IMG/VR virus record: IMGVR_UViG_3300002062_000002
Direction: 5' to 3' (one strand)
Source: a virus
Length of the DNA stretch: 64,000 nucleotides
Positions 1 through 64,000 of this stretch are shown piece after piece (position 1 is the first letter of the stretch; every line of letters starts with the position of its first letter). A model generated the notes under the pieces. The model searched no databases and was not told the DNA's origin. It worked only from the letters and a program-made list of their open reading frames with translations. Both the position numbers and the translations under genes were made by a program.

Positions 1-640
1 TCCATACCCGTGTAAGTTTCGCCCAGCACCCCAAGCTTCGTGCAAGTTCCTGTACGTCCAATGCAAGTTGCTTCCCTTTACATTTAAACGTAATGGTTTC
101 GTACTTGTTAATTGTACATGACGTGTCCAATAGGCCCTGTAAGACAGCCCGTCGTTGAATGTGACTACTGGTCAAATACAATTTAGGTACATAACTAGCC
201 GAATCTAATTTGTTAGTGATATTTAAGGCGTTAATTGATTCGCTATATTCATCGTACCCCCAGGTAGATTCAGAACTAAGTAGCGCCCCTAACGTATACG
301 GGGGAATGGGTAGGTCAACCACTTTGTCATTTAGTGTACCTGTAAGTGGCACACTCACCTTACTACTGGGTGTAAGTGCCCGAGCTGCGATGATGGCTTC
401 TAGTGACACGACTACCCACCCAGATTGAATGGTATGCACTTTCCATAGATGGTCCTTACAGCACCGCGTCGATCGATCATCTGAGAATGTCACTTCATAA
501 ACGTCGATGGTACCCTGAGGGTGAATAGCTTTAACGTTAGCTACGCCACCAGACGGAGTAAGTACGTTCGTCCCTATTTCCATTTCTCCCATGGTAAGCC
601 ATCCGTTGGGAACACGAATGCGTGAACTTAACGGCTGAGC
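1..640 (-). mobile_element. Intein (Ala-start, class 3-like) with degenerate LAGLIDADG endonuclease; truncated by window edge
   Basis: After GKGK: AQPLSSRIRVPNGWLTMGEMEIG (block A), STRCCKDHLW (block B His+Trp), PYTLGALLSSES and LQGLLDTSC (eroded LAGLIDADG), KQLALDVQELARSLG (block H). Confidence 0.88.
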
Positions 641-1057
641 TTTTCCTTTACCCGTTTGTAACGTTACGACCTTAGACTTACCTGGATCTGTCATATAACG
701 TATTACACGAGGTTGGTCTTCTCTAGGAACCCACTTTGGAGGGATGATATACACCATGTCCTTTGGTGTATACATACGTTTGTGTATTATATCAACTAGG
801 TTCTCCGTGATACCCGCATTCTTTAGACGTTGCATGAATTCAGGATAAAGATTAATATGTAGCCTAACGTAGCTTCTAGCACTATTACTTGCTGCAAAGG
901 TACGTTTGGCTTCTCTGTGAAATTTACCCCTACTGCGAAACCCCGCCCACTCAACGAGGGGGGTAAGGGTTTCCCTCATTAGTGGGTGCAGGCGCGGTGT
1001 CATTTTAGATACAACAAAATGATGACTATACACCTCTATTTTACAATACGCGGACAA
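1..1057 (-). CDS. SF2 helicase (phiKZ gp75-like), N-terminal part, intein-containing; runs off the window
   Basis: Not in the ORF track; translated by hand. TTG at 1057 after SD AAGGAG, frame open to position 2. LSAYCKIEVYSHHFVVSK...VVTLQTGKGK (Walker A) then intein. Syntenic after the gp74-like gene. Confidence 0.85.
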   Translation of the reverse strand, partial: MSAYCKIEVYSHHFVVSKMTPRLHPLMRETLTPLVEWAGFRSRGKFHREAKRTFAASNSARSYVRLHINLYPEFMQRLKNAGITENLVDIIHKRMYTPKDMVYIIPPKWVPREDQPRVIRYMTDPGKSKVVTLQTGKGKAQPLSSRIRVPNGWLTMGEMEIGTNVLTPSGGVANVKAIHPQGTIDVYEVTFSDDRSTRCCKDHLWKVHTIQSGWVVVSLEAIIAARALTPSSKVSVPLTGTLNDKVVDLPIPPYTLGALLSSESTWGYDEYSESINALNITNKLDSASYVPKLYLTSSHIQRRAVLQGLLDTSCTINKYETITFKCKGKQLALDVQELARSLGCWAKLTRVW

Positions 1058-1079
1058 GGTAAACTCCTTTATATAACCA

Positions 1080-3053
1080 TTACCCCTTCATAATAGAATC
1101 AAAGGGGTGGTCTGGTCGGTTAGTGTTATTAAATGAACTGGGTGACGCCACAAACTCACCTAAACGTTCAAACGCATAGGTGGCACTTAAAGACCGATCA
1201 AATACATTACGTTTGTGAACATTAAACTTCTCATGCTCCACCCCCGCTACAGGGCAGTTAGATGACCCACCCAATGGATTGTCTGCAATGCATGCAAGTA
1301 GTAACATCTCCAAATGCATAATGTTTACATTGGCTTTACAGTTTACAATATCATACAATTTGCGTAGCGCTTCAGCGTATGTTGTACACCCCATGATATT
1401 CCCCCGTCCCTTTTTCTCAATAAAATCTGCAATACTTTTCTGATACTCCAACATATTCATGTGCCGTTGAGGCATAACTAAAAAGGTTTTAGCGTATTTC
1501 CAATGGGTCAAGTCGATAACATAATTTCCCCGTCCATCAATCTCCCATCCATGCGTTTTTAGGTATTCTAAAAATGGATACGAAAAACTAGCCAGTCGGG
1601 GTCCGACCGACGTATTGACAATTTCTATATCCGTATTGCCGTTGGAATTGGTTCGCTCAAACTTAATTTGCTTCATCGTAGCCAGAGTTGATGTGGCTAG
1701 GGTGGTGATGTTATCTACTTCAGGGGAATTTATATCGTCCAGGTACTTAATGGACTCCGCTCCAACGATTAACCTATACCCACTGTGTTTTAAGTCACTA
1801 TTTAGCAAGATATGTCCTTCGCTACTCGCCTTTAATCGTATAAAGGCAGATGCGGATTCGGGTATAGTTAAATGCTCTGCTGTAGATGACCCATCTTCGT
1901 GTTTAACCCCCATTACCTTTTGAGATACAAACGAGCAAATAGCAATGGAACTAAACGACCCCAATAACGTAGGGTAGTTGTAATATTGTTGGCTAGGTAC
2001 GGAATACGATAACGTGCCTGTGCACACTTCACAGACATTATATTCATGTCTATGTTTACACCCACCCGGCGATCTAAGTTTTACCATTGTACCAATTAGA
2101 TCTTTGCAATCGCCCGTTATTTCACGTAGCGTTTTACCGTCCTTGGATAAGCAATATTTGCCACGTAGATTGTTTAATGACTTGGCCGTTACATGAAACT
2201 CAATATACACCGTACTTCCACAATCACCCGGTACCAATCCCTTTACCGTATGCAATAATAGGCGGATCTTGCGACCAAAGTATTCGGTTTTACGCAAAGG
2301 GTCTTCTGTAGACTTTAACGCCTTTGTACCTGAACGACCTTCTTGTGCAGACTCCCGTAACTTTATAAGGCCCTCGGAATATCCAGGTATCACAGGCTTA
2401 CGAAAAATGTGTGAGTCGTAATCGGTAGTATACCCACGAGTGGCTACGGCCTGTAGAACCTGACCAATTGATATTAGCTTGGCCCTACACGAGATAGCCA
2501 CGGCATTGTCCTTTAGAGTGGGACATGACATAATTACCTTAGACACCTCTTCGTAGCAGCGTTCGACCTGAGCCTTATGGGGCGATGCCCGTAGTGCCAT
2601 ACGTGATTTTTCCACTTCGGGGTGAGTGAATATTTCCACATAGTCCTCTGCAGAAATAGTAGTTACGTATTCCTCTAGATCTACCGATATAAACGCAAAC
2701 ACATCGTTAACTATTTTCATAGCAATACGATTTAGATAATCTAGATTCTGGTTACGACTACCCCCCTTATCAAAAACTGCCCATAGGCAGCTAGATAGTA
2801 GTTCTTTATGTATCGCATTGCCAAATATATTATTTTGCATATGGTGATTGGGCAGTAGAGGTATGTTAAATTGTCTATGATACTCCCAATAGATAGAGGA
2901 CATAATGGTTGAGCGTCCATCTACCGTGATTATCTCACCGTTATCAAATTCTAACGGGAATTCTATCACTTCATTAAACCTATCAAAGATAACGTTTCGT
3001 GATAAATAAAGTAGTTCTTGTACGTGTATGGTGTCTGTTAATATTACTGACAT
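1080..3053 (-). CDS. Non-virion RNA polymerase beta' C-terminal subunit (phiKZ gp74-like)
   Basis: Q..ATRGY, KALKSTEDPLRKTEYFGRKIRL (bridge-helix-like), GDCGS, LRSPGGC...VCEVCTG Zn site; synteny. Confidence 0.92.
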   Translation of the reverse strand: MSVILTDTIHVQELLYLSRNVIFDRFNEVIEFPLEFDNGEIITVDGRSTIMSSIYWEYHRQFNIPLLPNHHMQNNIFGNAIHKELLSSCLWAVFDKGGSRNQNLDYLNRIAMKIVNDVFAFISVDLEEYVTTISAEDYVEIFTHPEVEKSRMALRASPHKAQVERCYEEVSKVIMSCPTLKDNAVAISCRAKLISIGQVLQAVATRGYTTDYDSHIFRKPVIPGYSEGLIKLRESAQEGRSGTKALKSTEDPLRKTEYFGRKIRLLLHTVKGLVPGDCGSTVYIEFHVTAKSLNNLRGKYCLSKDGKTLREITGDCKDLIGTMVKLRSPGGCKHRHEYNVCEVCTGTLSYSVPSQQYYNYPTLLGSFSSIAICSFVSQKVMGVKHEDGSSTAEHLTIPESASAFIRLKASSEGHILLNSDLKHSGYRLIVGAESIKYLDDINSPEVDNITTLATSTLATMKQIKFERTNSNGNTDIEIVNTSVGPRLASFSYPFLEYLKTHGWEIDGRGNYVIDLTHWKYAKTFLVMPQRHMNMLEYQKSIADFIEKKGRGNIMGCTTYAEALRKLYDIVNCKANVNIMHLEMLLLACIADNPLGGSSNCPVAGVEHEKFNVHKRNVFDRSLSATYAFERLGEFVASPSSFNNTNRPDHPFDSIMKG

Positions 3054-3091
3054 AATTTATTCCTGTTAGTTGTATTGATTTACCTCGGGTA

Positions 3092-5272
3092 TTACGTTGG
3101 AGGCTTGTACGGAGAATACTCTAAACTTATACCACCACAGCGTAGTATGTGTTTAACTATCTGGGTCGACATACTACCGCCACGAGGGACGGTAGTTCTA
3201 TCCACTGCCGTATCAATATTGGTAGGTTCATCCGCCTCCAGGATACTACGGTTAATGGCATGCGATGACGTAAGTGAATTTGTGCGATCGAGTAACTCGG
3301 CAACCGCGTTGGGGTCCATTACGGCGGCCATTAAACCCACCTCAGACTCACCCGCAAAACGTATAGGTGACTCGCGATACGGGTTTAAGTATTTATCTCC
3401 CCGCCCCAACTGCACGACAATACCTTGATGTTGCCGTTTAGTAATGCTTGTAGTTGACCAGTCCTCCCCCGTCTTATCTAAAAGCATCATGTACTTAGTA
3501 TCAATGGTAATGTTACGCTTAGTGGTTTTTATCTTACCGTCAATGCCCACGTATTGTACCTTACCCGCTTTTCTAGGCATGACTTTTTGTATGTCATTCA
3601 CCTGCCGACAGCCTATATTTGGGGTATTGGGTGGCAATAGTAAATAAATGCCCTCCGACTTCACCTTCTCTAAATGATTAAATTTAAGTTCGGTAGTAGT
3701 AAGATTCTTATTGCAGCGAACCCACATATACGCACTCGCATGTCGATAGTATTCCATTAAGAACGCAAATTGCTCCTCATTAGAAATTCCCACTGTATCC
3801 ATGCGCCTTAACTCATTTACCATAAAGGTCTTAGACTGATTGTTCCATTGCTCAAATAACTGACCGCAATTTGAGCGTTTAATGGCAGACAAAGGATCTT
3901 TTACCACATCTGCCACAATGACCTCTTCTCCCTCTAAAGGTATGGTTCTAGGCATATGTGAATCGGGTAAGATATCTACGATTACCCCCTTGGTGCCATG
4001 GGTATCCGTAATTTTATATCCCGGCACAGGAACTTTGGTGTGGGCATACGTGATAGAGATGTTAAAGTCGTCTAGCGGAACCTTATTCTTTATCCGTAGT
4101 ACTCTATCTTTACTACTGTCTTTAAAGTTACTGTACGCTTCCACTACTAAGGAATGAAACTCCCCCGATAGGTTCAGCCCCGCACTTGTTTTTTTCTTGT
4201 ACTTCTTATACACCGTCAATATCTTGTTGTAGAATACATCTTTGGCCCTAACGTATCCCATTAATGATTCGGTCATGCCCGTAGGGGTTGTGTGAAATTT
4301 AAGGTTGTGGTCATGTAATACATCAACGTCTACCACCACTGCCCCTGGTTGACCAAAGAACGTTTTATCAAAATCATAATCCACCATATCGGCAAGTAAA
4401 TTTGAAGGGTGCATTTCCGTAATGGTAAAGTTACTATCAAACGGACGAAACGCCATAATTAAACCATCGTCCCGTATGGTATCTCCCGGGCCAGGGAAGG
4501 GCTTGTATATATCTTTGGTGCCGTATATGTTTAATGGGAACAGTCGCTTACCACAATTGGCTGTGCGGATACCTAATTGCTTTGTGGCTATCTTTTTTGC
4601 ATAACTTTCACTGATCCTAAAACCGTCCTCGATGGTATTGGGAATCGTCATAAACGCCACATTAGTTTCTATACCGTAGTTAAAGTTGCCATACTCATCT
4701 ACCGACGGCGAATCTTGGATAATGGCCTTTTCACGAAATCTCGTCTGTGGTTTTAACTGTGACATTACCTTTACATTTGGTTTAAATTCCCACCCCAAGC
4801 TGGTGTGTTGGAAGAAATAATCTTCTAGTAGCAATGACTTTATTTCAGGGTCATTAACTACTTGGTAAATAACCAAGGTGGCGGGGTTTTTCTTGATACC
4901 TCCCATACCGTATTGTTTGACATACTTTGGAATAACCGCTAGTATTTCAGATAATGGAGGTAAGCTTTTGGAAAATGTATATTTAGCATACTCACGCTCA
5001 ACCCCAGTTAAGTTGCGACGTATGGTAGATTCTAATATGCATAAACGCTGCTTCATGTGTGACGCATGCATTTGTTGACGAGAAGCTGAATTGTTGGCAA
5101 TAAATGGATTTAGATTGGTGGGTGCACCCACTAGTTCAATGTCTAATTCATTTATTATAGTGGGGTTGTTGTCTTTGTCTAGTAATACCATTGTATCGGT
5201 TTCACTGTCCCAGTAGAACGGCTGTCCCTCAAAGGTGTTTACTTCTACAAATCGTTTATCAATAGTTGACAT
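3092..5272 (-). CDS. Non-virion RNA polymerase beta C-terminal subunit (phiKZ gp71-73-like), uninterrupted
   Basis: LNPFIANNSASRQQM, NTIEDGFRISES, GYKITDTHGTKGVI, PIRFAGESE: beta-subunit motifs. Confidence 0.93.
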   Translation of the reverse strand: MSTIDKRFVEVNTFEGQPFYWDSETDTMVLLDKDNNPTIINELDIELVGAPTNLNPFIANNSASRQQMHASHMKQRLCILESTIRRNLTGVEREYAKYTFSKSLPPLSEILAVIPKYVKQYGMGGIKKNPATLVIYQVVNDPEIKSLLLEDYFFQHTSLGWEFKPNVKVMSQLKPQTRFREKAIIQDSPSVDEYGNFNYGIETNVAFMTIPNTIEDGFRISESYAKKIATKQLGIRTANCGKRLFPLNIYGTKDIYKPFPGPGDTIRDDGLIMAFRPFDSNFTITEMHPSNLLADMVDYDFDKTFFGQPGAVVVDVDVLHDHNLKFHTTPTGMTESLMGYVRAKDVFYNKILTVYKKYKKKTSAGLNLSGEFHSLVVEAYSNFKDSSKDRVLRIKNKVPLDDFNISITYAHTKVPVPGYKITDTHGTKGVIVDILPDSHMPRTIPLEGEEVIVADVVKDPLSAIKRSNCGQLFEQWNNQSKTFMVNELRRMDTVGISNEEQFAFLMEYYRHASAYMWVRCNKNLTTTELKFNHLEKVKSEGIYLLLPPNTPNIGCRQVNDIQKVMPRKAGKVQYVGIDGKIKTTKRNITIDTKYMMLLDKTGEDWSTTSITKRQHQGIVVQLGRGDKYLNPYRESPIRFAGESEVGLMAAVMDPNAVAELLDRTNSLTSSHAINRSILEADEPTNIDTAVDRTTVPRGGSMSTQIVKHILRCGGISLEYSPYKPPT

Positions 5273-5307
5273 AATAGTTTCCTTTTAATATGTAAATTAT
5301 ATATAGC

Positions 5308-5331
5308 ACTTAGATAATATATGTGTCAAAA
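5308..5331 (-). promoter_or_regulatory. Early (virion-RNAP-type) promoter motif upstream of nvRNAP beta
   Basis: Minus strand TTTTGACACATATATTATCTAAGTG; same core at 9998-10020 and 16473-16495; TATATTA core resembles phiKZ early promoters. Confidence 0.75.
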
Positions 5332-5363
5332 TACATTGAACGTGGACGTGACATGGGATATAC

Positions 5364-5696
5364 ATGAGCATAATAAATCAATTGGTTCCAGAAGGACCAC
5401 CAATCTATTACACTGTAGAATTTAAACGGGTACTGGAAGATCACTTAGACTTCATCAAACAACATTCAACCACTACGTCAATCGCAGTAAATCCGGCATT
5501 GGCATTTAAACACGAATACAACTTATCGGGTTATTTACTGGCCATTGACATTCCCTTAAAGCTACATTGGCTCGTTATGCGACTTAATGGGTTTTTTAGT
5601 GATACAGATTTTATAAATGTGGCTGTATTGCACATACCTAGCGATAGAACCGTACAGCAAATAAAGCAACTATACGAATCTAGTCACTCAGATTAA
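5364..5696 (+). CDS. Hypothetical protein, lone plus-strand gene in the nvRNAP block
   Basis: 110-aa ORF filling the gap between two minus-strand genes; globular composition. Confidence 0.7.
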   Translation: MSIINQLVPEGPPIYYTVEFKRVLEDHLDFIKQHSTTTSIAVNPALAFKHEYNLSGYLLAIDIPLKLHWLVMRLNGFFSDTDFINVAVLHIPSDRTVQQIKQLYESSHSD

Positions 5697-6947
5697 TAGT
5701 AAAATACGTAAAAAACTACCGCAAATACAAAAAAAACCGTAACCGGTAGGTTGGCCGTAGGGTGTAATGGTTCTATGTTGAGGTTGCGGGGCCTGAGATG
5801 TAGCGTTGCCCCATGAAGCCCCACCCCAAGCGGTAGGTTGTTGCTGTTGGGGCATGGGGGGCGGAGCAACATAGGCCGGTGGTGGTGTATTCTGAGGTGC
5901 ATACATAGATGACAATGGTCGTTTTCCCGGTGTAGTCGGCGGGGGAGTCGATGGCGGCGTTGAAGAAGCGTTACCTGCCGGTGGTGGTGTGGGGGCTTGT
6001 CGCACCAATGACTTTTTCGCAGGAGGCGGTACTTCCTCTTCTTCTTCTGGCTCCATTGCCGATGGGCCCTCGTTACCCTTTAACGGCGGTATTTTGCCAG
6101 TATATGAATCTAGTTTATCAACGTATTCCATATACTCAAGGTCGGTTATTAGGTGTTCCATGTCGGCATCCCACAACTTACCTTTTGCTTTAATATCAAG
6201 TAGAAGAGTATTAAAATGTACCATTAAACTACTGTACGACTTTAATACCGCATCCAGCGTGGGGGCGGAATTGGCATTACTACCAAAACTATAATAATGC
6301 TCCTCGGTTGTACCATATACATAGTTCAACAGTGCCAGTACCTGTGGATGTTCTTTGACTTTAAATTTTACCCCCCAAATAGTTTTTGATGGTCCATTGG
6401 CAATTGCGTCATGTATAATGGGCGAGGTTAACACTGCACGTCGTTTAAACGTGCCCGTTTCGGAATCACCACCGCGTTTAACATATAGCGCAACGCATTT
6501 ACGTGCATTATCGGGATCAATGCGATCAATAACCTTATCTATCTTAGAGATTGTTTTACCGTCAAAATCGGGCACCAACTTTAAGAACTTTTTCTGTTGG
6601 GTGGTTAACAACTTATGATGTTCTGGTTTACCCGCCACCGACGCTAGCAATAAAAAGATGTCCATAAAAACATCATTCATTCGTTGCTGCATTAACGTTC
6701 GCAATCCATACACAACGGGAGATTCGCCGCGCAATACATTTTCCGCAATGGGATGGAACGCAATGTAATTGTCCCAATCTGGATTCTTAAGAAATTCGGT
6801 AGTGGGTAACACGAGTACCTTACCCTCTACTTTGAACGGCTCTTCGTCAACCGTGACCATTTTAATCAATGCTTTTCCATATTGTACCTCGACAATACTC
6901 GCGCCAGTCGATTCAATGATTGCGGTATAAAATTCAATTATATTCAT
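5688..6947 (-). CDS. Conserved chimallivirus protein (phiKZ gp70-like) with Pro/Gln-rich disordered tail
   Basis: IAFHPIAENVLRGES core; position between gp69-like and gp71-like. The 3' end runs through a T8 tract and is uncertain. Confidence 0.72.
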   Translation of the reverse strand: MNIIEFYTAIIESTGASIVEVQYGKALIKMVTVDEEPFKVEGKVLVLPTTEFLKNPDWDNYIAFHPIAENVLRGESPVVYGLRTLMQQRMNDVFMDIFLLLASVAGKPEHHKLLTTQQKKFLKLVPDFDGKTISKIDKVIDRIDPDNARKCVALYVKRGGDSETGTFKRRAVLTSPIIHDAIANGPSKTIWGVKFKVKEHPQVLALLNYVYGTTEEHYYSFGSNANSAPTLDAVLKSYSSLMVHFNTLLLDIKAKGKLWDADMEHLITDLEYMEYVDKLDSYTGKIPPLKGNEGPSAMEPEEEEEVPPPAKKSLVRQAPTPPPAGNASSTPPSTPPPTTPGKRPLSSMYAPQNTPPPAYVAPPPMPQQQQPTAWGGASWGNATSQAPQPQHRTITPYGQPTGYGFFCICGSFLRILLLI

Positions 6948-6985
6948 GATAGTTTCCTTTTCATGTAAGTGTGGGGGTTACCCCG

Positions 6986-8416
6986 TTACCAATTGTAACC
7001 GGGGGAAGTATGTGAAGGGACGATAACGCTAGTTGGCACCTTTTCTAAATTGCCCGCAAGGGTGGTAATGTCAAGCGCCAAGTTACGTACATCAGAAGTA
7101 TCGTTGCCAATGATAGGGGCCATTAGACCATCCGCAAATGAGGGTACGACAAACGGCTCGGGGGCACCGCCGTTGATGCTAATGTTAATCTTGGTGTCGC
7201 CTAACACATCAACGCTCATATCGACGTTAACTAAATGTTGGAAATTATTAGTAACGTCTGGCATGATGATGTGAATTAGCTTATCAATAAACATATTAGC
7301 AAACTTCTCCACCAATCCACCATCTACAAAGCCTTGTGGAAGATCAACCAGTTGAACAGACACGCTGTTATCCATTGTCATATTGGTGGTAATAAAATGT
7401 ATCTTTGTTAAGAAACACTCCATCAATGTGGTGGGTACCGTATTTGTTAAAATGGTAGCCATTACAGATTCAACCGTCGACCCCTTAAAGTTATTGCTTT
7501 GGTGAACATAATCAGTGTTAGTGCGAGTTGGTTGATCCAATAAAATTGATCGCGTTACACCGCGGGCGTTTACACTAGGTGAATATTTACACAGCCAACC
7601 ATAGGTAAAGTAGCCCTCTTCAAATAGCCCTGTCTCGTCGTCCATGCGTTGAAGTAATGGATCGTCTGCTATATTATTCTCCTTTACTCTAGACAATGCC
7701 TCAGAGTATATACTGCCAGTAGTGGATGTTTGATATTCGCTTGATGTCTGAGCGCCGTGTATTGCATTTAATGATTTTGCAAGGTAATTACCATGGATAC
7801 TATTTCCTCTAGAAGATTTAGTAATGCCGTTAGCTAAACTGGGTCTAAAGTCATACAACGCACTGCCATCGTCACCGTATTGATTCTCAAACAATAGCGT
7901 ACCAAAAATATCTTGGGGGCGTAACGTAACGGCATTGGAATATAACTCCGTACCCATTCCGTGTATGGCTAAGTCATTTGCAAGTAAATGGTTGTTCTCT
8001 GCCATCTGCCACTGCCCATTAACTGCTCTAAGTACAAGTACAGTATTAATAAACATACGCATGTTTGGGTTTAGTGTATTTTGCAATGTAACATCGGCAT
8101 TGTCACTGTATCCCATTAATATTTTCTTTATGGGGACACCCATTGTCGTTGATTCAATTTCCATGATATAACGGAAACGGCGAGTGGTCCAGTTATTAGA
8201 AATATGAATGTCTCTACCGGCCTCTACCGATGGAATTAATAGTTTGCCTGCAGTGGACGCAACAGATGCCGCGGTGATATTGCCACCACCAAGGGTGGCT
8301 TCTTGTAGCGTCTTAATGACATTCATATTTGTCATGTTAGAGGTGTAGGGTCGGGCAGTGGGTGTGTGGTACGCGCCAGTTTCTACGAATAATAAACGGG
8401 TTACATTAAAGCTCAT
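6986..8416 (-). CDS. picA: PicA/Imp1-like phage-nucleus import protein (phiKZ gp69-like)
   Basis: 476 aa directly downstream of the gp68-like gene; W...RFRYIMEIE, LRPQDIF, VPSFADGLMAPII recalled as family motifs; synteny. Confidence 0.72.
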   Translation of the reverse strand: MSFNVTRLLFVETGAYHTPTARPYTSNMTNMNVIKTLQEATLGGGNITAASVASTAGKLLIPSVEAGRDIHISNNWTTRRFRYIMEIESTTMGVPIKKILMGYSDNADVTLQNTLNPNMRMFINTVLVLRAVNGQWQMAENNHLLANDLAIHGMGTELYSNAVTLRPQDIFGTLLFENQYGDDGSALYDFRPSLANGITKSSRGNSIHGNYLAKSLNAIHGAQTSSEYQTSTTGSIYSEALSRVKENNIADDPLLQRMDDETGLFEEGYFTYGWLCKYSPSVNARGVTRSILLDQPTRTNTDYVHQSNNFKGSTVESVMATILTNTVPTTLMECFLTKIHFITTNMTMDNSVSVQLVDLPQGFVDGGLVEKFANMFIDKLIHIIMPDVTNNFQHLVNVDMSVDVLGDTKINISINGGAPEPFVVPSFADGLMAPIIGNDTSDVRNLALDITTLAGNLEKVPTSVIVPSHTSPGYNW

Positions 8417-8428
8417 GGTCTATTCCTT

Positions 8429-9964
8429 TTAGTGGTGTTCTTGATAGTAACTATCTAGTTGTATTAAAAAGTTAGCGGTGGTGGGTCTGAAATCACTGGG
8501 TATGTTAGCTGGCGTGCCATTTAAAGAATACGTCGCTAATCGTTTCGTTGATGAATACGTTACCGCATAGTCTTGTATATGATGGAGTAATTCCTCAATC
8601 CATTCATTGCCAACATTGTTTTTATCGTTTAACTCCTTGGCGTTACTCCTTCGGTAATGGGGATACAGCCCTTTAAGTGTTGTTGAAATATCTTTTGGTA
8701 CACGACTTCTAGGTGCGCTATCGCCACCCATGCTAAATTCTTCATTGGTGGTGGGCCCGTACTCCGCAGACAATAACGCGGCCAAGTAAGAATACCCCCA
8801 ATGTTCAAGTATTGCTTGGGTGACGCCGTTAACAATAGAAAAGGCCTCGTTGGAAATAAGGTATACTGTTCGTGCCGGGAACAGTGGGTTAATGATACAC
8901 CCCACTAATTTTCTATGGATATCATTCGTGGGACTTTTAATTGCAATGCAACGACGTATACACGATTCAACTAGCGTAATATCTATTTGTGGTTCAAGTC
9001 GCGTGGCTAAGTCAGCCCCATGTGTAGTAATATAATATTCCGTTAGCGTGGGAACGCGGCGAGGTATGTCTTGTCGGATTGACGTATCTTCTGCACATGA
9101 AACATTATCTTCTGCCCGACCATGGTCCCGCGGCATACGTTTGTCGCTGATGTTATCAAAGGCATTATCTAATTTATCCATCTTGGATTTTAGATAGTTG
9201 TACATTTTACGTACAACATTTTCATTATCATCCGCGGGATCAGAAATAAGCACTTTTCTAATTACTGCATATGAAAGTAACCACTGCGGTAATTCTACGC
9301 TACCCAGTGTACCCATGATGGCGGAGTTTAGCTTAGAAGCATATTGTGATGTTATTTCTACATATACGCGTAAACGCTGCCATTCTTCAGTGGCCATTAT
9401 TCTAGAGTCAACCAACTTTATTGCTTGATATTCTTTAAATGACGTACCAACAATAGGGGCAATGCTGGTCATGTACATGCTAATAATGGGCAGTAGGGGC
9501 TTTAACACCACACCCAATCTAACGAGTCCTCTATACTCGGATCGGATATAAGTTAACTCCCTAGGGCCGTCATCTGGGGAATATTGTTCGTTAGACTCCA
9601 TGTCATTTACAGTTAGATGGAAGGTAAGCCAAGATAACATTTTGGTTACATCTAAGTGATCATAAATTACATTTATCTGCACTGCCAGTTTAGAGGCTAA
9701 TCGTTTTCGATCCTTTACGGTATTAAAGGCGTCCAGTATGTTGCCATATGCCTCAAATATGCCACGCTGATCACGTTCATTTAACGTAGCGATGTATTTA
9801 TTTAAAGGCTCTAGCATTCGAGTGGGGTCGGCTATCTCACTCCGTTCAAAACTGTTTGTGTTGAATATGTGCCGCTCACCATTAAATGCAAAGGTAATGT
9901 TTTTCATTTTACTGTAGGGCGGCGGTGCATCGCCTTTATAATCAGTTATTTTTACTTCCAACAT
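8429..9964 (-). CDS. nvRNAP sigma-like promoter-recognition subunit (phiKZ gp68-like)
   Basis: Start moved to ATG 9964 (MLEVK) behind SD AAGGA in the 50-bp repeat; ELTYIRSEYRGL, ISDK, EDNVSCAE, LYPHYRR; synteny. Confidence 0.78.
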   Translation of the reverse strand: MLEVKITDYKGDAPPPYSKMKNITFAFNGERHIFNTNSFERSEIADPTRMLEPLNKYIATLNERDQRGIFEAYGNILDAFNTVKDRKRLASKLAVQINVIYDHLDVTKMLSWLTFHLTVNDMESNEQYSPDDGPRELTYIRSEYRGLVRLGVVLKPLLPIISMYMTSIAPIVGTSFKEYQAIKLVDSRIMATEEWQRLRVYVEITSQYASKLNSAIMGTLGSVELPQWLLSYAVIRKVLISDPADDNENVVRKMYNYLKSKMDKLDNAFDNISDKRMPRDHGRAEDNVSCAEDTSIRQDIPRRVPTLTEYYITTHGADLATRLEPQIDITLVESCIRRCIAIKSPTNDIHRKLVGCIINPLFPARTVYLISNEAFSIVNGVTQAILEHWGYSYLAALLSAEYGPTTNEEFSMGGDSAPRSRVPKDISTTLKGLYPHYRRSNAKELNDKNNVGNEWIEELLHHIQDYAVTYSSTKRLATYSLNGTPANIPSDFRPTTANFLIQLDSYYQEHH

Positions 9965-9970
9965 AAATAA

Positions 9971-10020
9971 TCCTTTTAGTTTTAGTGTTTGATATGACAC
10001 TTAGATAATATATGTGTCAA
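9971..10020 (-). repeat. 50-bp perfect direct repeat, copy 1 (promoter + leader + SD)
   Basis: Plus strand TCCTTTTAGTTTTAGTGTTTGATATGACACTTAGATAATATATGTGTCAA, identical to 16446-16495. Confidence 0.97.
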
Positions 10021-10631
10021 TTGCCATAGTTACGATTACCACCTTTATTGTTATCACGGGGAGGTGGTTCTTTGTACGTCTTGGTAAGCACTGAGGTTAG
10101 TAACTGCTGAATCGTCTTAGCATAATTACGGGCGTATAAAGAAGATTCCATTGCAACGCCCATGGTATTGCCTTCCGAGTCTGTAAAGTCATGGAAATAT
10201 GGGCTTGTAAAGTAGAACACTGCTTTGGGCCTATCTTTTGCAATTAATGAAATATATACCCTCCCATCTTCAGCGCGACCAACAACGGTCTTGCAGGTTT
10301 CTACGGGTTTTTCACTACGTACGCCACCTGGAAATATATAATTTCGATTAGTAATGTAATAACGACAAGGCGAATCCGAGGAGGCTACTTTGTCAATTAG
10401 TTCAAGTACTGCACCGGCTGTTCTAAAGTCCATTGCAGCTCGAATTCTGCCATTATCTACATCGCCATCGACACCAGTGTAAACATCAATGCGAGGCTTA
10501 CCTGCTTCTGTGATGTACCACAGCAAATTGGGCGCGTCCTTGGATTCGCCAATACGCTGACCATATAAACGAAAATCTGATTGATCCAACGCCGTCTTTA
10601 CGCGCTTCTTGTAGTTTTGGTTATTGTTCAT
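10017..10631 (-). CDS. chmC: ChmC-like nucleus-associated nucleic-acid-binding protein (phiKZ gp67-like)
   Basis: Beta-rich 204 aa (KPRIDVYT, VGRAEDGRVYISL) upstream of the gp68-like gene; short Gly/Asn tail; synteny. Confidence 0.62.
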   Translation of the reverse strand: MNNNQNYKKRVKTALDQSDFRLYGQRIGESKDAPNLLWYITEAGKPRIDVYTGVDGDVDNGRIRAAMDFRTAGAVLELIDKVASSDSPCRYYITNRNYIFPGGVRSEKPVETCKTVVGRAEDGRVYISLIAKDRPKAVFYFTSPYFHDFTDSEGNTMGVAMESSLYARNYAKTIQQLLTSVLTKTYKEPPPRDNNKGGNRNYGN

Positions 10632-10819
10632 TGGTAAATGTCCTATAATAATTAATGGTGGAGGGTAACGGTTAAACTAATTGACACCACACGGAGTTAC
10701 ATGGTTAGTGCTATACGTCCCGTACGTATGAAATTCATCTTTTCGTATACCCCCCCTGTAAATTAAAGTTGTATTTGATTAGGTTTTTATACAAACTATA
10801 ACGATAACACGTATTAATT

Positions 10820-11638
10820 TTACTGAAAGCGCGAAGCTACCCGTATTAACTGTATTAACGTATCCTTTATTTTTTCGTCACCGTATCGATTGATATCACT
10901 GGTTATTTTTTCCATGGATGTTAAGGGCGTCCATTTACCCTTTTCGGCTATTTCCAAAACCCCCCGTTTCATAGCCGTAAACATACTAGAAAATGTTTCA
11001 TTGTCACCAAATACTTGTAGTGTCAGAATATTAAAGGGTAAAGAGTCTGTGTCCTTACCTGTTAATTTACTGTTCCATTCGACCGATTCTTTGACCTTAC
11101 CGGTATGTGATTCTAAAAGACGCACCGTGCCAAATTCATAACGGGATAATAAGTCGATGGGTTGATGGGTTAGTAACATGGCATCCCGATTGCCCCCCTT
11201 TAATTTAATGTCAAATGATAAAATGTTTATATTGGATTCGCGGACTACTTTATTAAGTACCATTTCAGATGTATGCCATAATGCTTTTTGTCTATCGGTT
11301 TTAAGTTTCTTTAAAAGAGCATATTTAAAATGCCTATCTAGTGAACCCCTAACGGCATTGTAAAACACCACATTGATTTTTTCATCGGTATACGATCTAA
11401 CATATTCTACAATTAGATATGCTTCTTCCGATATTGTAGTGGCTATATCATCAACGGTTAACGTCCGTGCGTCGTCTACGCTAAACGTACTTATTAAGTT
11501 TCTGATAAGTGTTCGTATGTTTATCCAAAGTGTGAGTTTTTCGTTTTTATGTCGAGTGGTCAATTCCTCAATGGCAATGGCGGTTGGAATAGACACGGGG
11601 ACTTTTGTCCCCAGTTCTCGGTTGGCAATGATCGTCAT
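10820..11638 (-). CDS. Conserved chimallivirus protein (phiKZ gp66-like), possible 5'-3' nuclease-like fold
   Basis: LWINIRTLIRN, LLTHQPIDLL, LPFN..TLQVFGD; abuts the SbcD-like gene. Confidence 0.6.
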   Translation of the reverse strand: MTIIANRELGTKVPVSIPTAIAIEELTTRHKNEKLTLWINIRTLIRNLISTFSVDDARTLTVDDIATTISEEAYLIVEYVRSYTDEKINVVFYNAVRGSLDRHFKYALLKKLKTDRQKALWHTSEMVLNKVVRESNINILSFDIKLKGGNRDAMLLTHQPIDLLSRYEFGTVRLLESHTGKVKESVEWNSKLTGKDTDSLPFNILTLQVFGDNETFSSMFTAMKRGVLEIAEKGKWTPLTSMEKITSDINRYGDEKIKDTLIQLIRVASRFQ

Positions 11639-12865
11639 TTATATTACCTCGTTTAATAATCCCTCCAGACGATTAAGTTTTTCTGTATCCAGTTCACCGT
11701 TATGTTTGTCGGCTAAAAACTTTAACGTCAATCGTTTAATGGTTTCTTTGTTGATATTTGCAGGGGTGAAATTTTGAGTAAGTTTAAAGGGGGATGCAAG
11801 CTGTCCATCCTCTACCGTCTCCCTGCTCATTGTCCACCTGAATTCCGGATACATCGTTTCTATATCCCGTTTAGCTGACGCTATTTCGGACCCCGCGGAT
11901 GCAATAATACGAAAATGACTACCGTTGGGTTTCTTTACCACGGAGGCTTGTATTACTTCTAGCGATTCCGCTACAGATAACCCCAAGCAATTAATGGTAA
12001 TGAATTTAGTGGCTAGTTTATTTGTAATAAATCGAATAGAGTCACTTCCATTATCCGCCAACGAAATATCAAGTCGATAATGTCCCTTTGCCGCTTCCTC
12101 GCCGTGGCAAAAGCGATCAAACGAACCTTGTGCTAAAATGTTTCGCCATTGACGTTGAACATGAACATGACCAATGGTAATATAGTGCTTTACAATATCA
12201 CTATATTTAAACTCGTCATGGTGGGAAAGTTTAATATTGTTTGGTAATTGAAAACCAAACATACCGTGCATAACACCCATATCAACTTGCTTAAGGTCAT
12301 GTTGGGATAATAGACACTGCACCTGCTTCCAAGTTTCATTTGGATCATGCTCCCATTCATCGGGAACGTAAAGTACATCCATATTTAAAGCGTCTATGTG
12401 CTCGATGTACAACTTATCAATCCACCGCACATTACATGAAGATTTTAACATCTTAGCAATGTTAATAAATAGTGCATTCTGACGCCAGTCGTGGGATGGG
12501 GTACCTTCCAATATACGTAGTATAATATCACGTTTTTCACATAACTTAATTAAATCAGATATAAATAATTGAATGCACCCAACCCCCTCGTGGGAGAGGT
12601 GTATATTTCTGTCAAAGAAGTCACCGGCAATAAAGATAATGTCCAGTTCCCCAGTGGTATCGTTATCGGGAAACGCGGCATATAGCCCCCGGACAATATC
12701 TTCGGAGGGCACTTTATGATGACCTAAATGTACATCGGATATAGTGGCAATGCTAACATGCTTACTATGCTTCTTCGAAATCATCATCATCGAATGTCTC
12801 AGTTGGTTGCATTCCAGGTGGCGGGGTGAGTGGTGTGGATTTGTTGAAAAGTGTAGGTTCCCCAA
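11639..12865 (-). CDS. sbcD: SbcD/Mre11-like metallophosphoesterase nuclease
   Basis: SDVHLG, AGDFFD, EGTPSHD, MHG, GHVH motifs; true start probably near 12790. Confidence 0.88.
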   Translation of the reverse strand: MGNLHFSTNPHHSPRHLECNQLRHSMMMISKKHSKHVSIATISDVHLGHHKVPSEDIVRGLYAAFPDNDTTGELDIIFIAGDFFDRNIHLSHEGVGCIQLFISDLIKLCEKRDIILRILEGTPSHDWRQNALFINIAKMLKSSCNVRWIDKLYIEHIDALNMDVLYVPDEWEHDPNETWKQVQCLLSQHDLKQVDMGVMHGMFGFQLPNNIKLSHHDEFKYSDIVKHYITIGHVHVQRQWRNILAQGSFDRFCHGEEAAKGHYRLDISLADNGSDSIRFITNKLATKFITINCLGLSVAESLEVIQASVVKKPNGSHFRIIASAGSEIASAKRDIETMYPEFRWTMSRETVEDGQLASPFKLTQNFTPANINKETIKRLTLKFLADKHNGELDTEKLNRLEGLLNEVI

Positions 12866-13328
12866 AATAGGCTAACATTTTATCAAACTGACGCACGCTA
12901 TCCATATCTATTTCTAATTTTTGAATTTTACGGCTCATGTTCTCCAATAAGTATCGCTCTCCTAATTTAGGATGCTGGGTTGCACGAGATCGCGCTTCCG
13001 CGGATATGAGTGCCGCCGAGTTTGAAGAAGCACCTTTAACTAACGTAGGATGTCGATTGAATATGGGAGGAATAGTAAAGACTAGTTCGTTTCCGGCGTA
13101 TACATCAACTGACACATACGGATTATTACAGTACTGTATCCATGGGGCCATGCTGACGTTATCATCCGTAGATAAGAATAGCGGTAAAAACTCACGCTTA
13201 AAGACGGCCACGTCCATGCGTATGGACGATGCCTCATCTACCTCGGAAAGTGCAACCATGGCGTCTAATAGTTCTTGCGGTGCTACGGTGGGGTCCATTG
13301 TTAGCTTGGACGGGTCTAATTTACCCAT
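12765..13328 (-). CDS. Conserved hypothetical protein with acidic tail
   Basis: 187-aa ORF overlapping both neighbours; ends DDDDFEEA. Confidence 0.7.
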   Translation of the reverse strand: MGKLDPSKLTMDPTVAPQELLDAMVALSEVDEASSIRMDVAVFKREFLPLFLSTDDNVSMAPWIQYCNNPYVSVDVYAGNELVFTIPPIFNRHPTLVKGASSNSAALISAEARSRATQHPKLGERYLLENMSRKIQKLEIDMDSVRQFDKMLAYFGEPTLFNKSTPLTPPPGMQPTETFDDDDFEEA

Positions 13329-13746
13329 AGGGAATCGCCTCTCCGTTTAAGTTATTTACCACTTCAGAAATGATGGAATTTTTAGATGAAATGGAAACCG
13401 ATAAGGATTTAGTTTTGTTATCTTGGGTCACCCCTCCCCGCATGATTAAATCTAAAATACCGTTTTCATTTTCCACCACGTCAATTCGTATACTGCTTTG
13501 GTCAAAATGGCGCTTAAATAGTAAATTAAACTGCACCTCTAGTTCTGACTTTAGTACAATTGGGTTTTTTGCATGCTTTGATAAGTACCACTGAACACTA
13601 AATACTTTATTTGCATGGGAAACCGATTGGGAATGATCGCTAACAAAGGCATAGGCCAAGACGACATCTATGCGATCTGAAAAATCTTGTCCAGTAATCC
13701 AACCTTTAGCTGTAAGTGTTGGAACGGCGTTATTTTTGGAGGTCAT
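13321..13746 (-). CDS. Conserved chimallivirus core protein
   Basis: PTLTAKGW...FVSDHSQS; SD AAGGA before ATG. Confidence 0.7.
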   Translation of the reverse strand: MTSKNNAVPTLTAKGWITGQDFSDRIDVVLAYAFVSDHSQSVSHANKVFSVQWYLSKHAKNPIVLKSELEVQFNLLFKRHFDQSSIRIDVVENENGILDLIMRGGVTQDNKTKSLSVSISSKNSIISEVVNNLNGEAIPYG

Positions 13747-13759
13747 GGTAATTCCTTAC

Positions 13760-13788
13760 AAAAAAATAACGAGGGTTTTATCCCTCGT
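13760..13788 (-). terminator. Intrinsic terminator
   Basis: Minus strand ACGAGGG-ATAAAA-CCCTCGT then TATTTTTTT. Confidence 0.75.
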
Positions 13789-13798
13789 GTTGTGTTAA

Positions 13799-14413
13799 TT
13801 ATAAAAGATCGTTTAATGGTGAAGTAGGATCGTGAATGCCTTTTTCAATTATGGCACGTTGAGCAGCCCATGAACGTTGAATATCCACTTGAGATAGGAA
13901 TGATAGGTTATCTTCATCGACACCATCTTCGCAATCTAAGTATGTCGTACACACACCTTCCCCATTTGAATCTAACATCAGTCCATCTACGGCCAGACGA
14001 TAGTCTCGGTGAGTCTCTCCGATATCACCCACGCTCCAGTCTTTATATTTATCAGTGTACCCGTCAATGGTTTGTTGTTGATACCGAGTACGTATTACAG
14101 GATCTGCCATTAGCCACCGACGCATAATGGGTTTTGCTTGTTGAAGCGCCCCCAAATCAGTTAGCGGTCTAACCTCATCTAAATCCCAACTATGACGAAA
14201 TGACCGTGCCATAGCCTCCATCTTACGAATAGATTCATCGCTAATTGCCTGCTTTAATGAATCGTACCCCACCTGAAAGAATTCTTTGCCTGCAGTTGTT
14301 AATTTATCCCACCCTACGTTTGCTCTATTACGCACGTAGTCAACGGTAGACTGCGTAGGGGCACCATAAATGGCAGCATCTGCTGCGGTAAGGCACCCAA
14401 CTTCAACTTGCAT
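13799..14413 (-). CDS. Conserved chimallivirus core protein (probably phiKZ gp59-like)
   Basis: LQQAKPIMRRWLMADP..R..Y....IDGY...RDYR; SD AGGAG; synteny. Confidence 0.62.
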   Translation of the reverse strand: MQVEVGCLTAADAAIYGAPTQSTVDYVRNRANVGWDKLTTAGKEFFQVGYDSLKQAISDESIRKMEAMARSFRHSWDLDEVRPLTDLGALQQAKPIMRRWLMADPVIRTRYQQQTIDGYTDKYKDWSVGDIGETHRDYRLAVDGLMLDSNGEGVCTTYLDCEDGVDEDNLSFLSQVDIQRSWAAQRAIIEKGIHDPTSPLNDLL

Positions 14414-14426
14414 ACTATCTCTCCTG

Positions 14427-14783
14427 TTAATTTAATGCCTTTGCGTTACTATATATTAAGGCCTGTATGTTTTTTTTTACAAATAGTGCCGCCGTGATGG
14501 TGTTGATAATCAGTGTTACTATAATGTAATTATCCCAGTTAAATTCTATAACGTACCACGGTGGCTTAAATGCAAACCATGTTGTGAACGTCACCTGCAT
14601 TCCACAGCCAATGGCAATGGCCGTAGATAATGTAAAGTTAGTAAAAATTTCATCCTGTATAAAAAACGCTACAATATACGCAATGGCGGCCAGCGTTAAT
14701 ACGGTGGAAATCCCTATCCATAAATGCTTTTGCTCTTTCGGTAAATTCTTTAACGCATCAACATCATTGTAATCTATACTCAT
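14427..14783 (-). CDS. Small membrane protein (about 3 hydrophobic segments)
   Basis: LWIGISTVLTLAAIAYIVAFFI, LSTAIAIGCGMQVTFTTWFAF, YIIVTLIINTITAALFV. Confidence 0.65.
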   Translation of the reverse strand: MSIDYNDVDALKNLPKEQKHLWIGISTVLTLAAIAYIVAFFIQDEIFTNFTLSTAIAIGCGMQVTFTTWFAFKPPWYVIEFNWDNYIIVTLIINTITAALFVKKNIQALIYSNAKALN

Positions 14784-14792
14784 TGTATTCTC

Positions 14793-16439
14793 CTATTTAT
14801 ATTCAGTAAGCCAGCCATGTGCAGTTGAGCACGTGGGGGAGGGCAGTTTTACGATATTAGAAACGGTTTTGGGGATGTGTAAATCGTGAATGCCTATGTG
14901 AGTAGACATGTTGTAGAAGTTATTATACAGTACCTTATCGGTAATAAGTAACAGATTAAGTGCATCGCCATCAAAGTCCGCATTAGGCCCTGTTAAGACC
15001 AAAACCGACAACCCAATTGTATTGTCTTCAATTAACTCCGTTTTAATCTTAGTTACGTACAACAATTGGGCAGAAAGCCTATCTAACGTTGGGTTACGTT
15101 GCAAAACGATTGGAATGCCCGTTATAGCGGATCGCATAGTGCCGTAAGGAGATTCTTCAATTAATTCCTGCAGTAGTTCTACAATCATAGGTACTCTATT
15201 GCCAGCAGCGTACGCCAGTAGTCGAGTTATCTCCCGTGGACTATACCCACGCTTAATTAGTTTATTTTGAAGATGTATTTTAAATAGGCCTACCGCCATG
15301 GTATACGGTAAATGACACTCGTCGTAATCATGCAGTATTGTATCGTTAGCTAGGATAAACTGATTATTGATAAATATGTACTTATCTTCAGTTAGTCCAT
15401 CTGCGTGTGCGTCCCCGTCCCTGGTTACTAGAATGATATCTTTCTGTTTGTACGCATTGGCACTCCACGCATCAGCCGAGGCAAACTTATGTACGGTGCC
15501 ATTAAAATCCCAATCGCTATTAACAATAGAGGTAATGACGCCCCGTGCAGTAAATTCTAACCTAGAGCCAAATATATGATGTCGAGCCATGCCGTGTTTC
15601 CCGCCAATTACATCACGGAAATTAAGATCGTAGTATTCTGCCATTTTAGTGTGGAATGTCAGTACTCTATTCTCTACTATACGCGGGCTATGTGTTTCGG
15701 GGTCAGTAGAAACTGAACAGATGGCCCGTATGGCATCCATGCAGGCAGGTTGGCTTGGGTCCATTGTTTTACCAATGGCATTTTTCTCTATTACAAATAA
15801 TCGTCTATTTGGTATAGGTAAAACGGAAGTAAAGGTAGCCTCATAATTTTGTGTAACTAATTGATATACTTCATCGGCACACGTTTGTGTTTCTGCCCGG
15901 GTACTTTTACTTACTCCGTATCGGTTCTGGTGAAGGAACGTTATAATGTCAGTGTAGTTATCAACAAAATAATTCCACCCACGCTTAAACCCGTGTTGCG
16001 TAAGTTTATCGACTAACTCTGAAAATTTTGAATCTGGCGGATACTTATAATCCTTACTGGCAAACCATGCGATGAAAGATAATCCCGATCTGGAATAGTG
16101 TGCGTTTAGCATTATCCATATTACAGGATTCATAAATACACGTATTCCGGCCGGTGGGGCTATCCAGACAATCGAATCCATCGTGGAGTCAAACGTATCT
16201 TCAACTATAGTACCACAATGCGTACACGTGCGTTTAAGGTTTGACATACCCCGCGTTACACCACATTTACATTTAGGGATATTATCTAGTGTATCCCCGT
16301 TGTAATTGGAGGTAAGAAGTCTGGCGATCTCATCTCTACCGTCTTTTGTATCGGGTGAGAAGTCATTAATCATGATAGGATCAAAGGGAAGGTTTGCAAA
16401 AGTTTCTTCGTGGTTTTCTACTTTCTGATAAAAGCCCAT
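14793..16439 (-). CDS. Non-virion RNA polymerase beta' N-terminal catalytic subunit (phiKZ gp55-like)
   Basis: NADFDGD, LQRNPTL, CKCG...CTHC Zn finger, RHHIFGSR; start moved to ATG 16439 (MGFYQ) behind SD in the repeat. Confidence 0.95.
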   Translation of the reverse strand: MGFYQKVENHEETFANLPFDPIMINDFSPDTKDGRDEIARLLTSNYNGDTLDNIPKCKCGVTRGMSNLKRTCTHCGTIVEDTFDSTMDSIVWIAPPAGIRVFMNPVIWIMLNAHYSRSGLSFIAWFASKDYKYPPDSKFSELVDKLTQHGFKRGWNYFVDNYTDIITFLHQNRYGVSKSTRAETQTCADEVYQLVTQNYEATFTSVLPIPNRRLFVIEKNAIGKTMDPSQPACMDAIRAICSVSTDPETHSPRIVENRVLTFHTKMAEYYDLNFRDVIGGKHGMARHHIFGSRLEFTARGVITSIVNSDWDFNGTVHKFASADAWSANAYKQKDIILVTRDGDAHADGLTEDKYIFINNQFILANDTILHDYDECHLPYTMAVGLFKIHLQNKLIKRGYSPREITRLLAYAAGNRVPMIVELLQELIEESPYGTMRSAITGIPIVLQRNPTLDRLSAQLLYVTKIKTELIEDNTIGLSVLVLTGPNADFDGDALNLLLITDKVLYNNFYNMSTHIGIHDLHIPKTVSNIVKLPSPTCSTAHGWLTEYK

Positions 16440-16445
16440 AGTTTT

Positions 16446-16495
16446 TCCTTTTAGTTTTAGTGTTTGATATGACACTTAGATAATATATGTGTCAA
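16446..16495 (-). repeat. 50-bp perfect direct repeat, copy 2
   Basis: Identical to 9971-10020; overlaps the last chimallin codons. Confidence 0.97.
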
Positions 16496-18349
16496 CCAGT
16501 TATAACGACCACCGGTAGCTTGTGAGTTACCATAGCTAACGGGACCCGTGCGGCCTGCAAACAAACCGCTTGGCTGTGCTTGTGTACGAGAGTACTGTGA
16601 GAAGTTAGCCGATGGACGACTACCCACGCCCATATCGCGATGAATGTTATCTGGGATAACTACCGCGCCACCCGCACGACACGCTGCCGCCAATGCGTTA
16701 ATGGCATCGCCATGGATATTAATACGACGTGAGTAGCCAGTAATAACAACCGAGTCACCAATCACCGCACGTAGGATATCTTCACGACGACGCATTACTT
16801 CCGCTTCTGAATTAACTGTATCAATAAAAGTATCGGCAAAGTCACGCGCTGCCTGTGGTTCAGTTTCACCTACACGGTTATACATAGCAAGCGAATCGAT
16901 TTCGCGTAAGTCTTTCTTGTCGCCATTATTATCAATGTAGTAACCGTTATGGATACGTGTTGTACCTGGAATGAAGAACTGCCCCTCGTACTTAAAGTTA
17001 CCGCCAGTAAGAACATTTGCAGAATTGTATATTTCATTCAATGCACGCTTGCTACCAGAGGCCGCATCCAAGAAGATATTTTCAACCCAAGACTTAGCAC
17101 CTGCTTCTTCAATATCCATAGAATATATAAGGTTAGGATGCACGGCAACAGATAAAATCTGTAATAGGTCTTGCGGTGTACGGTTGCTGGCGGCGGGAAT
17201 GTCAAACTCAGCCAATGCGGGACAATCATACTGAAGGCCCTCAATGTCATGTAGACTTTTCACGCCACCTACTTCAGTTGGCAGGAACGTTTTCGCAAAG
17301 TTAAACTCTTCTTCTAAAATAGCACACGATGCCAAGCCCTGTAAATGGAGTTCGGTAGATACTGTATTTAACCCAGTGTCAAGGTTAGTAATAACAAACC
17401 GAGGTACAAAACACGCGGTGGGTGCGGCAGTGGTCTGTGGAGTACCAAAGCCAGCCTGTTGCTGTGGTGCAATTGGAACGCCCCATGCCGATTGCTGCTG
17501 CGGCACACCTTCGTAAGCCAGGTCAACGTAGCCAGTAACCGTAGATACGTTTAGGCTGTTGTTGGTTAAGATGTCCATTGTACCGCCATCGTTACGCGTA
17601 GTTGCACGCATATCAACTTGAATATCCGAACGAATGATTTGACCCGTACCAGTTTCAGTGCTGCTTTTATGGAAGCCAAGCTTAATGCTTACCTGCTCCT
17701 TTTCAGGATTCCATAAATCTACGCTATACGCACGTTGCTGTAGGCCGGTTCGACGAACCAGAATACCACTGTTAGATTGAGCCACATCAAATATAATTGA
17801 ATGTAAACGAGGGGTATCTTCAACTGATAACGTACGTGGAATAACAATCACACCAGACTCATGTAATGTTGCACCATTTTTGAAATGACCATGTGCAGCT
17901 TCGGCGCAGATTTTCCAGAGACTATCGCTTTGTAAATCACCCGGAGTTAACTTAACAGGCACCTTACGGTTGTTGGCTACTGTCTCTTCGCGTGAGCCAA
18001 GGTCTTCGCCCGTACCTTCTAAAATGAGGGTGGAGATAGCAACGTGACCGCCATTGTCTGCTTCGGTCGCTGCCAAGATGAGTGAGAAGGGTAAGTTGTA
18101 TGTGGTGCGCTCAACCGGAAGTAACTTAATTTTAAAGCTTTCTTTATCGGCACACTCGTTCAATGCGGATACCATTGAGTTTAGTACTTCGCCATTACCG
18201 GTACGACTGACACCACAGCCCAACGCCGACTGAGATGCAATAAGGCCAATGGGACCTTGTTGTTCACGTGTATAACCTTGATTGCCTTGTTTCTTTTTAC
18301 CGTGTTTTTCGAACGCGTCTTTCATGGCCGTGTTATGATCTGTAGTCAT
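16457..18349 (-). CDS. chmA: Chimallin, major phage nucleus shell protein
   Basis: 630 aa from ATG 18349 with SD AAGGA; FVPRFVITNL, RIHNGYY, DLREIDSL, VVITGYSRR; lies between DNA polymerase and gp55-like as in phiKZ. Confidence 0.9.
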   Translation of the reverse strand: MTTDHNTAMKDAFEKHGKKKQGNQGYTREQQGPIGLIASQSALGCGVSRTGNGEVLNSMVSALNECADKESFKIKLLPVERTTYNLPFSLILAATEADNGGHVAISTLILEGTGEDLGSREETVANNRKVPVKLTPGDLQSDSLWKICAEAAHGHFKNGATLHESGVIVIPRTLSVEDTPRLHSIIFDVAQSNSGILVRRTGLQQRAYSVDLWNPEKEQVSIKLGFHKSSTETGTGQIIRSDIQVDMRATTRNDGGTMDILTNNSLNVSTVTGYVDLAYEGVPQQQSAWGVPIAPQQQAGFGTPQTTAAPTACFVPRFVITNLDTGLNTVSTELHLQGLASCAILEEEFNFAKTFLPTEVGGVKSLHDIEGLQYDCPALAEFDIPAASNRTPQDLLQILSVAVHPNLIYSMDIEEAGAKSWVENIFLDAASGSKRALNEIYNSANVLTGGNFKYEGQFFIPGTTRIHNGYYIDNNGDKKDLREIDSLAMYNRVGETEPQAARDFADTFIDTVNSEAEVMRRREDILRAVIGDSVVITGYSRRINIHGDAINALAAACRAGGAVVIPDNIHRDMGVGSRPSANFSQYSRTQAQPSGLFAGRTGPVSYGNSQATGGRYNWLTHILSKCHIKH

Positions 18350-18407
18350 TTTAGTTTCCTTCAATTTACTGTTAAAATTTAATCGATTAAATGCAATTAT
18401 CCAATTG

Positions 18408-18432
18408 CACTGTAATGATATGTGTGTCAAAA
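18408..18432 (-). promoter_or_regulatory. Early promoter motif variant upstream of chmA
   Basis: Minus strand TTTTGACACACATATCATTACAGTG. Confidence 0.65.
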
Positions 18433-18520
18433 GACTTTGGTTTAAGTATGTTTTTTATAAAAAACGCACATAACCTAATACAAGTACATCACATACCCGG
18501 ACAGAAGTATTGTACTTCTA

Positions 18521-18547
18521 CATATAATAGGTAGGTGTATGTAAAAA
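18521..18547 (-). promoter_or_regulatory. Second-class promoter motif (TTTTTAC-N10-12-TATTATAT), also at 24825-24851, 25355-25379, 27121-27149
   Basis: Minus strand TTTTTACATACACCTACCTATTATATG; related intergenic copies TTTTTACGCAACTCTACTATTATATAG and TTTTTACATCACCAGTTATTAATATAG. Confidence 0.5.
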
Positions 18548-18606
18548 ATATCTAGAGTTTTCATATAGCTTATGTATGAAGCTATATACATTAATCCCAT
18601 ACCACA

Positions 18607-19710
18607 TTGGATGTCCCCATGAAACACTTAATTTTTGATGATGTTCCCCCGCTTAATTTTTCAATGGCCACTTACCCCAAGTACAATCATCTACTAACTG
18701 GCATAGAAGCCAATGTAGCTAAAGTAAAGTCCTATGAATCCCGTAGTAGTGACGTTGTTCCATCCGACCATCCGCTGGTGGGCATATTACAATCGGTTAG
18801 TACTGAGTTACATGAAGATATACGCTTTCACTATATGGAAGCTCTCGACCGAAACGTGGAATGGTGTGCCGCTAGAAATATAACCACCGCCAGTAAAACC
18901 GCCGGCGACTTTAATGGGGTGTGGTTAGGTGGCAACGACACCGAATTTGTTATTAGTAGCATTGACCGCATTCCCACTTCTAAGTTTAAAAATAACCAGT
19001 ATAAAGACTGGATGAATTTAGTCCCCCTTAAAATTCTTACCTCCAAATATGACGATATCGTGCCGTGGATGCCGGGGCAGGCTCCATATAACGCAGATAG
19101 CTGGGCGGTGTTGAGTATTGACCTTCCCATGTTGGCCATTATGTATCGGGGATGGTTACGGTATACTGAAAAAGAAGAAATTGAGCAAACACAGTCATCG
19201 TTTCTCTATAGCTATGTTTTAGCTAACGCCATGGCTACGCACCAGCCGATAAAGATACTTAATCGATTTGCCAGGATACTTAATGATTTACCGGTGACAC
19301 ATATCACTGGATCTACTACCCCCGCCATTATAGACTACGATAAACGGTTAGTGGTCGAACAAAAAAAAATAGTAAAAACAAATCAATTAACAAAGTATAG
19401 CTGGATTGAACTTTTACAGGCAACACCTATTGGATTGGATGTAACATTAGTCGATATGCTTAATCCCATTACGGGGGCAGAAACGAGTCAAAACCGCTGG
19501 TTGGCAGTTTTGACTCAGGTTAGATTGCTTCGTTACCTATTGGATAATGAAAACGTTACAGGTAATCAACAGTACGTAGCTAGGTTAAAACGTTTTATGG
19601 TGGAGTTAAAACGGGATGGTGGCGTTATGGGTATACGCAACGCAGATGCCATAGACGTAGTGCGTAATGAGTTTGAAATACTGTTAGATATCACTAGCGA
19701 TTATAGCTAA
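18607..19710 (+). CDS. Conserved chimallivirus protein between chmA and DNA polymerase
   Basis: 367 aa; HPLVGIL, WAVLSIDLPMLAIMYRGW, F..SYVLAN; likely start 18619. Confidence 0.68.
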   Translation: MDVPMKHLIFDDVPPLNFSMATYPKYNHLLTGIEANVAKVKSYESRSSDVVPSDHPLVGILQSVSTELHEDIRFHYMEALDRNVEWCAARNITTASKTAGDFNGVWLGGNDTEFVISSIDRIPTSKFKNNQYKDWMNLVPLKILTSKYDDIVPWMPGQAPYNADSWAVLSIDLPMLAIMYRGWLRYTEKEEIEQTQSSFLYSYVLANAMATHQPIKILNRFARILNDLPVTHITGSTTPAIIDYDKRLVVEQKKIVKTNQLTKYSWIELLQATPIGLDVTLVDMLNPITGAETSQNRWLAVLTQVRLLRYLLDNENVTGNQQYVARLKRFMVELKRDGGVMGIRNADAIDVVRNEFEILLDITSDYS

Positions 19711-21858
19711 CTCAGGTAATAGATCAGAAGGCAGTTTTGAATTAGTATCGTTCTTAGCGTAGATTCCGACGGATTCCAACACCAATAAGAACGGTTCTAA
19801 TAATGTAATGCATACCTTTCTAATGTCTTTGGCCAGTAATAGCTCGGGGGGTAATCCACACCTATCTACAATCTCTAAAGGTAGAAGTGCAACCTTGTAA
19901 TTACTTTTACCCTTACCGGCCAACCACTCTTTCATTCTAAACTGTATGTCCTTATCCTCTATTTTATCCAGCCACACACGCATTAATGTCGGGTTATGGA
20001 TATCTAACGATAACTTTACTGCTTGGTACGGTGGAGCTGGGGCGTCCCCGTACTTTTGCGCAAAGACAGATTGCCACATTTCATAATGCACATACGGCGA
20101 TGACTCTGGATTTTTATACGACTCTTTTCCCTTAACGGAGGAGAGTTGTAAATATGCCATATCGCCACCGTAAAGGGAATCTGTTATATCGTTTTCAATA
20201 GTAACAACATAGTTAACTAAATCAACCATGGATAGTTGTTCGCCGGCCATTACCGTATTCATTATTCCTTCTGTAAAAGACCTAAAGCGCTTCATTATGT
20301 GACTGGGTATCTTGGAGTTCTTAAGTGATACACCTTTGTATTCAGCTTCTAATGTGTCATACATTGTTCCTTCGCATGCAGAGATATAGCTATAATAATG
20401 TTTTGCTTTTGTGGTAAGTGCCAGTACGGGGAAGAAGAATTCATTTTTCATAACGAGATGACCTCTCCGTTCCGGTACAATACCCATGTTTGCTGTAAGT
20501 TGTGACATTACATGTGCGGTAGTTTGTGATGTCAGGTAAATCAACACTCCCGCTAACGCGTTCGACTCCTCGTTAAATACTAACTCGTCATCGTTATACC
20601 ACTTCACCCAATCTTGTACCGTAAAGATAGTAGAGTCTGTGTCAGAGACAATAACAGATTCTCTAATTGAACTTTTAAAGTGGGCCATTGAAGGGGGTAA
20701 ATGATCCGTACACCAAAAGGCGCGTATTAGTAAGTCAAATTTACTAATGGTGGTGTATATTACCTTGGCGTGTGCACCTAGGATGCGGTATCCATCCGGG
20801 TTCTTTTCGCGTATATCCCATTGAGTAAATCCACGTAACTCGCTTGCACATACCATACCCAAAAGCGCTTTACTGTCACCGCACATTTTCCCCATCCACT
20901 CATCTGACTCCTCCATTGATAGGGGAGTCGTAGCCTTTGTAGTTAGTGTGGATAGAAACCCTCGCACTACCCTATCATTTAAATGAGCCAGGCTATGCAT
21001 GTCTTGACTATATAGATAGGCGGCTCGTTGAATGGGTGTTAACTTTTCTATTAATGACGTTAACCGTACCGTTAATGGTTTACTCTTCCAATATTTCGAA
21101 CACGATCGAGTAACGACGGCCAGCATGTCCTCTGCCGTGGGGTACACTAACCCATACGCATCCATGGCCTGTTGTATTAACTCGTAATCGGAGTTATTTA
21201 TAATAGACAGTATATTATCTAATGCAATGTCTGCGTTTCTATAGTGTCGATTGCCCGATAAAAAACGTTCTACGTTGCCATTAGAATATGATGTCGCCGA
21301 GCGGCACGTAGAGGTTAACGTGGGGTGAGATGATTTTAGGTATAGGGGGTTATGTGGACTTGACCCCGCGCCCGAAACCGAGTTGTTTTTTATCTTAAAC
21401 GTAGACTGGAGTATTTGCTTCAGTCGTGCCAGCGATGTACGGCCCTCCGCTTTATCCCGCTGGCCTTCCTTCTTTACCTTACTGCGCTTTTTTACGTTTC
21501 CAATGACGTATTCGCTGAGCAAACTTTTAAGTTTGCGGGGCGATGTGTAGCAGGTAAGGGTGGGGGCAATGGCCAAACTGGTATTCTGTGCATGTTGTAG
21601 GAAAGCATTGAATGTAGTAACCGCCTTATATCTACCTTTCTTCTTACATCGGTCTAGTGTTTTTGTGGCGGGATCGGTGACACCTAACTCCCCATCGAAT
21701 GTTGTTTTTTCAATTACCCACTTTAGCGCGTCTTCGTACGGAACGCCTTCTTCAATGGAAATATATTTGGCGGCGTCTTGTTGGGCAGTACTAATAATAT
21801 TTAAATCCCGCGTGTACTCATCGTCATTTTTTATAAACGGACTCTTATCTGCAATCAT
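19684..21858 (-). CDS. Family B DNA polymerase, polymerase domain (phiKZ gp50-like)
   Basis: VIVSDTDSTIF, KIKNNSVSG, KNEFFFP, KAKHY, YKGVSLK; no exonuclease domain, as in split phiKZ-type polymerases. Confidence 0.93.
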   Translation of the reverse strand: MIADKSPFIKNDDEYTRDLNIISTAQQDAAKYISIEEGVPYEDALKWVIEKTTFDGELGVTDPATKTLDRCKKKGRYKAVTTFNAFLQHAQNTSLAIAPTLTCYTSPRKLKSLLSEYVIGNVKKRSKVKKEGQRDKAEGRTSLARLKQILQSTFKIKNNSVSGAGSSPHNPLYLKSSHPTLTSTCRSATSYSNGNVERFLSGNRHYRNADIALDNILSIINNSDYELIQQAMDAYGLVYPTAEDMLAVVTRSCSKYWKSKPLTVRLTSLIEKLTPIQRAAYLYSQDMHSLAHLNDRVVRGFLSTLTTKATTPLSMEESDEWMGKMCGDSKALLGMVCASELRGFTQWDIREKNPDGYRILGAHAKVIYTTISKFDLLIRAFWCTDHLPPSMAHFKSSIRESVIVSDTDSTIFTVQDWVKWYNDDELVFNEESNALAGVLIYLTSQTTAHVMSQLTANMGIVPERRGHLVMKNEFFFPVLALTTKAKHYYSYISACEGTMYDTLEAEYKGVSLKNSKIPSHIMKRFRSFTEGIMNTVMAGEQLSMVDLVNYVVTIENDITDSLYGGDMAYLQLSSVKGKESYKNPESSPYVHYEMWQSVFAQKYGDAPAPPYQAVKLSLDIHNPTLMRVWLDKIEDKDIQFRMKEWLAGKGKSNYKVALLPLEIVDRCGLPPELLLAKDIRKVCITLLEPFLLVLESVGIYAKNDTNSKLPSDLLPELAIIASDI

Positions 21859-21907
21859 GATATTTCCTTAATTTCTTAGTTTCATATAACTAGCTTATCG
21901 TTTTTTT

Positions 21908-22213
21908 TTACTCTATCTTAACTAACGTTCCCGGGGCGATCCAAGGTTCCCCTATTGTATAAAACGTACCGTTGTTAAACTTTACTACTACAAAGGGGTA
22001 CGCGTCGGCATTGTCGGGAACCGTACCGGGGTCAAGTAGCGGATACACGTTACGGTGTGTTATGTACGGATCGGCAAATAAACGTGCATTGTCGGCCGAC
22101 AGCAACCCAACTAATATTACGTCTGTAAAATCTACCGGTATAACGCTGGTAAGGTTGTTCTTTAACTGAAAACTAATTTGATCGTTAATGTTTATTCCTG
22201 GAAATAGTTCCAT
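21908..22213 (-). CDS. Small beta-rich conserved protein
   Basis: 101 aa; HRNVYPLL, IGEPWI; upstream of DNA polymerase. Confidence 0.6.
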   Translation of the reverse strand: MELFPGININDQISFQLKNNLTSVIPVDFTDVILVGLLSADNARLFADPYITHRNVYPLLDPGTVPDNADAYPFVVVKFNNGTFYTIGEPWIAPGTLVKIE

Positions 22214-22512
22214 TATACTTCTACCCTCATTACTAATGATTGACCTTCATCGGTCGGTTCAATGTTAACTATTTTAAATGGATCAATTGAAAGTCCCATC
22301 CGTTGACATGTTTTAACGGCACTTTCAATTAATACCAATACCGCTTCACCGGACTGGTGCAAATCCGAACCCTGCTGACTACGAATGACGTGCTGTATAA
22401 AATGCCAATCGCACGGATAGTCCTCTAGCCCCAACACATACAATAAATCCGATATCAATGCATTTGGGTTATGTGGGCGTATAATCATTATATATTTAGA
22501 GTCCATCTCCAC
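22213..22512 (-). CDS. Hypothetical protein (small-gene array)
   Basis: 99-aa ORF overlapping neighbours. Confidence 0.6.
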   Translation of the reverse strand: MEMDSKYIMIIRPHNPNALISDLLYVLGLEDYPCDWHFIQHVIRSQQGSDLHQSGEAVLVLIESAVKTCQRMGLSIDPFKIVNIEPTDEGQSLVMRVEV

Positions 22513-22997
22513 GCCTCCGCAATAACCGTGTTATCGTCCTGCAATTCCCCATAGGCCAAGATTACCCTATCTGAAGGGGTCATTGGATACTGCACTACAA
22601 TATCCCGTCTAAGTATATCCCACATCTCACAAAAGGCATCGGCAACATAGGAAAGGTGGTGTATAAATACACTGGGGACATCAATATCAATGGGCGTCTC
22701 TGGGTACGTCATGCTGTCCGATACCATAGCTAACTCATCGTGTAAAACATCACTAAAGTCATCACCGTACTCACTGTCCCAGTGATACGTACATTTACAT
22801 AATATTGCCAATATCACCTCCAATGGAACCGTGTACGTGTCCGTGTCACGCATAATAACAAGTATGCGTGACACAATGTCTCTAGTGGGTAATGCTACCT
22901 GCCCTAAGAATTGTGTGTGGGCGCTTTCTATGGATGGCTGTGTGATATTAGTCATGACTACTACCGACTTTAAACACAAGCCCCCCATCCCGTTCAT
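22488..22997 (-). CDS. Acidic hypothetical protein (small-gene array)
   Basis: Likely start MTNITQ; Asp/Glu-rich. Confidence 0.62.
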   Translation of the reverse strand: MNGMGGLCLKSVVVMTNITQPSIESAHTQFLGQVALPTRDIVSRILVIMRDTDTYTVPLEVILAILCKCTYHWDSEYGDDFSDVLHDELAMVSDSMTYPETPIDIDVPSVFIHHLSYVADAFCEMWDILRRDIVVQYPMTPSDRVILAYGELQDDNTVIAEAWRWTLNI

Positions 22998-23370
22998 GTA
23001 AGTATTCCAAACGATCTACGTTTTGCAATACCGATTGTTTAAACGCCACCTTTACTAATCGGGTAACTACGCTAGCTATAAGGTTACTTAATTGCCCATA
23101 CTCTTCGTCTTCCTCTACGTTCATATACTCAACGGCCTCCATGGCCAGTAGGTCTATTTCAGATTCGTCTATTCTAGAATTAGTTAACTGCAATAGGATA
23201 GTGGATACCACTGCCATTAACTCGTCGGTTAAGTAACTTGCCCCTGAGATAGACTGGGTGTAATTTGAAATGTCTAAGCACGTATGTTGTATATCTCGCT
23301 TTATCTTGCTGCCATCAACTATGTATATTTCTTCTATTTGCATGTGATTATTCCTGTTAATTTTGTTCAT
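22948..23370 (-). CDS. Acidic hypothetical protein (small-gene array)
   Basis: Likely start MQIEE at 23343 with SD AGGA. Confidence 0.62.
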   Translation of the reverse strand: MNKINRNNHMQIEEIYIVDGSKIKRDIQHTCLDISNYTQSISGASYLTDELMAVVSTILLQLTNSRIDESEIDLLAMEAVEYMNVEEDEEYGQLSNLIASVVTRLVKVAFKQSVLQNVDRLEYLHERDGGLVFKVGSSHD

Positions 23371-23371
23371 T

Positions 23372-23402
23372 CGGCATACTAGAGTTAGGGGGATACCCTA
23401 AC
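23372..23402 (-). terminator. Hairpin + TATGCCG element
   Basis: GTTAGGG-N5-CCCTAAC then TCTAGTATGCCG on minus, at the stop of 23398..23886. Confidence 0.6.
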
Positions 23403-23886
23403 CCATTGCACGATTTAAGATGTCTGGGACGTGTGCCTGATTACCTAAATCCGCTTTAGGCATTAGTCGATAATCTCCCATGTCTACTACCAATAACTCA
23501 TACTGTATATTGCCATCGTGTAGGCGATCAATAAATCTAGCACTATAATGATGGTTATCCCGCAGTGGTCCAAAGGCTTGTTGTAGCGCACTAACTAACT
23601 CTGTGCGCATCGTGTTTTTTGCCAGGGTGAGGACGTCAGTCGGAAACCCCACGTCACCCATTTGATAGATATGTTCATCTTCAAGTGTGACTGTAGATGC
23701 ATATGAGAGTATATTATCTAACTCCACCAATATCCAATCTCGCCAATCATATAGATCTAAAAACATACTGTTTCGAATGGAGTGGATACATAAAACCGTT
23801 TTTGTTTTTCTAATGGCCCCACCCACATCAATTAGCGCTTTTATCTTCATGACTTTACCTACATATCCAATGTGCAAGCACGACAT
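23398..23886 (-). CDS. Hypothetical protein with MGDY motif (small-gene array)
   Basis: C-terminal ELLVVDMGDYRL, echoed in the next gene. Confidence 0.65.
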   Translation of the reverse strand: MSCLHIGYVGKVMKIKALIDVGGAIRKTKTVLCIHSIRNSMFLDLYDWRDWILVELDNILSYASTVTLEDEHIYQMGDVGFPTDVLTLAKNTMRTELVSALQQAFGPLRDNHHYSARFIDRLHDGNIQYELLVVDMGDYRLMPKADLGNQAHVPDILNRAMG

Positions 23887-24355
23887 CCTCAGTCGGAAGT
23901 GCCTCGATTGATTTTAAATATTCATATAGCATTTCAGTGTAATCCCCCATCTTACGAATAATTAAAGCGTCGTATCTAACCGATACTTCCCATATGCCAA
24001 AGGGGTGGCGTTTAAAGACGGTCACCATAAGCATCTCAAACCAATCAGTTAACCAACTTGTGTGCCCCACCCACTCAATATCGGGGCGTAGACTTGCTAA
24101 ATACTCAATGCCTGCTACGCTAATTGGCCCGTTTAATTTAGAATTCATTGCAATGGCATCAGAACACGATAAATCAATAAACACTGTAATCTCGGCATCG
24201 GTTAATTCCACATACCCTTCTGCGTGTAGCATTAATCTAGTTTCACGAAGAAGGCTTTCTATGGGTAATATGATATTTCCATTTTGCTGGAATTCTGCCG
24301 CATCTCTAGCTTCTTTGTAGGCTGGATATTTTGGTGGTCTAATGTAGTCCGTCAT
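23855..24355 (-). CDS. Hypothetical protein with MGDY motif (small-gene array)
   Basis: C-terminal ALIIRKMGDYTE. Confidence 0.65.
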   Translation of the reverse strand: MTDYIRPPKYPAYKEARDAAEFQQNGNIILPIESLLRETRLMLHAEGYVELTDAEITVFIDLSCSDAIAMNSKLNGPISVAGIEYLASLRPDIEWVGHTSWLTDWFEMLMVTVFKRHPFGIWEVSVRYDALIIRKMGDYTEMLYEYLKSIEALPTEDVVLAHWICR

Positions 24356-24366
24356 GTGGATCGTCC

Positions 24367-24792
24367 TTACGATATAAGTATTAGTGTATTATCATTAAAC
24401 TTTATTTTAAATGCAGCATTCACATTTAATGTATTGTTAACCAGTGCCATTGCCTTAAAGCATAGCCTATCCAGCGTAAACTCTACCATGGGAGGTGGGC
24501 TATATACATACCGAAATAAATCGGATGGTAACGTGGCCAATGCACGATCGTTATCTGAGTAGAAATCCGCTACCTCCAATCGATTTAAAGAAACATCATT
24601 CATCCGGTCCACTATGAATATAGACGTAAGTAAATCTCTATGTGTCTGACACTCGGGATATTCTAAAAGAACATCATCAATGTATTGTTTTGATGCCCTA
24701 AGTTCTCTAGATATATCCATTATTATTTTTACACCTAACGATTTATCCATAGGCTTTCCCGTGGACGACCGGGTGAATTGATTACTATACAT
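24367..24792 (-). CDS. Hypothetical protein, first gene of the small-gene array
   Basis: SD AGGGG before ATG; promoter motifs at 24825-24851 and ~24950-24980. Confidence 0.62.
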   Translation of the reverse strand: MYSNQFTRSSTGKPMDKSLGVKIIMDISRELRASKQYIDDVLLEYPECQTHRDLLTSIFIVDRMNDVSLNRLEVADFYSDNDRALATLPSDLFRYVYSPPPMVEFTLDRLCFKAMALVNNTLNVNAAFKIKFNDNTLILIS

Positions 24793-24983
24793 GTGTACCC
24801 CTGTTAATGTTCAATGGCAGCTCCCTATATAATAGTAGAGTTGCGTAAAAAGTCCCCTATGCAATTTTAAGTGAGTAGATGATAGATTACATACCTTACC
24901 ATCAAACGTCCTCATATGGCCAATGTAGAGGGTTTTATACTAGGTGGTGTACAAATATAATATATGTCTGTATTTTTTTAATG

Positions 24984-25009
24984 CGGCATAGGCCGGGGGC
25001 GAACCCCCG
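24984..25009 (-). terminator. Hairpin + TATGCCG element closing the phuZ/ncRNA unit
   Basis: Minus strand CGGGGG-TTCG-CCCCCG then GCCTATGCCG. Confidence 0.65.
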
Positions 25010-25029
25010 TAAGTATTAAACTAACCTAC

Positions 25030-25320
25030 CGCAGTGTTTCATAGGAATCTGCTTTCCTTCTTTGTTTCAAGTAATACTTACACGATACCTATTTGGGACA
25101 CGCCCCAGGCTGGGCATTATATTCACTTGAAAGTAGGCCATCTGGCCTTTGCATTCCATTGCAATGGAATTTAGGTGACTTCCGGTTCCCTTAGATGTAT
25201 GGGCGGGAAAACGCCAAATATATAATGGGCTCTTAGTTGAACCCCCGACTGCATACATCACTACGATCGCGTAAAATTGAAGGAGGAATTCGCGGGGGAA
25301 CCGGAAGTCGTAACGCTTTT
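25030..25320 (-). ncRNA. Candidate structured ncRNA (~300 nt), family not recognised
   Basis: Nested stems of 14, 8 and 12 bp plus several hairpins; upstream promoter-like motif and downstream terminator; no credible ORF. Confidence 0.6.
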
Positions 25321-25379
25321 AAAGGATCGTTAACAAAATACCTTTTCTACATACTATATATAAAAACGTGTAAAAAAAG

Positions 25380-26375
25380 TTAGAGCACTAAACCGCCAAC
25401 GGCTGTGGATTTTCTATCGTCATCGGTAAGTACATGAGACGTATTGACGCGACGAGACTCCGTTGACTTCTTATACGCGGCCACTTCATCCTCTCGCAGT
25501 TTCATTAACTCTCGAATACCGTCTACCGAGATAATGTAATGAAGCTCTTCCGCCAGTTCACCAAAACCTTCTGCTCTGTATCCAATACAAGAATACTCGG
25601 GTAGGATGGCGGGTGGCGTTGCATCCTTATCCACTAAGATACTTGCAACCGAAATGGGGTGCTTAATGTCCATCGCCGCTTCTGTATTGTTACACACTTC
25701 CAACAATGACAATTGTGCATCTACCGTAGTGGAGTGATTATAAAATACCCAATTTGCCACATCGCGCTGATCAAGTTCATCATTTGACTCTGAGCACAAT
25801 GCAGCAAGTGTATGAATTGTAGCGTTACATACTTTGTCTACGGTGCTGCGCACGGTATTTTTTGAGTTGTGGTGATAGTTAATTACTACGGGTTTACCGC
25901 ACCCTTCACCAATAGATGCCAATGAACGCAATGTGTTAATGGTATTAATCGCTGTGATATTAGATTCAGACGACCCCACAATAACGGCGACGCATGGAAT
26001 GTCTTGCGCTAAAAGTTCACCCATAAGCAACGGTCCAATTACAGACCCTGATCCGCCGGCCGCAGAAAAGACCACTACATTAAAATCGGCGGGTTTTTCA
26101 GACATTAAAATATCACGTAGGTTCTCAGATATTTCACTCGCATTATCGCGACGCACCTTACCCGACCCTTCTTTCTTTGTCGTGGCTAGATTAAGTGCTA
26201 CGCCGGTGGATTCTTGTACGGTCCCGTAGTTAGACTTAGACGTGTCTATAAAGCTAACGTTGGCCTGGGCATAGCCTGGAGATAGTTCTGTTTCTGCAAA
26301 CGGCGTGGCTAAATTGATACCGCAGCCACCGCAGCCATATATGCGAATTTCAGATCGTGTGTGTTCGTTAGTCAT
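25380..26375 (-). CDS. phuZ: PhuZ phage tubulin
   Basis: YGCGGCGIN, FIDTS, GSGKVR, SAAGGSGS tubulin signature, DQRD T7 loop. Confidence 0.96.
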   Translation of the reverse strand: MTNEHTRSEIRIYGCGGCGINLATPFAETELSPGYAQANVSFIDTSKSNYGTVQESTGVALNLATTKKEGSGKVRRDNASEISENLRDILMSEKPADFNVVVFSAAGGSGSVIGPLLMGELLAQDIPCVAVIVGSSESNITAINTINTLRSLASIGEGCGKPVVINYHHNSKNTVRSTVDKVCNATIHTLAALCSESNDELDQRDVANWVFYNHSTTVDAQLSLLEVCNNTEAAMDIKHPISVASILVDKDATPPAILPEYSCIGYRAEGFGELAEELHYIISVDGIRELMKLREDEVAAYKKSTESRRVNTSHVLTDDDRKSTAVGGLVL

Positions 26376-26399
26376 TGGTACTTTCCTTCTTTTAATGGA

Positions 26400-27080
26400 T
26401 TATTCGGGTTGGGTTTTTTGGTAATGTGCGTAGTCTACTTTTACGTAGCTACCGTCTTTGTAAAGTGGGTATCTAAAGTGTTTACTTATAATTAAATCAT
26501 CCCTGCCTGTTTCCTTAATGGCCGTAGCAATCTTTTCATTCCACCATTCACCGGGACGAATGCAGGCGTGTGCGTTTCTACCGTCTGGTAATAATGTAAA
26601 TGCTGGGCCAAGGTGAATGGTTACATGCAGTACACTACCGGACAGGTAAATAAGTTCCTTTAGGAACCACGGTATATCGGTAGGTGGTATATGCTCAAGT
26701 ACATCGGTACACACCACAATATCACTTTGTTTATACGGGTACATACTCAGTTTTTCAATGCCAGGATCATACATGGATACGTCTAACCGACCTAAGTATC
26801 CATGTATGGACCTAAAGGGCTTATCCTCATCGGTATGTGTAGGGGGAGTATATGGGGTGTTAAAAAAGGCTTTGGGATTACCACAACCATAGTTTAATAG
26901 TGTTTCACATTGATGGTCATGTATAAGCCTTTTAATGGTTGGTGCTTCTTTGGCATATTCCCCATTTGAAAATACTGGCCCCTTAACCTTATCTTTTTTT
27001 CTTGTATCATGTAGTATCTTGTATTGGGTTAGTAATGAGGTGTATTCTTTACTAGGATTGCTTCTAGAATATAGTGTCAT
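26400..27080 (-). CDS. Class I SAM-dependent methyltransferase-like protein
   Basis: LLNYGCG (motif I, Asp replaced by Asn), YDPG, DIVVCTDVLEHIP, DGRNAH...WW. Confidence 0.8.
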   Translation of the reverse strand: MTLYSRSNPSKEYTSLLTQYKILHDTRKKDKVKGPVFSNGEYAKEAPTIKRLIHDHQCETLLNYGCGNPKAFFNTPYTPPTHTDEDKPFRSIHGYLGRLDVSMYDPGIEKLSMYPYKQSDIVVCTDVLEHIPPTDIPWFLKELIYLSGSVLHVTIHLGPAFTLLPDGRNAHACIRPGEWWNEKIATAIKETGRDDLIISKHFRYPLYKDGSYVKVDYAHYQKTQPE

Positions 27081-27212
27081 GCTATTACCTGTTAATTATT
27101 AGGTATGTGGGGTATCAATTCTATATTAATAACTGGTGATGTAAAAAAACTTTGAGTGGTCAATCTAGAGCGTATCGCCATTTACTATGACTGACACTAA
27201 ATAGCCGTTATA

Positions 27213-28034
27213 TTGGAGTACGCCATGAGCGCAGTAGAAAAAGCCATTGATGAAATTCGGTTAGCCATACCGTATGAAATATTGAATGAAGCATTTAAGA
27301 TAGATATGGGGTATGTATCGGGTAGAACTTCAGGCATTCAAACATCCCTTTCCTCCCGCATACGAGAAGACGTTATTAATAAGAAGGTATTAGTAGATTG
27401 TAATTTAATGGGCGGTAAAGAGGTAGTTGTGCCCTTAGATTCTCTTCCTAAGAAGACCTTAGAAGATAATACCTACGTCATTAAGATACCCTTAAAATTA
27501 ACAGGAGGTTTAGCTATCACCTCCACGTTGAGTGTTGCACATATAACATCGGGGCTACGGGGGCTATCTGGGGTAAATAACACCACAACGCCAGTGGACG
27601 GAGCATTTAGTAATCTAGCTAATGCTGACAGACCTTCACAGTTGACTATACCAAATTCTAAAGTAAGTTTAATAGGTGACAATACCGTGTATATACGCTT
27701 ACCGGATATTGCCGTAGGTGATCTATTTCTTCGCTGTAGGGTTAGTAACGATCCGGATATGGCCACACTACCCCCTACCAGTTGGTTGGGATTTTCCAAA
27801 CTATCAATTCTTGCAACTAAAGCTTACATTTATAATAAGTTGATTATACGTATTGATGAGGGACAGCTACAAGGCGGGTTAAACTTGGGGGCATTTAAGC
27901 AGATGGTGGATAACTATTCAGATGCATTAACGTTGTATAACGAGTACCTATCCGGGGAATGGGTGCGTGTCATGGCGCTAGGCGATGAGGTGCGTCATTC
28001 TCGCGCCATTAACTTCCAATTTGGCATGATTTAA
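27213..28034 (+). CDS. Conserved virion structural protein (probably phiKZ gp32-like)
   Basis: AIDEIRLAIPYEIL..AF, DCNLMGG, ATKAYIYN, YNEYL..EW; likely start 27225. Confidence 0.68.
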   Translation: MEYAMSAVEKAIDEIRLAIPYEILNEAFKIDMGYVSGRTSGIQTSLSSRIREDVINKKVLVDCNLMGGKEVVVPLDSLPKKTLEDNTYVIKIPLKLTGGLAITSTLSVAHITSGLRGLSGVNNTTTPVDGAFSNLANADRPSQLTIPNSKVSLIGDNTVYIRLPDIAVGDLFLRCRVSNDPDMATLPPTSWLGFSKLSILATKAYIYNKLIIRIDEGQLQGGLNLGAFKQMVDNYSDALTLYNEYLSGEWVRVMALGDEVRHSRAINFQFGMI

Positions 28035-28040
28035 GCACAT

Positions 28041-28077
28041 CGGCATAAGGGGGAAATGCGGACAATCCACATTTCCC
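28041..28077. terminator. Hairpin + TTATGCCG between convergent genes
   Basis: GGGAAATG..GGA-CAA-TCC..CATTTCCC stem; CGGCATAA at 28041-28048. Confidence 0.65.
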
Positions 28078-28085
28078 ACGTGCAC

Positions 28086-28478
28086 TTATTGTTTTATTGC
28101 CCGGTATCGAAAAAATAGCTTAAACATTAAAACCAGTTTACCATAAAGATTTTTTTCTCTGTACAGTCGTAGTAGTCTTTTATAGCTAGTTTCGCACCGG
28201 GTTTTTATTTCCAATTGTTGTAACGCCCAATCCTTTTCCATGTTATCGTCAATATTGTTTTTGACATCCAGATAAAACTCTAACGTCCGCAATTTAAATT
28301 CCATTAACAATATCTGTTCGCCCCATTGGGAGCGAGATAGTTTATTGTACTCTAAAAACAGCCGTTCTATGCAAAGCTTATCTGTGTGGTCCAGGTCTTT
28401 TTTATTTTTTCCCATTGTCTGTACTCCTACCACACATACGATAATGTCGAGTAGTAGCGTAAAAAATAACACACCCAT
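28086..28478 (-). CDS. Hypothetical protein with N-terminal membrane anchor
   Basis: MGVLFFTLLLDIIVCVVGVQ followed by a helical region. Confidence 0.55.
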   Translation of the reverse strand: MGVLFFTLLLDIIVCVVGVQTMGKNKKDLDHTDKLCIERLFLEYNKLSRSQWGEQILLMEFKLRTLEFYLDVKNNIDDNMEKDWALQQLEIKTRCETSYKRLLRLYREKNLYGKLVLMFKLFFRYRAIKQ

Positions 28479-28496
28479 TACTTATTATATAACTAA

Positions 28497-28516
28497 CACT
28501 GTATATTACTGGATGA
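28497..28516 (+). promoter_or_regulatory. Early promoter motif variant before the 28524-30784 operon
   Basis: ACACTGTATATTACTGGATG resembles the ACACATATATTATCTAAGTG motif. Confidence 0.5.
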
Positions 28517-28523
28517 GGGATTT

Positions 28524-28829
28524 ATGAATACTAAACTTGAAGAACTAGAAGCGCGTGTCGATGAGCTGGAAAAAACAGTAAAATCTATATCTAACAACTT
28601 ACTACACGTAAGGGAATTGGTACAGGAATCACTACATCTTACCGAGTCTACATCCGCTATTGTAGTTGAGCACGTCACATCACTGGATGCCAGAATGGGC
28701 TCGGTTGCCGGTATTATGGCAGAAAAAATACACGCCGATTTAGACAGTCTAAAAAAGAAAGATCTTGTTGACAACGCAGGCACCGACGATAGCATAGAAG
28801 CAGTGGATTCCGTGGCGGGTTACGTATAA
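28524..28829 (+). CDS. Small coiled-coil protein
   Basis: LEELEARVDELEKTVKSISNNL heptads; SD GAGG. Confidence 0.7.
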   Translation: MNTKLEELEARVDELEKTVKSISNNLLHVRELVQESLHLTESTSAIVVEHVTSLDARMGSVAGIMAEKIHADLDSLKKKDLVDNAGTDDSIEAVDSVAGYV

Positions 28830-28849
28830 GTCTGAAGAGGAAAGAGACA

Positions 28850-37542: not shown

Positions 37543-38529
37543 TTATTTGGTATAAACGTAATATTCGTGGGGGTTTATATTAACTAACAAGGACGATATA
37601 TTGTTTGAATGTAATATATCGTTAGCCTGGGCAACGAGCGTCTCGGGTTTGGCGGTATAAAAGTTAAATGATATATGACCTTCCAGGTTATTACTTTCAA
37701 TGGCCTGTGCGATGGCAACATCCAAATCAAGGTTCGGTATGGATGCCATCATTCTACGTACATCCCCGTCCGTTATAAGTCCTACCCTTCCATTTTTAAG
37801 GAGTATAAGACACAGACCCAGGCCGCGCTTGGTTATGACTTGTAGCATTGACCGTATGGGGTCACTATCTTTAACAATGGGTACTTTTGTTTTATTAAGG
37901 AGTGGGCCAATGGGAGAACTCAATGTGGCCGCGAGTTCTCCCGATGGGTGATTATCTAAAAACTTTGCTTCGGTTATACCACAGGCTTCTCCCACTGCCA
38001 CTGCAAGTGCATCACAGACAATCATTGTCAATATAGTTGACATGGTAGGAGCGAGGTTAAGTGTACATAACTCTTTGACATCAGGGAGAACAATCAAATG
38101 AGTGATCATGGATTTAAGTGGCGTGGTATCTGTAGCGGTTATCAATACCGACTGCACTCCACGATTAGTAACCGTTCGCAGTGCCGCGTAGAGTACGTCG
38201 CTCACACCGGACTTAGAAATAACAATGACCAGATCGTCTTCCGAAACGGCACCTAATGTTCCATGCATTGCGTCATGTGGACAGATAAAAAAGGCCGGGG
38301 TACCGTACGATGATAATGTCGATGCAAACTTACGCCCGACATCGCCCGATTTCCCAGTACCCATGATGATAATATTGCGCTTACGTTTTGTAGTATCCCC
38401 TATAGCCACCACAACCCGTGCCAGTATCAATTCTAGCTGAGGCAGCATTTCACCTAAGTCAGCTACGCCGTTTATGACATTGTGTATAGTGTTGAATATT
38501 ATGGTTGATGTATTTTTATATTTTGACAT
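37543..38529 (-). CDS. kdsD: Arabinose-5-phosphate isomerase KdsD/GutQ (SIS + CBS domains)
   Basis: GTGKSG, HG.LG, ISKSG, E.CTLNLAPT.ST, DALA, HPSG; CBS with GLITDGDVRR. Confidence 0.9.
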   Translation of the reverse strand: MSKYKNTSTIIFNTIHNVINGVADLGEMLPQLELILARVVVAIGDTTKRKRNIIIMGTGKSGDVGRKFASTLSSYGTPAFFICPHDAMHGTLGAVSEDDLVIVISKSGVSDVLYAALRTVTNRGVQSVLITATDTTPLKSMITHLIVLPDVKELCTLNLAPTMSTILTMIVCDALAVAVGEACGITEAKFLDNHPSGELAATLSSPIGPLLNKTKVPIVKDSDPIRSMLQVITKRGLGLCLILLKNGRVGLITDGDVRRMMASIPNLDLDVAIAQAIESNNLEGHISFNFYTAKPETLVAQANDILHSNNISSLLVNINPHEYYVYTK

Positions 38530-38731
38530 GGTCCTATTTTCTCTTTCGATTATTACGTTTTGATTTTTTGATCATTCTTTTTTTTATTTTTACTTACAGT
38601 TGGACGTGAATTACTTTTCCATACATTTAACCGGCGGGGGGAGGTGGTGGGCTCCACTGCCGATGATGTAAGGGCCATGGATGCCGCTAGTATACCCTGT
38701 AGTTGTGTGGTTGATTTTATATCGGACATGG

Positions 38732-38962
38732 TTATTTGCTCCCCCGTAGCTTGCGCCTGGCTTGTTCTTGTAGGCGTCTCTTTCGTTTTCTACGAGGAGT
38801 AGTAGCCGCCTCTTTATTCATTTTTTCGGCTGCCACTCGCCGTTCTTTTCGATTGCAGAGGTCACGGTGCTGTTGAATAAACGGCCATATTCCCGGATCA
38901 CCAATTGTAGATTCTTGTAGCTTAAGTACCTTTTCAATAAATGTAGTTTTAGACATCGACAA
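38732..38962 (-). CDS. Small basic protein
   Basis: 76 aa, Arg/Lys-rich C-terminus; SD AAAGGA. Confidence 0.55.
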   Translation of the reverse strand: MSMSKTTFIEKVLKLQESTIGDPGIWPFIQQHRDLCNRKERRVAAEKMNKEAATTPRRKRKRRLQEQARRKLRGSK

Positions 38963-39078
38963 ATAATCCTTTTAATGTTAGGGTTAAATTCCTTAGCGGG
39001 TCATGAAATAAGCATCTTGCGTTAAAAAAGTTTATTCGTATGAATTAATGTTATTTTATAAACGTGTGATATAAGGAT

Positions 39079-39405
39079 ATGATTGTGAGTGTAAGTATAC
39101 ATGCCGGTAAACGAATATGTGTTAGGTTAAACCTTATACACAATGGAAATATAATTCTCCCACGACACTTAGATGTGTTTGATATACACACACGACACGT
39201 CCGTACCGGGGACGGGTATACACCTGGCGGTAAGCCTCCACACTACCGGGTATGGTATTTAAAAGAAATACCTCTACGCCCCCCTGTAACCGCCATAGAC
39301 GGAGACGTTCTAGTTACAGATACCGATGCTATACTTACACTACAAGATGGTACGTGGTTTCCCATAGACACCGTTAACGCCATACCGGTCGGTCGGCAGA
39401 ATTAG
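39079..39405 (+). CDS. Hypothetical protein
   Basis: 108 aa with SD AAGGA, followed by a hairpin at 39402-39421. Confidence 0.55.
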   Translation: MIVSVSIHAGKRICVRLNLIHNGNIILPRHLDVFDIHTRHVRTGDGYTPGGKPPHYRVWYLKEIPLRPPVTAIDGDVLVTDTDAILTLQDGTWFPIDTVNAIPVGRQN

Positions 39406-39426
39406 GGGGTATTCCCCCTAATGTCA

Positions 39427-40362
39427 TTATCTACACTTATGTCCCCATATAACGTTTGCCCAACCTGGGTTATCTATAAAAGGGTTTCTATTCCCTTGCA
39501 AACTATAGATAACTTCATTCCGGCGTCGCTCAAAGTCAGTGGGGCCAAACATATTATTCCATTCTAATAGAATACATAGATTCCCCATGGTGGGTGCTTT
39601 TTTGTTATCAGTATGCGTCACCATTTTTAAATCGGGCCTACCAGCCCCAGACTTACCATTGTAGCGCACGGCCATATAAAATACCATTCTAGCCACCTGT
39701 CCCTTTGCAAAATTAGGAGGCTCGAAGCTATCATTATCTCGATTCACCTTAGCCGTGGTTTTTACCGATTTACCTACATCGATCTTATTGTGTACAGTAC
39801 GACCGCCCTCGGCAAAACCAAGGTATCCCCGTTGTCGATTCATGTCGCTATCTGCAGGACGGATATGATGTAGGTCAGTGTAACCCGCATGACTTTTTCG
39901 TATACCTCCTCGGGCCTTTGGCCATACGTGTTCGCGCTCCCATGTATTAGCGCCGTATGTACCACGATTGGCAAACTCTATACCTCGACTTTCATTTAAG
40001 TACAATAGACGTACTTTAGAACACCCCACCACGTCAGGACACGCACTGTCCGCCATTAACAGACCTTCCCATACATCAACGTCTTTACCGTCAGTCCAAT
40101 CTTTATTGTTAGAATTGGTATACTTTAATTCCACATGATCGTTAACAATATCATGTAACTTTGTTCGAAGTATATATCCCCGCAGTCCAATTGCTTCTTT
40201 GTAGTACTCATCCTTGTCGATAACCCGAGTATCATTAGCCTGTAGTACTCTCCCCATACCTGCCAGGGTGATCATAATAAACAAAGCAATGGACATAGCT
40301 GAAGTTCGAATGAACTGCAATATACCGTTTTCGTCGTCTAATGTTTCGTTATATTTCTTCAT
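39427..40362 (-). CDS. Secreted endonuclease I family nuclease (EndA/Bsn-like)
   Basis: REHVWP, DLHHIRP, N.QRG, KGQVARMVFYMAVRY, ERRRN...QGNRNPFID; N-terminal hydrophobic signal. Confidence 0.92.
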   Translation of the reverse strand: MKKYNETLDDENGILQFIRTSAMSIALFIMITLAGMGRVLQANDTRVIDKDEYYKEAIGLRGYILRTKLHDIVNDHVELKYTNSNNKDWTDGKDVDVWEGLLMADSACPDVVGCSKVRLLYLNESRGIEFANRGTYGANTWEREHVWPKARGGIRKSHAGYTDLHHIRPADSDMNRQRGYLGFAEGGRTVHNKIDVGKSVKTTAKVNRDNDSFEPPNFAKGQVARMVFYMAVRYNGKSGAGRPDLKMVTHTDNKKAPTMGNLCILLEWNNMFGPTDFERRRNEVIYSLQGNRNPFIDNPGWANVIWGHKCR

Positions 40363-40387
40363 GGTCGTAATTCCTTTTATTTTATAG

Positions 40388-41017
40388 TTACTGTTTTAAG
40401 TTATCCCAGTAGTCATCGAGTAACGCACCTGTAATATGTTCATAGTACCCTGTAGAATCGGCCAACTCCACATGAAACTCTAAAACAATGGTTACGGCTA
40501 GACCTGAGTTATCTAGATTGGCAATATCTTTACGTTTAACAATATAACGACGTAACCCACCGGCCATCGTTACCGAGGTTGTTTTATCCGGCCACGTGTT
40601 GTGTATTAATGTAGTGAATACCATATCGGCGCGTGGATAGAAAAGGTCGTATACCTTTCCACCGCCGATGATAATAAAGTCTCGTTCACCAAAGTAATTG
40701 CACAATTCCGTGACATTAGGAACGTAATAATTATTTCCGGTAGGTGTTACCTCACGTACTTTACTGGTTAGTATAGCAAACGTGCGAGTGGGGTCATTTA
40801 TTACCTTTTGGGGTAACGTGTCATATGTTGTTTTCCCCACTACTAAGACGGCGGCACCGAATGACGTGGTTACCCTATTAAACCATTTTAGATCGGAAGG
40901 GAAGGACCTACCCCAAGGCATGTCCTTCCCTTTACCGATCTCACCATTGCGGCCATGTGCCACAATAAGCACAATCTTCCCCGGGTATCCCGCCAATGTT
41001 TTTTCTATAGTATCCAT
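40388..41017 (-). CDS. folA: Dihydrofolate reductase
   Basis: IVAHGRNGEIG..MPW..PSDLKWF, VGKTTY, IIGGGKVY. Confidence 0.87.
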   Translation of the reverse strand: MDTIEKTLAGYPGKIVLIVAHGRNGEIGKGKDMPWGRSFPSDLKWFNRVTTSFGAAVLVVGKTTYDTLPQKVINDPTRTFAILTSKVREVTPTGNNYYVPNVTELCNYFGERDFIIIGGGKVYDLFYPRADMVFTTLIHNTWPDKTTSVTMAGGLRRYIVKRKDIANLDNSGLAVTIVLEFHVELADSTGYYEHITGALLDDYWDNLKQ

Positions 41018-41047
41018 TGTCCTTTTTTCCTTTAGGTGTAATAATTG

Positions 41048-42154
41048 TTATATTGTATCTTTGGGGTAATGTGCACCCGCCGTCACGTTGCCAGGGTGAC
41101 ACGCCGTTACGAATCCAACCGACTGCGTATTAGGAATAACCCGTACGTCAAATTGAGACATCGGCGTATTCGATACTAAAAACCATTCTTCTATCTTACC
41201 GGTCAATGTATTGACAATGGCAATGCCCCGTAGCTCGTCTTCCCCACTTTCTTTAAGTCGCTTTCCCACCGTTATCATATCACGCTTAGAAGGTACAATA
41301 GAACTTAATGCGGTAACCACATAATCTCCTATAAAATCAACCCCTCTACCGAAACCCGGGAGTTCTGCTACATTAGCATATTCTTTTGTAGCAATGTCAA
41401 CATAACTTAAATATCCTTCACTGGAATGTATAAACCATATCTTACCATCTTTAACCCTGGGGGAGTGGGGCATGTGTAAATTTGAAGCCATCACCTCACC
41501 AGTGTCAATATCAATAATACTCCCACTACCACGTAAGCCCCCAACGTGCAACCCCCCCAGTAAATCACCTTTCACACAAACGGAGGCATACTTGGGTTTA
41601 CCGTCCACCATTGCCATGCCGTTAAGATGACATCTATCTCCAAACGAGATTGACGATATATACGGCGGCTTCCAATATGGAACAAAGTCATATTCTTCAC
41701 TGGTGGTGCAAATGCAATTATAAATGGTATTAATAAAATAGAGGGTACCATCATCCCCCACGGCGATTTCATGTACATCCGAGCTAGACACCATATGTTT
41801 CTGCTTAAGGCGATACGCTTTATCGTAAGTATCGAGTGGGGTATCCTTAAACTGTACTATTGTATCAAACTCTGCCACGTACAAATCTCCGTTTGGGGCA
41901 AAACAACATCCAGTAGATGAGTCTAGATAATTTACATCCAACATTAACTTATTGTCACGATTACGTGAAATTAAAATTACGGCTCCGGTTTGGTAGGAAG
42001 TACTTACCAATGAGCAATTATGTTTAATCAGCCAAGACATAAACCCAGATGAGTGACTAGGTTTTAAATTTAGGGCAGTGGCCTCTCCTTCTTTTTTTGT
42101 TGAATACGTTCCGCCATATTTTCGGGCTTTATTTACTTTCTTGTGTAGTGCCAT
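41048..42154 (-). CDS. TIGR03032/DUF4915 family beta-propeller protein
   Basis: WL.....SL..TSYQTG, HEI, FINT, WKPPYIS, DRCHLNG, MPHSPR, PGFGRG. Confidence 0.85.
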   Translation of the reverse strand: MALHKKVNKARKYGGTYSTKKEGEATALNLKPSHSSGFMSWLIKHNCSLVSTSYQTGAVILISRNRDNKLMLDVNYLDSSTGCCFAPNGDLYVAEFDTIVQFKDTPLDTYDKAYRLKQKHMVSSSDVHEIAVGDDGTLYFINTIYNCICTTSEEYDFVPYWKPPYISSISFGDRCHLNGMAMVDGKPKYASVCVKGDLLGGLHVGGLRGSGSIIDIDTGEVMASNLHMPHSPRVKDGKIWFIHSSEGYLSYVDIATKEYANVAELPGFGRGVDFIGDYVVTALSSIVPSKRDMITVGKRLKESGEDELRGIAIVNTLTGKIEEWFLVSNTPMSQFDVRVIPNTQSVGFVTACHPGNVTAGAHYPKDTI

Positions 42155-42169
42155 TGTAGATACCAGTCA

Positions 42170-43255
42170 TTATTTAGCTACGGGGTAGCGTATAGGGGGA
42201 TGTGGGTTATAATCTACAAACTCCACGTCGCTTGCTTTAAAATCAAATACGCCATTTGGCTTTCTTCGCCACTTTAACGTTGGTAGGGGTCGAGGCTCGC
42301 GTTTAATTTGTTCTTCCGCCTGGGTAACGTGGTTAAAGTATATATGGGTATCGCCAGTAGAATGTATATACTTACCAATAGCAAAGTTAAGTTGATCTTG
42401 TAATAAATGCGTTAGGACAGAATAGAATGCAATGTTAGAAGGTGTACCCACCATATAGTCTTGTGACCGTGCATATAGCTTACACGACAGAGATCTTCTA
42501 GGAATATGTAATTTATCCAATGCAGAGTGGGCTTTAATAATTTCTGGATCGGAGTCTAGGTCAACTAACACACGTTCTGATGCAGGTAAGTTAATGTAGT
42601 CCATTTCTTTTATACCCACATCCACATCAATAAGCTGATGTACCAAATCCCCATTAAATCCCATGGTATTACTAGCGTACTCCATTCTTTCGGTCACGCT
42701 TAGTACGTCTGTATAGAATTGAAATAACGTGTGGCAGTATGCTAAACAGGCCTTGCCATTTTTTACGTTATCTTCCGGGCTTATTCTATCGTCGGGTAAA
42801 AATGACGGGTTCCAGGCCGTGACTACTTGACGACGAGAATCGGGGTTTTCGGTTAACGTATCTATGATAGATTGTATCTGATTTATAGTAGTACCGTCGC
42901 CGTTCGGCCAGTTGGTCCACATCTCAGAGTAAATGGGACCGAGATCCCCAACGTGTATGTCATTTTGAATGTCACGTGGACTGGTATCTTTGACGGCCCA
43001 CTGAGACCAGAAATTACACCCTGCGGTTTTAAAGTCTTCATTATTTGTTTTTCCAGTTAGTAAACACTCAAGTTCGGCCAGAACTCCCTTGGTGTACATT
43101 TGTCTATCGGTTAACAGCGGAAAGCCCTCGGTTAGATCGTACACTGTTTCTGTACCAAAGATATTAAGTGTCCCCGTTCCTGTGCGTTCTCGATCAACGC
43201 CCTTTGCTTTACCGCGGGCTAGAATTGCGCGTACTACACGATTGTAATTTTCCAT
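42170..43255 (-). CDS. thyA: Thymidylate synthase (dUMP-specific type)
   Basis: RTGTGT, LGPIY, SRR, CHTLFQF, RSQD..VG.PSNIAFY, HIYFNH. Confidence 0.95.
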   Translation of the reverse strand: MENYNRVVRAILARGKAKGVDRERTGTGTLNIFGTETVYDLTEGFPLLTDRQMYTKGVLAELECLLTGKTNNEDFKTAGCNFWSQWAVKDTSPRDIQNDIHVGDLGPIYSEMWTNWPNGDGTTINQIQSIIDTLTENPDSRRQVVTAWNPSFLPDDRISPEDNVKNGKACLAYCHTLFQFYTDVLSVTERMEYASNTMGFNGDLVHQLIDVDVGIKEMDYINLPASERVLVDLDSDPEIIKAHSALDKLHIPRRSLSCKLYARSQDYMVGTPSNIAFYSVLTHLLQDQLNFAIGKYIHSTGDTHIYFNHVTQAEEQIKREPRPLPTLKWRRKPNGVFDFKASDVEFVDYNPHPPIRYPVAK

Positions 43256-43266
43256 TTGGTCTGTCC

Positions 43267-43680
43267 TTAAAAAAAAAAGTGATATATTTTTGGTGGAGTT
43301 AATTCACTTACTTCAGATACCTTAGCCCGTTCCGTTTCACTTGCGATCTCAGCGTGACACGCTTCCATTGTTGAAGGTTGTCTAGATAGCCGGGCGGTGG
43401 TTTCTGGAGTAACTGCCTTTAGAGTAATGTACTCTAGAGCCTGTATGACTTGACAGAAGTCATCTACTTTATCGGGGTAGCGTAAGTGATTACCTACAAG
43501 CCGCCCCTCCACAATATGCATGCGTAAAGTGGGCTGAATATTATTGGTCCAAAATATCACCTCAATGGTGTTTGTTTTTAATGTATCTTTAAACAAAGCC
43601 CGCCACACTTCATTGAGTGGCATCATGGTTTCTATTTCTTCTTTTGAGCCGTCACATTTTTCTACCTTAACCGTAAACAT
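43267..43680 (-). CDS. Hypothetical protein
   Basis: 137-aa ORF ending in a T10 run. Confidence 0.55.
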   Translation of the reverse strand: MFTVKVEKCDGSKEEIETMMPLNEVWRALFKDTLKTNTIEVIFWTNNIQPTLRMHIVEGRLVGNHLRYPDKVDDFCQVIQALEYITLKAVTPETTARLSRQPSTMEACHAEIASETERAKVSEVSELTPPKIYHFFF

Positions 43681-44126
43681 AGTTTTTTTCCTTTTAGATA
43701 TCGTTTTATTCTAACAAACCAACTGCATTTAATGCAATCAATTTTTCGTCGCTCGTATTCCAATTCCTGCAATATGCATAGGGGAGAATCGCCTTTAAGG
43801 TATCTCATGTCAATTGGCATGGGATGTGGTCCAATGTAGTGAGCGTTTTGGCTATTCGCTATTATTGGTTGTGTTGTCTCCATTTTTTCATTTGGGCGAA
43901 AGAATGAAAAATGTGTCTTTAGTACGCTGGCAGATGGGACCTCGGTCCACCAAACTGTCGTCGTGCTAGTAAACTTCCCCACTTTACGATAACTGCGCTT
44001 TTCCATCCAATGGGTTATTTCTTTCTGTAGGCGTATACCCTCCTTTACATGTTGTATATTGGATGTTAATATCTCACACCGGTTTTCTACTATTGTATTC
44101 ATGTTGGTCCTTTTATGGTCATACAT
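43662..44126 (-). CDS. Hypothetical protein, first gene after an early-type promoter
   Basis: Likely start MNTIV with SD AAAAGGA; motif CTCACACCTATATTATTTTGATG at 44150-44172. Confidence 0.55.
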   Translation of the reverse strand: MYDHKRTNMNTIVENRCEILTSNIQHVKEGIRLQKEITHWMEKRSYRKVGKFTSTTTVWWTEVPSASVLKTHFSFFRPNEKMETTQPIIANSQNAHYIGPHPMPIDMRYLKGDSPLCILQELEYERRKIDCIKCSWFVRIKRYLKGKKLCLRLR

Positions 44127-44195
44127 TATATAATTTTAATTATGTCGTGCATCAAAATAATATAGGTGTGAGTATTTTTTATATGAAACCAATGA

Positions 44196-46370
44196 CTAAC
44201 AGTAAAATATATTACCATTAACTGGACTTGGAGTGTGCTTGACATTATAAGTAGGGGTAGTATTTTTTGTATTCTTATCGCGTGCTTCCTTTGCCTGTTC
44301 CATCAGATCATCAAAAGTAACCACGGTGCCGCCATCGTGTTCTGTTAGTGAGGCAAGGTGCTTTATCTCTGCTTCCTTTTTCACTTGATGAAATGCATCC
44401 GTGGTGTTTGACAACTCTTCCTTGATTGCTTCGATAGCTTGACGCAACCGTTTTTGATTTGCCTGCTCCATAACCCGTTCCTCTGTCATAGGCTTACCGT
44501 CTGTCCCGGCCAATCGCATGCAATCTCGACTGTCTATATCGTAATACTGTTTACCCTTAGCGTTAACAATAAACCAACCACACAACAACCACGCAATAAC
44601 CAAATCATCATTCCCCGATGCAGTGTGGTCAATTCTCCCATTTTTTACTACCAATGCTCGAATCTGACTAGATAAAATAGAACACCGCACTACGCCACCT
44701 CCCCGTTTAGCCAATAGCGGTAGGATGTTAACATACAGATCTCTCCGTAGATTAGCGTCGGTAGAAAACCCAAATTTAGTTTTTATGCCCTCGTAGAAAA
44801 AAGCATCTCTAGCTGATAGGGGTACCGATAGTAGCGCTCGCGCTTTTGCATCGGAAGAAGCCTCTTCTACTATTTTATTGTACACTCGGGTAAACGGATC
44901 AATGCCATGTATGGGTAAGTTAATTAATAACGTCTCTATGAAAATAATGCCACTCGACTTACGTTCAATGATAACGGTAGTATTCTTATACTTTACCATA
45001 AACTCAACGCAGTATAGTGCCAATGAAATAATATACGACTCGTTAATGGCCATGGTGGCTACTACCGACAAATCCGCTATGTTTTTTACAACTAAGGCAG
45101 TATCATCTCGCCCAACCAACTCGGATGTATCTAATCCGATCACTAAGCTGTTTGACGCCATGTAACTTTCTATTTCTTCTTCAGGGATAAGCCAATTAAT
45201 AATATACCCTTCGGAGGATATCTCGGTATGTGCATATTCTATCTCAGATTCCCGAATACGATTATTCAATTTAGTGGAAAGGGGTGACCGTAAAGTACCA
45301 CTGGTCCACACATTAAAAAAGTCTCGGTCGGCCTCGTCACCTTTTGCGTTGGTTATTTCTAATGTTTCATGTAACCACGCATCGTCCTTTCCCACTTGTC
45401 TGTGTGAAAACGTACCATTAATAATGGGTTTTTTGCCTCTAGATTGCTTTCTAACAATAGCAATCAATGACTCCTTATCGTTTAGGTCAAGAAAACTTTC
45501 ATTCCACAATGCCCCACCATGGATAAGGTCGTACATATACTTCCCATCACGATCATCCTTTTTACCGGCGGTTGTAGTAAATATATTACCGCAGGGCATG
45601 TTGTTACGGAGCGCTTCTTCCCTAGCGGCGATGGTGGACGCTAACATAGCTGGGATGATGGTACCTATAAACTTAACAAAAGGACCCTCGTCCACATGTA
45701 TAATGGGTGAGGTTAGTCCCCTACCCACATTCAATGCGGCACTCTCAGAGGTTTGTGCTACCGAGGTAGTGTATTTATTACCCCGTCTATTGTACGTTAT
45801 CTGTTGTTGGTTGTCGGAGTCTTTATCGTTAAGTCTAAGGTACGGGGGCACTAATGCAATAATATTTTTTAAGCGTTCTACGTTTTTAACGCGCAGACTA
45901 TTGTCTTTTGTTAACATATTTATTTCGGAGTTTGCCAACATAAATAAAATTAACTGCACTTCCAATATATCGGTACCCAGGGACTTACCCAACTGACGCG
46001 GCATAATTAATGCAAAGTCTACATTATTAAAAAAAGAAAAATACAATGCCACATTGGCCCTATTAAATAAATATACCCCGGGGTCTTTACCTGCTTGCGC
46101 GGGCACCCTAGCCACCTCTCTAAAGAAGTACCAGGGGTTAATCTCACATTCTAAAGCAATTCTTTCTTTATTCTCACTACTTAGATTGGGACTATGGGGA
46201 TCTACGCCCTGTAGTTCTGGTTGAGTCAGTGCCAGATGAAAGTAATAGTTCTTTACTCCCATCTTTTTGTACACTCCGGCTAACTGTAGCGCGGATACAT
46301 TCTTTGTTTTTGTGTCTACGATGGCAGTGGGGTACGTTCCCCAATCTTTTGGAAATAATATCATCGCCAT
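44196..46370 (-). CDS. terL: Terminase large subunit (phiKZ gp25-like)
   Basis: PRQLGKS (Walker A), IHVDEG (Walker B), TTTAG, GLDTSE, DDLVIAW. Confidence 0.95.
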   Translation of the reverse strand: MAMILFPKDWGTYPTAIVDTKTKNVSALQLAGVYKKMGVKNYYFHLALTQPELQGVDPHSPNLSSENKERIALECEINPWYFFREVARVPAQAGKDPGVYLFNRANVALYFSFFNNVDFALIMPRQLGKSLGTDILEVQLILFMLANSEINMLTKDNSLRVKNVERLKNIIALVPPYLRLNDKDSDNQQQITYNRRGNKYTTSVAQTSESAALNVGRGLTSPIIHVDEGPFVKFIGTIIPAMLASTIAAREEALRNNMPCGNIFTTTAGKKDDRDGKYMYDLIHGGALWNESFLDLNDKESLIAIVRKQSRGKKPIINGTFSHRQVGKDDAWLHETLEITNAKGDEADRDFFNVWTSGTLRSPLSTKLNNRIRESEIEYAHTEISSEGYIINWLIPEEEIESYMASNSLVIGLDTSELVGRDDTALVVKNIADLSVVATMAINESYIISLALYCVEFMVKYKNTTVIIERKSSGIIFIETLLINLPIHGIDPFTRVYNKIVEEASSDAKARALLSVPLSARDAFFYEGIKTKFGFSTDANLRRDLYVNILPLLAKRGGGVVRCSILSSQIRALVVKNGRIDHTASGNDDLVIAWLLCGWFIVNAKGKQYYDIDSRDCMRLAGTDGKPMTEERVMEQANQKRLRQAIEAIKEELSNTTDAFHQVKKEAEIKHLASLTEHDGGTVVTFDDLMEQAKEARDKNTKNTTPTYNVKHTPSPVNGNIFYC

Positions 46371-46413
46371 GTCCTCCCACGGTTGATTTCATAGAATACG
46401 TATTATTCAGAAT

Positions 46414-46437
46414 AAAAAAGAGGGTCGCCCCTCTTTT
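46414..46437 (-). terminator. Intrinsic terminator
   Basis: AAAAGAGGG-GCGA-CCCTCTTTTTT on minus. Confidence 0.75.
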
Positions 46438-46447
46438 AATGGTAGTG

Positions 46448-48070
46448 CTATTGTATCTTTACAGGAAACGCTGAAATGCCCAAATTCAAATCTTGGTGTG
46501 CTGTTTCAAGTATCCATATTACCATAATTGACTGTCCACTAATTACACTGCCCTCAATAACCAGTTGCTCTTCCCACAGATCAATGGGATAACGTACACT
46601 AATATCATTGACAATTACATCAAAATGTGTTGGTTTAGGTGCGCCGCTTTCCGCATTTAACGTATATAAGGGTGCAGTCGTTCGGTACACTTTAGCTAGC
46701 CAATCATCTTCCGAGGTGGTCCCAGAGGAAAGATCAATGGCAATTGATGTTGCACTGGCTAAGTATACATTCGCGGCCACTCCATCCCCATATAGCTGAC
46801 TTGAGTCATCCAGGTACCGGATTACCCAGGGTGTAGATAAATCGTCTCTGGGAGGCCCCTGTAGCGTTATACGAAAAACGTCAACGTGCCTATACGGTAC
46901 AAAGTTTTCATTAACGTCGTCGAGTTTAATTGAGGCAGTTAGTGTTTGCTCTACACCATACAGCAATGGATTAAAGCTACTAACAGCCCCCGTGCCATAC
47001 GTTACGTTATCCGTTACCTCAACAATAGTATCTCGCGCTAAGTTGGACATAAAGTATCGTATGGACCACGCCGATCCAGTCCACGTCGGGTACGCGTATA
47101 ATTTTATATTATATTCATGTTTGGCGGGTAACGTGTGTAGGGCATACCGTTTCGTTAACGTATTTGATGACGATTCCGAAAGTTGAGTGGATGTTTCGTT
47201 TGAACCTAATCGGTAGGCCAATACAACCGTCTTATCGTAATCCGGCTTAGAGGCAATATAGTCATCCAATCCATATAAACTAAAACGAGACCCGTCAACG
47301 GGATATTCGACTACCTCACCGTTATTATACACTACACGTCCACGCAAAGCCAATGAATCCACGGTAAGATTAATGGGTGCATTTATTACCTCCCCCCCAT
47401 CTTGTAGCCAAGGACTAAGTAAAAATACATCCGTTACAAAACGTTGATTTACGGTGGCTGTAAGATTTAGATTACTGTGGACTGCAAGTAACTTAGTTCG
47501 GGATACCACACCGCCCTCTTCGTTATATACTACGGCGAGTATCTCCTCACCCTGATCGATGTGAGCTTGGGTGAATGCCATTGCAGGAGTAAAGATTACC
47601 CCCTCCCCCTCAGTGGCTTCGGTGGAGACAAGCTCGACCTGATCCCCAATGAAATTTCCCGCACCGTCATAGGACTGAGATAAAACTTCATTGGCCCCTC
47701 TTAAATATTTAATATACCCCGCATTTCTAGCGTATAGTCGAAGTTTACTGTCGGCCACTAACCGATGGGGTGTAACTGTAGTATCTACGTGTAACAAGTA
47801 AAACCCGGTAGGGTCCACTCCACCGTTGGCCAGTAGGATGTCGGCATTGTCCACTTCATTATTTTCCACTGGAGGTGCCCACTCAACCAGTGTGGATAGT
47901 CCCGTATTAATGTCTAAGTTAGTACACCGCAACGGTTTCCCTTCCCAATTCCAGACGAGGTCATTCACGTTAGGGCATATAGTTCCGGTACCGTTAGGGC
48001 CGGTATAAATGTCGCCTAGCTGCCAAACGTGAAACCCTCTACTTAAAGTAATACTTGGCTGTATAGCCAT
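46448..48070 (-). CDS. Virion structural protein (phiKZ gp26-like)
   Basis: 540-aa beta-rich; CPNVNDLV, KLYAYP.W; synteny with terminase and sheath. Confidence 0.72.
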   Translation of the reverse strand: MAIQPSITLSRGFHVWQLGDIYTGPNGTGTICPNVNDLVWNWEGKPLRCTNLDINTGLSTLVEWAPPVENNEVDNADILLANGGVDPTGFYLLHVDTTVTPHRLVADSKLRLYARNAGYIKYLRGANEVLSQSYDGAGNFIGDQVELVSTEATEGEGVIFTPAMAFTQAHIDQGEEILAVVYNEEGGVVSRTKLLAVHSNLNLTATVNQRFVTDVFLLSPWLQDGGEVINAPINLTVDSLALRGRVVYNNGEVVEYPVDGSRFSLYGLDDYIASKPDYDKTVVLAYRLGSNETSTQLSESSSNTLTKRYALHTLPAKHEYNIKLYAYPTWTGSAWSIRYFMSNLARDTIVEVTDNVTYGTGAVSSFNPLLYGVEQTLTASIKLDDVNENFVPYRHVDVFRITLQGPPRDDLSTPWVIRYLDDSSQLYGDGVAANVYLASATSIAIDLSSGTTSEDDWLAKVYRTTAPLYTLNAESGAPKPTHFDVIVNDISVRYPIDLWEEQLVIEGSVISGQSIMVIWILETAHQDLNLGISAFPVKIQ

Positions 48071-48088
48071 GAGATGGCTCCTTAAATG

Positions 48089-50581
48089 TTATAGTTGTAT
48101 AGATAAAAACCCGGTCATGTCTACCCGACCCTGTAGGTAGGTAATGGATATTCTATCGAGTAATGAATATAGCTTTTGTGAAACTGGAATTTCAATATCT
48201 TGTAAATGGGGACGTATTATAAGTACGCCACTAACATACCCACTACGGTCATCATAATTACAAATATCATATTCCAACAATTCTTTATAATTATCAACGA
48301 TAAGCGCAATGACACTATCCGTTAATCTGCCCTGTGGTAATGTCAACAATCCAGATTGAACATCACTCAAAATACGTGCACATGTAATGCTGTACATTTC
48401 ATATCTATAATTAATTGCGCTAACGACGGTGGGGCGGGGAGATAGATCTAACGCGTGTGTCGTTAAATACCCTTCAATGCGTCTATCGACTTCCATTGCC
48501 TTACTTCGTAGTACACGTTCTACATCACTGGGTACGTTTAACTTTGTTAACCTGGGACGCTTAAAGGAAAGAGAGTACGGCTTGCCGTTAGGTAAGTTTC
48601 CTTGATCGTCCCCACGCGCTTCTTCGTGTAGGAACGTAGTAAGGGGCGATGTGATTGCGCCATCTACCACGGCACGTTGAAGTTTATCTGCCCGTAAACT
48701 AAATGTGTCATCGTACGATATATAACCATGCTCCGTCCAGCCATATAGATCGGGAGTTCCCCACTGCACCACTCCATCTTCTGTTTCCTCTGGAAACCCC
48801 TCAGCCAATACATCTACTACGACAGTGCCATCTTCACCTAAAATATCCTTTTTAGATATCCATATAACTTGTTTGTCGATGCTGTAATCAATGCCCTGTA
48901 CTAACTCGCGGTTATTGACACGTACGACAACATCTTTATACGGCAATTCAATAGTACCATTATCGTCAATTAAAGGCACGGTATAAATACCTCTATCTTC
49001 CGTTATTGTAAATTGGCGATGTAATCCGTTTCCATCCACTCGAATGGCCCAGTAGTTTAATGGGTTTTGATAATCGTGTACCATGGTGTCGCCATCGGTG
49101 GTCCACGTCACCGCATGGGTAATGTCAATCCAATCCTGGGCCGTTTTATTGCGAATATAAAATCGCACTTCCGCTGTTGTTTTGGGTATAGATGCAACGT
49201 TATAATAGTCCATTGCGTTAGGCTGAAGCTTATTTTGATAAAACTCCACCGCGGTAGTTTCGGTGTCTACATCGAACGTTGGATTACCGTTTATGGCATT
49301 TACGGTTATGCCTTCGCCATATTGAACAACACTACCGTCTCGATATACTTCTGGCACGGACACTTGCGGTGAGGGTGAAAAAGTCATATGGGGGGCCAGG
49401 TAATACGCAATGGCATTATAGCCATAGGCGTTATATACATCCAATGTAGCGGATGCGTCGATAATGGGACGACGCATAATACTAACGTACTTTGAATTTT
49501 CTAAATGGGCGAACGACCACTCTTTAATGGTAGGTACCCTAGCGGTTAATATTAATTGTCTAAAGTTATCCGGTAAACGCGCCAGCTCGTGTAGCTTACT
49601 GGACTCAAAAATCAATGGGCGATCGTACCCCGACTTTCTAGCAATTACCGCAATAAAGCAATTCCCTGGGCCTAACTCTAATCGAATGTGGTTAATCTGA
49701 TCTATCGATATGGAGTAGGTGGACTCTGTCAGCATGCGTACATTGTTAGGTTGTAGTCTATGGAACAATAAACCCGTAGCTAAACTGCCGTCGGCGTTTA
49801 AACGACATACTCTAAATTCAATATCGTCATGGTATTGAATTGTATCCATGCTACCAATATCAATGACATATTTTCTACTATTATCTTTACCCGATAACCT
49901 ATAGTTTAAACTGTCCACGTCCACATATGTTGTCGTGTCAATTGAGTCATCTCGCATAATGGTTATGGGCGTACCGATAGTTAGGGTGGAGGGTATAATG
50001 ACATTCACCTCGACTCCCGATTCAAACATTCGAATGGGCACCCCCGCAGCTTTAAGGTTCATGGCTTGTGTGAGTATACCTAATACAGCTTGCATATTTA
50101 ACCCATCGAACGTAACACCTCGCACCCAAACCTCATTGGAGTTCAATGAACGGACACTTGAGAAAAACGCGTTGGTGTAATGCGAGAGATACATATCGCG
50201 TTTACCAGTGTTACCCCGTATAGCCGCCACCACTCGTGCATTTGGGAGGCGAATTAAAAAAACATCATGGGGATGTACCATATATCCCTGTCTATCAAAC
50301 ACCGTCAATAATGTTTTTGTGGCGTTGGTAATTACTTCAAGACTTTGCCATTCATTAAATAGGGCGTCCACTCCCCATTGACTAATTTGATATTGCCCTA
50401 TAAAAAACAAATCGTACGTTTCTTTGGTGGGGGTAGAAAGCTCACTATAAGCAAACTTAATGCGCTGCTGAACCTCTCCTCGTACCCTTCTGAAAAAGGA
50501 GAGTTGAATTATGCCAGGCTGGTCTTGTCCGGGGTTACACCAAACGTTCTCTACGGCGTGCTGCAATAACTGATCTGACAT
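48089..50581 (-). CDS. Virion structural protein (phiKZ gp27-like)
   Basis: 830 aa; NVWCNPGQD, AYGYNA, ELLEYD; synteny. Confidence 0.72.
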   Translation of the reverse strand: MSDQLLQHAVENVWCNPGQDQPGIIQLSFFRRVRGEVQQRIKFAYSELSTPTKETYDLFFIGQYQISQWGVDALFNEWQSLEVITNATKTLLTVFDRQGYMVHPHDVFLIRLPNARVVAAIRGNTGKRDMYLSHYTNAFFSSVRSLNSNEVWVRGVTFDGLNMQAVLGILTQAMNLKAAGVPIRMFESGVEVNVIIPSTLTIGTPITIMRDDSIDTTTYVDVDSLNYRLSGKDNSRKYVIDIGSMDTIQYHDDIEFRVCRLNADGSLATGLLFHRLQPNNVRMLTESTYSISIDQINHIRLELGPGNCFIAVIARKSGYDRPLIFESSKLHELARLPDNFRQLILTARVPTIKEWSFAHLENSKYVSIMRRPIIDASATLDVYNAYGYNAIAYYLAPHMTFSPSPQVSVPEVYRDGSVVQYGEGITVNAINGNPTFDVDTETTAVEFYQNKLQPNAMDYYNVASIPKTTAEVRFYIRNKTAQDWIDITHAVTWTTDGDTMVHDYQNPLNYWAIRVDGNGLHRQFTITEDRGIYTVPLIDDNGTIELPYKDVVVRVNNRELVQGIDYSIDKQVIWISKKDILGEDGTVVVDVLAEGFPEETEDGVVQWGTPDLYGWTEHGYISYDDTFSLRADKLQRAVVDGAITSPLTTFLHEEARGDDQGNLPNGKPYSLSFKRPRLTKLNVPSDVERVLRSKAMEVDRRIEGYLTTHALDLSPRPTVVSAINYRYEMYSITCARILSDVQSGLLTLPQGRLTDSVIALIVDNYKELLEYDICNYDDRSGYVSGVLIIRPHLQDIEIPVSQKLYSLLDRISITYLQGRVDMTGFLSIQL

Positions 50582-50600
50582 ATCAATCTCCTATGTACTA

Positions 50601-51515
50601 CTACTGTTTATGGGTAATTACGGCATGGAAAGTGCGCGCAAACATTTGGGCCTCGTCGCCACGTTTACCCAAACTCTCAATTTTACGCCCTAAGGGAGTT
50701 TTACTTAAACCCCGTTCGGTAGTGGCGGCCGAGACAATACTCATCCACCCCGGAGGATATTCTATTGAACTGGCTACAATTTCAGCAGGGGCAACGGAGC
50801 CACCTCTAAATATAGATGACATAATGCCAAAGAACAACGCATTATCAAACTTTTTCAACCGGGGGTTATCCATGGTGTCCCCGGCTAGAAAATGTGTAAA
50901 TTCACTAACCGAAGAAAATGAAATAGGTTTGGGGAACCACTCCATGATCATAGGAACCGTTATTCGGGTTGCCTTAGCCGTGGCACTTACTCGACGTAGC
51001 CACTCTCGCTCAGTTAACTCCACGTCGGCGGGGTTAAATTGAGAAATAAAAAATAATCCAGCGGCTACCGCCACCTTAGCTTGTACTTCGGGCATTAATG
51101 CTAACCGGTGAGTAATGGATTCTGATATTATTGCTGTAAATACACGCATAGGAAAATCGGATATACTATATAGCGTATCCTTATTCTCATCGCTAAGTCG
51201 CCAATAACTAGCCGACATTGCACGGTTAATTGTCAGTTTATACTCTGAATTTTTAGTAATGATAAAGTTCCCCGTTTCATCGGAGTATTTACCCAGGGCC
51301 CGTACATCGGCGACCATATAATCATCCATTAACACCGGGTGGTGGAAAACCGGACAATCACTTAACTTGCTTAATAGTAGAAGGGTGCGATCGGATGCGT
51401 CACCCAATTCTCGTACGTGTCCAGAGGCTAGAGATATACGCAACTCAGTCAGTATTTTATCTAAGTCGTATGAACGAAACGCGGTGGTTTCATAGGGGGT
51501 TTCTAAGGGATACAT
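50601..51515 (-). CDS. Virion structural protein (phiKZ gp28-like)
   Basis: PYETTA..YD, FHHP, VADVRA, IEYPP.W; divergent from sheath. Confidence 0.7.
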   Translation of the reverse strand: MYPLETPYETTAFRSYDLDKILTELRISLASGHVRELGDASDRTLLLLSKLSDCPVFHHPVLMDDYMVADVRALGKYSDETGNFIITKNSEYKLTINRAMSASYWRLSDENKDTLYSISDFPMRVFTAIISESITHRLALMPEVQAKVAVAAGLFFISQFNPADVELTEREWLRRVSATAKATRITVPMIMEWFPKPISFSSVSEFTHFLAGDTMDNPRLKKFDNALFFGIMSSIFRGGSVAPAEIVASSIEYPPGWMSIVSAATTERGLSKTPLGRKIESLGKRGDEAQMFARTFHAVITHKQ

Positions 51516-51677
51516 TATACTTTTACTCCAGATGGATTGGGTTTAGTCATAAGATGACGACAGGTATTTATTTTTTACTAGGGATCAAGAGCTATACATA
51601 TGACGGTTTGCGGCAGCTAGCGGCTTTCATACCGGGTTTTTATTTCAATTTTTTTGCAAAAAAATGGAGTTACATAA

Positions 51678-53753
51678 ATGAATGTTTTAAGTGGTGCGCC
51701 TGTAGTTAATCTACTAGGCATTGAAGACCGTTCTATACGAACGCCCCTGCCGGAAGGCGAAGCTTTACCCATGCATTTGCCATGGTTATTATTAAATACA
51801 CAGCGTGGACCAGAAGAAACACAATTGGTTGCAGGTGGAGACACTGCCCGTATGTATGGTGCAGAGTCATTTGACGAACAAGGCCCCTATACCAACCATG
51901 CAACAATGATGCATAATGTCATTGCTGGTGCGGGTAACATTACGATGATTCGTCGTTATATCTCAGACGCCCATAAAAAGGCATCTCTTCGTTTAGCTAT
52001 TGAGGTCGTAGACAGCGACATCACCGTGTATCAGCGCGATTCGCAGGGCTTATTTATTCGAAATGCATCTGGTAGTAAAGTACCGGTTATTGAAGGTGGC
52101 GGTCCAATTGGTCCTAACTTAACCGTGCCCGGTAAAAAGGTTCGTTGGGTCATTTTAGATCCATCGTTGGATTTTGGTACGGGCTCAGCAACGGTTGGTG
52201 ATTTAGCAGGCAGCGATACCAGTATTTCAAACGTCTACCCTATATTGGATATTGAAGCCAGTCACTTTGGTAAATATGGTAACAACGTAGGTCTGTCGTT
52301 ATCGTGTCCTTCTACGCTAGGCAATGCGCCAGTAAATGAAGAAGTGGTTTATGACAATCTTGCTCGTTTGTTTCGACTCAAGTTTGTAGAACGTGAAGAT
52401 GCACAATCTGCAGGTCGCGTACAGAAAAGTTTATTTGGCGGACAAGACGTTGAATTTACGTTTAAAAAAGATACCGTCAATAAAAGCACTGGCGTAAATT
52501 TACATATGGATCGCGTTGTTCCTAAGTCATACGCGGATTTAGATTCAAAGGGGTTTGCTCCTATCTATGGTCCAATGGATAACTACCATGTCTATGATGA
52601 TAATCTAGAAACCGTTTTAGAATTATTGGCTACTGATGAATTCACAGTGGAAAATGGGTACACCCCGGACGATGTCGATATTCATCTTATTGACCCCATC
52701 TCGGCCGTAGATGTTACTGGTGCACCGTACCGCAATATTGAAGTAGTTGGTCCTGAAGAAGGTGGCATTTTATTAGGTGATGATATTTTCCACTACGCTA
52801 AAGGCGGTAGTGATGGTGATCAGTCGTTAACGGGCTTTGATACGTGGGTTGGTGAGACCTTTAACGGCTTTGAAAACGATACGGTTGACGCGTTAATGGA
52901 CTCGGCACAATTTCCATTCAGTGTATTTTATGATTCTGGTTTTACAATGGATACAAAGTTAGCTATGCTAACACCCATTGGTTTACGTAAAGACGTATAC
53001 ACCGTTCTATCAACACAAGACGTTACTCAGCCTGCGAATGATAACCTGGCTGAAATGTCAATTGCCATTGCATTGCGTGCGCGTGCGCGTCTGTTTCCAG
53101 AATCTGTACATTATGGCACCGCCACAACTCGTGCACTTATTGTTGGTCACTCGGGTACGTTATTGAATAGTAACTATACCGGACAACTTCCCCTTACCAT
53201 CGACTTTGCAAGTAAGAGTGCACAGTACATGGGTGCGGCTGAAGGCTCTATGAAAGAAGAGTTTTCAATGGACACGTCACCTGTTAATAATGTTACAATG
53301 TTCCGTGACATTAATAACACATACAAAAGTCCACGTGTTCGTCAACGCGATTGGGCCGCTGGCATTATTTGGGTTCAACGTAAAGATCGCAACGATTTCT
53401 TTTATCCACAATATCAAACGGTATACGATAATGATACGTCCATTATTAACTCGGCGTTGAATATGTTTATTGGCGTTGAATTAGAAAAAGTATGTGAGCG
53501 CACTTGGCGTAATCTTACGGGCGACTCAAAGTTATCCGATGCCCAGTTTTTTGAAAAGTCAAATGCGTTAATTGAACGCTATACACGTGGACGTTTTGAT
53601 GGTCGAGTAACTATTGTTGCCGAGACCTTTAAATCTGAAGCAGATAAACTGCGCGGTTATAGCTGGTCGTGTAATTTACATATGTACGGTAACAACATGC
53701 GTACAGTGGGCACTTATACAGTAACCGCTAACCGCGCTGAAGATTTGGTTTAA
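51678..53753 (+). CDS. Tail sheath protein (phiKZ gp29-like)
   Basis: 691 aa; N-terminal GIEDRS, FYDSGFT..TK, FPES..YGT...R, W...TG, RF.GR. Confidence 0.92.
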   Translation: MNVLSGAPVVNLLGIEDRSIRTPLPEGEALPMHLPWLLLNTQRGPEETQLVAGGDTARMYGAESFDEQGPYTNHATMMHNVIAGAGNITMIRRYISDAHKKASLRLAIEVVDSDITVYQRDSQGLFIRNASGSKVPVIEGGGPIGPNLTVPGKKVRWVILDPSLDFGTGSATVGDLAGSDTSISNVYPILDIEASHFGKYGNNVGLSLSCPSTLGNAPVNEEVVYDNLARLFRLKFVEREDAQSAGRVQKSLFGGQDVEFTFKKDTVNKSTGVNLHMDRVVPKSYADLDSKGFAPIYGPMDNYHVYDDNLETVLELLATDEFTVENGYTPDDVDIHLIDPISAVDVTGAPYRNIEVVGPEEGGILLGDDIFHYAKGGSDGDQSLTGFDTWVGETFNGFENDTVDALMDSAQFPFSVFYDSGFTMDTKLAMLTPIGLRKDVYTVLSTQDVTQPANDNLAEMSIAIALRARARLFPESVHYGTATTRALIVGHSGTLLNSNYTGQLPLTIDFASKSAQYMGAAEGSMKEEFSMDTSPVNNVTMFRDINNTYKSPRVRQRDWAAGIIWVQRKDRNDFFYPQYQTVYDNDTSIINSALNMFIGVELEKVCERTWRNLTGDSKLSDAQFFEKSNALIERYTRGRFDGRVTIVAETFKSEADKLRGYSWSCNLHMYGNNMRTVGTYTVTANRAEDLV

Positions 53754-53771
53754 TACGGGAGTTAAATAACC

Positions 53772-54644
53772 ATGGCAAGATTAAAAAATACTCTTGTGCC
53801 AACCACTACGGATTCTAACGCCTTATATGCGGGTGTTAGTGGCGCACAGGCAGATGTACGGTACAGTGGGCAGCACGGTTTTACCACTGACCCTAAATCG
53901 TTATCGGGTAACAGTAACTACGTAAAGCGTAATCTCATTGCGGTGTTATTAGAGTCGCCCTTAGGCTTTAATGACCTACCTAACCCAGAAGCGCTACACG
54001 GTACACTGAAAGCCCTTGTTGAGCGTCACGCTAAGCAAATCACGGGGTTAACGTCAACGTTGTCTGTAGAGTTTGTTGCGCAGCCTGTGGGCGGTGCGGG
54101 TGAAGAGCAAGAAGATCCTTCAAACGTGGTACGCGCACGTTCTACCCCAACCTTTATATGGCCAGAAAAAGAAGGGTCTGTAATTCGTAAGTTTGTGGAT
54201 TACTGGATCTTGAATTTACTAGGTGACCCTGAAACAAAGGTCCCTCGTGTGATTCAACATACCGGCGGTGACGTTGACGATATGTTAATGGATTACCGTG
54301 GCATGACGGTTATATTCTTTGAGCCTGACGTAACACACACCAAAGTTATCTCATCGTGGATGGGTACCGGCATGATGCCTCGTGTAGGTGGAACACATGA
54401 GGGTCAGCGTGACCTTACGGCTGCGGGTGAGGGTGTTGAGCATAGCATTGAATTCACGGGTGTCTTTGACGTGGGTGAAGGCGTTCAACAAACAGCACAA
54501 AAGTTGTTAGACGAAATGAACTTAACTTCAGTTAATGTTAATTTACGTTCAGCTATTGTGGAAGCGGTATCTGCGGATGTTGCCAATGCAGGGGACGGTA
54601 ACGGCGATTTAATTGAAAACTCAGTGAATGATTATATTGCGTAA
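53772..54644 (+). CDS. Tail tube protein (phiKZ gp30-like)
   Basis: 290 aa after sheath; YVKRNLIAVLLE.P, DPETKVP, IFFEPD, MMPR.GG. Confidence 0.9.
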   Translation: MARLKNTLVPTTTDSNALYAGVSGAQADVRYSGQHGFTTDPKSLSGNSNYVKRNLIAVLLESPLGFNDLPNPEALHGTLKALVERHAKQITGLTSTLSVEFVAQPVGGAGEEQEDPSNVVRARSTPTFIWPEKEGSVIRKFVDYWILNLLGDPETKVPRVIQHTGGDVDDMLMDYRGMTVIFFEPDVTHTKVISSWMGTGMMPRVGGTHEGQRDLTAAGEGVEHSIEFTGVFDVGEGVQQTAQKLLDEMNLTSVNVNLRSAIVEAVSADVANAGDGNGDLIENSVNDYIA

Positions 54645-54656
54645 TTACTAATTTAA

Positions 54657-55025
54657 CTATCGGGGGGAAACTCCCGATTTATGCCGACGAGACAAAAAAA
54701 AACTACGTTCAACGGTCATTGCCCACTTATCTTTACCTAACTTACAACTCAAGTTAAACGACTCTAATTCTTTATCACGGCCAAATGAGTCAACGGCGTA
54801 ATCGTGAGTTGCATGAATAAGCGCTTGGTGAGCTTGATTGGCTACCGCCTGAGACTTGGTGAACGTGGCGTAATCAATGTCGTGTGGTTTACCTAATTCA
54901 GTGATGACATCTTGCATGACTTTAGCATCAATTTCATCATTGGTTTTTACACCCGTAGTTTTAAGGTGCTTTGCAATTGACTTTGATGCTTCTAGTACTT
55001 CTTTTGATATTTTTGATTCTGACAT
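54657..55025 (-). CDS. Hypothetical protein, 3' end uncertain
   Basis: SD AAGGA; frame runs through a T9 tract and the convergent terminator. Confidence 0.58.
   Translation of the reverse strand: MSESKISKEVLEASKSIAKHLKTTGVKTNDEIDAKVMQDVITELGKPHDIDYATFTKSQAVANQAHQALIHATHDYAVDSFGRDKELESFNLSCKLGKDKWAMTVERSFFLSRRHKSGVSPR
54659..54686 (+). terminator. Hairpin + TTATGCCG element after tail tube
   Basis: ATCGGGGG-GAAA-CTCCCGAT then TTATGCCG. Confidence 0.68.
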
Positions 55026-55107
55026 GATGGTTCCTTTAATTTTATATTATGGGTTGGTTTTTGGTGGTACGGGTTAATTCGTTAATGGTGTACAAACTTG
55101 TAATTAA

Positions 55108-55443
55108 CTACCCTGCCCGGATAGTTAATTTTTCAAGATTATACGTTTTACTTAGGTCAACGCTACTATACTTATCCCATATTCTACTAAAGAGATAAAA
55201 TAGATCATCGGCAGATTCTAACCCGACTTTAATTGTAATTAAATCCGGATCGGTTGTTCTATCTAAAAAACGTTGGAAGCAAACATCTGCATTGGATAGG
55301 TATTTATCAAATGAACTGATCCAACATAACATTCTATACTCTACACTGCCCGTTGTAGGTTGACTAATGACAGGTTTACGATACCATGACTTAAATTCAT
55401 CAGTATCGTGCAATGTATCAATATCCCTATTGCCATACATCAT
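55108..55443 (-). CDS. Hypothetical protein
   Basis: 111 aa with SD AGGGG. Confidence 0.55.
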   Translation of the reverse strand: MMYGNRDIDTLHDTDEFKSWYRKPVISQPTTGSVEYRMLCWISSFDKYLSNADVCFQRFLDRTTDPDLITIKVGLESADDLFYLFSRIWDKYSSVDLSKTYNLEKLTIRAG

Positions 55444-55453
55444 AGCGTTGCCC

Positions 55454-56080
55454 CTACGCTGTTTGTTGTTGATTTTTTTCTAGGAGGTAATTACCTAGAA
55501 ACGACTCATATAAACTTGACTTAACCATAACTTCGGGATCAAAGAAATTTCCGTGAGTCATGAACTCAAGCATGTCGTCAATGACCATCGACGGATCACG
55601 TGGTTTACTGGTAGGATTGGCAGCCCACACTCTCCCCAAGAGTGTACGTCTATCCTGCTTCAGTGTGGCCAATTCAAGCGTTTGCATAGCCGCCTTACTT
55701 ACTTCTGGGAACACTCCCTCTGTGGCGGTTAGTGCTACCGGCTCAATAACGATATCTTTAAGGTCGTGAAACGTATTAACTATAGAACGCCCCGCGTCCG
55801 GAATGCCGTGTATAAACCCCGCGGTAAACGTCCAATTAAATTGTCTAGATTTAAAAGCGTTTACCAATCCCGCTACTACCATAGAATTCTCTTTTCTTGC
55901 CAATGGATACGTGGCAAGCACTTCATGTACACCCAGTAACGTAGGAGCTGCCATAGGCGTACCCCCCACGATAGCCAATTTTTCAGCGTGCACATTTAGA
56001 CATGCGGTGGTGACATTGCGAATAAGCGATGAAGTTGGATTTGTTATTGTTGGCCTACGGTTTTGAAATATCGTATTCAT
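55454..56080 (-). CDS. Hypothetical protein after an early-type promoter
   Basis: 208 aa; SD GGAG; motif TTTTAGACATATATTACATTGG at ~56189-56210. Confidence 0.62.
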   Translation of the reverse strand: MNTIFQNRRPTITNPTSSLIRNVTTACLNVHAEKLAIVGGTPMAAPTLLGVHEVLATYPLARKENSMVVAGLVNAFKSRQFNWTFTAGFIHGIPDAGRSIVNTFHDLKDIVIEPVALTATEGVFPEVSKAAMQTLELATLKQDRRTLLGRVWAANPTSKPRDPSMVIDDMLEFMTHGNFFDPEVMVKSSLYESFLGNYLLEKNQQQTA

Positions 56081-56233
56081 GCGTGTACTGCTCCATTTGG
56101 TCGTATCATATTCAAGTGGTCAACTTGAACCTTTTAGGGTTTTCTATTATAAATGTACTATGCATGTATTTTTTATACCGCTATAGTACCAATGTAATAT
56201 ATGTCTAAAAATGGTTTATATGGATTACATACT

Positions 56234-56259
56234 CGACATAAGTGACGGGTTTCCCCGTC
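56234..56259 (-). terminator. Hairpin + TTATGTCG element after protease
   Basis: Minus strand GACGGG-GAAA-CCCGTC-AC-TTATGTCG. Confidence 0.68.
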
Positions 56260-56264
56260 CCTTG

Positions 56265-57020
56265 TTACCAATCGTCTATTCGACCTAGTCGCTCAACCGA
56301 CGCCTCAAACCCTTGGTCCGCAATGACTTCTATAATATCTAAACCGGATTCCAAACCGACACCAGATGCTTCAATGTCATTAGCCGCGCTAGTGAATGCT
56401 GTTTCGCTAAGGGCTTCCTGATCAATGCTTTCTAATGCGGGGTTATTGTATTTTGTAGCAATTGAAATACCAGGCTCATTTACTTCATCCCATGTTACAA
56501 TGGTAGTGGCGTGTTTAAACCGTTGACTACCTACGGTGGTATCTTTAGTAAGACTACGTAAAGAGAAGGCCACATTCTCTTTTGGGTTTTCTAGTTTTGC
56601 CTTTAGTGCATCGCCATACTTACCACAGGGTCTAACCTTACCCATTATAGTGACAACAGGGCGACCAAACTTATCTTTAATTGCGCCGCTGTCATCCATC
56701 CATACTTCAGATATATGACACGATACCTTTGTTTCTTCAATGGTAAGTATTCTTTGAACAAAATCGTTTTGTGTCATACCCACTTCTTTCTTAGGGTGTC
56801 CGCACTCACCACGCAACTGCCCTTGGTTAATGCGTCGTAGTAGAGAACCCGAGCTTTCAAATAAGCGTTTGGCGCTTTTCCATGGGTAGATGGCACCGGT
56901 AGAATTGGGGAAGTCAAATGCCCCCAATACGACCGTATAATACCCGTGTTCATCCACTGCCAATTCGCCAGTCTTGTTTGTCCCCTGCAATGCCGTGCAG
57001 CTATAGTGTACCTTAGCCAT
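56265..57020 (-). CDS. Prohead protease (phiKZ gp175-like)
   Basis: GECGHP, SCHI, AFSLRS, TWDEVNEPGI. Confidence 0.92.
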   Translation of the reverse strand: MAKVHYSCTALQGTNKTGELAVDEHGYYTVVLGAFDFPNSTGAIYPWKSAKRLFESSGSLLRRINQGQLRGECGHPKKEVGMTQNDFVQRILTIEETKVSCHISEVWMDDSGAIKDKFGRPVVTIMGKVRPCGKYGDALKAKLENPKENVAFSLRSLTKDTTVGSQRFKHATTIVTWDEVNEPGISIATKYNNPALESIDQEALSETAFTSAANDIEASGVGLESGLDIIEVIADQGFEASVERLGRIDDW

Positions 57021-57058
57021 GATAATATCCTTGTTTATAAAGTTAGCGTATCATAGAA

Positions 57059-57820
57059 TTACCGTCTAAGATGCTCTTCAATGCCTTCCATGGTCTTTGT
57101 TTTTGTTACTAATGCAGAAGCTAGTCCATCACTAAAGTAATTACCCGATAACTTTGCGGTAGTGTTTGTTGCCCCCAACTCTATATTTCTAAGTGAGATA
57201 AAGGAGGCCTCTTTGACGTTTAGGTCAGCTGCACTTTTTAGCGTGTGCCGTAAGTACTTTGTTCTATCTTTAGGCTGCCTAGCTAACGCGGATGCGATAA
57301 CATCAAATACCACCGGGTCAACTTTTAGGTTTGCCCCTGCATGTTTAAGAGACGTGTCAAATAACTCCGCCACGTCCTGATAATCAAAAAACCAAGGGAT
57401 GTCACCGCGAGACAAAAAGTGATCCGATATATAGTACACTAGTAGTGCTTGTTTGACTAACTGCGATGCAGGCGATATCTGGGAACCCGCTTCAAAGAAT
57501 AACTCAAGGTGACTAACACCCTCAATCTCAACGGTACGTGTACTGGAGGGCGTTAGATCAATGCTGGCAGTGGCTTTCAATGTGGCGTATGTATTTCCAA
57601 CGACAACAGGGAATATTGCCACGCTGCGTATGCCATTCGTGAAACTAGCTAAGTTACGACTAGCATATTTTACGGGGATATAAATACGGGTTTCTTTCTT
57701 ACATGTTATCTTAAAGTTCTTGTCGATAACTAAGTTAGTTTTAATTGCCGTAGGGTCTCGTTTAAAATTAGTTATATCCAAAATAATCTCCAGAATAGAT
57801 GGAGGGAATACCCCCTCCAT
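57059..57820 (-). CDS. Virion protein (phiKZ gp176-like)
   Basis: G.IPWF.DY.D..LF, GATNTTAKL.GNYF.DG; synteny. Confidence 0.7.
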   Translation of the reverse strand: MEGVFPPSILEIILDITNFKRDPTAIKTNLVIDKNFKITCKKETRIYIPVKYASRNLASFTNGIRSVAIFPVVVGNTYATLKATASIDLTPSSTRTVEIEGVSHLELFFEAGSQISPASQLVKQALLVYYISDHFLSRGDIPWFFDYQDVAELFDTSLKHAGANLKVDPVVFDVIASALARQPKDRTKYLRHTLKSAADLNVKEASFISLRNIELGATNTTAKLSGNYFSDGLASALVTKTKTMEGIEEHLRR

Positions 57821-57830
57821 AGTTTGTTGT

Positions 57831-59207
57831 TTACGCCTTATCGACCACTAACTGTGCAACTAACCAATTACTAACTAAATCGATAGTAACTAATGTGGCG
57901 GCTTCGCGGGTGGTTAGATCCGGGTTTGCTTTCTTTAGCTCGCGCATGTTGTTTAATAGTTCATAGGCTGGAATTCGTGGAAACAGAATACTGCACGTTG
58001 CCTTTAATACCCAGTCTTCGATATCCATTGTGTCGGTAAATGGATTTTGTTCTAGCCACTTTCGGGTAACAGCACGGTCTAACGCAATAACGCCTTCGGG
58101 CAATCCATCTTTTTTAAGTTCGTTAACCTTAGAAACAAACGCTTCGGTAACGTTGCCCGCTTTATCGGCTTTTAATTTTGCAGTAATGGCCAGCTCATTT
58201 ATTTTAACCGCACCCATGCCGTTGTGTGCATCTTCAAGGTATTCATTGTAACGTAGAATAGGCAAACCCTTCAAGAACCCACCGATGATAGATTCGGGCG
58301 TACCGCCCTCGGCAATGTATTGATCGTACACTGGACCATTAACATGAATAACGTTATCATACTGGCTCAATGGCTTAGTTACCAGTACCTTCTGTCGAAT
58401 CTGCATATCCCGTACGCGATTAATGCCAAACAGTTGTCGTCCGGCTTCTGCCATGCAGCTAGTTAATGTAGCGCGGTACTGAACCAACTCTAAGTTTACG
58501 CCATCGGGAATATTGTTACTTAAATTAACCAATAATACATAGGTAAATAACTTACCGATATTTACGTCATAGGGTTCTTCCGTATTATACGGATTACCTT
58601 TACTTTTAAGTATGTGATCTTTAAATACACGATACGTCAAGCCGGGGGATTCGCTAGCGATTTTCTCTAACATCACATCTAAACGCTTTATGCCGGTTTT
58701 TAAACGCCCCTCAACGTCATTGGCGGTAAGATGTCCTAATATACCACCGCAGCCATTACTTGTACTCGCAGGTGTTTTTTCATACTTAGCCACCATATCC
58801 ATTAGCATCACATCATCAAAAATGGCATGTAGTCGATTTACCGTAATAGATGGCCTTAACGATCCTGCTTTATCTATCGTGCTGTGTTTCTGAACATGCG
58901 CCGCAATTTCCGTAAATGTGGGATTGACTACTTCGCGAGCCAACTTATGTTGTTTACGAATAGCCTCCACGGCGAGGTTGGTCATTTCAACCATGGCATC
59001 GCCGTGTTCAGTGTCACCCATGGGCGTTTCTTGTTTAGATGCACTCCCCACGCTATCTACGACATTATCATCCACAATACCACTAATAGGCATGGCGGAT
59101 ATTAATGCAGCCAGTGGAGTGGCCGGTAAAGCGGAAACAACCAGATTATTTTTTTCGGCTTCAATACTTAAAATATCGGCTTCGTTTAATACTTTTTGAG
59201 ATAACAT
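57831..59207 (-). CDS. Virion protein (phiKZ gp177-like)
   Basis: 458 aa; H...AR.VVNP, VNGPVYD.Y...GGTPE; synteny. Confidence 0.7.
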   Translation of the reverse strand: MLSQKVLNEADILSIEAEKNNLVVSALPATPLAALISAMPISGIVDDNVVDSVGSASKQETPMGDTEHGDAMVEMTNLAVEAIRKQHKLAREVVNPTFTEIAAHVQKHSTIDKAGSLRPSITVNRLHAIFDDVMLMDMVAKYEKTPASTSNGCGGILGHLTANDVEGRLKTGIKRLDVMLEKIASESPGLTYRVFKDHILKSKGNPYNTEEPYDVNIGKLFTYVLLVNLSNNIPDGVNLELVQYRATLTSCMAEAGRQLFGINRVRDMQIRQKVLVTKPLSQYDNVIHVNGPVYDQYIAEGGTPESIIGGFLKGLPILRYNEYLEDAHNGMGAVKINELAITAKLKADKAGNVTEAFVSKVNELKKDGLPEGVIALDRAVTRKWLEQNPFTDTMDIEDWVLKATCSILFPRIPAYELLNNMRELKKANPDLTTREAATLVTIDLVSNWLVAQLVVDKA

Positions 59208-59398
59208 TACTTTACTCCCTGTATATTTAGGTGGGTTGCTATCTTTGCTGTAAGTGTAGCACGGATGGTATCGTCTAGCGAACTTCCGGCTACTACATTA
59301 GAGATTTCGTTACCTGCAATGGATTGAATAATCCGAGTTCCCAACTCAACTGCATTTGCTGCGGTTGTTAAGGTTGTAGCTCTATTTTTATCTTTCAT
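59207..59398 (-). CDS. Small conserved protein
   Basis: 63 aa; stop overlaps the next start. Confidence 0.55.
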   Translation of the reverse strand: MKDKNRATTLTTAANAVELGTRIIQSIAGNEISNVVAGSSLDDTIRATLTAKIATHLNIQGVK

Positions 59399-59442
59399 AT
59401 AAATAAACGGGGTGGCATTCCCCGCTCCTTAAAGTAAATGTG

Positions 59443-62400
59443 TTATTTAGAGAAGTATTTATCCGCCACAGACTTAGATAAAACTTGGAGTAGCTTATTG
59501 GTTGTCCCCATAATATCAGGACTGTTTACGATACGGGCAGATATAGATTGCCTACCAAAATGGAGATCTATAGGTTCACCCGACTCGGTTTTATTTTCAC
59601 CCGTCATCACCCTACCTATAATGGTTTTAAGTTGGTTACCCAACACACCTTTATCCCCTACCCCGGCCGTAATAGACTTCGTAATATAGACTTTAATCAC
59701 TACTGTATCTAACACTACACGCCTACCGTCTATGTTGATGGGATCTACAATCCTTCCCGTCTTGGCTCCCTTTCTATTTAATTGACTATTGGTCGCTGCA
59801 CGCCCGCGATCCGCTTTCGCCACGATGGCCTTTAACGACTCGGATAAATCCTCCTTCTCTCCATTATAGATAACTTCAATTTTTTCAATTACACCGTTAT
59901 ACTTCGCCCGCGGGTTAATGTTGCCTAACGCGCGCAGTGATTCCAGATTATCATTTGGGGTACCCGCTGCCGCTACAGACACGGGATCGGCCAACGTACA
60001 TAAAATGGTTTCAAGTTCCATATAATCGCCCACCCGTACAAGATTTTTAACTTCCTGATCGAACGTAACAAAAATATTTCTGACTGCGGTAGTTTCGGTC
60101 GATAACTCCCCCGCCAACTTTTCCGATATGGCACACGAATCCTCAAGGGTATCCACGGATTCAATCAATGCCACATTCACTAGTGTCCCCCCTTTAAACC
60201 TGACCTTGCCGGGACGTAACGCGTCTCGGGTAAAGAATCCCCTATTCCAGGCAATGACGTCACCCTGCTTAAACTTTGCGTTCTTTGCTAAGTCCGTTTC
60301 TAGTCGATGGGGTACCCGGGTACCATTTACAGAACCGTATATCGTCCCCAATTCTACAAATTCAGAACTGCCGTCCTTTAATCGTATTTCCATATGGGAA
60401 TCGCTAATATCAATCACCACTCCGTCCTGAGGGGCGTTCACCGAAAACATTGGATCGGATCTACGGGCTAAGGTGTCATCATACCCCGTTATTAGTGGCA
60501 TTGGCGTGTAATTATCGCATGCAACCATATGGGAATTTTGAATAGAGATAAAGTTTGCACGTTTGGGGTCATCCATGGTAGCGGCCGGGGCAAGCATCGA
60601 TGAAGTAGAGATTAAATTTTCAGCCGACAATTCATTTGCAGCTTTTTTACCTAATGTTCCACGCATATCCTGCAAATTAGGATTGGCTGTAAGATAAGTA
60701 TTGATTCCTACTGACGAGGAATCTACCGTGGCCTCTGAAATAACCCCCACATCGTTTTTATGGTACAGTCTAGACTTTGCAGTCATTGCCCGCGCCGTTC
60801 TTCCACCGTCACCTGTATACGTTACCAACTCGCGTTCCTTTAAGTTGCCCAATGGATTTAACTGGTCAACCGGTTTGGTAGTAGCGTCCTTAATAATGGA
60901 TAGCCATACCGCTTTCGGGTTTACTTCCACCTTGGACTTTGCAGTCATGGGTGACGCCTGCTGTCGACGTACCGCAGCGACCAATTCCTTATAGATGAAT
61001 CCCGGCATACGCTCATAGCCTTTTAGCCGCATAAACTCGGGATCGGTTTCAGCGGGAGTACGGTCATCCTTCAACAATTCCACGGATTTAAACAGCAATC
61101 CACTAAACGTACGGGGTTCTTTTCTAGCTTCCAAGATGCCATCCGTAATGGGATCGATAAACATGGACTTTAATAGGTCTAATTCACGCAGGAAACGTGC
61201 CCCCACGCCACGCGATTCAAAAACAGGTAGATAGACATCCTTTTTATTAAAGTTTCGTCTAAGGTACGTTTTAACCGCATTACGATATTCGTAAAACCCA
61301 TGTAGTATAAGTACGGTTTCGGGATTGGATGTGTCGTATACTAACGTTTCATCTTTAAACGTAATACTGTCTTCATTGCCTTCTAATTCAAATCGCTGAC
61401 CCTTAGGGATAAACCTATGCTTAACGTTTAACTTTCTCAAGAGTGTATCTAAGCCATGGTAATATCCCAATATTACGCCCACTGGCATGTGGACATTGTA
61501 TAACTTTAGAGCAGCCATCATTTTAGGGATGCGGCCAAGTGAGGTGCCCAATAGTTCAGATAGGCCACCGATAACGTCATCGGTACCATCCTGCGTTCTA
61601 TAGTAGAACGTCCCCGCTACGTCTACGGTAATAAAGCGCTTACCATCAGAACCACAAACAACATGCCCTCGTTTTTCAAAGGTCTTCAACGTCTGCTTGT
61701 CGTATAGGGCTTCGCGTTCGGTATAATCAAATACCATGTCCCCAGACACACATTTAAATGTCAATACGCGTTTAGCTATGCCAGTATAAAGCAGTGGTAG
61801 TTTTAATGTTGGATTCTGCCATTCACCTTGACGTAGGTTAGTTACGATGTCGGAATTGTCATCTAGTCCCAATTCAATTATTTTATTGGTTGCCCAGTCA
61901 GCTTGATTATACACACTTCTATCCGAACGGGTAACGAATAGCTTACCGTAATAACTGGTTAACGATACCGAAGCAGGTTTTGTTTTCCGTATTGGCAAAT
62001 CTCCTCGCTGTTTGGCCATGTAATACGTAACGCCATTGGCAAAGAATTTACCCTGGGGATCAACCTTCGGTAACTTAACGTGTACCGTAGAAGGACTACC
62101 GCCCAATGGGGTAAATTGCATAGTGTAATGTGTGTAGTTATTGGCGGCATCTTCTACGTCAGTGGCTGTAAAGTTTGTTAGTGATACATTGGCGTTTTGT
62201 ACACTTAACGCCATAGCTGCAATGTCCTTTTCCATTACGGTAGCGACGTAGTTTTTATCCATAGATTCAATGATACCTTCCCCATCTGATGTGGTGGGGA
62301 TTATTAAATCCTTTTGGCTAACGCGGACTTGATCTGCAAGTGTAGCTTGTCCATTTGTAGCGGGTAACGATTTATATCTCGAAGCTTGCTTTATGGTGCG

Positions 62401-63372
62401 TTTGTATTCCGGTAAAGATAAACTACCCCCCGCCATTAATTCACGGGCAGATGCCTCAATGCCGGATTCACTCCCATTCACCGCAATGGGAGTATCAATG
62501 TCAATGTCATCATCGGACTCTTCCAGTTCAGGGGACAGCGTGGCCAACTCTTGTACTTGGGTAATAAATCGCAATAGCGTTTTATCAATTTCTCCATTGA
62601 CTTGCACTTCATCTTCTTTAAGTTTTGTGCGTTTCCATTCTTGTAATTTCCCTAAATTAAGTACGGTGAACTTACCGCCATTAATAAAGACCAGATTCAC
62701 TAAGTGAATCTTATCCCCCAATAATAGATCTAGGCTATGTGTTCCTTCTGTACAATACTCCCACAGGTAATATACATCAAACGCAGTATAATCTGCAAAC
62801 GGTTCAAGTGAGTCTAACGTGCGCTTCTTCTTTAGTGCAATGAGGTCGTCCATTAGTGGTATAACACGAGGTATGACAAATTCCACAAATTGGTATCGCA
62901 TTGTATCTTTTGCCATTTTTGCTAGCGTATTCCATGCCGTGGAATTTATATTAACCCAGGCATTCCAATCGGATAGGAGAGAACGTTGGTATCGATAACT
63001 ATACTTTAGTAGGGCATAGTTTACTACCACTAAGTTATTGTCGTCGCGTATACCCTGCTCAAATTTTCTAAGTTGTCGTAATTTTCTATTGCGTTTATGA
63101 AATCCCTTAATTCTAGACCGCACTTCTGTAGGGCGGTGTCGCGGTGACCCAATAGGACTGAGTAGTTCTTCCACGTGCCATACATGACTGGAATCTCGTT
63201 TATTAAATAATGGTGAATCTTGATCCGGCCCTTCCCCAGTAGCATCATGATCATTAACATGCAACAGACAAGCTTTGGGGATGGTCAATGTATTAATGGG
63301 GTAGAACTTTGGCGTTTTAAATTTAGTAAAATCTTTAACGCCATATTTGGTATAAAATTCAGGATAAAGCAT
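59443..63372 (-). CDS. Virion RNA polymerase beta subunit (phiKZ gp178-like)
   Basis: YTGDGGR, ISEATVDS, DDPKRANFISIQNSH, LEDSCAIS, GVGDKGVLGNQLK. Confidence 0.94.
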   Translation of the reverse strand: MLYPEFYTKYGVKDFTKFKTPKFYPINTLTIPKACLLHVNDHDATGEGPDQDSPLFNKRDSSHVWHVEELLSPIGSPRHRPTEVRSRIKGFHKRNRKLRQLRKFEQGIRDDNNLVVVNYALLKYSYRYQRSLLSDWNAWVNINSTAWNTLAKMAKDTMRYQFVEFVIPRVIPLMDDLIALKKKRTLDSLEPFADYTAFDVYYLWEYCTEGTHSLDLLLGDKIHLVNLVFINGGKFTVLNLGKLQEWKRTKLKEDEVQVNGEIDKTLLRFITQVQELATLSPELEESDDDIDIDTPIAVNGSESGIEASARELMAGGSLSLPEYKRTIKQASRYKSLPATNGQATLADQVRVSQKDLIIPTTSDGEGIIESMDKNYVATVMEKDIAAMALSVQNANVSLTNFTATDVEDAANNYTHYTMQFTPLGGSPSTVHVKLPKVDPQGKFFANGVTYYMAKQRGDLPIRKTKPASVSLTSYYGKLFVTRSDRSVYNQADWATNKIIELGLDDNSDIVTNLRQGEWQNPTLKLPLLYTGIAKRVLTFKCVSGDMVFDYTEREALYDKQTLKTFEKRGHVVCGSDGKRFITVDVAGTFYYRTQDGTDDVIGGLSELLGTSLGRIPKMMAALKLYNVHMPVGVILGYYHGLDTLLRKLNVKHRFIPKGQRFELEGNEDSITFKDETLVYDTSNPETVLILHGFYEYRNAVKTYLRRNFNKKDVYLPVFESRGVGARFLRELDLLKSMFIDPITDGILEARKEPRTFSGLLFKSVELLKDDRTPAETDPEFMRLKGYERMPGFIYKELVAAVRRQQASPMTAKSKVEVNPKAVWLSIIKDATTKPVDQLNPLGNLKERELVTYTGDGGRTARAMTAKSRLYHKNDVGVISEATVDSSSVGINTYLTANPNLQDMRGTLGKKAANELSAENLISTSSMLAPAATMDDPKRANFISIQNSHMVACDNYTPMPLITGYDDTLARRSDPMFSVNAPQDGVVIDISDSHMEIRLKDGSSEFVELGTIYGSVNGTRVPHRLETDLAKNAKFKQGDVIAWNRGFFTRDALRPGKVRFKGGTLVNVALIESVDTLEDSCAISEKLAGELSTETTAVRNIFVTFDQEVKNLVRVGDYMELETILCTLADPVSVAAAGTPNDNLESLRALGNINPRAKYNGVIEKIEVIYNGEKEDLSESLKAIVAKADRGRAATNSQLNRKGAKTGRIVDPINIDGRRVVLDTVVIKVYITKSITAGVGDKGVLGNQLKTIIGRVMTGENKTESGEPIDLHFGRQSISARIVNSPDIMGTTNKLLQVLSKSVADKYFSK

Positions 63373-63401
63373 AACGGTCTTCCATTACGATAAGTTTAAT
63401 A

Positions 63402-64000
63402 TTAAGTTGAAGGCGTTAAGGGGCGAGTTAATCCTCTCAGTAGCCAATCTATAGTGTCGGTGCCCGTCATCTGTAACCCCCCACGAGGATCAATGAAGCC
63501 TTGAATTGAATCGAAGAAGTTACTTACCTCCTCCATACCTTCATCTGAGGTAATGACGTTACAACTAACGGTATCCCCATCATGATCCGCCCCCAATCCC
63601 TGTAGTCGCGATGGCGATAGTCCAATGGTATCAAAGAACGGAATCCCGTTACGTGGAAACTCATAAGCCGTAGAGTCTTCTTTAGGGTTCCAGTCGTCAT
63701 CTAGTTCGGTTAGGATATCTGCCTCAACAGTCGTTTTAACGTATAGCGTGGTGGGGTACGTTGACCCCAATCCAGTAATGGGATACCGCGTGACAATACC
63801 AACCAGTGTATTCCACCGCGTATACCCCACTAAGTAAATTAACTCCGCATACGTGACTGGTGCACAGTGCATTTTTTTGTTGGCGTCTAGTGATTCATAT
63901 TCGCCCGGGTTAAGTAGTTTAAAGTGCACCCCATCATTATAGAGTAGTGCGAGAAAATGATCTTCGATGACGATGGGGTTATGTCGAATACTTTCGTTAC
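63402..64000 (-). CDS. Virion RNA polymerase beta' catalytic subunit (phiKZ gp180-like), C-terminal part
   Basis: TRYPITG, GADHDGD; frame open to the window edge (NESIRHNPIVIEDHFLALLYNDG precedes the tracked GTG). Confidence 0.92.
   Translation of the reverse strand, partial: NESIRHNPIVIEDHFLALLYNDGVHFKLLNPGEYESLDANKKMHCAPVTYAELIYLVGYTRWNTLVGIVTRYPITGLGSTYPTTLYVKTTVEADILTELDDDWNPKEDSTAYEFPRNGIPFFDTIGLSPSRLQGLGADHDGDTVSCNVITSDEGMEEVSNFFDSIQGFIDPRGGLQMTGTDTIDWLLRGLTRPLTPST

What the first reader, a model, noticed from the sequence alone, without database searches (positions are those of the whole stretch)
23372..56259. Gene-end hairpins followed by TATGYCG rather than poly-U
Seen: GC-rich hairpins followed within 0-6 nt by TATGCCG/TATGTCG at 23372, 24984, 28041, 30804, 34502 and 34532 (both sides of one hairpin), 54679 and 56234, with a TAATGTCA variant at ~39419. 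All are at gene ends and lack a U-tract, whereas 13760 and 46414 are ordinary terminators. Inference: a termination signal specific to the phage RNAPs, or a processing/protein-binding site.
Basis: partly seen in the sequence, partly recalled or inferred. Interest (0 to 1): 0.65.

Follow-up and report, generated by a model that had tools for sequence, protein, structure and literature searches.

The report
Jumbo-phage terminators with TATG box
The GC-rich hairpins followed by TATGYCG are this nucleus-forming jumbo phage's version of a transcription stop signal already mapped by experiment in phages phiKZ and 201phi2-1, so the pattern is real and family-wide but largely known.

Summary
All eight named sites have a GC-rich hairpin followed 0-5 nt later by TATGCCG or TATGTCG. 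The bare heptamer is not enriched (21 found, 18.5 expected). Its position after hairpins is: 7 of 34 perfect-hairpin sides against 0.08 expected, P about 2e-12.

All sites follow a co-oriented gene end, and five of eight lie between convergent genes. This fits a terminator, not a promoter.

The element matches the published phiKZ terminator motif, a hairpin followed by TTATKYYGT (Putzeys 2024), and motif A of 201phi2-1. I placed published phiKZ 3' ends on the phiKZ genome: 27 motif terminators end -3 to +2 from the G of TATG. None of 34 hairpin-TATG sites carries a mapped start site.

The same enrichment occurs in a 63%-identical IMG/VR relative, Eowyn and RP12. It is weaker in Goslar and a Vibrio phage, and absent from the T4 and AR9 controls.

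The "ordinary" terminators at 13769 and 46416 begin TTAT and look like the K=T end of the same continuum.

Specificity for phage RNA polymerases is untested: 201phi2-1 terminators work in uninfected host cells. Earlier reports of this scan reached the same reading on Goslar-like phages.

Verdict: a new member of a known kind, low-to-moderate interest.

The parts
23384..23402 (-). terminator hairpin after gene 23398-23886(-); overlaps its stop codon
   Evidence: perfect 7-bp stem; sequence checked
23372..23378 (-). TATGCCG box, 5 nt after the stem; tandem junction
24994..25009 (-). terminator hairpin CGGGGG-TTCG-CCCCCG, ending the long 3' region after gene 25380-26375(-)
24984..24990 (-). TATGCCG box, 3 nt after the stem; followed by an early-promoter-like CAGACATATATTA at 24958-24970(-)
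28051..28077 (-). 12-bp hairpin (with G-U pairs) after gene 28086-28478(-); convergent junction
   Evidence: RNAfold -18.5 kcal/mol
28041..28047 (-). TATGCCG box, 3 nt after the stem
30786..30803 (.). bidirectional hairpin between convergent genes 29726-30784(+) and 30818-31414(-)
30804..30810 (+). TATGCCG box directly after the stem (plus-strand side)
30777..30783 (-). weaker TATGTGT box on the minus-strand side of the same hairpin
31367..31412 (-). variant: hairpin 31377-31412 followed by TTTTATACCG (G to A in the box) after gene 31419-31961(-)
34510..34529 (.). bidirectional hairpin between convergent genes 33272-34501(+) and 34532-35002(-)
34502..34508 (-). TATGCCG box, minus-strand side
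34533..34539 (+). TATGTCG box, plus-strand side; overlaps the stop codon of the minus-strand gene
39401..39426 (+). hairpin 39401-39422 with degenerate box TAATGTCA (39419-39426) at a convergent junction; membership uncertain
54659..54678 (+). terminator hairpin after gene 53772-54644(+), the gene next to the tail sheath gene
   Evidence: orthologous junction in G001 keeps a different hairpin plus TTATGCCGT
54680..54686 (+). TATGCCG box, 1 nt after the stem; convergent junction
56244..56259 (-). terminator hairpin GACGGG-GAAA-CCCGTC after gene 56265-57020(-)
   Evidence: G001 ortholog has compensated stem TAGCGGG/CCCGCTA
56234..56240 (-). TATGTCG box, 3 nt after the stem; early-promoter-like TAGACATATATTA follows at 56195-56207(-)
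13759..13788 (-). hairpin with TATTTTTTTG tail: U-rich (K=T) version
46408..46437 (-). hairpin with TTATTCTG tail (K=T version); G001 ortholog has TTATGCCGT
57791..57820 (-). hairpin with TATTCTG tail after gene 57831-59207(-)

Best explanation
These are hairpin-dependent transcription terminators of a divergent chimallivirus (nucleus-forming jumbo phage). They belong to the conserved class described in phiKZ and 201phi2-1: a GC-rich stem-loop, often with a UUCG or GNRA loop, a 0-5 nt spacer, then (T)TATG-Y-C-G(-T) in place of a long U-tract.

Shown or measured:
- The motif is tied to hairpins at gene ends.
- It is conserved across chimallivirus lineages.
- In phiKZ, published 3' ends fall inside the box, from 3 nt before to 2 nt after the G.

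Inferred mechanism: the nascent hairpin forms while the polymerase sits on the weak U-U-A-U hybrid and is slowed at one of two pyrimidine-then-G steps (UAU|G and YC|G). This matches the Y(-1)G(+1) rule for elemental pausing of multisubunit RNAPs, which I cite from memory. The transcript is released 3-8 nt after the stem. The conserved bases just past the mapped end (C-G-T) suggest that part of the signal is read on DNA, or as the incoming nucleotide, rather than in the released RNA. Two-sided copies (CATA-hairpin-TATG) terminate convergent transcription in both directions.
For: In the window:
- TATGYYG follows perfect hairpins 7 times against 0.08 expected (P = 2e-12).
- 8 of 8 sites follow a co-oriented gene end, 5 of 8 are at convergent junctions and none at divergent ones.
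- The stems all differ in sequence.

At orthologous junctions in the relative G001 (35-72% aa identity), the hairpin is replaced or compensated while the box is kept, at sites 54680, 56234, 46408 and 30804.

Literature:
- 61 phiKZ terminators from ONT-cappable-seq share a hairpin followed by TTATKYYGT (PMC10914365).
- 201phi2-1 motif A (n = 59) resembles it (PMC11512511).

My re-analysis of published phiKZ tables:
- 27 motif terminators have their 3' end at -3 to +2 from the G and 2-8 nt (26 of 27 at 3-8) after the stem.
- Of 34 hairpin-TATG sites in 19.8-118 kb, 14 have a same-strand 3' end within 4 nt and 0 have a start site within 4 nt.

Survey, observed against expected: G001 28/0.48, phiKZ 32/0.81, Eowyn 56/1.4, RP12 73/2.2, Goslar 8/0.8, Vibrio MS32 7/0.65. 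Controls: T4 1/0.21, AR9 0/0.14. The logos agree on T-TATG-Y-Y-G-T.
Against: - No RNA data exist for this phage, so termination here is inferred from homology of the signal and from gene context.
- ONT-cappable-seq 3' ends are accurate only to a few nt and could be trimmed or processed ends. The claim that C-G-T lies beyond the RNA end is therefore soft.
- The pause mechanism is inference only.
- TATG is also the phiKZ nvRNAP late-promoter core, with G as +1 (PMC4666361). A dual role at tandem junctions is not excluded.
- In phiKZ some tandem-junction hairpins carry TATG only on the antisense side. Part of this may come from my crude ORF calls or from K=T boxes that I did not count.
Confidence: 0.85

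Rival explanations
1. The TATG after the hairpin is a late promoter of the non-virion RNAP. Each site would then be a stop-and-restart module, or a hairpin-assisted promoter, rather than a terminator tail.
For: The phiKZ nvRNAP needs TATG, with G as the start site (PMC4666361). It binds those four bases as single-stranded non-template DNA (PMC12809450). Three window sites (23372, 24984, 56234) are followed by a co-oriented gene.
Against: - Five of eight window sites face the 3' end of an opposing gene, and the motif is almost never at divergent junctions in any genome.
- In phiKZ, 0 of 34 hairpin-TATG sites has a mapped start site within 4 nt, while 14 have a mapped 3' end. Separate promoters lie 5-60 nt further downstream at 7 sites.
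- Distances to the next start codon are irregular: 1, about 190 and about 150 nt.
- Published late promoters show no conservation after TATG, whereas the box continues as YCG(T).
Confidence: 0.05
2. The hairpin plus box is an RNA-level site for a nuclease or an RNA-binding protein. Its role would be 3'-end processing or stabilisation, or a tag for handling mRNA leaving the phage nucleus. The observed 3' ends would then be processed ends, not termination points.
For: - The box is far more sequence-specific than a U-tract and is restricted to chimalliviruses.
- Mapped 3' ends cannot distinguish termination from cleavage or trimming.
Against: - The most conserved later positions (G at +3, T at +4) lie beyond most mapped 3' ends in phiKZ, so they would be missing from the RNA product.
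- 201phi2-1 terminators lower downstream reporter expression in uninfected host cells, where no phage protein is present.
- The 3-8 nt stem-to-end distance is that of intrinsic termination.
Confidence: 0.07
3. It is a chance pattern, or copies of a small mobile palindromic repeat, with no role in transcription.
For: The bare heptamer is not enriched in the window (21 against 18.5).
Against: - The positional association has P about 1e-12 in the window and 1e-40 to 1e-84 in relatives.
- The stems are all different, so these are not copies of one element.
- Orientation tracks gene ends.
Confidence: 0.01

Closest known systems
Conserved intrinsic terminator motif of Pseudomonas phage phiKZ (Putzeys et al. 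2024, Microlife, PMC10914365)
   Same: GC-rich stem-loop followed after 1-3 nt by TTAT-K-Y-Y-G-T. Found at gene ends, with bidirectional copies between convergent genes. Both are chimalliviruses. The window logo T-TATG-Y-C-G is a subset of the published consensus.
   Different: The stems are not the CCYCCCC/GGGRRGG type of phiKZ; each is different. The box here is more strictly TATG-C/T-C-G, often with no T before it. The phage is very distant (tail sheath <60% aa identity to every phage-database record, best 42%). No 3'-end data exist here.
Terminator motif A of Pseudomonas phage 201phi2-1 (PMC11512511)
   Same: The authors describe it as strongly resembling the phiKZ motif, across 59 mapped terminators.
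   Different: I could not see its logo or table because no supplement is held. Several 201phi2-1 terminators were shown to work with host RNAP in a reporter trap; nothing comparable exists here.
Canonical bacterial intrinsic terminator (GC hairpin plus U-tract)
   Same: Hairpin at the gene end, release a few nt after the stem, and an A/U-rich first 3-4 nt of the tail. Sites 13769 and 46416 have true T-runs.
   Different: The eight sites have at most 3 U and a G/C-containing conserved box, and they fail a hairpin-plus-T-run scan. The box is absent after hairpins in T4 and AR9.
phiKZ nvRNAP late promoter core TATG (Yakunina 2015, PMC4666361; structure PMC12809450)
   Same: Same four bases. In promoters the G is +1; in terminators the mapped 3' end sits at the G, from 3 nt before to 2 nt after.
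   Different: Different context (after a hairpin, at gene ends, often facing an opposing gene). No mapped start sites at such boxes in phiKZ. The box has extra conserved bases that promoters lack.
Sequence-specific pause/termination signals of other RNAPs: T7 RNAP class II signal, and the elemental pause consensus G(-10)Y(-1)G(+1) of bacterial RNAP (both from my own knowledge, not checked here)
   Same: A short specific sequence, rather than a U-run, slows or stops the polymerase. The box contains two pyrimidine-then-G steps.
   Different: The T7 class II signal works without a hairpin and on a single-subunit enzyme. The pause consensus alone does not terminate. The link is an inference.

Membership tests
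phiKZ-type conserved chimallivirus terminator (hairpin + TTATKYYGT) | GC-rich stem-loop immediately upstream of the box | tested here: met
   Perfect 6-9 bp stems at 7 sites and a 12-bp stem with G-U pairs at 28051-28077.
phiKZ-type conserved chimallivirus terminator (hairpin + TTATKYYGT) | Tail matching (T)TAT-K-Y-Y-G(-T) within a few nt of the stem | tested here: met
   All eight sites read TATG-[CT]-C-G, with a spacer of 0-5 nt. The window logo matches those of phiKZ, Eowyn, RP12 and G001.
phiKZ-type conserved chimallivirus terminator (hairpin + TTATKYYGT) | Located downstream of a co-oriented gene end, with bidirectional copies between convergent genes | tested here: met
   8 of 8 follow a co-oriented gene end. 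Two hairpins (30786 and 34510) carry a box on both sides.
phiKZ-type conserved chimallivirus terminator (hairpin + TTATKYYGT) | Host genome is a chimallivirus with its own multisubunit RNAPs | tested here: met
   PHROG hits to the nuclear shell protein (16457-18430), four RNAP beta-type pieces and the tail sheath. Tail sheath relatives are all chimalliviruses.
phiKZ-type conserved chimallivirus terminator (hairpin + TTATKYYGT) | Transcript 3' ends map to the box | not testable with these tools
   No RNA data exist for this phage. In phiKZ, 27 published ends fall -3 to +2 from the G.
Canonical intrinsic terminator | U-tract (at least 5 T in 8 nt) directly after the stem | tested here: not met
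   The eight sites have at most 3 T before the G and are missed by the T-run scan. Sites 13769 and 46416 meet the criterion.
nvRNAP late promoter (TATG, G = +1) | Lies upstream of a co-oriented gene and gives a primary 5' end at the G | tested here: not met
   5 of 8 sites face an opposing gene end. In phiKZ, 0 of 34 hairpin-TATG sites has a mapped start site within 4 nt. 5' ends in this phage are not testable.

The most novel reading that the evidence does not exclude
The terminator box is a promoter mimic. When the elongating chimallivirus RNAP brings its active site to the G of TATG, the single-stranded non-template TATG docks into the same beta-lobe pocket that reads the late promoter (GP123 in phiKZ). 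This stalls the enzyme just long enough for the upstream hairpin to release the transcript. One DNA-reading pocket would then mark both starts and stops, and would replace the U-tract in a compartment that excludes host termination factors. Points in favour: the coincidence of G = +1 in promoters with the 3' end at or near the G (-3 to +2) in terminators, the conserved bases beyond the RNA end, and the absence of the box from AR9, whose nvRNAP reads a different promoter on the template strand. Point against: in phiKZ, the first mapped 3' ends downstream of early promoters, which would be vRNAP transcripts, also lie at TTAT-type terminators (one TATG box, one K=T U-rich tail).
Probability: 0.15. 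Interest if true: 0.7.

Novelty: new member of a known kind. Interest (0 to 1): 0.25.

Why it matters
For annotation, the box gives a reliable way to call terminators and operon ends in chimalliviruses, where ordinary hairpin-plus-U-run predictors fail.

For biology, the box persists across lineages whose tail sheath proteins share only 30-40% identity and whose genomes range from 37 to 53% GC, yet it is absent from T4 and AR9. This points to a termination requirement peculiar to this family's RNA polymerases or to the phage nucleus. That mechanism has not been worked out, and neither transcriptome paper links the box to the TATG promoter core.

The core finding itself is already published for phiKZ and 201phi2-1. 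Earlier reports of this scan reached the same reading several times on Goslar-like phages.

Tried and rejected
- No whole genome is held for the window, so a genome-wide test was run instead on the 64-kb window and on the 207.7-kb IMG/VR relative.
- Megablast of 33000-37000 against the phage collection found nothing. The nearest isolates are only 42% identical in the tail sheath.
- Rfam (gathering threshold) and tRNA scans of the window were empty.
- Ceyssens 2014 (PMC4178840) is not held.
- Supplements of the two journal papers are not held. The bioRxiv supplement of Putzeys et al. was used instead, and only for T001-T076 and P008-P066.
- The promoter reading was rejected on gene context and phiKZ start-site data.
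- The mobile-repeat reading was rejected because the stems are all different.
- A loose scan with TAT[GT]YY[GT] plus any fold gives many intragenic noise hits and was not used for counts.
- TATG is not clearly enriched at a fixed distance upstream of start codons, and divergent spacers are uninformative, so a local late-promoter consensus could not be derived.
Full report
**What the window is.** PHROG scans identify a chimallivirus: a nuclear shell protein (16457-18430, minus strand), four RNA polymerase beta-type pieces, a DNA polymerase, a terminase and a tail sheath (51678-53753). It is a distant one. Megablast against the phage collection finds nothing, and the best tail sheath match among isolates is 42% identical (Serratia/Klebsiella phages KpHz_2 and Eowyn). 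One IMG/VR contig is closer, at 63%: UViG 3300020375_000001, 207,748 bp with terminal repeats, called G001 here. No whole genome is held for the window.

**Checking the observation.** TATGYCG occurs 21 times on both strands, against 18.5 +/- 4.1 in shuffles, so the heptamer as such is not enriched. Eight of the 21 copies lie 0-5 nt after a GC-rich hairpin, and all eight are at gene ends. Among 17 perfect hairpins (34 sides), 7 sides carry TATGYYG starting within 0-7 nt, against 0.08 expected (P = 2e-12). The eighth site, 28041, has a 12-bp stem with G-U pairs. The stems are all different, so these are not copies of one repeat. A standard hairpin-plus-T-run scan of 22-42 kb shows no enrichment (18 against 14.5) and misses every one of these sites. 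The description "no U-tract" is therefore fair.

**Context in the window.** With a simple non-overlapping ORF map (92% coverage), every oriented site follows the end of a co-oriented gene. Three are at tandem junctions (23372, 24984, 56234). Five are at convergent junctions (28041, 30804, 34502, 34533, 54680), where nothing on that strand lies downstream to be transcribed. Every real convergent junction in the window has such a hairpin, and two hairpins (30786-30803 and 34510-34529) carry a box on both sides. This is terminator geometry, not promoter geometry.

**Further members and the 'ordinary' terminators.**
- Hairpin 31377-31412 (minus strand) is followed by TTTTATACCG, a G-to-A variant.
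- Hairpin 57799-57820 is followed by TATTCTG.
- Hairpin 46416-46437 is followed by TTATTCTG.
- Hairpin 13769-13788 is followed by TATTTTTTTG.

At the junction orthologous to 46416, G001 has a different hairpin followed by TTATGCCGT. The U-rich and TATG forms are therefore interchangeable versions of one element, as the K (G or T) in the published consensus already implies.

**What is known.** Putzeys et al. 2024 mapped 133 phiKZ termination regions by ONT-cappable-seq. [quoted passage not shown] The 201phi2-1 study found five terminator motifs. The main one (n = 59) strongly resembles the phiKZ motif (PMC11512511). Neither paper mentions TATG as the nvRNAP late-promoter core. That core is TATG with the G as +1 (PMC4666361), and it is bound as single-stranded non-template DNA under the beta-lobe of GP123 (PMC12809450).

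**Re-analysis of published phiKZ data.** I fetched the phiKZ genome. I then placed the published positions from the bioRxiv supplement on it: terminators T001-T076 and start sites P008-P066. The coordinates agree with NC_004629.1. Results:
- For 27 terminators with a perfect hairpin and a TATK tail, the 3' end lies at -3 (4), -1 (6), 0 (2), +1 (7) or +2 (8) relative to the fourth base of the box. That is 2-8 nt after the stem (26 of 27 at 3-8 nt).
- In the interval covered by both lists, 14 of 34 hairpin-TATG sites have a same-strand 3' end within 4 nt.
- None has a start site within 4 nt.
- Seven have a separate start site 5-60 nt further on.
- Most sites without a mapped end are the antisense sides of two-sided hairpins.

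In the one relative where both kinds of end are mapped, the box marks stops, not starts. From the same tables, early-promoter transcripts (for example P012) and late-promoter transcripts (for example P063, P049, P036) both have a TTAT-type terminator as the next downstream 3' end. This suggests both phage polymerases stop there. It is an inference from nearest neighbours, not a measurement.

**Survey of other phages.** I ran the same hairpin-side test on whole genomes. Counts are TATGYYG observed against expected.

| Genome | Observed | Expected |
|---|---|---|
| G001 (IMG/VR relative) | 28 | 0.48 |
| phiKZ | 32 | 0.81 |
| Eowyn | 56 | 1.4 |
| Ralstonia RP12 | 73 | 2.2 |
| Goslar | 8 | 0.8 |
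| Vibrio MS32 (prefers TTATT) | 7 | 0.65 |
| T4 (control, host RNAP) | 1 | 0.21 |
| AR9 (control, non-chimallivirus jumbo phage with its own msRNAPs) | 0 | 0.14 |

An unbiased 5-mer ranking of hairpin tails puts TTATG, TATGC and TGCCG at the top in the chimalliviruses. Logos anchored on TATK agree on T-TATG-Y-Y-G-T across genomes of 37-53% GC.

At orthologous junctions between the window and G001, the stem sequence is replaced or compensated while the box is kept. Examples are GACGGG/CCCGTC against TAGCGGG/CCCGCTA after the 56265-57020 gene, and unrelated stems after the gene next to the tail sheath gene.

**How it most likely works.**
- Shown: the box is part of a hairpin-linked, gene-end signal conserved in this virus family. 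In phiKZ, RNA ends inside it.
- Inferred: this is intrinsic termination in which a short weak hybrid (U-U-A-U) and a sequence-specified slow step replace the long U-tract.
- The box contains two pyrimidine-then-G steps (UAU|G and YC|G). The phiKZ ends cluster just before each G (offsets -1 and +1/+2). This fits the Y(-1)G(+1) rule of elemental pausing in multisubunit RNAPs, which I cite from my own knowledge.
- The conserved G at +3 and T at +4 lie beyond most mapped ends, which hints at a DNA-level or incoming-nucleotide contribution. ONT end positions are good only to a few nucleotides, and ends may be trimmed, so this point is soft.

A more novel version is that the non-template TATG docks into the promoter-reading pocket and stalls the elongating enzyme. 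The geometry is consistent with this: the G is +1 in promoters and the 3' end sits at or near the G in terminators. Nothing tests it.

The box is family-specific, yet eight 201phi2-1 terminators terminate in uninfected P. chlororaphis.

**Rivals.**
- A restart promoter is disfavoured by the convergent contexts and by the phiKZ start-site data.
- An RNA processing or binding site cannot be excluded. It fits poorly with conserved positions beyond the RNA end and with activity in uninfected cells.
- Chance or a mobile repeat is excluded.

**Verdict.** The termination reading is right, but it is already published for phiKZ and 201phi2-1. Earlier follow-ups of this scan reached the same reading on Goslar-like phages.
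- A very divergent new member.
- Evidence that the box is conserved across several chimallivirus genera and absent from the T4 and AR9 controls.
- The position of published phiKZ 3' ends relative to the box.
- The absence of mapped start sites at hairpin-linked boxes.
- The view that 'ordinary' and TATG terminators form one continuum.

Noticed in passing
window 5315-5327, 10006-10018, 16481-16493 (all minus strand); also 24958-24970 and 56195-56207 (minus strand): GACACATATATTA occurs three times exactly (0.65 expected). CAGACATATATTA and TAGACATATATTA lie 14-27 nt downstream of the terminator boxes at 24984 and 56234. The core resembles the published phiKZ early-promoter core (...AGATCTATATTAC...), so these look like vRNAP early promoters and terminator-then-early-promoter modules. 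The 56195 copy is conserved in G001.
   Followed up: partly
window 23368-23378, 30804-30814, 31363-31373: The box extends to an identical 11-mer, TATGCCGAATG, at two unrelated sites (23372 minus strand, 30804 plus strand), with TATACCGAATG at a third (31373 minus strand). The shared AATG is not a start codon at the convergent site. Unexplained beyond the consensus.
   Followed up: no
window 23341-23370 (minus strand): The ORF 22948-23370 begins 1 nt after the terminator box with no ribosome-binding site. An in-frame ATG nine codons downstream (23343) is preceded by AGGA and is the more likely start.
   Followed up: partly
window 54657-55025 (minus strand) against hairpin 54659-54678: The last codons of this 122-aa minus-strand ORF overlap the terminator hairpin and box of the opposing gene. 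Either the coding end and the terminator are shared, or the ORF is shorter or not real.
   Followed up: no
Eowyn NC_070650.1 around 31180-31199 and 191440-191459 (loci L034, L042): There are face-to-face terminators. Two separate hairpins have TTTATGCCGT boxes that abut on opposite strands, forming a perfect palindrome between convergent genes.
   Followed up: partly
window 25010-25379 (minus strand): About 370 nt with no ORF longer than 64 aa separate the stop of gene 25380-26375 from terminator 24994-25009. Another first-stage note proposes a structured ncRNA here. If so, the TATG-box terminator defines its 3' end.
   Followed up: no
Vibrio phage MS32 (MK308677.1) and Goslar (NC_048170.1), whole genomes: The terminator tail differs by lineage. 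MS32 hairpins are followed mainly by TTATT/TATTT rather than TTATG. Goslar shows only weak TATG enrichment under my strict perfect-stem criterion.
   Followed up: partly

What the first reader, a model, noticed from the sequence alone, without database searches (positions are those of the whole stretch)
25030..25320. Candidate ~300-nt multibranched ncRNA immediately downstream of phuZ
Seen: perfect 14-bp inverted repeat (25177-25190 / 25296-25309) enclosing an 8-bp stem (25194-25201 / 25252-25259) with two inner hairpins and a CGCG-AATT arm. Then an 18-bp palindrome (25153-25170), hairpin AGGCCA/TGGCCT (25135-25148) and a 12-bp bulged stem (25065-25076 / 25120-25132). GGGUUC/GAGCCC pairs by G-U only on the minus strand. 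A promoter-like motif lies at 25355-25379 and a terminator at 24984-25009; the only ORF lacks an SD. No tRNA, tmRNA or RNase P signature was recognised. Inference: an undescribed phage RNA; alternatively a DNA cruciform/origin or spindle-related site.
Basis: partly seen in the sequence, partly recalled or inferred. Interest (0 to 1): 0.82.

Follow-up and report, generated by a model that had tools for sequence, protein, structure and literature searches.

The report
Abundant folded RNA gene after phuZ
The gene-free stretch after the tubulin gene (phuZ) of this uncultured nucleus-forming giant phage encodes a folded non-coding RNA of about 360 bases from an uncatalogued family; its relatives in marine phages appear as discrete, apparently very abundant RNAs in ocean RNA samples, so the RNA is real and new, but its job is unknown.

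Summary
The stretch folds better than shuffles (z -3.2 to -3.7).

The element lies on the minus strand, the sense strand of phuZ. It probably runs from about 25350 to about 24988, which is longer than reported.

Nine distinct marine phages with PhuZ 58-65% identical carry a ~500-nt RNA at the same place.
- The 5' domain shows strong covariation: 36 of 50 pairs change on both sides, and 94.6% of cells pair, against 35-44% in slid controls.
- There is no conserved reading frame.
- Nothing matches Rfam, tRNA or tmRNA.
- In ocean metatranscriptomes from three studies, contigs cover just this RNA. They start 8-10 nt after a conserved TATG box and end at a hairpin. Depth in one run is more than 100 times that of phuZ.

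The window's copy shares only some features with these relatives:
- the same position;
- the 5' box;
- a GCGUU anchor;
- a long-range stem;
- a hairpin whose loop carries UUCAAUUU.

Covariance models built from the relatives do not detect it, so it is a divergent member.

Serratia Moabite-like phages have an analogous RNA locus with the same 5' box.

The function is unknown. My best guess is a stable, trans-acting late RNA.

The parts
25380..26375 (-). phuZ (phage tubulin), the upstream neighbour in the direction of transcription
   Evidence: Pfam Tubulin + TubZ_C_2 and PHROG 4733 'tubulin PhuZ', E 1.2e-85
25348..25358 (-). Conserved 5' box TATAGTATGTA, containing TATG. The predicted transcription start is the G at 25350.
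   Evidence: There is one exact copy in the 64-kb window. TATGTA is kept right after the phuZ stop in all 11 relatives and in Serratia phages Moabite and Totoro. phiKZ late promoters are TATG with the G as the start (PMC4666361). RNA contigs of relative L017 begin 8-10 nt after that G. The start site in the window is inferred.
25321..25345 (-). P1 hairpin (AAAGG / CCUUU plus an inner 3 bp)
   Evidence: It appears in the MFE. A hairpin sits at the same position in all relatives, and 5 of 6 stem positions show compensatory changes (helix 2).
25310..25316 (-). GCGUUAC anchor between P1 and the long-range stem
   Evidence: It aligns with the invariant CGUUGCUGU of the relatives. In all 10 sequences the long-range stem starts within 2 nt after it.
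25296..25309 (-). 5' strand of the 14-bp long-range stem that closes the 5' domain
   Evidence: It is perfectly complementary to 25177-25190. An equivalent uninterrupted stem of 11-14 bp, spanning 125-147 nt and with a different sequence, is in all 9 relatives. In helix 4, 9 of 12 pairs change on both sides.
25268..25294 (-). Hairpin H3: a CGCG/CGCG stem with a 19-nt loop carrying the family-invariant UUCAAUUU. In the window the loop also holds CCUCC.
   Evidence: UUCAAUUU is invariant in all 10 sequences. 7 of 8 stem positions are compensatory. This is the only part of the window's RNA that model R2 touches (E 0.57, not significant).
25194..25259 (-). 8-bp stem (25252-25259 / 25194-25201) enclosing two hairpins (25227-25244, 25202-25215)
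   Evidence: This is specific to the window's lineage. Relatives instead have stem P3 with hairpins H4 and H5. No close relative exists to test covariation.
25177..25190 (-). 3' strand of the long-range stem
   Evidence: see the 5' strand.
25135..25170 (-). Two hairpins at the start of the 3' domain: the palindrome 25153-25170 and GGCCA/UGGCC 25135-25148
   Evidence: The second, followed by UACUUUCAAG, resembles the relatives' hairpin H8 followed by UGCUUCGAAC.
25065..25132 (-). Stem UUUCAAGU / ACUUGAAA enclosing a branched hairpin
   Evidence: It is positionally equivalent to the relatives' UGCUU / GGGCA helix, which also encloses a variable hairpin.
25043..25064 (-). Purine-rich tract CAAAGAAGGAAAGCA, partly within a small hairpin
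   Evidence: It aligns with the relatives' conserved CAAAAAGAAAAAGCA.
24982..25033 (-). 3' terminal module: UGCGGUAGG paired with CCUAUGCCGCA around the hairpin 24994-25009. The probable 3' end is about 24985-24992.
   Evidence: Hairpin + TATGCCG recurs at 7 places at gene ends in the window. In relative L017 the RNA contigs of three runs end 2-8 nt after the equivalent hairpin. The end in the window is inferred.
24957..24964 (-). Core TATATTAT of an early-type promoter that serves the downstream genes and separates them from the RNA
   Evidence: The same core, with extended identity, stands before three genes; two of them match RNA polymerase beta subunit families. ATATATTAT is kept at this position in relatives.
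24367..24792 (-). Next gene downstream (141 aa, no family match)

Best explanation
The stretch is a gene for a discrete, highly structured non-coding RNA of about 360 nt in this phage and about 500 nt in its marine relatives. It is read in the same direction as phuZ.

The likely course of events is as follows.
- The phage's own non-virion RNA polymerase starts at the G of a conserved TATG box 30 nt after the phuZ stop.
- It stops at a hairpin that precedes a second TATG signal.
- The downstream genes have their own early-type promoter.

The RNA folds into two domains.
- The 5' domain holds hairpin P1 and a multi-branched core closed by an 11-14-bp long-range stem. The core displays a hairpin whose large loop carries the invariant UUCAAUUU.
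- The 3' domain is a string of hairpins separated by conserved single-stranded motifs.

The RNA accumulates far above the neighbouring mRNAs, and the 5' domain survives as the most stable piece. It most likely acts in trans, as a stable particle whose conserved exposed loops bind a partner, so that it works as a scaffold or decoy late in infection.

What is shown and what is inferred:
- Shown: the structure, its conservation, the non-coding nature, and a discrete RNA in relatives.
- Inferred: the promoter and polymerase assignment, the exact ends in the window, action in trans, and any partner.

The confidence of 0.6 is for the whole statement, including action in trans. That this is a real, conserved, structured non-coding RNA locus I put at about 0.9.
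For: Synteny. All 11 phages with PhuZ 54-65% identical have a gene-free 340-790 nt stretch after phuZ. It is bounded by the TATG(TA) box and by hairpin + YUAUGCCG + ATATATTAT.

Structure in the relatives.
- Each relative folded alone gives the same 5' architecture.
- RNAalifold on six sequences recovers 50 pairs, 20 of them compensatory.
- A covariance model built from those six finds three unused relatives at E 2e-23 to 9e-12.
- On the 9-sequence alignment, 94.6% of cells pair, against 77.6% in shuffles and 35-44% in slid controls. 36 of 50 pairs change on both sides, against 18.5 and 5-10. The covariation score is 0.584, against 0.26 and about 0.1, with 0 of 500 shuffles as high.

Structure in the window.
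- It keeps the 5' box, the GCGUU anchor, a 14-bp long-range stem at the same place with an unrelated sequence, and H3 with UUCAAUUU.
- z is -3.2 to -3.7.

Non-coding. Every frame holds 5-15 stops in the nine relatives and 3-10 in the window's copy. The longest open stretches differ in place and frame. A 1-nt indel separates the near-identical L005 and L020.

Expression of relative L017.
- 13 RNA runs hold it or part of it, seven of them more than half of its words, from three studies.
- Run X9 has one contig, 3523-4011, on the 851-nt stretch laid (3350-4200).
- Run X11 has one contig, 3525-3851, and nothing else on the 6-kb locus.
- Contigs of X6 and X7 end at 4017.
- In X5, depth is about 1.3-1.7e5 over 3553-3697, against 384 for the phuZ contig.
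- The predicted start is G3515, and the hairpin ends at about 4008.

Promoter rule. TATG with G as +1 is the phiKZ late promoter (PMC4666361, PMC12809450).

Strand. About 11% of paired cells are G-U.
Against: - The window's own RNA is not detected by models of its relatives. R1 finds nothing, and R2 finds only H3 at E 0.57. nhmmer matches only the 13-nt 5' box. Homology of the interior therefore rests on position, order of motifs and topology.
- No RNA run holds the window's own sequence.
- The RNA evidence comes from assembled contigs. They give no strand and no true ends, and the tool warns that their depth is a poor measure.
- In runs X4, X6, X7 and X8 one contig joins phuZ and the RNA, so read-through from phuZ also occurs.
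- The TATAGTATGTA box is not a general promoter of the phage, since there is one copy in 64 kb. It could instead be part of the RNA or a processing site.
- The 3' domain's long-range pairings are unresolved.
- Nothing here identifies a partner or a phenotype.
Confidence: 0.6

Rival explanations
1. It is a cis-acting part of an mRNA. It would be a long structured 3' UTR of phuZ that blocks 3'-to-5' exonucleases and stabilises or localises the message. The abundant species would then be a nuclease-resistant decay remnant rather than a functional trans-acting RNA, in the manner of flavivirus sfRNA.
For: - The gap between the phuZ stop and the RNA is only 12-40 nt, with no terminator.
- In X4, X6, X7 and X8 single contigs join phuZ and the RNA.
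- The most abundant piece in X5 is the compact 5' domain, and a poly-A loose end lies at 3763. This looks like exonucleolytic trimming.
Against: - Contigs in X9 and X11 start 8-10 nt after the conserved TATG box and include no phuZ sequence.
- A box that matches the known start signal of the phiKZ non-virion polymerase is conserved exactly there, even in Moabite-like phages with PhuZ only 34% identical.
- The conserved loops and single-stranded motifs go beyond what a mere exonuclease block would need.
- A remnant can still be functional, so this rival overlaps the main reading.
Confidence: 0.2
2. It is a self-assembling or catalytic large RNA: a ribozyme, or a multimeric RNA particle like ROOL and GOLLD. 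On this reading it is not a protein- or RNA-binding decoy.
For: - It is large and has a multi-domain ornate fold.
- Its invariant loop motifs, UUCAA and UUCGA, resemble T-loop modules used for tertiary contacts (my own knowledge; not tested).
- It is very abundant.
- It is carried by phages, like GOLLD and ROOL.
Against: - No Rfam ribozyme or large-RNA family matches, even at E up to 10 in the window and up to 1 in six relatives.
- No conserved cleavage-site signature was recognised.
- Nothing here tests assembly or catalysis.
Confidence: 0.12
3. It is a DNA-level element, such as a replication origin, a cruciform or a site for spindle or partition proteins. On this reading the stems matter in DNA, not RNA.
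For: - The repeats are perfect or palindromic, which would also allow cruciform extrusion.
- The plus strand folds almost as well (z -3.45).
- There is a small local dip in cumulative GC skew at 24-26 kb.
Against: - About 46 of 425 paired cells in relatives are G-U wobbles, which would be A-C mismatches in the other strand or in a cruciform arm.
- The helices co-vary while the sequence is free, as expected for RNA.
- In two RNA libraries contigs lie on the RNA and on nothing beside it, which uniform DNA carry-over would not give.
- There is no global skew switch.
Confidence: 0.04
4. It encodes one or more small proteins missed by gene callers.
For: - The window has an 83-codon stop-free stretch in the sense strand.
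- L020 has a 95-codon one in the same general region.
Against: - The open stretches differ in frame and position among relatives.
- L005, nearly identical to L020, has the frame broken, and a 1-nt indel lies inside it.
- Substitutions are compensatory in stems rather than periodic by three.
- No Shine-Dalgarno plus start codon is conserved.
Confidence: 0.03

Closest known systems
GOLLD and ROOL large ornate RNAs of bacteria and phages (Rfam families)
   Same: They are several hundred nucleotides long, multi-domain and supported by covariation. They are often carried by phages, are highly expressed, and have no established function.
   Different: Neither sequence nor structure matches. Rfam 15 gives nothing at E up to 10 in the window and up to 1 in six relatives. 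The RNA is not next to tRNA genes; none is in the 64-kb window. It is tied to a fixed position after phuZ in nucleus-forming phages.
phiKZ and 201phi2-1 non-coding RNA candidates from Grad-seq and ONT-cappable-seq (PMC10914365, PMC11512511)
   Same: They belong to the same virus family, are transcribed by phage polymerases, are intergenic, and have unknown function.
   Different: Those are mostly RNAs of 71-196 nt made by premature termination in 5' UTRs. In phiKZ the gap after PhuZ is only 54 nt, so there is no counterpart there. The '5'UTR_gp40' candidate refers to locus tag PHIKZ_p40, not to the gene after PhuZ.
IMES RNAs, structured RNAs noted for their abundance in marine metatranscriptomes (in Rfam; from my own knowledge)
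   Same: Both are uncultured-marine structured RNAs seen at very high levels in ocean RNA libraries.
   Different: The IMES models are part of Rfam and gave no match. This RNA has a known genomic home, a chimallivirus-like phage directly after phuZ.
Phage phi29 packaging RNA (pRNA) and bacterial 6S RNA, examples of stable trans-acting RNAs that bind one protein machine (from my own knowledge)
   Same: Each is a discrete, abundant, stable, structured RNA that acts through its shape and exposed loops rather than through coding.
   Different: There is no sequence or structural similarity. This RNA is 2-3 times larger. No partner is known, so the likeness is only in the proposed mode of action.
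phuZ-downstream RNA locus of Serratia/Pectobacterium Moabite-like phages (found here)
   Same: - A 487-nt gene-free gap follows phuZ. It opens with TAGTATGTAGAAAAC; the 14 nt from AGTATG to AAAA are identical to the window's box.
- The fold is strong (z -4.6).
- A hairpin + TATGC is followed by an early-like CTATATTAC.
- Compensatory changes separate Moabite from Totoro.
   Different: The interior sequence is unrelated and is not found by models R1 and R2. PhuZ is only 34% identical. Whether the interiors are homologous or were replaced is open.

Membership tests
Any Rfam 15 family (including GOLLD, ROOL, HEARO, IMES, RNase P, tmRNA, 6S, group I/II introns, hammerhead) | Covariance-model score at or near the family's gathering threshold | tested here: not met
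   In the window 24300-25900, the best matches are 18.4 bits (threshold 50) and 17 bits (threshold 42), with E > 1. Six relatives give no match in the RNA region at E up to 1. Five cultured-phage loci give none in the gap.
tRNA / tmRNA | Cloverleaf or tRNA-like domain plus tag reading frame, as recognised by ARAGORN | tested here: not met
   No gene was found in the whole 64-kb window.
Marine phuZ-downstream RNA family (defined here from 9 relatives) | Position immediately after the phuZ stop, on the same strand, before an early-type promoter | tested here: met
   In the window, the phuZ stop is at 25380, the box at 25358 and the early-type core at 24964. The order is the same in all relatives.
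Marine phuZ-downstream RNA family (defined here from 9 relatives) | 5' box TATAGTATGT(A/U)(G/A)AC containing TATG | tested here: met
   The window has TATAGTATGTAGA, one copy in 64 kb.
Marine phuZ-downstream RNA family (defined here from 9 relatives) | P1 hairpin, then a CGUU anchor, then an 11-14-bp long-range stem spanning 125-147 nt | tested here: met
   In the window, P1 is 25321-25345, GCGUUAC is 25310-25316, and the 14-bp stem spans 133 nt. Shuffled tails give 7-9.6 bp on average, and none of 300 shuffles reaches 14 bp for the window.
Marine phuZ-downstream RNA family (defined here from 9 relatives) | First hairpin inside the long-range stem has a 15-19-nt loop with invariant UUCAAUUU | tested here: met
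   The window's H3 is 25268-25294, with UUCAAUUU at 25274-25281.
Marine phuZ-downstream RNA family (defined here from 9 relatives) | Significant score against the covariance model of the 5' domain (R1, R2) | tested here: not met
   With filters off on 23000-28000, R1 finds nothing at the locus. R2 finds only H3, at 4.0 bits and E 0.57. nhmmer matches only the 5' box. The window's copy is therefore filed as a divergent relative, not as a model-confirmed member. L007 and L010 (PhuZ 54-56% identical) also fail.
Marine phuZ-downstream RNA family (defined here from 9 relatives) | Seen as a discrete RNA | not testable with these tools
   Only DNA runs hold the window's sequence. The expression evidence is for relative L017/L009.
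phiKZ-type late (non-virion polymerase) transcription unit | TATG at the start site with G as +1 | tested here: inconclusive
   The motif is present and conserved. RNA contigs of the relative begin 8-10 nt downstream. Contigs cannot show a true 5' end, and the polymerase was not assayed. The rule comes from PMC4666361.

The most novel reading that the evidence does not exclude
Nucleus-forming phages (Chimalliviridae) would keep a dedicated locus right after phuZ for a large, very abundant structured RNA. That RNA would be a working part of the infection machinery. It might be an RNA-protein particle acting on host translation or RNA decay, or on traffic between the phage nucleus and the cytoplasm. 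Its sequence would turn over between lineages while the 5' box (TATGTAGA), the position and the compact fold persist. This would be a new functional class of viral RNA, not a lineage-specific curiosity.
Probability: 0.25. Interest if true: 0.9.

Novelty: new variant of a known kind. Interest (0 to 1): 0.72.

Why it matters
Nucleus-forming giant phages separate transcription from translation and escape most DNA-targeting defences, yet their RNA biology is barely charted. Only short UTR-derived RNA candidates are described for phiKZ and 201phi2-1.

This work defines a large, covariation-supported RNA family that is absent from Rfam and sits at a fixed place beside the phage tubulin gene. In ocean RNA libraries its contigs reach depths more than 100 times those of the neighbouring genes.

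That gives three things:
- a concrete new RNA class to characterise;
- a likely start and stop grammar (TATG box; hairpin + TATGCCG) for uncultured chimalliviruses;
- through the analogous locus in culturable Serratia phages, a direct route to experiments on what such RNAs do.

Tried and rejected
- **phiKZ lead.** The published phiKZ ncRNA '5'UTR_gp40' looked like a positional match. In phiKZ the PhuZ-gp40 gap is only 54 nt, and the name refers to locus tag PHIKZ_p40. Rejected.
- **DNA and protein searches.** blastn of the gap against 50,697 phage records found nothing. tblastn of the downstream protein found nothing. The first IMG/VR scan with the single PhuZ protein also found nothing.
- **nhmmer.** A profile of the relatives finds only the core clade. 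Against the window's RNA it matches only the 5' box.
- **Covariance models.** R1 and R2 do not find the window's RNA, L007, L010, 31-44%-identity phuZ loci, phiKZ, RTH11, LucasX, Eowyn, FBKp24, RSL2 or Moabite.
- **IMG/VR pattern scan.** A scan for the 5' box plus CGTTRC gave 60 stretches. Four are contigs already held. The other 56 gave no R2 match, and tblastn found PhuZ only on two of the held ones.
- **Antisense targets of the H3 loop.** The complement occurs nowhere else in the window or in any fetched locus.
- **H3 loop pseudoknot.** Pairing of the loop's pyrimidine run with the purine-rich tract is suggestive in the window, L003, L005 and L020. It is not the best partner in most sequences. 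Left open.
- **3' domain.** RNAalifold gives only local hairpins and invariant or ambiguous long-range pairs. Two competing pairings of the GUCACUUAUG segment remain unresolved.
- **Origin of replication.** There is no global GC-skew switch.
- **Alignment tools.** MAFFT Q-INS-i was not usable in the sandbox.
- **3' motif reinterpreted.** I first took CUUAUGCCGUC for an RNA-specific 3' motif. It is part of a general hairpin + TATGCCG punctuation signal.
Full report
**The observation**

The window's genes around the finding lie on the minus strand.
- ORF 25380-26375(-) is the phage tubulin PhuZ (Pfam Tubulin + TubZ_C_2; PHROG 'tubulin PhuZ', E 1e-85).
- The next gene is 24367-24792(-).
- Between them lie 587 gene-free bases.

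Folding beats dinucleotide shuffles: z is -3.70 on the minus strand and -3.45 on the plus strand for 25020-25330, and -3.18 for the predicted transcript. ARAGORN finds no tRNA or tmRNA in the window. Rfam 15 gives only chance-level matches with E above 1.

**Origin and relatives**

- The DNA is held only by runs of one algae-metagenome sample.
- No phage record matches the gap by blastn.
- The closest cultured PhuZ proteins are about 42% identical (Xanthomonas phages RTH11 and LucasX).
- The 5.8-billion-protein search gave 15 PhuZ relatives at 54-65% identity.

I fetched the loci of ten of these relatives; nine gave DNA, and more came from JGI and IMG/VR. Every one has 340-790 gene-free bases after phuZ, in otherwise conserved gene order.

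Alignment of the gaps shows three shared punctuation marks:
- a box containing TATG(TA) within about 12-60 nt of the phuZ stop, TATAGTATGT in nine of them and in the window;
- near the far end, a hairpin followed by YUAUGCCG;
- then ATATATTAT.

**The punctuation marks**

ATATATTAT is the core of a promoter class that occurs in near-identical form before three genes in the window. Two of those genes match RNA polymerase beta-subunit families. By analogy with phiKZ, this is the early class.

Hairpin + TATGCCG is general, not specific to this locus. Seven of the twelve TATGCCG in the window directly follow a strong hairpin at a gene end. The same arrangement follows phuZ in Klebsiella phage Eowyn and in an IMG/VR phage.

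In phiKZ, TATG with the G as +1 is the late promoter of the non-virion polymerase (PMC4666361, PMC12809450). The 11-nt box TATAGTATGTA occurs only once in the window, so it is specific to this locus.

**Structure in the relatives**

Nine distinct relatives (PhuZ 58-65% identical) share about 500 nt of alignable sequence.
- Folded one by one, all give the same 5' architecture: hairpin P1, the invariant CGUUGCUGU, and then an uninterrupted long-range stem of 11-14 bp. That stem encloses stem P3 and three hairpins.
- The long-range stem starts within 2 nt of the anchor and spans 125-147 nt in all ten sequences, the window included. It has at least six different sequences. Shuffled tails give 7-9.6 bp on average.
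- The first enclosed hairpin, H3, has a loop of 15-19 nt with UUCAAUUU invariant in all ten. Seven of its eight stem positions change in a compensatory way. For P1 the figure is five of six.

RNAalifold on six well-registered sequences recovers 50 pairs. A covariance model built from those six finds three relatives that were not used, full length, at E 2e-23, 8e-18 and 9e-12.

Results on the resulting 9-sequence alignment:

| Measure | Observed | Shuffled | Slid partners |
|---|---|---|---|
| Cells forming a standard pair | 94.6% | 77.6% | 35-44% |
| Pairs changed on both sides (of 50) | 36 | 18.5 | 5-10 |
| Covariation score | 0.584 | 0.26 | about 0.1 |

None of 500 shuffles reached the observed value on any measure.

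Two caveats apply. The alignment is fitted to the model, and the sequences are related.

About 46 of the 425 paired cells are G-U. That fits only the phuZ-sense strand.

**The 3' domain**

The 3' domain has conserved local hairpins and conserved single-stranded motifs: ACAAUCUGG, a CCC-UUAANU-GGG hairpin, UGCUUCGAAC, a purine-rich CAAAAAGAAAAAG, and CAUAAGAAC. One long-range helix, AGYGRY/GUCRCU, co-varies. The remaining long-range pairings are unresolved.

**Not coding**

Every frame holds 5-15 stops in the nine relatives and 3-10 in the window's copy. The longest open stretches differ in frame and place. A 1-nt indel separates the nearly identical L005 and L020 inside the longest open stretch.

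**Expression of a relative**

The RNA region of relative L017 (the same sequence as L009) is held by 13 runs recorded as RNA. Seven of them, marine metatranscriptomes from three studies, hold more than half of its sampled words. I laid their contigs on the locus:

| Run | What lies on the locus |
|---|---|
| X9 | One contig, 3523-4011, on the 851-nt stretch laid (3350-4200) |
| X11 | One contig, 3525-3851, and nothing else on the 6-kb locus |
| X6, X7 | Contigs end at 4017 |
| X5 | Summed contig depth 1.3-1.7e5 over 3553-3697; 384 for the phuZ contig; 1298 downstream |

In X5 a poly-A loose end lies at 3763.

The predicted start (G of TATG) is 3515. The 3' hairpin ends at about 4008, and the second TATG G is at 4015. 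The contigs therefore outline an RNA of about 500 nt bounded by the two signals, with the 5' domain as an even more abundant fragment.

Limits of this evidence:
- These are assemblies. They show no strand and no true ends, and the tool warns that depth is a poor measure.
- In four runs a contig also joins phuZ to the RNA, so some read-through exists.

**The window's own copy**

It shares these features with the relatives:
- the position;
- the 5' box, with the predicted start at 25350;
- P1 (25321-25345);
- the anchor GCGUUAC;
- a 14-bp long-range stem of unrelated sequence (25296-25309 / 25177-25190);
- H3 with UUCAAUUU (25268-25294);
- a hairpin followed by UACUUUCAAG;
- a stem closing a variable hairpin;
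- a purine-rich tract;
- the hairpin + TATGCCG (24994-25009 and 24984-24990);
- the early-type promoter core (24957-24964).

Its interior differs, with an 8-bp stem and two hairpins in place of P3, H4 and H5. Models R1 and R2 do not detect it; only H3 scores, at E 0.57. nhmmer matches only the 5' box. I therefore treat it as a divergent relative whose interior cannot be tested for covariation, because no closer relative was found. No RNA run holds it.

**Spread**

- phuZ loci at 31-44% identity have gaps of only 6-190 nt and lack the motifs. phiKZ has 54 nt.
- Earlier notes of this scan reported other structured RNAs next to phuZ in other genomes. Prompted by them, I checked cultured phages.
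- Serratia phage Moabite has a 487-nt gap after phuZ that begins TAGTATGTAGAAAAC, the window's box. It folds with z -4.6 and carries a hairpin + TATGC and then CTATATTAC.
- That gap is conserved in nine records of Moabite-like Serratia and Pectobacterium phages. In Totoro it is 88% identical, with compensatory changes visible in the alignment.
- Its interior is unrelated to the marine family.

An RNA locus after phuZ, opened by TATGTAGA, thus recurs in distant chimallivirus lineages.

**What it most likely does**

- Shown: a conserved, compactly folded, non-coding RNA, which in relatives appears as a discrete RNA in metatranscriptome assemblies.
- Inferred: it is started by the non-virion polymerase at the TATG box and ended at the hairpin, and the 5' domain resists 3'-to-5' decay.
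- Proposed: it acts in trans through its conserved exposed loops, as a scaffold or decoy for a protein or RNA partner late in infection.

Leads not established:
- The UUCAA and UUCGA motifs resemble T-loop modules.
- The purine tract resembles an A-R-N repeat of the kind Hfq binds.
- The window's H3 loop contains CCUCC, the core of the ribosome's anti-Shine-Dalgarno sequence. Relatives do not keep it.

The main rival is a cis-acting 3' UTR of phuZ whose remnant accumulates. The DNA-element and small-protein readings are disfavoured.

**Novelty**

No Rfam family, no published phiKZ or 201phi2-1 ncRNA, and no record in the phage collection corresponds to it. I could not check whether it is among the more than 10,000 unnamed candidates of PMC10690425; that paper's text mentions neither tubulin nor jumbo phages. 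It is a new family within the known kind of large structured phage RNAs of unknown function.

Noticed in passing
window 30786-30810(+), 54659-54686(+), 34502-34530(-), 28041-28075(-), 23372-23400(-), 12676-12705(-), 24984-25009(-): A strong GC-rich hairpin followed within 1-3 nt by TATGCCG recurs at gene ends. It looks like a combined stop signal and TATG start signal of the phage's own transcription. The same arrangement follows phuZ in Klebsiella phage Eowyn and in IMG/VR locus L029.
   Followed up: partly
window 16487, 10012, 5321 (minus strand): Three near-identical promoter-like cassettes (TTGACACATATATTATCTAAGTG plus leader) stand before three genes. Two of these match RNA polymerase beta families, and the third matches a PHROG of unknown function. 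This is an early-type promoter class whose core also precedes the gene after the RNA.
   Followed up: partly
L054 (Serratia phage Moabite, NC_048792) 3467-3953; L056 (Totoro) 301-795: A 487-nt gene-free gap after phuZ opens with the same TAGTATGTAGAAAA box as the window. It folds with z -4.6 and is unannotated except for a terminator. This is a culturable system with an analogous RNA locus.
   Followed up: partly
window 25272-25290 (minus strand): The H3 loop reads AAUUCCUCCUUCAAUUUUA. It contains CCUCC, like the 3' end of 16S rRNA, and so is complementary to a Shine-Dalgarno-like AAGGAGG. Relatives have UUUCCUU or UUUUUUU instead, so the mimicry is not conserved.
   Followed up: partly
L017 3763 (run X5): One RNA-library contig carries 13 untemplated A after position 3763, just past the 5' domain. 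This may be a trace of poly(A)-assisted decay of the 3' domain, or a library artefact.
   Followed up: no
window 24793-24956 (minus strand): The distance from the early-type promoter core to the next gene's ATG is about 165 nt in the window, against 35-50 nt in relatives. A 34-codon ORF (24811-24915) lies in it.
   Followed up: no
L007 3991-4260 and L010 2571-2900: Two phages with PhuZ 54-56% identical keep the TATGTA start box and the hairpin + CUUAUGCCGU(C/U) end. Between them lie only about 230-290 nt of different structured sequence, so the interior of the RNA turns over while its boundaries stay.
   Followed up: partly
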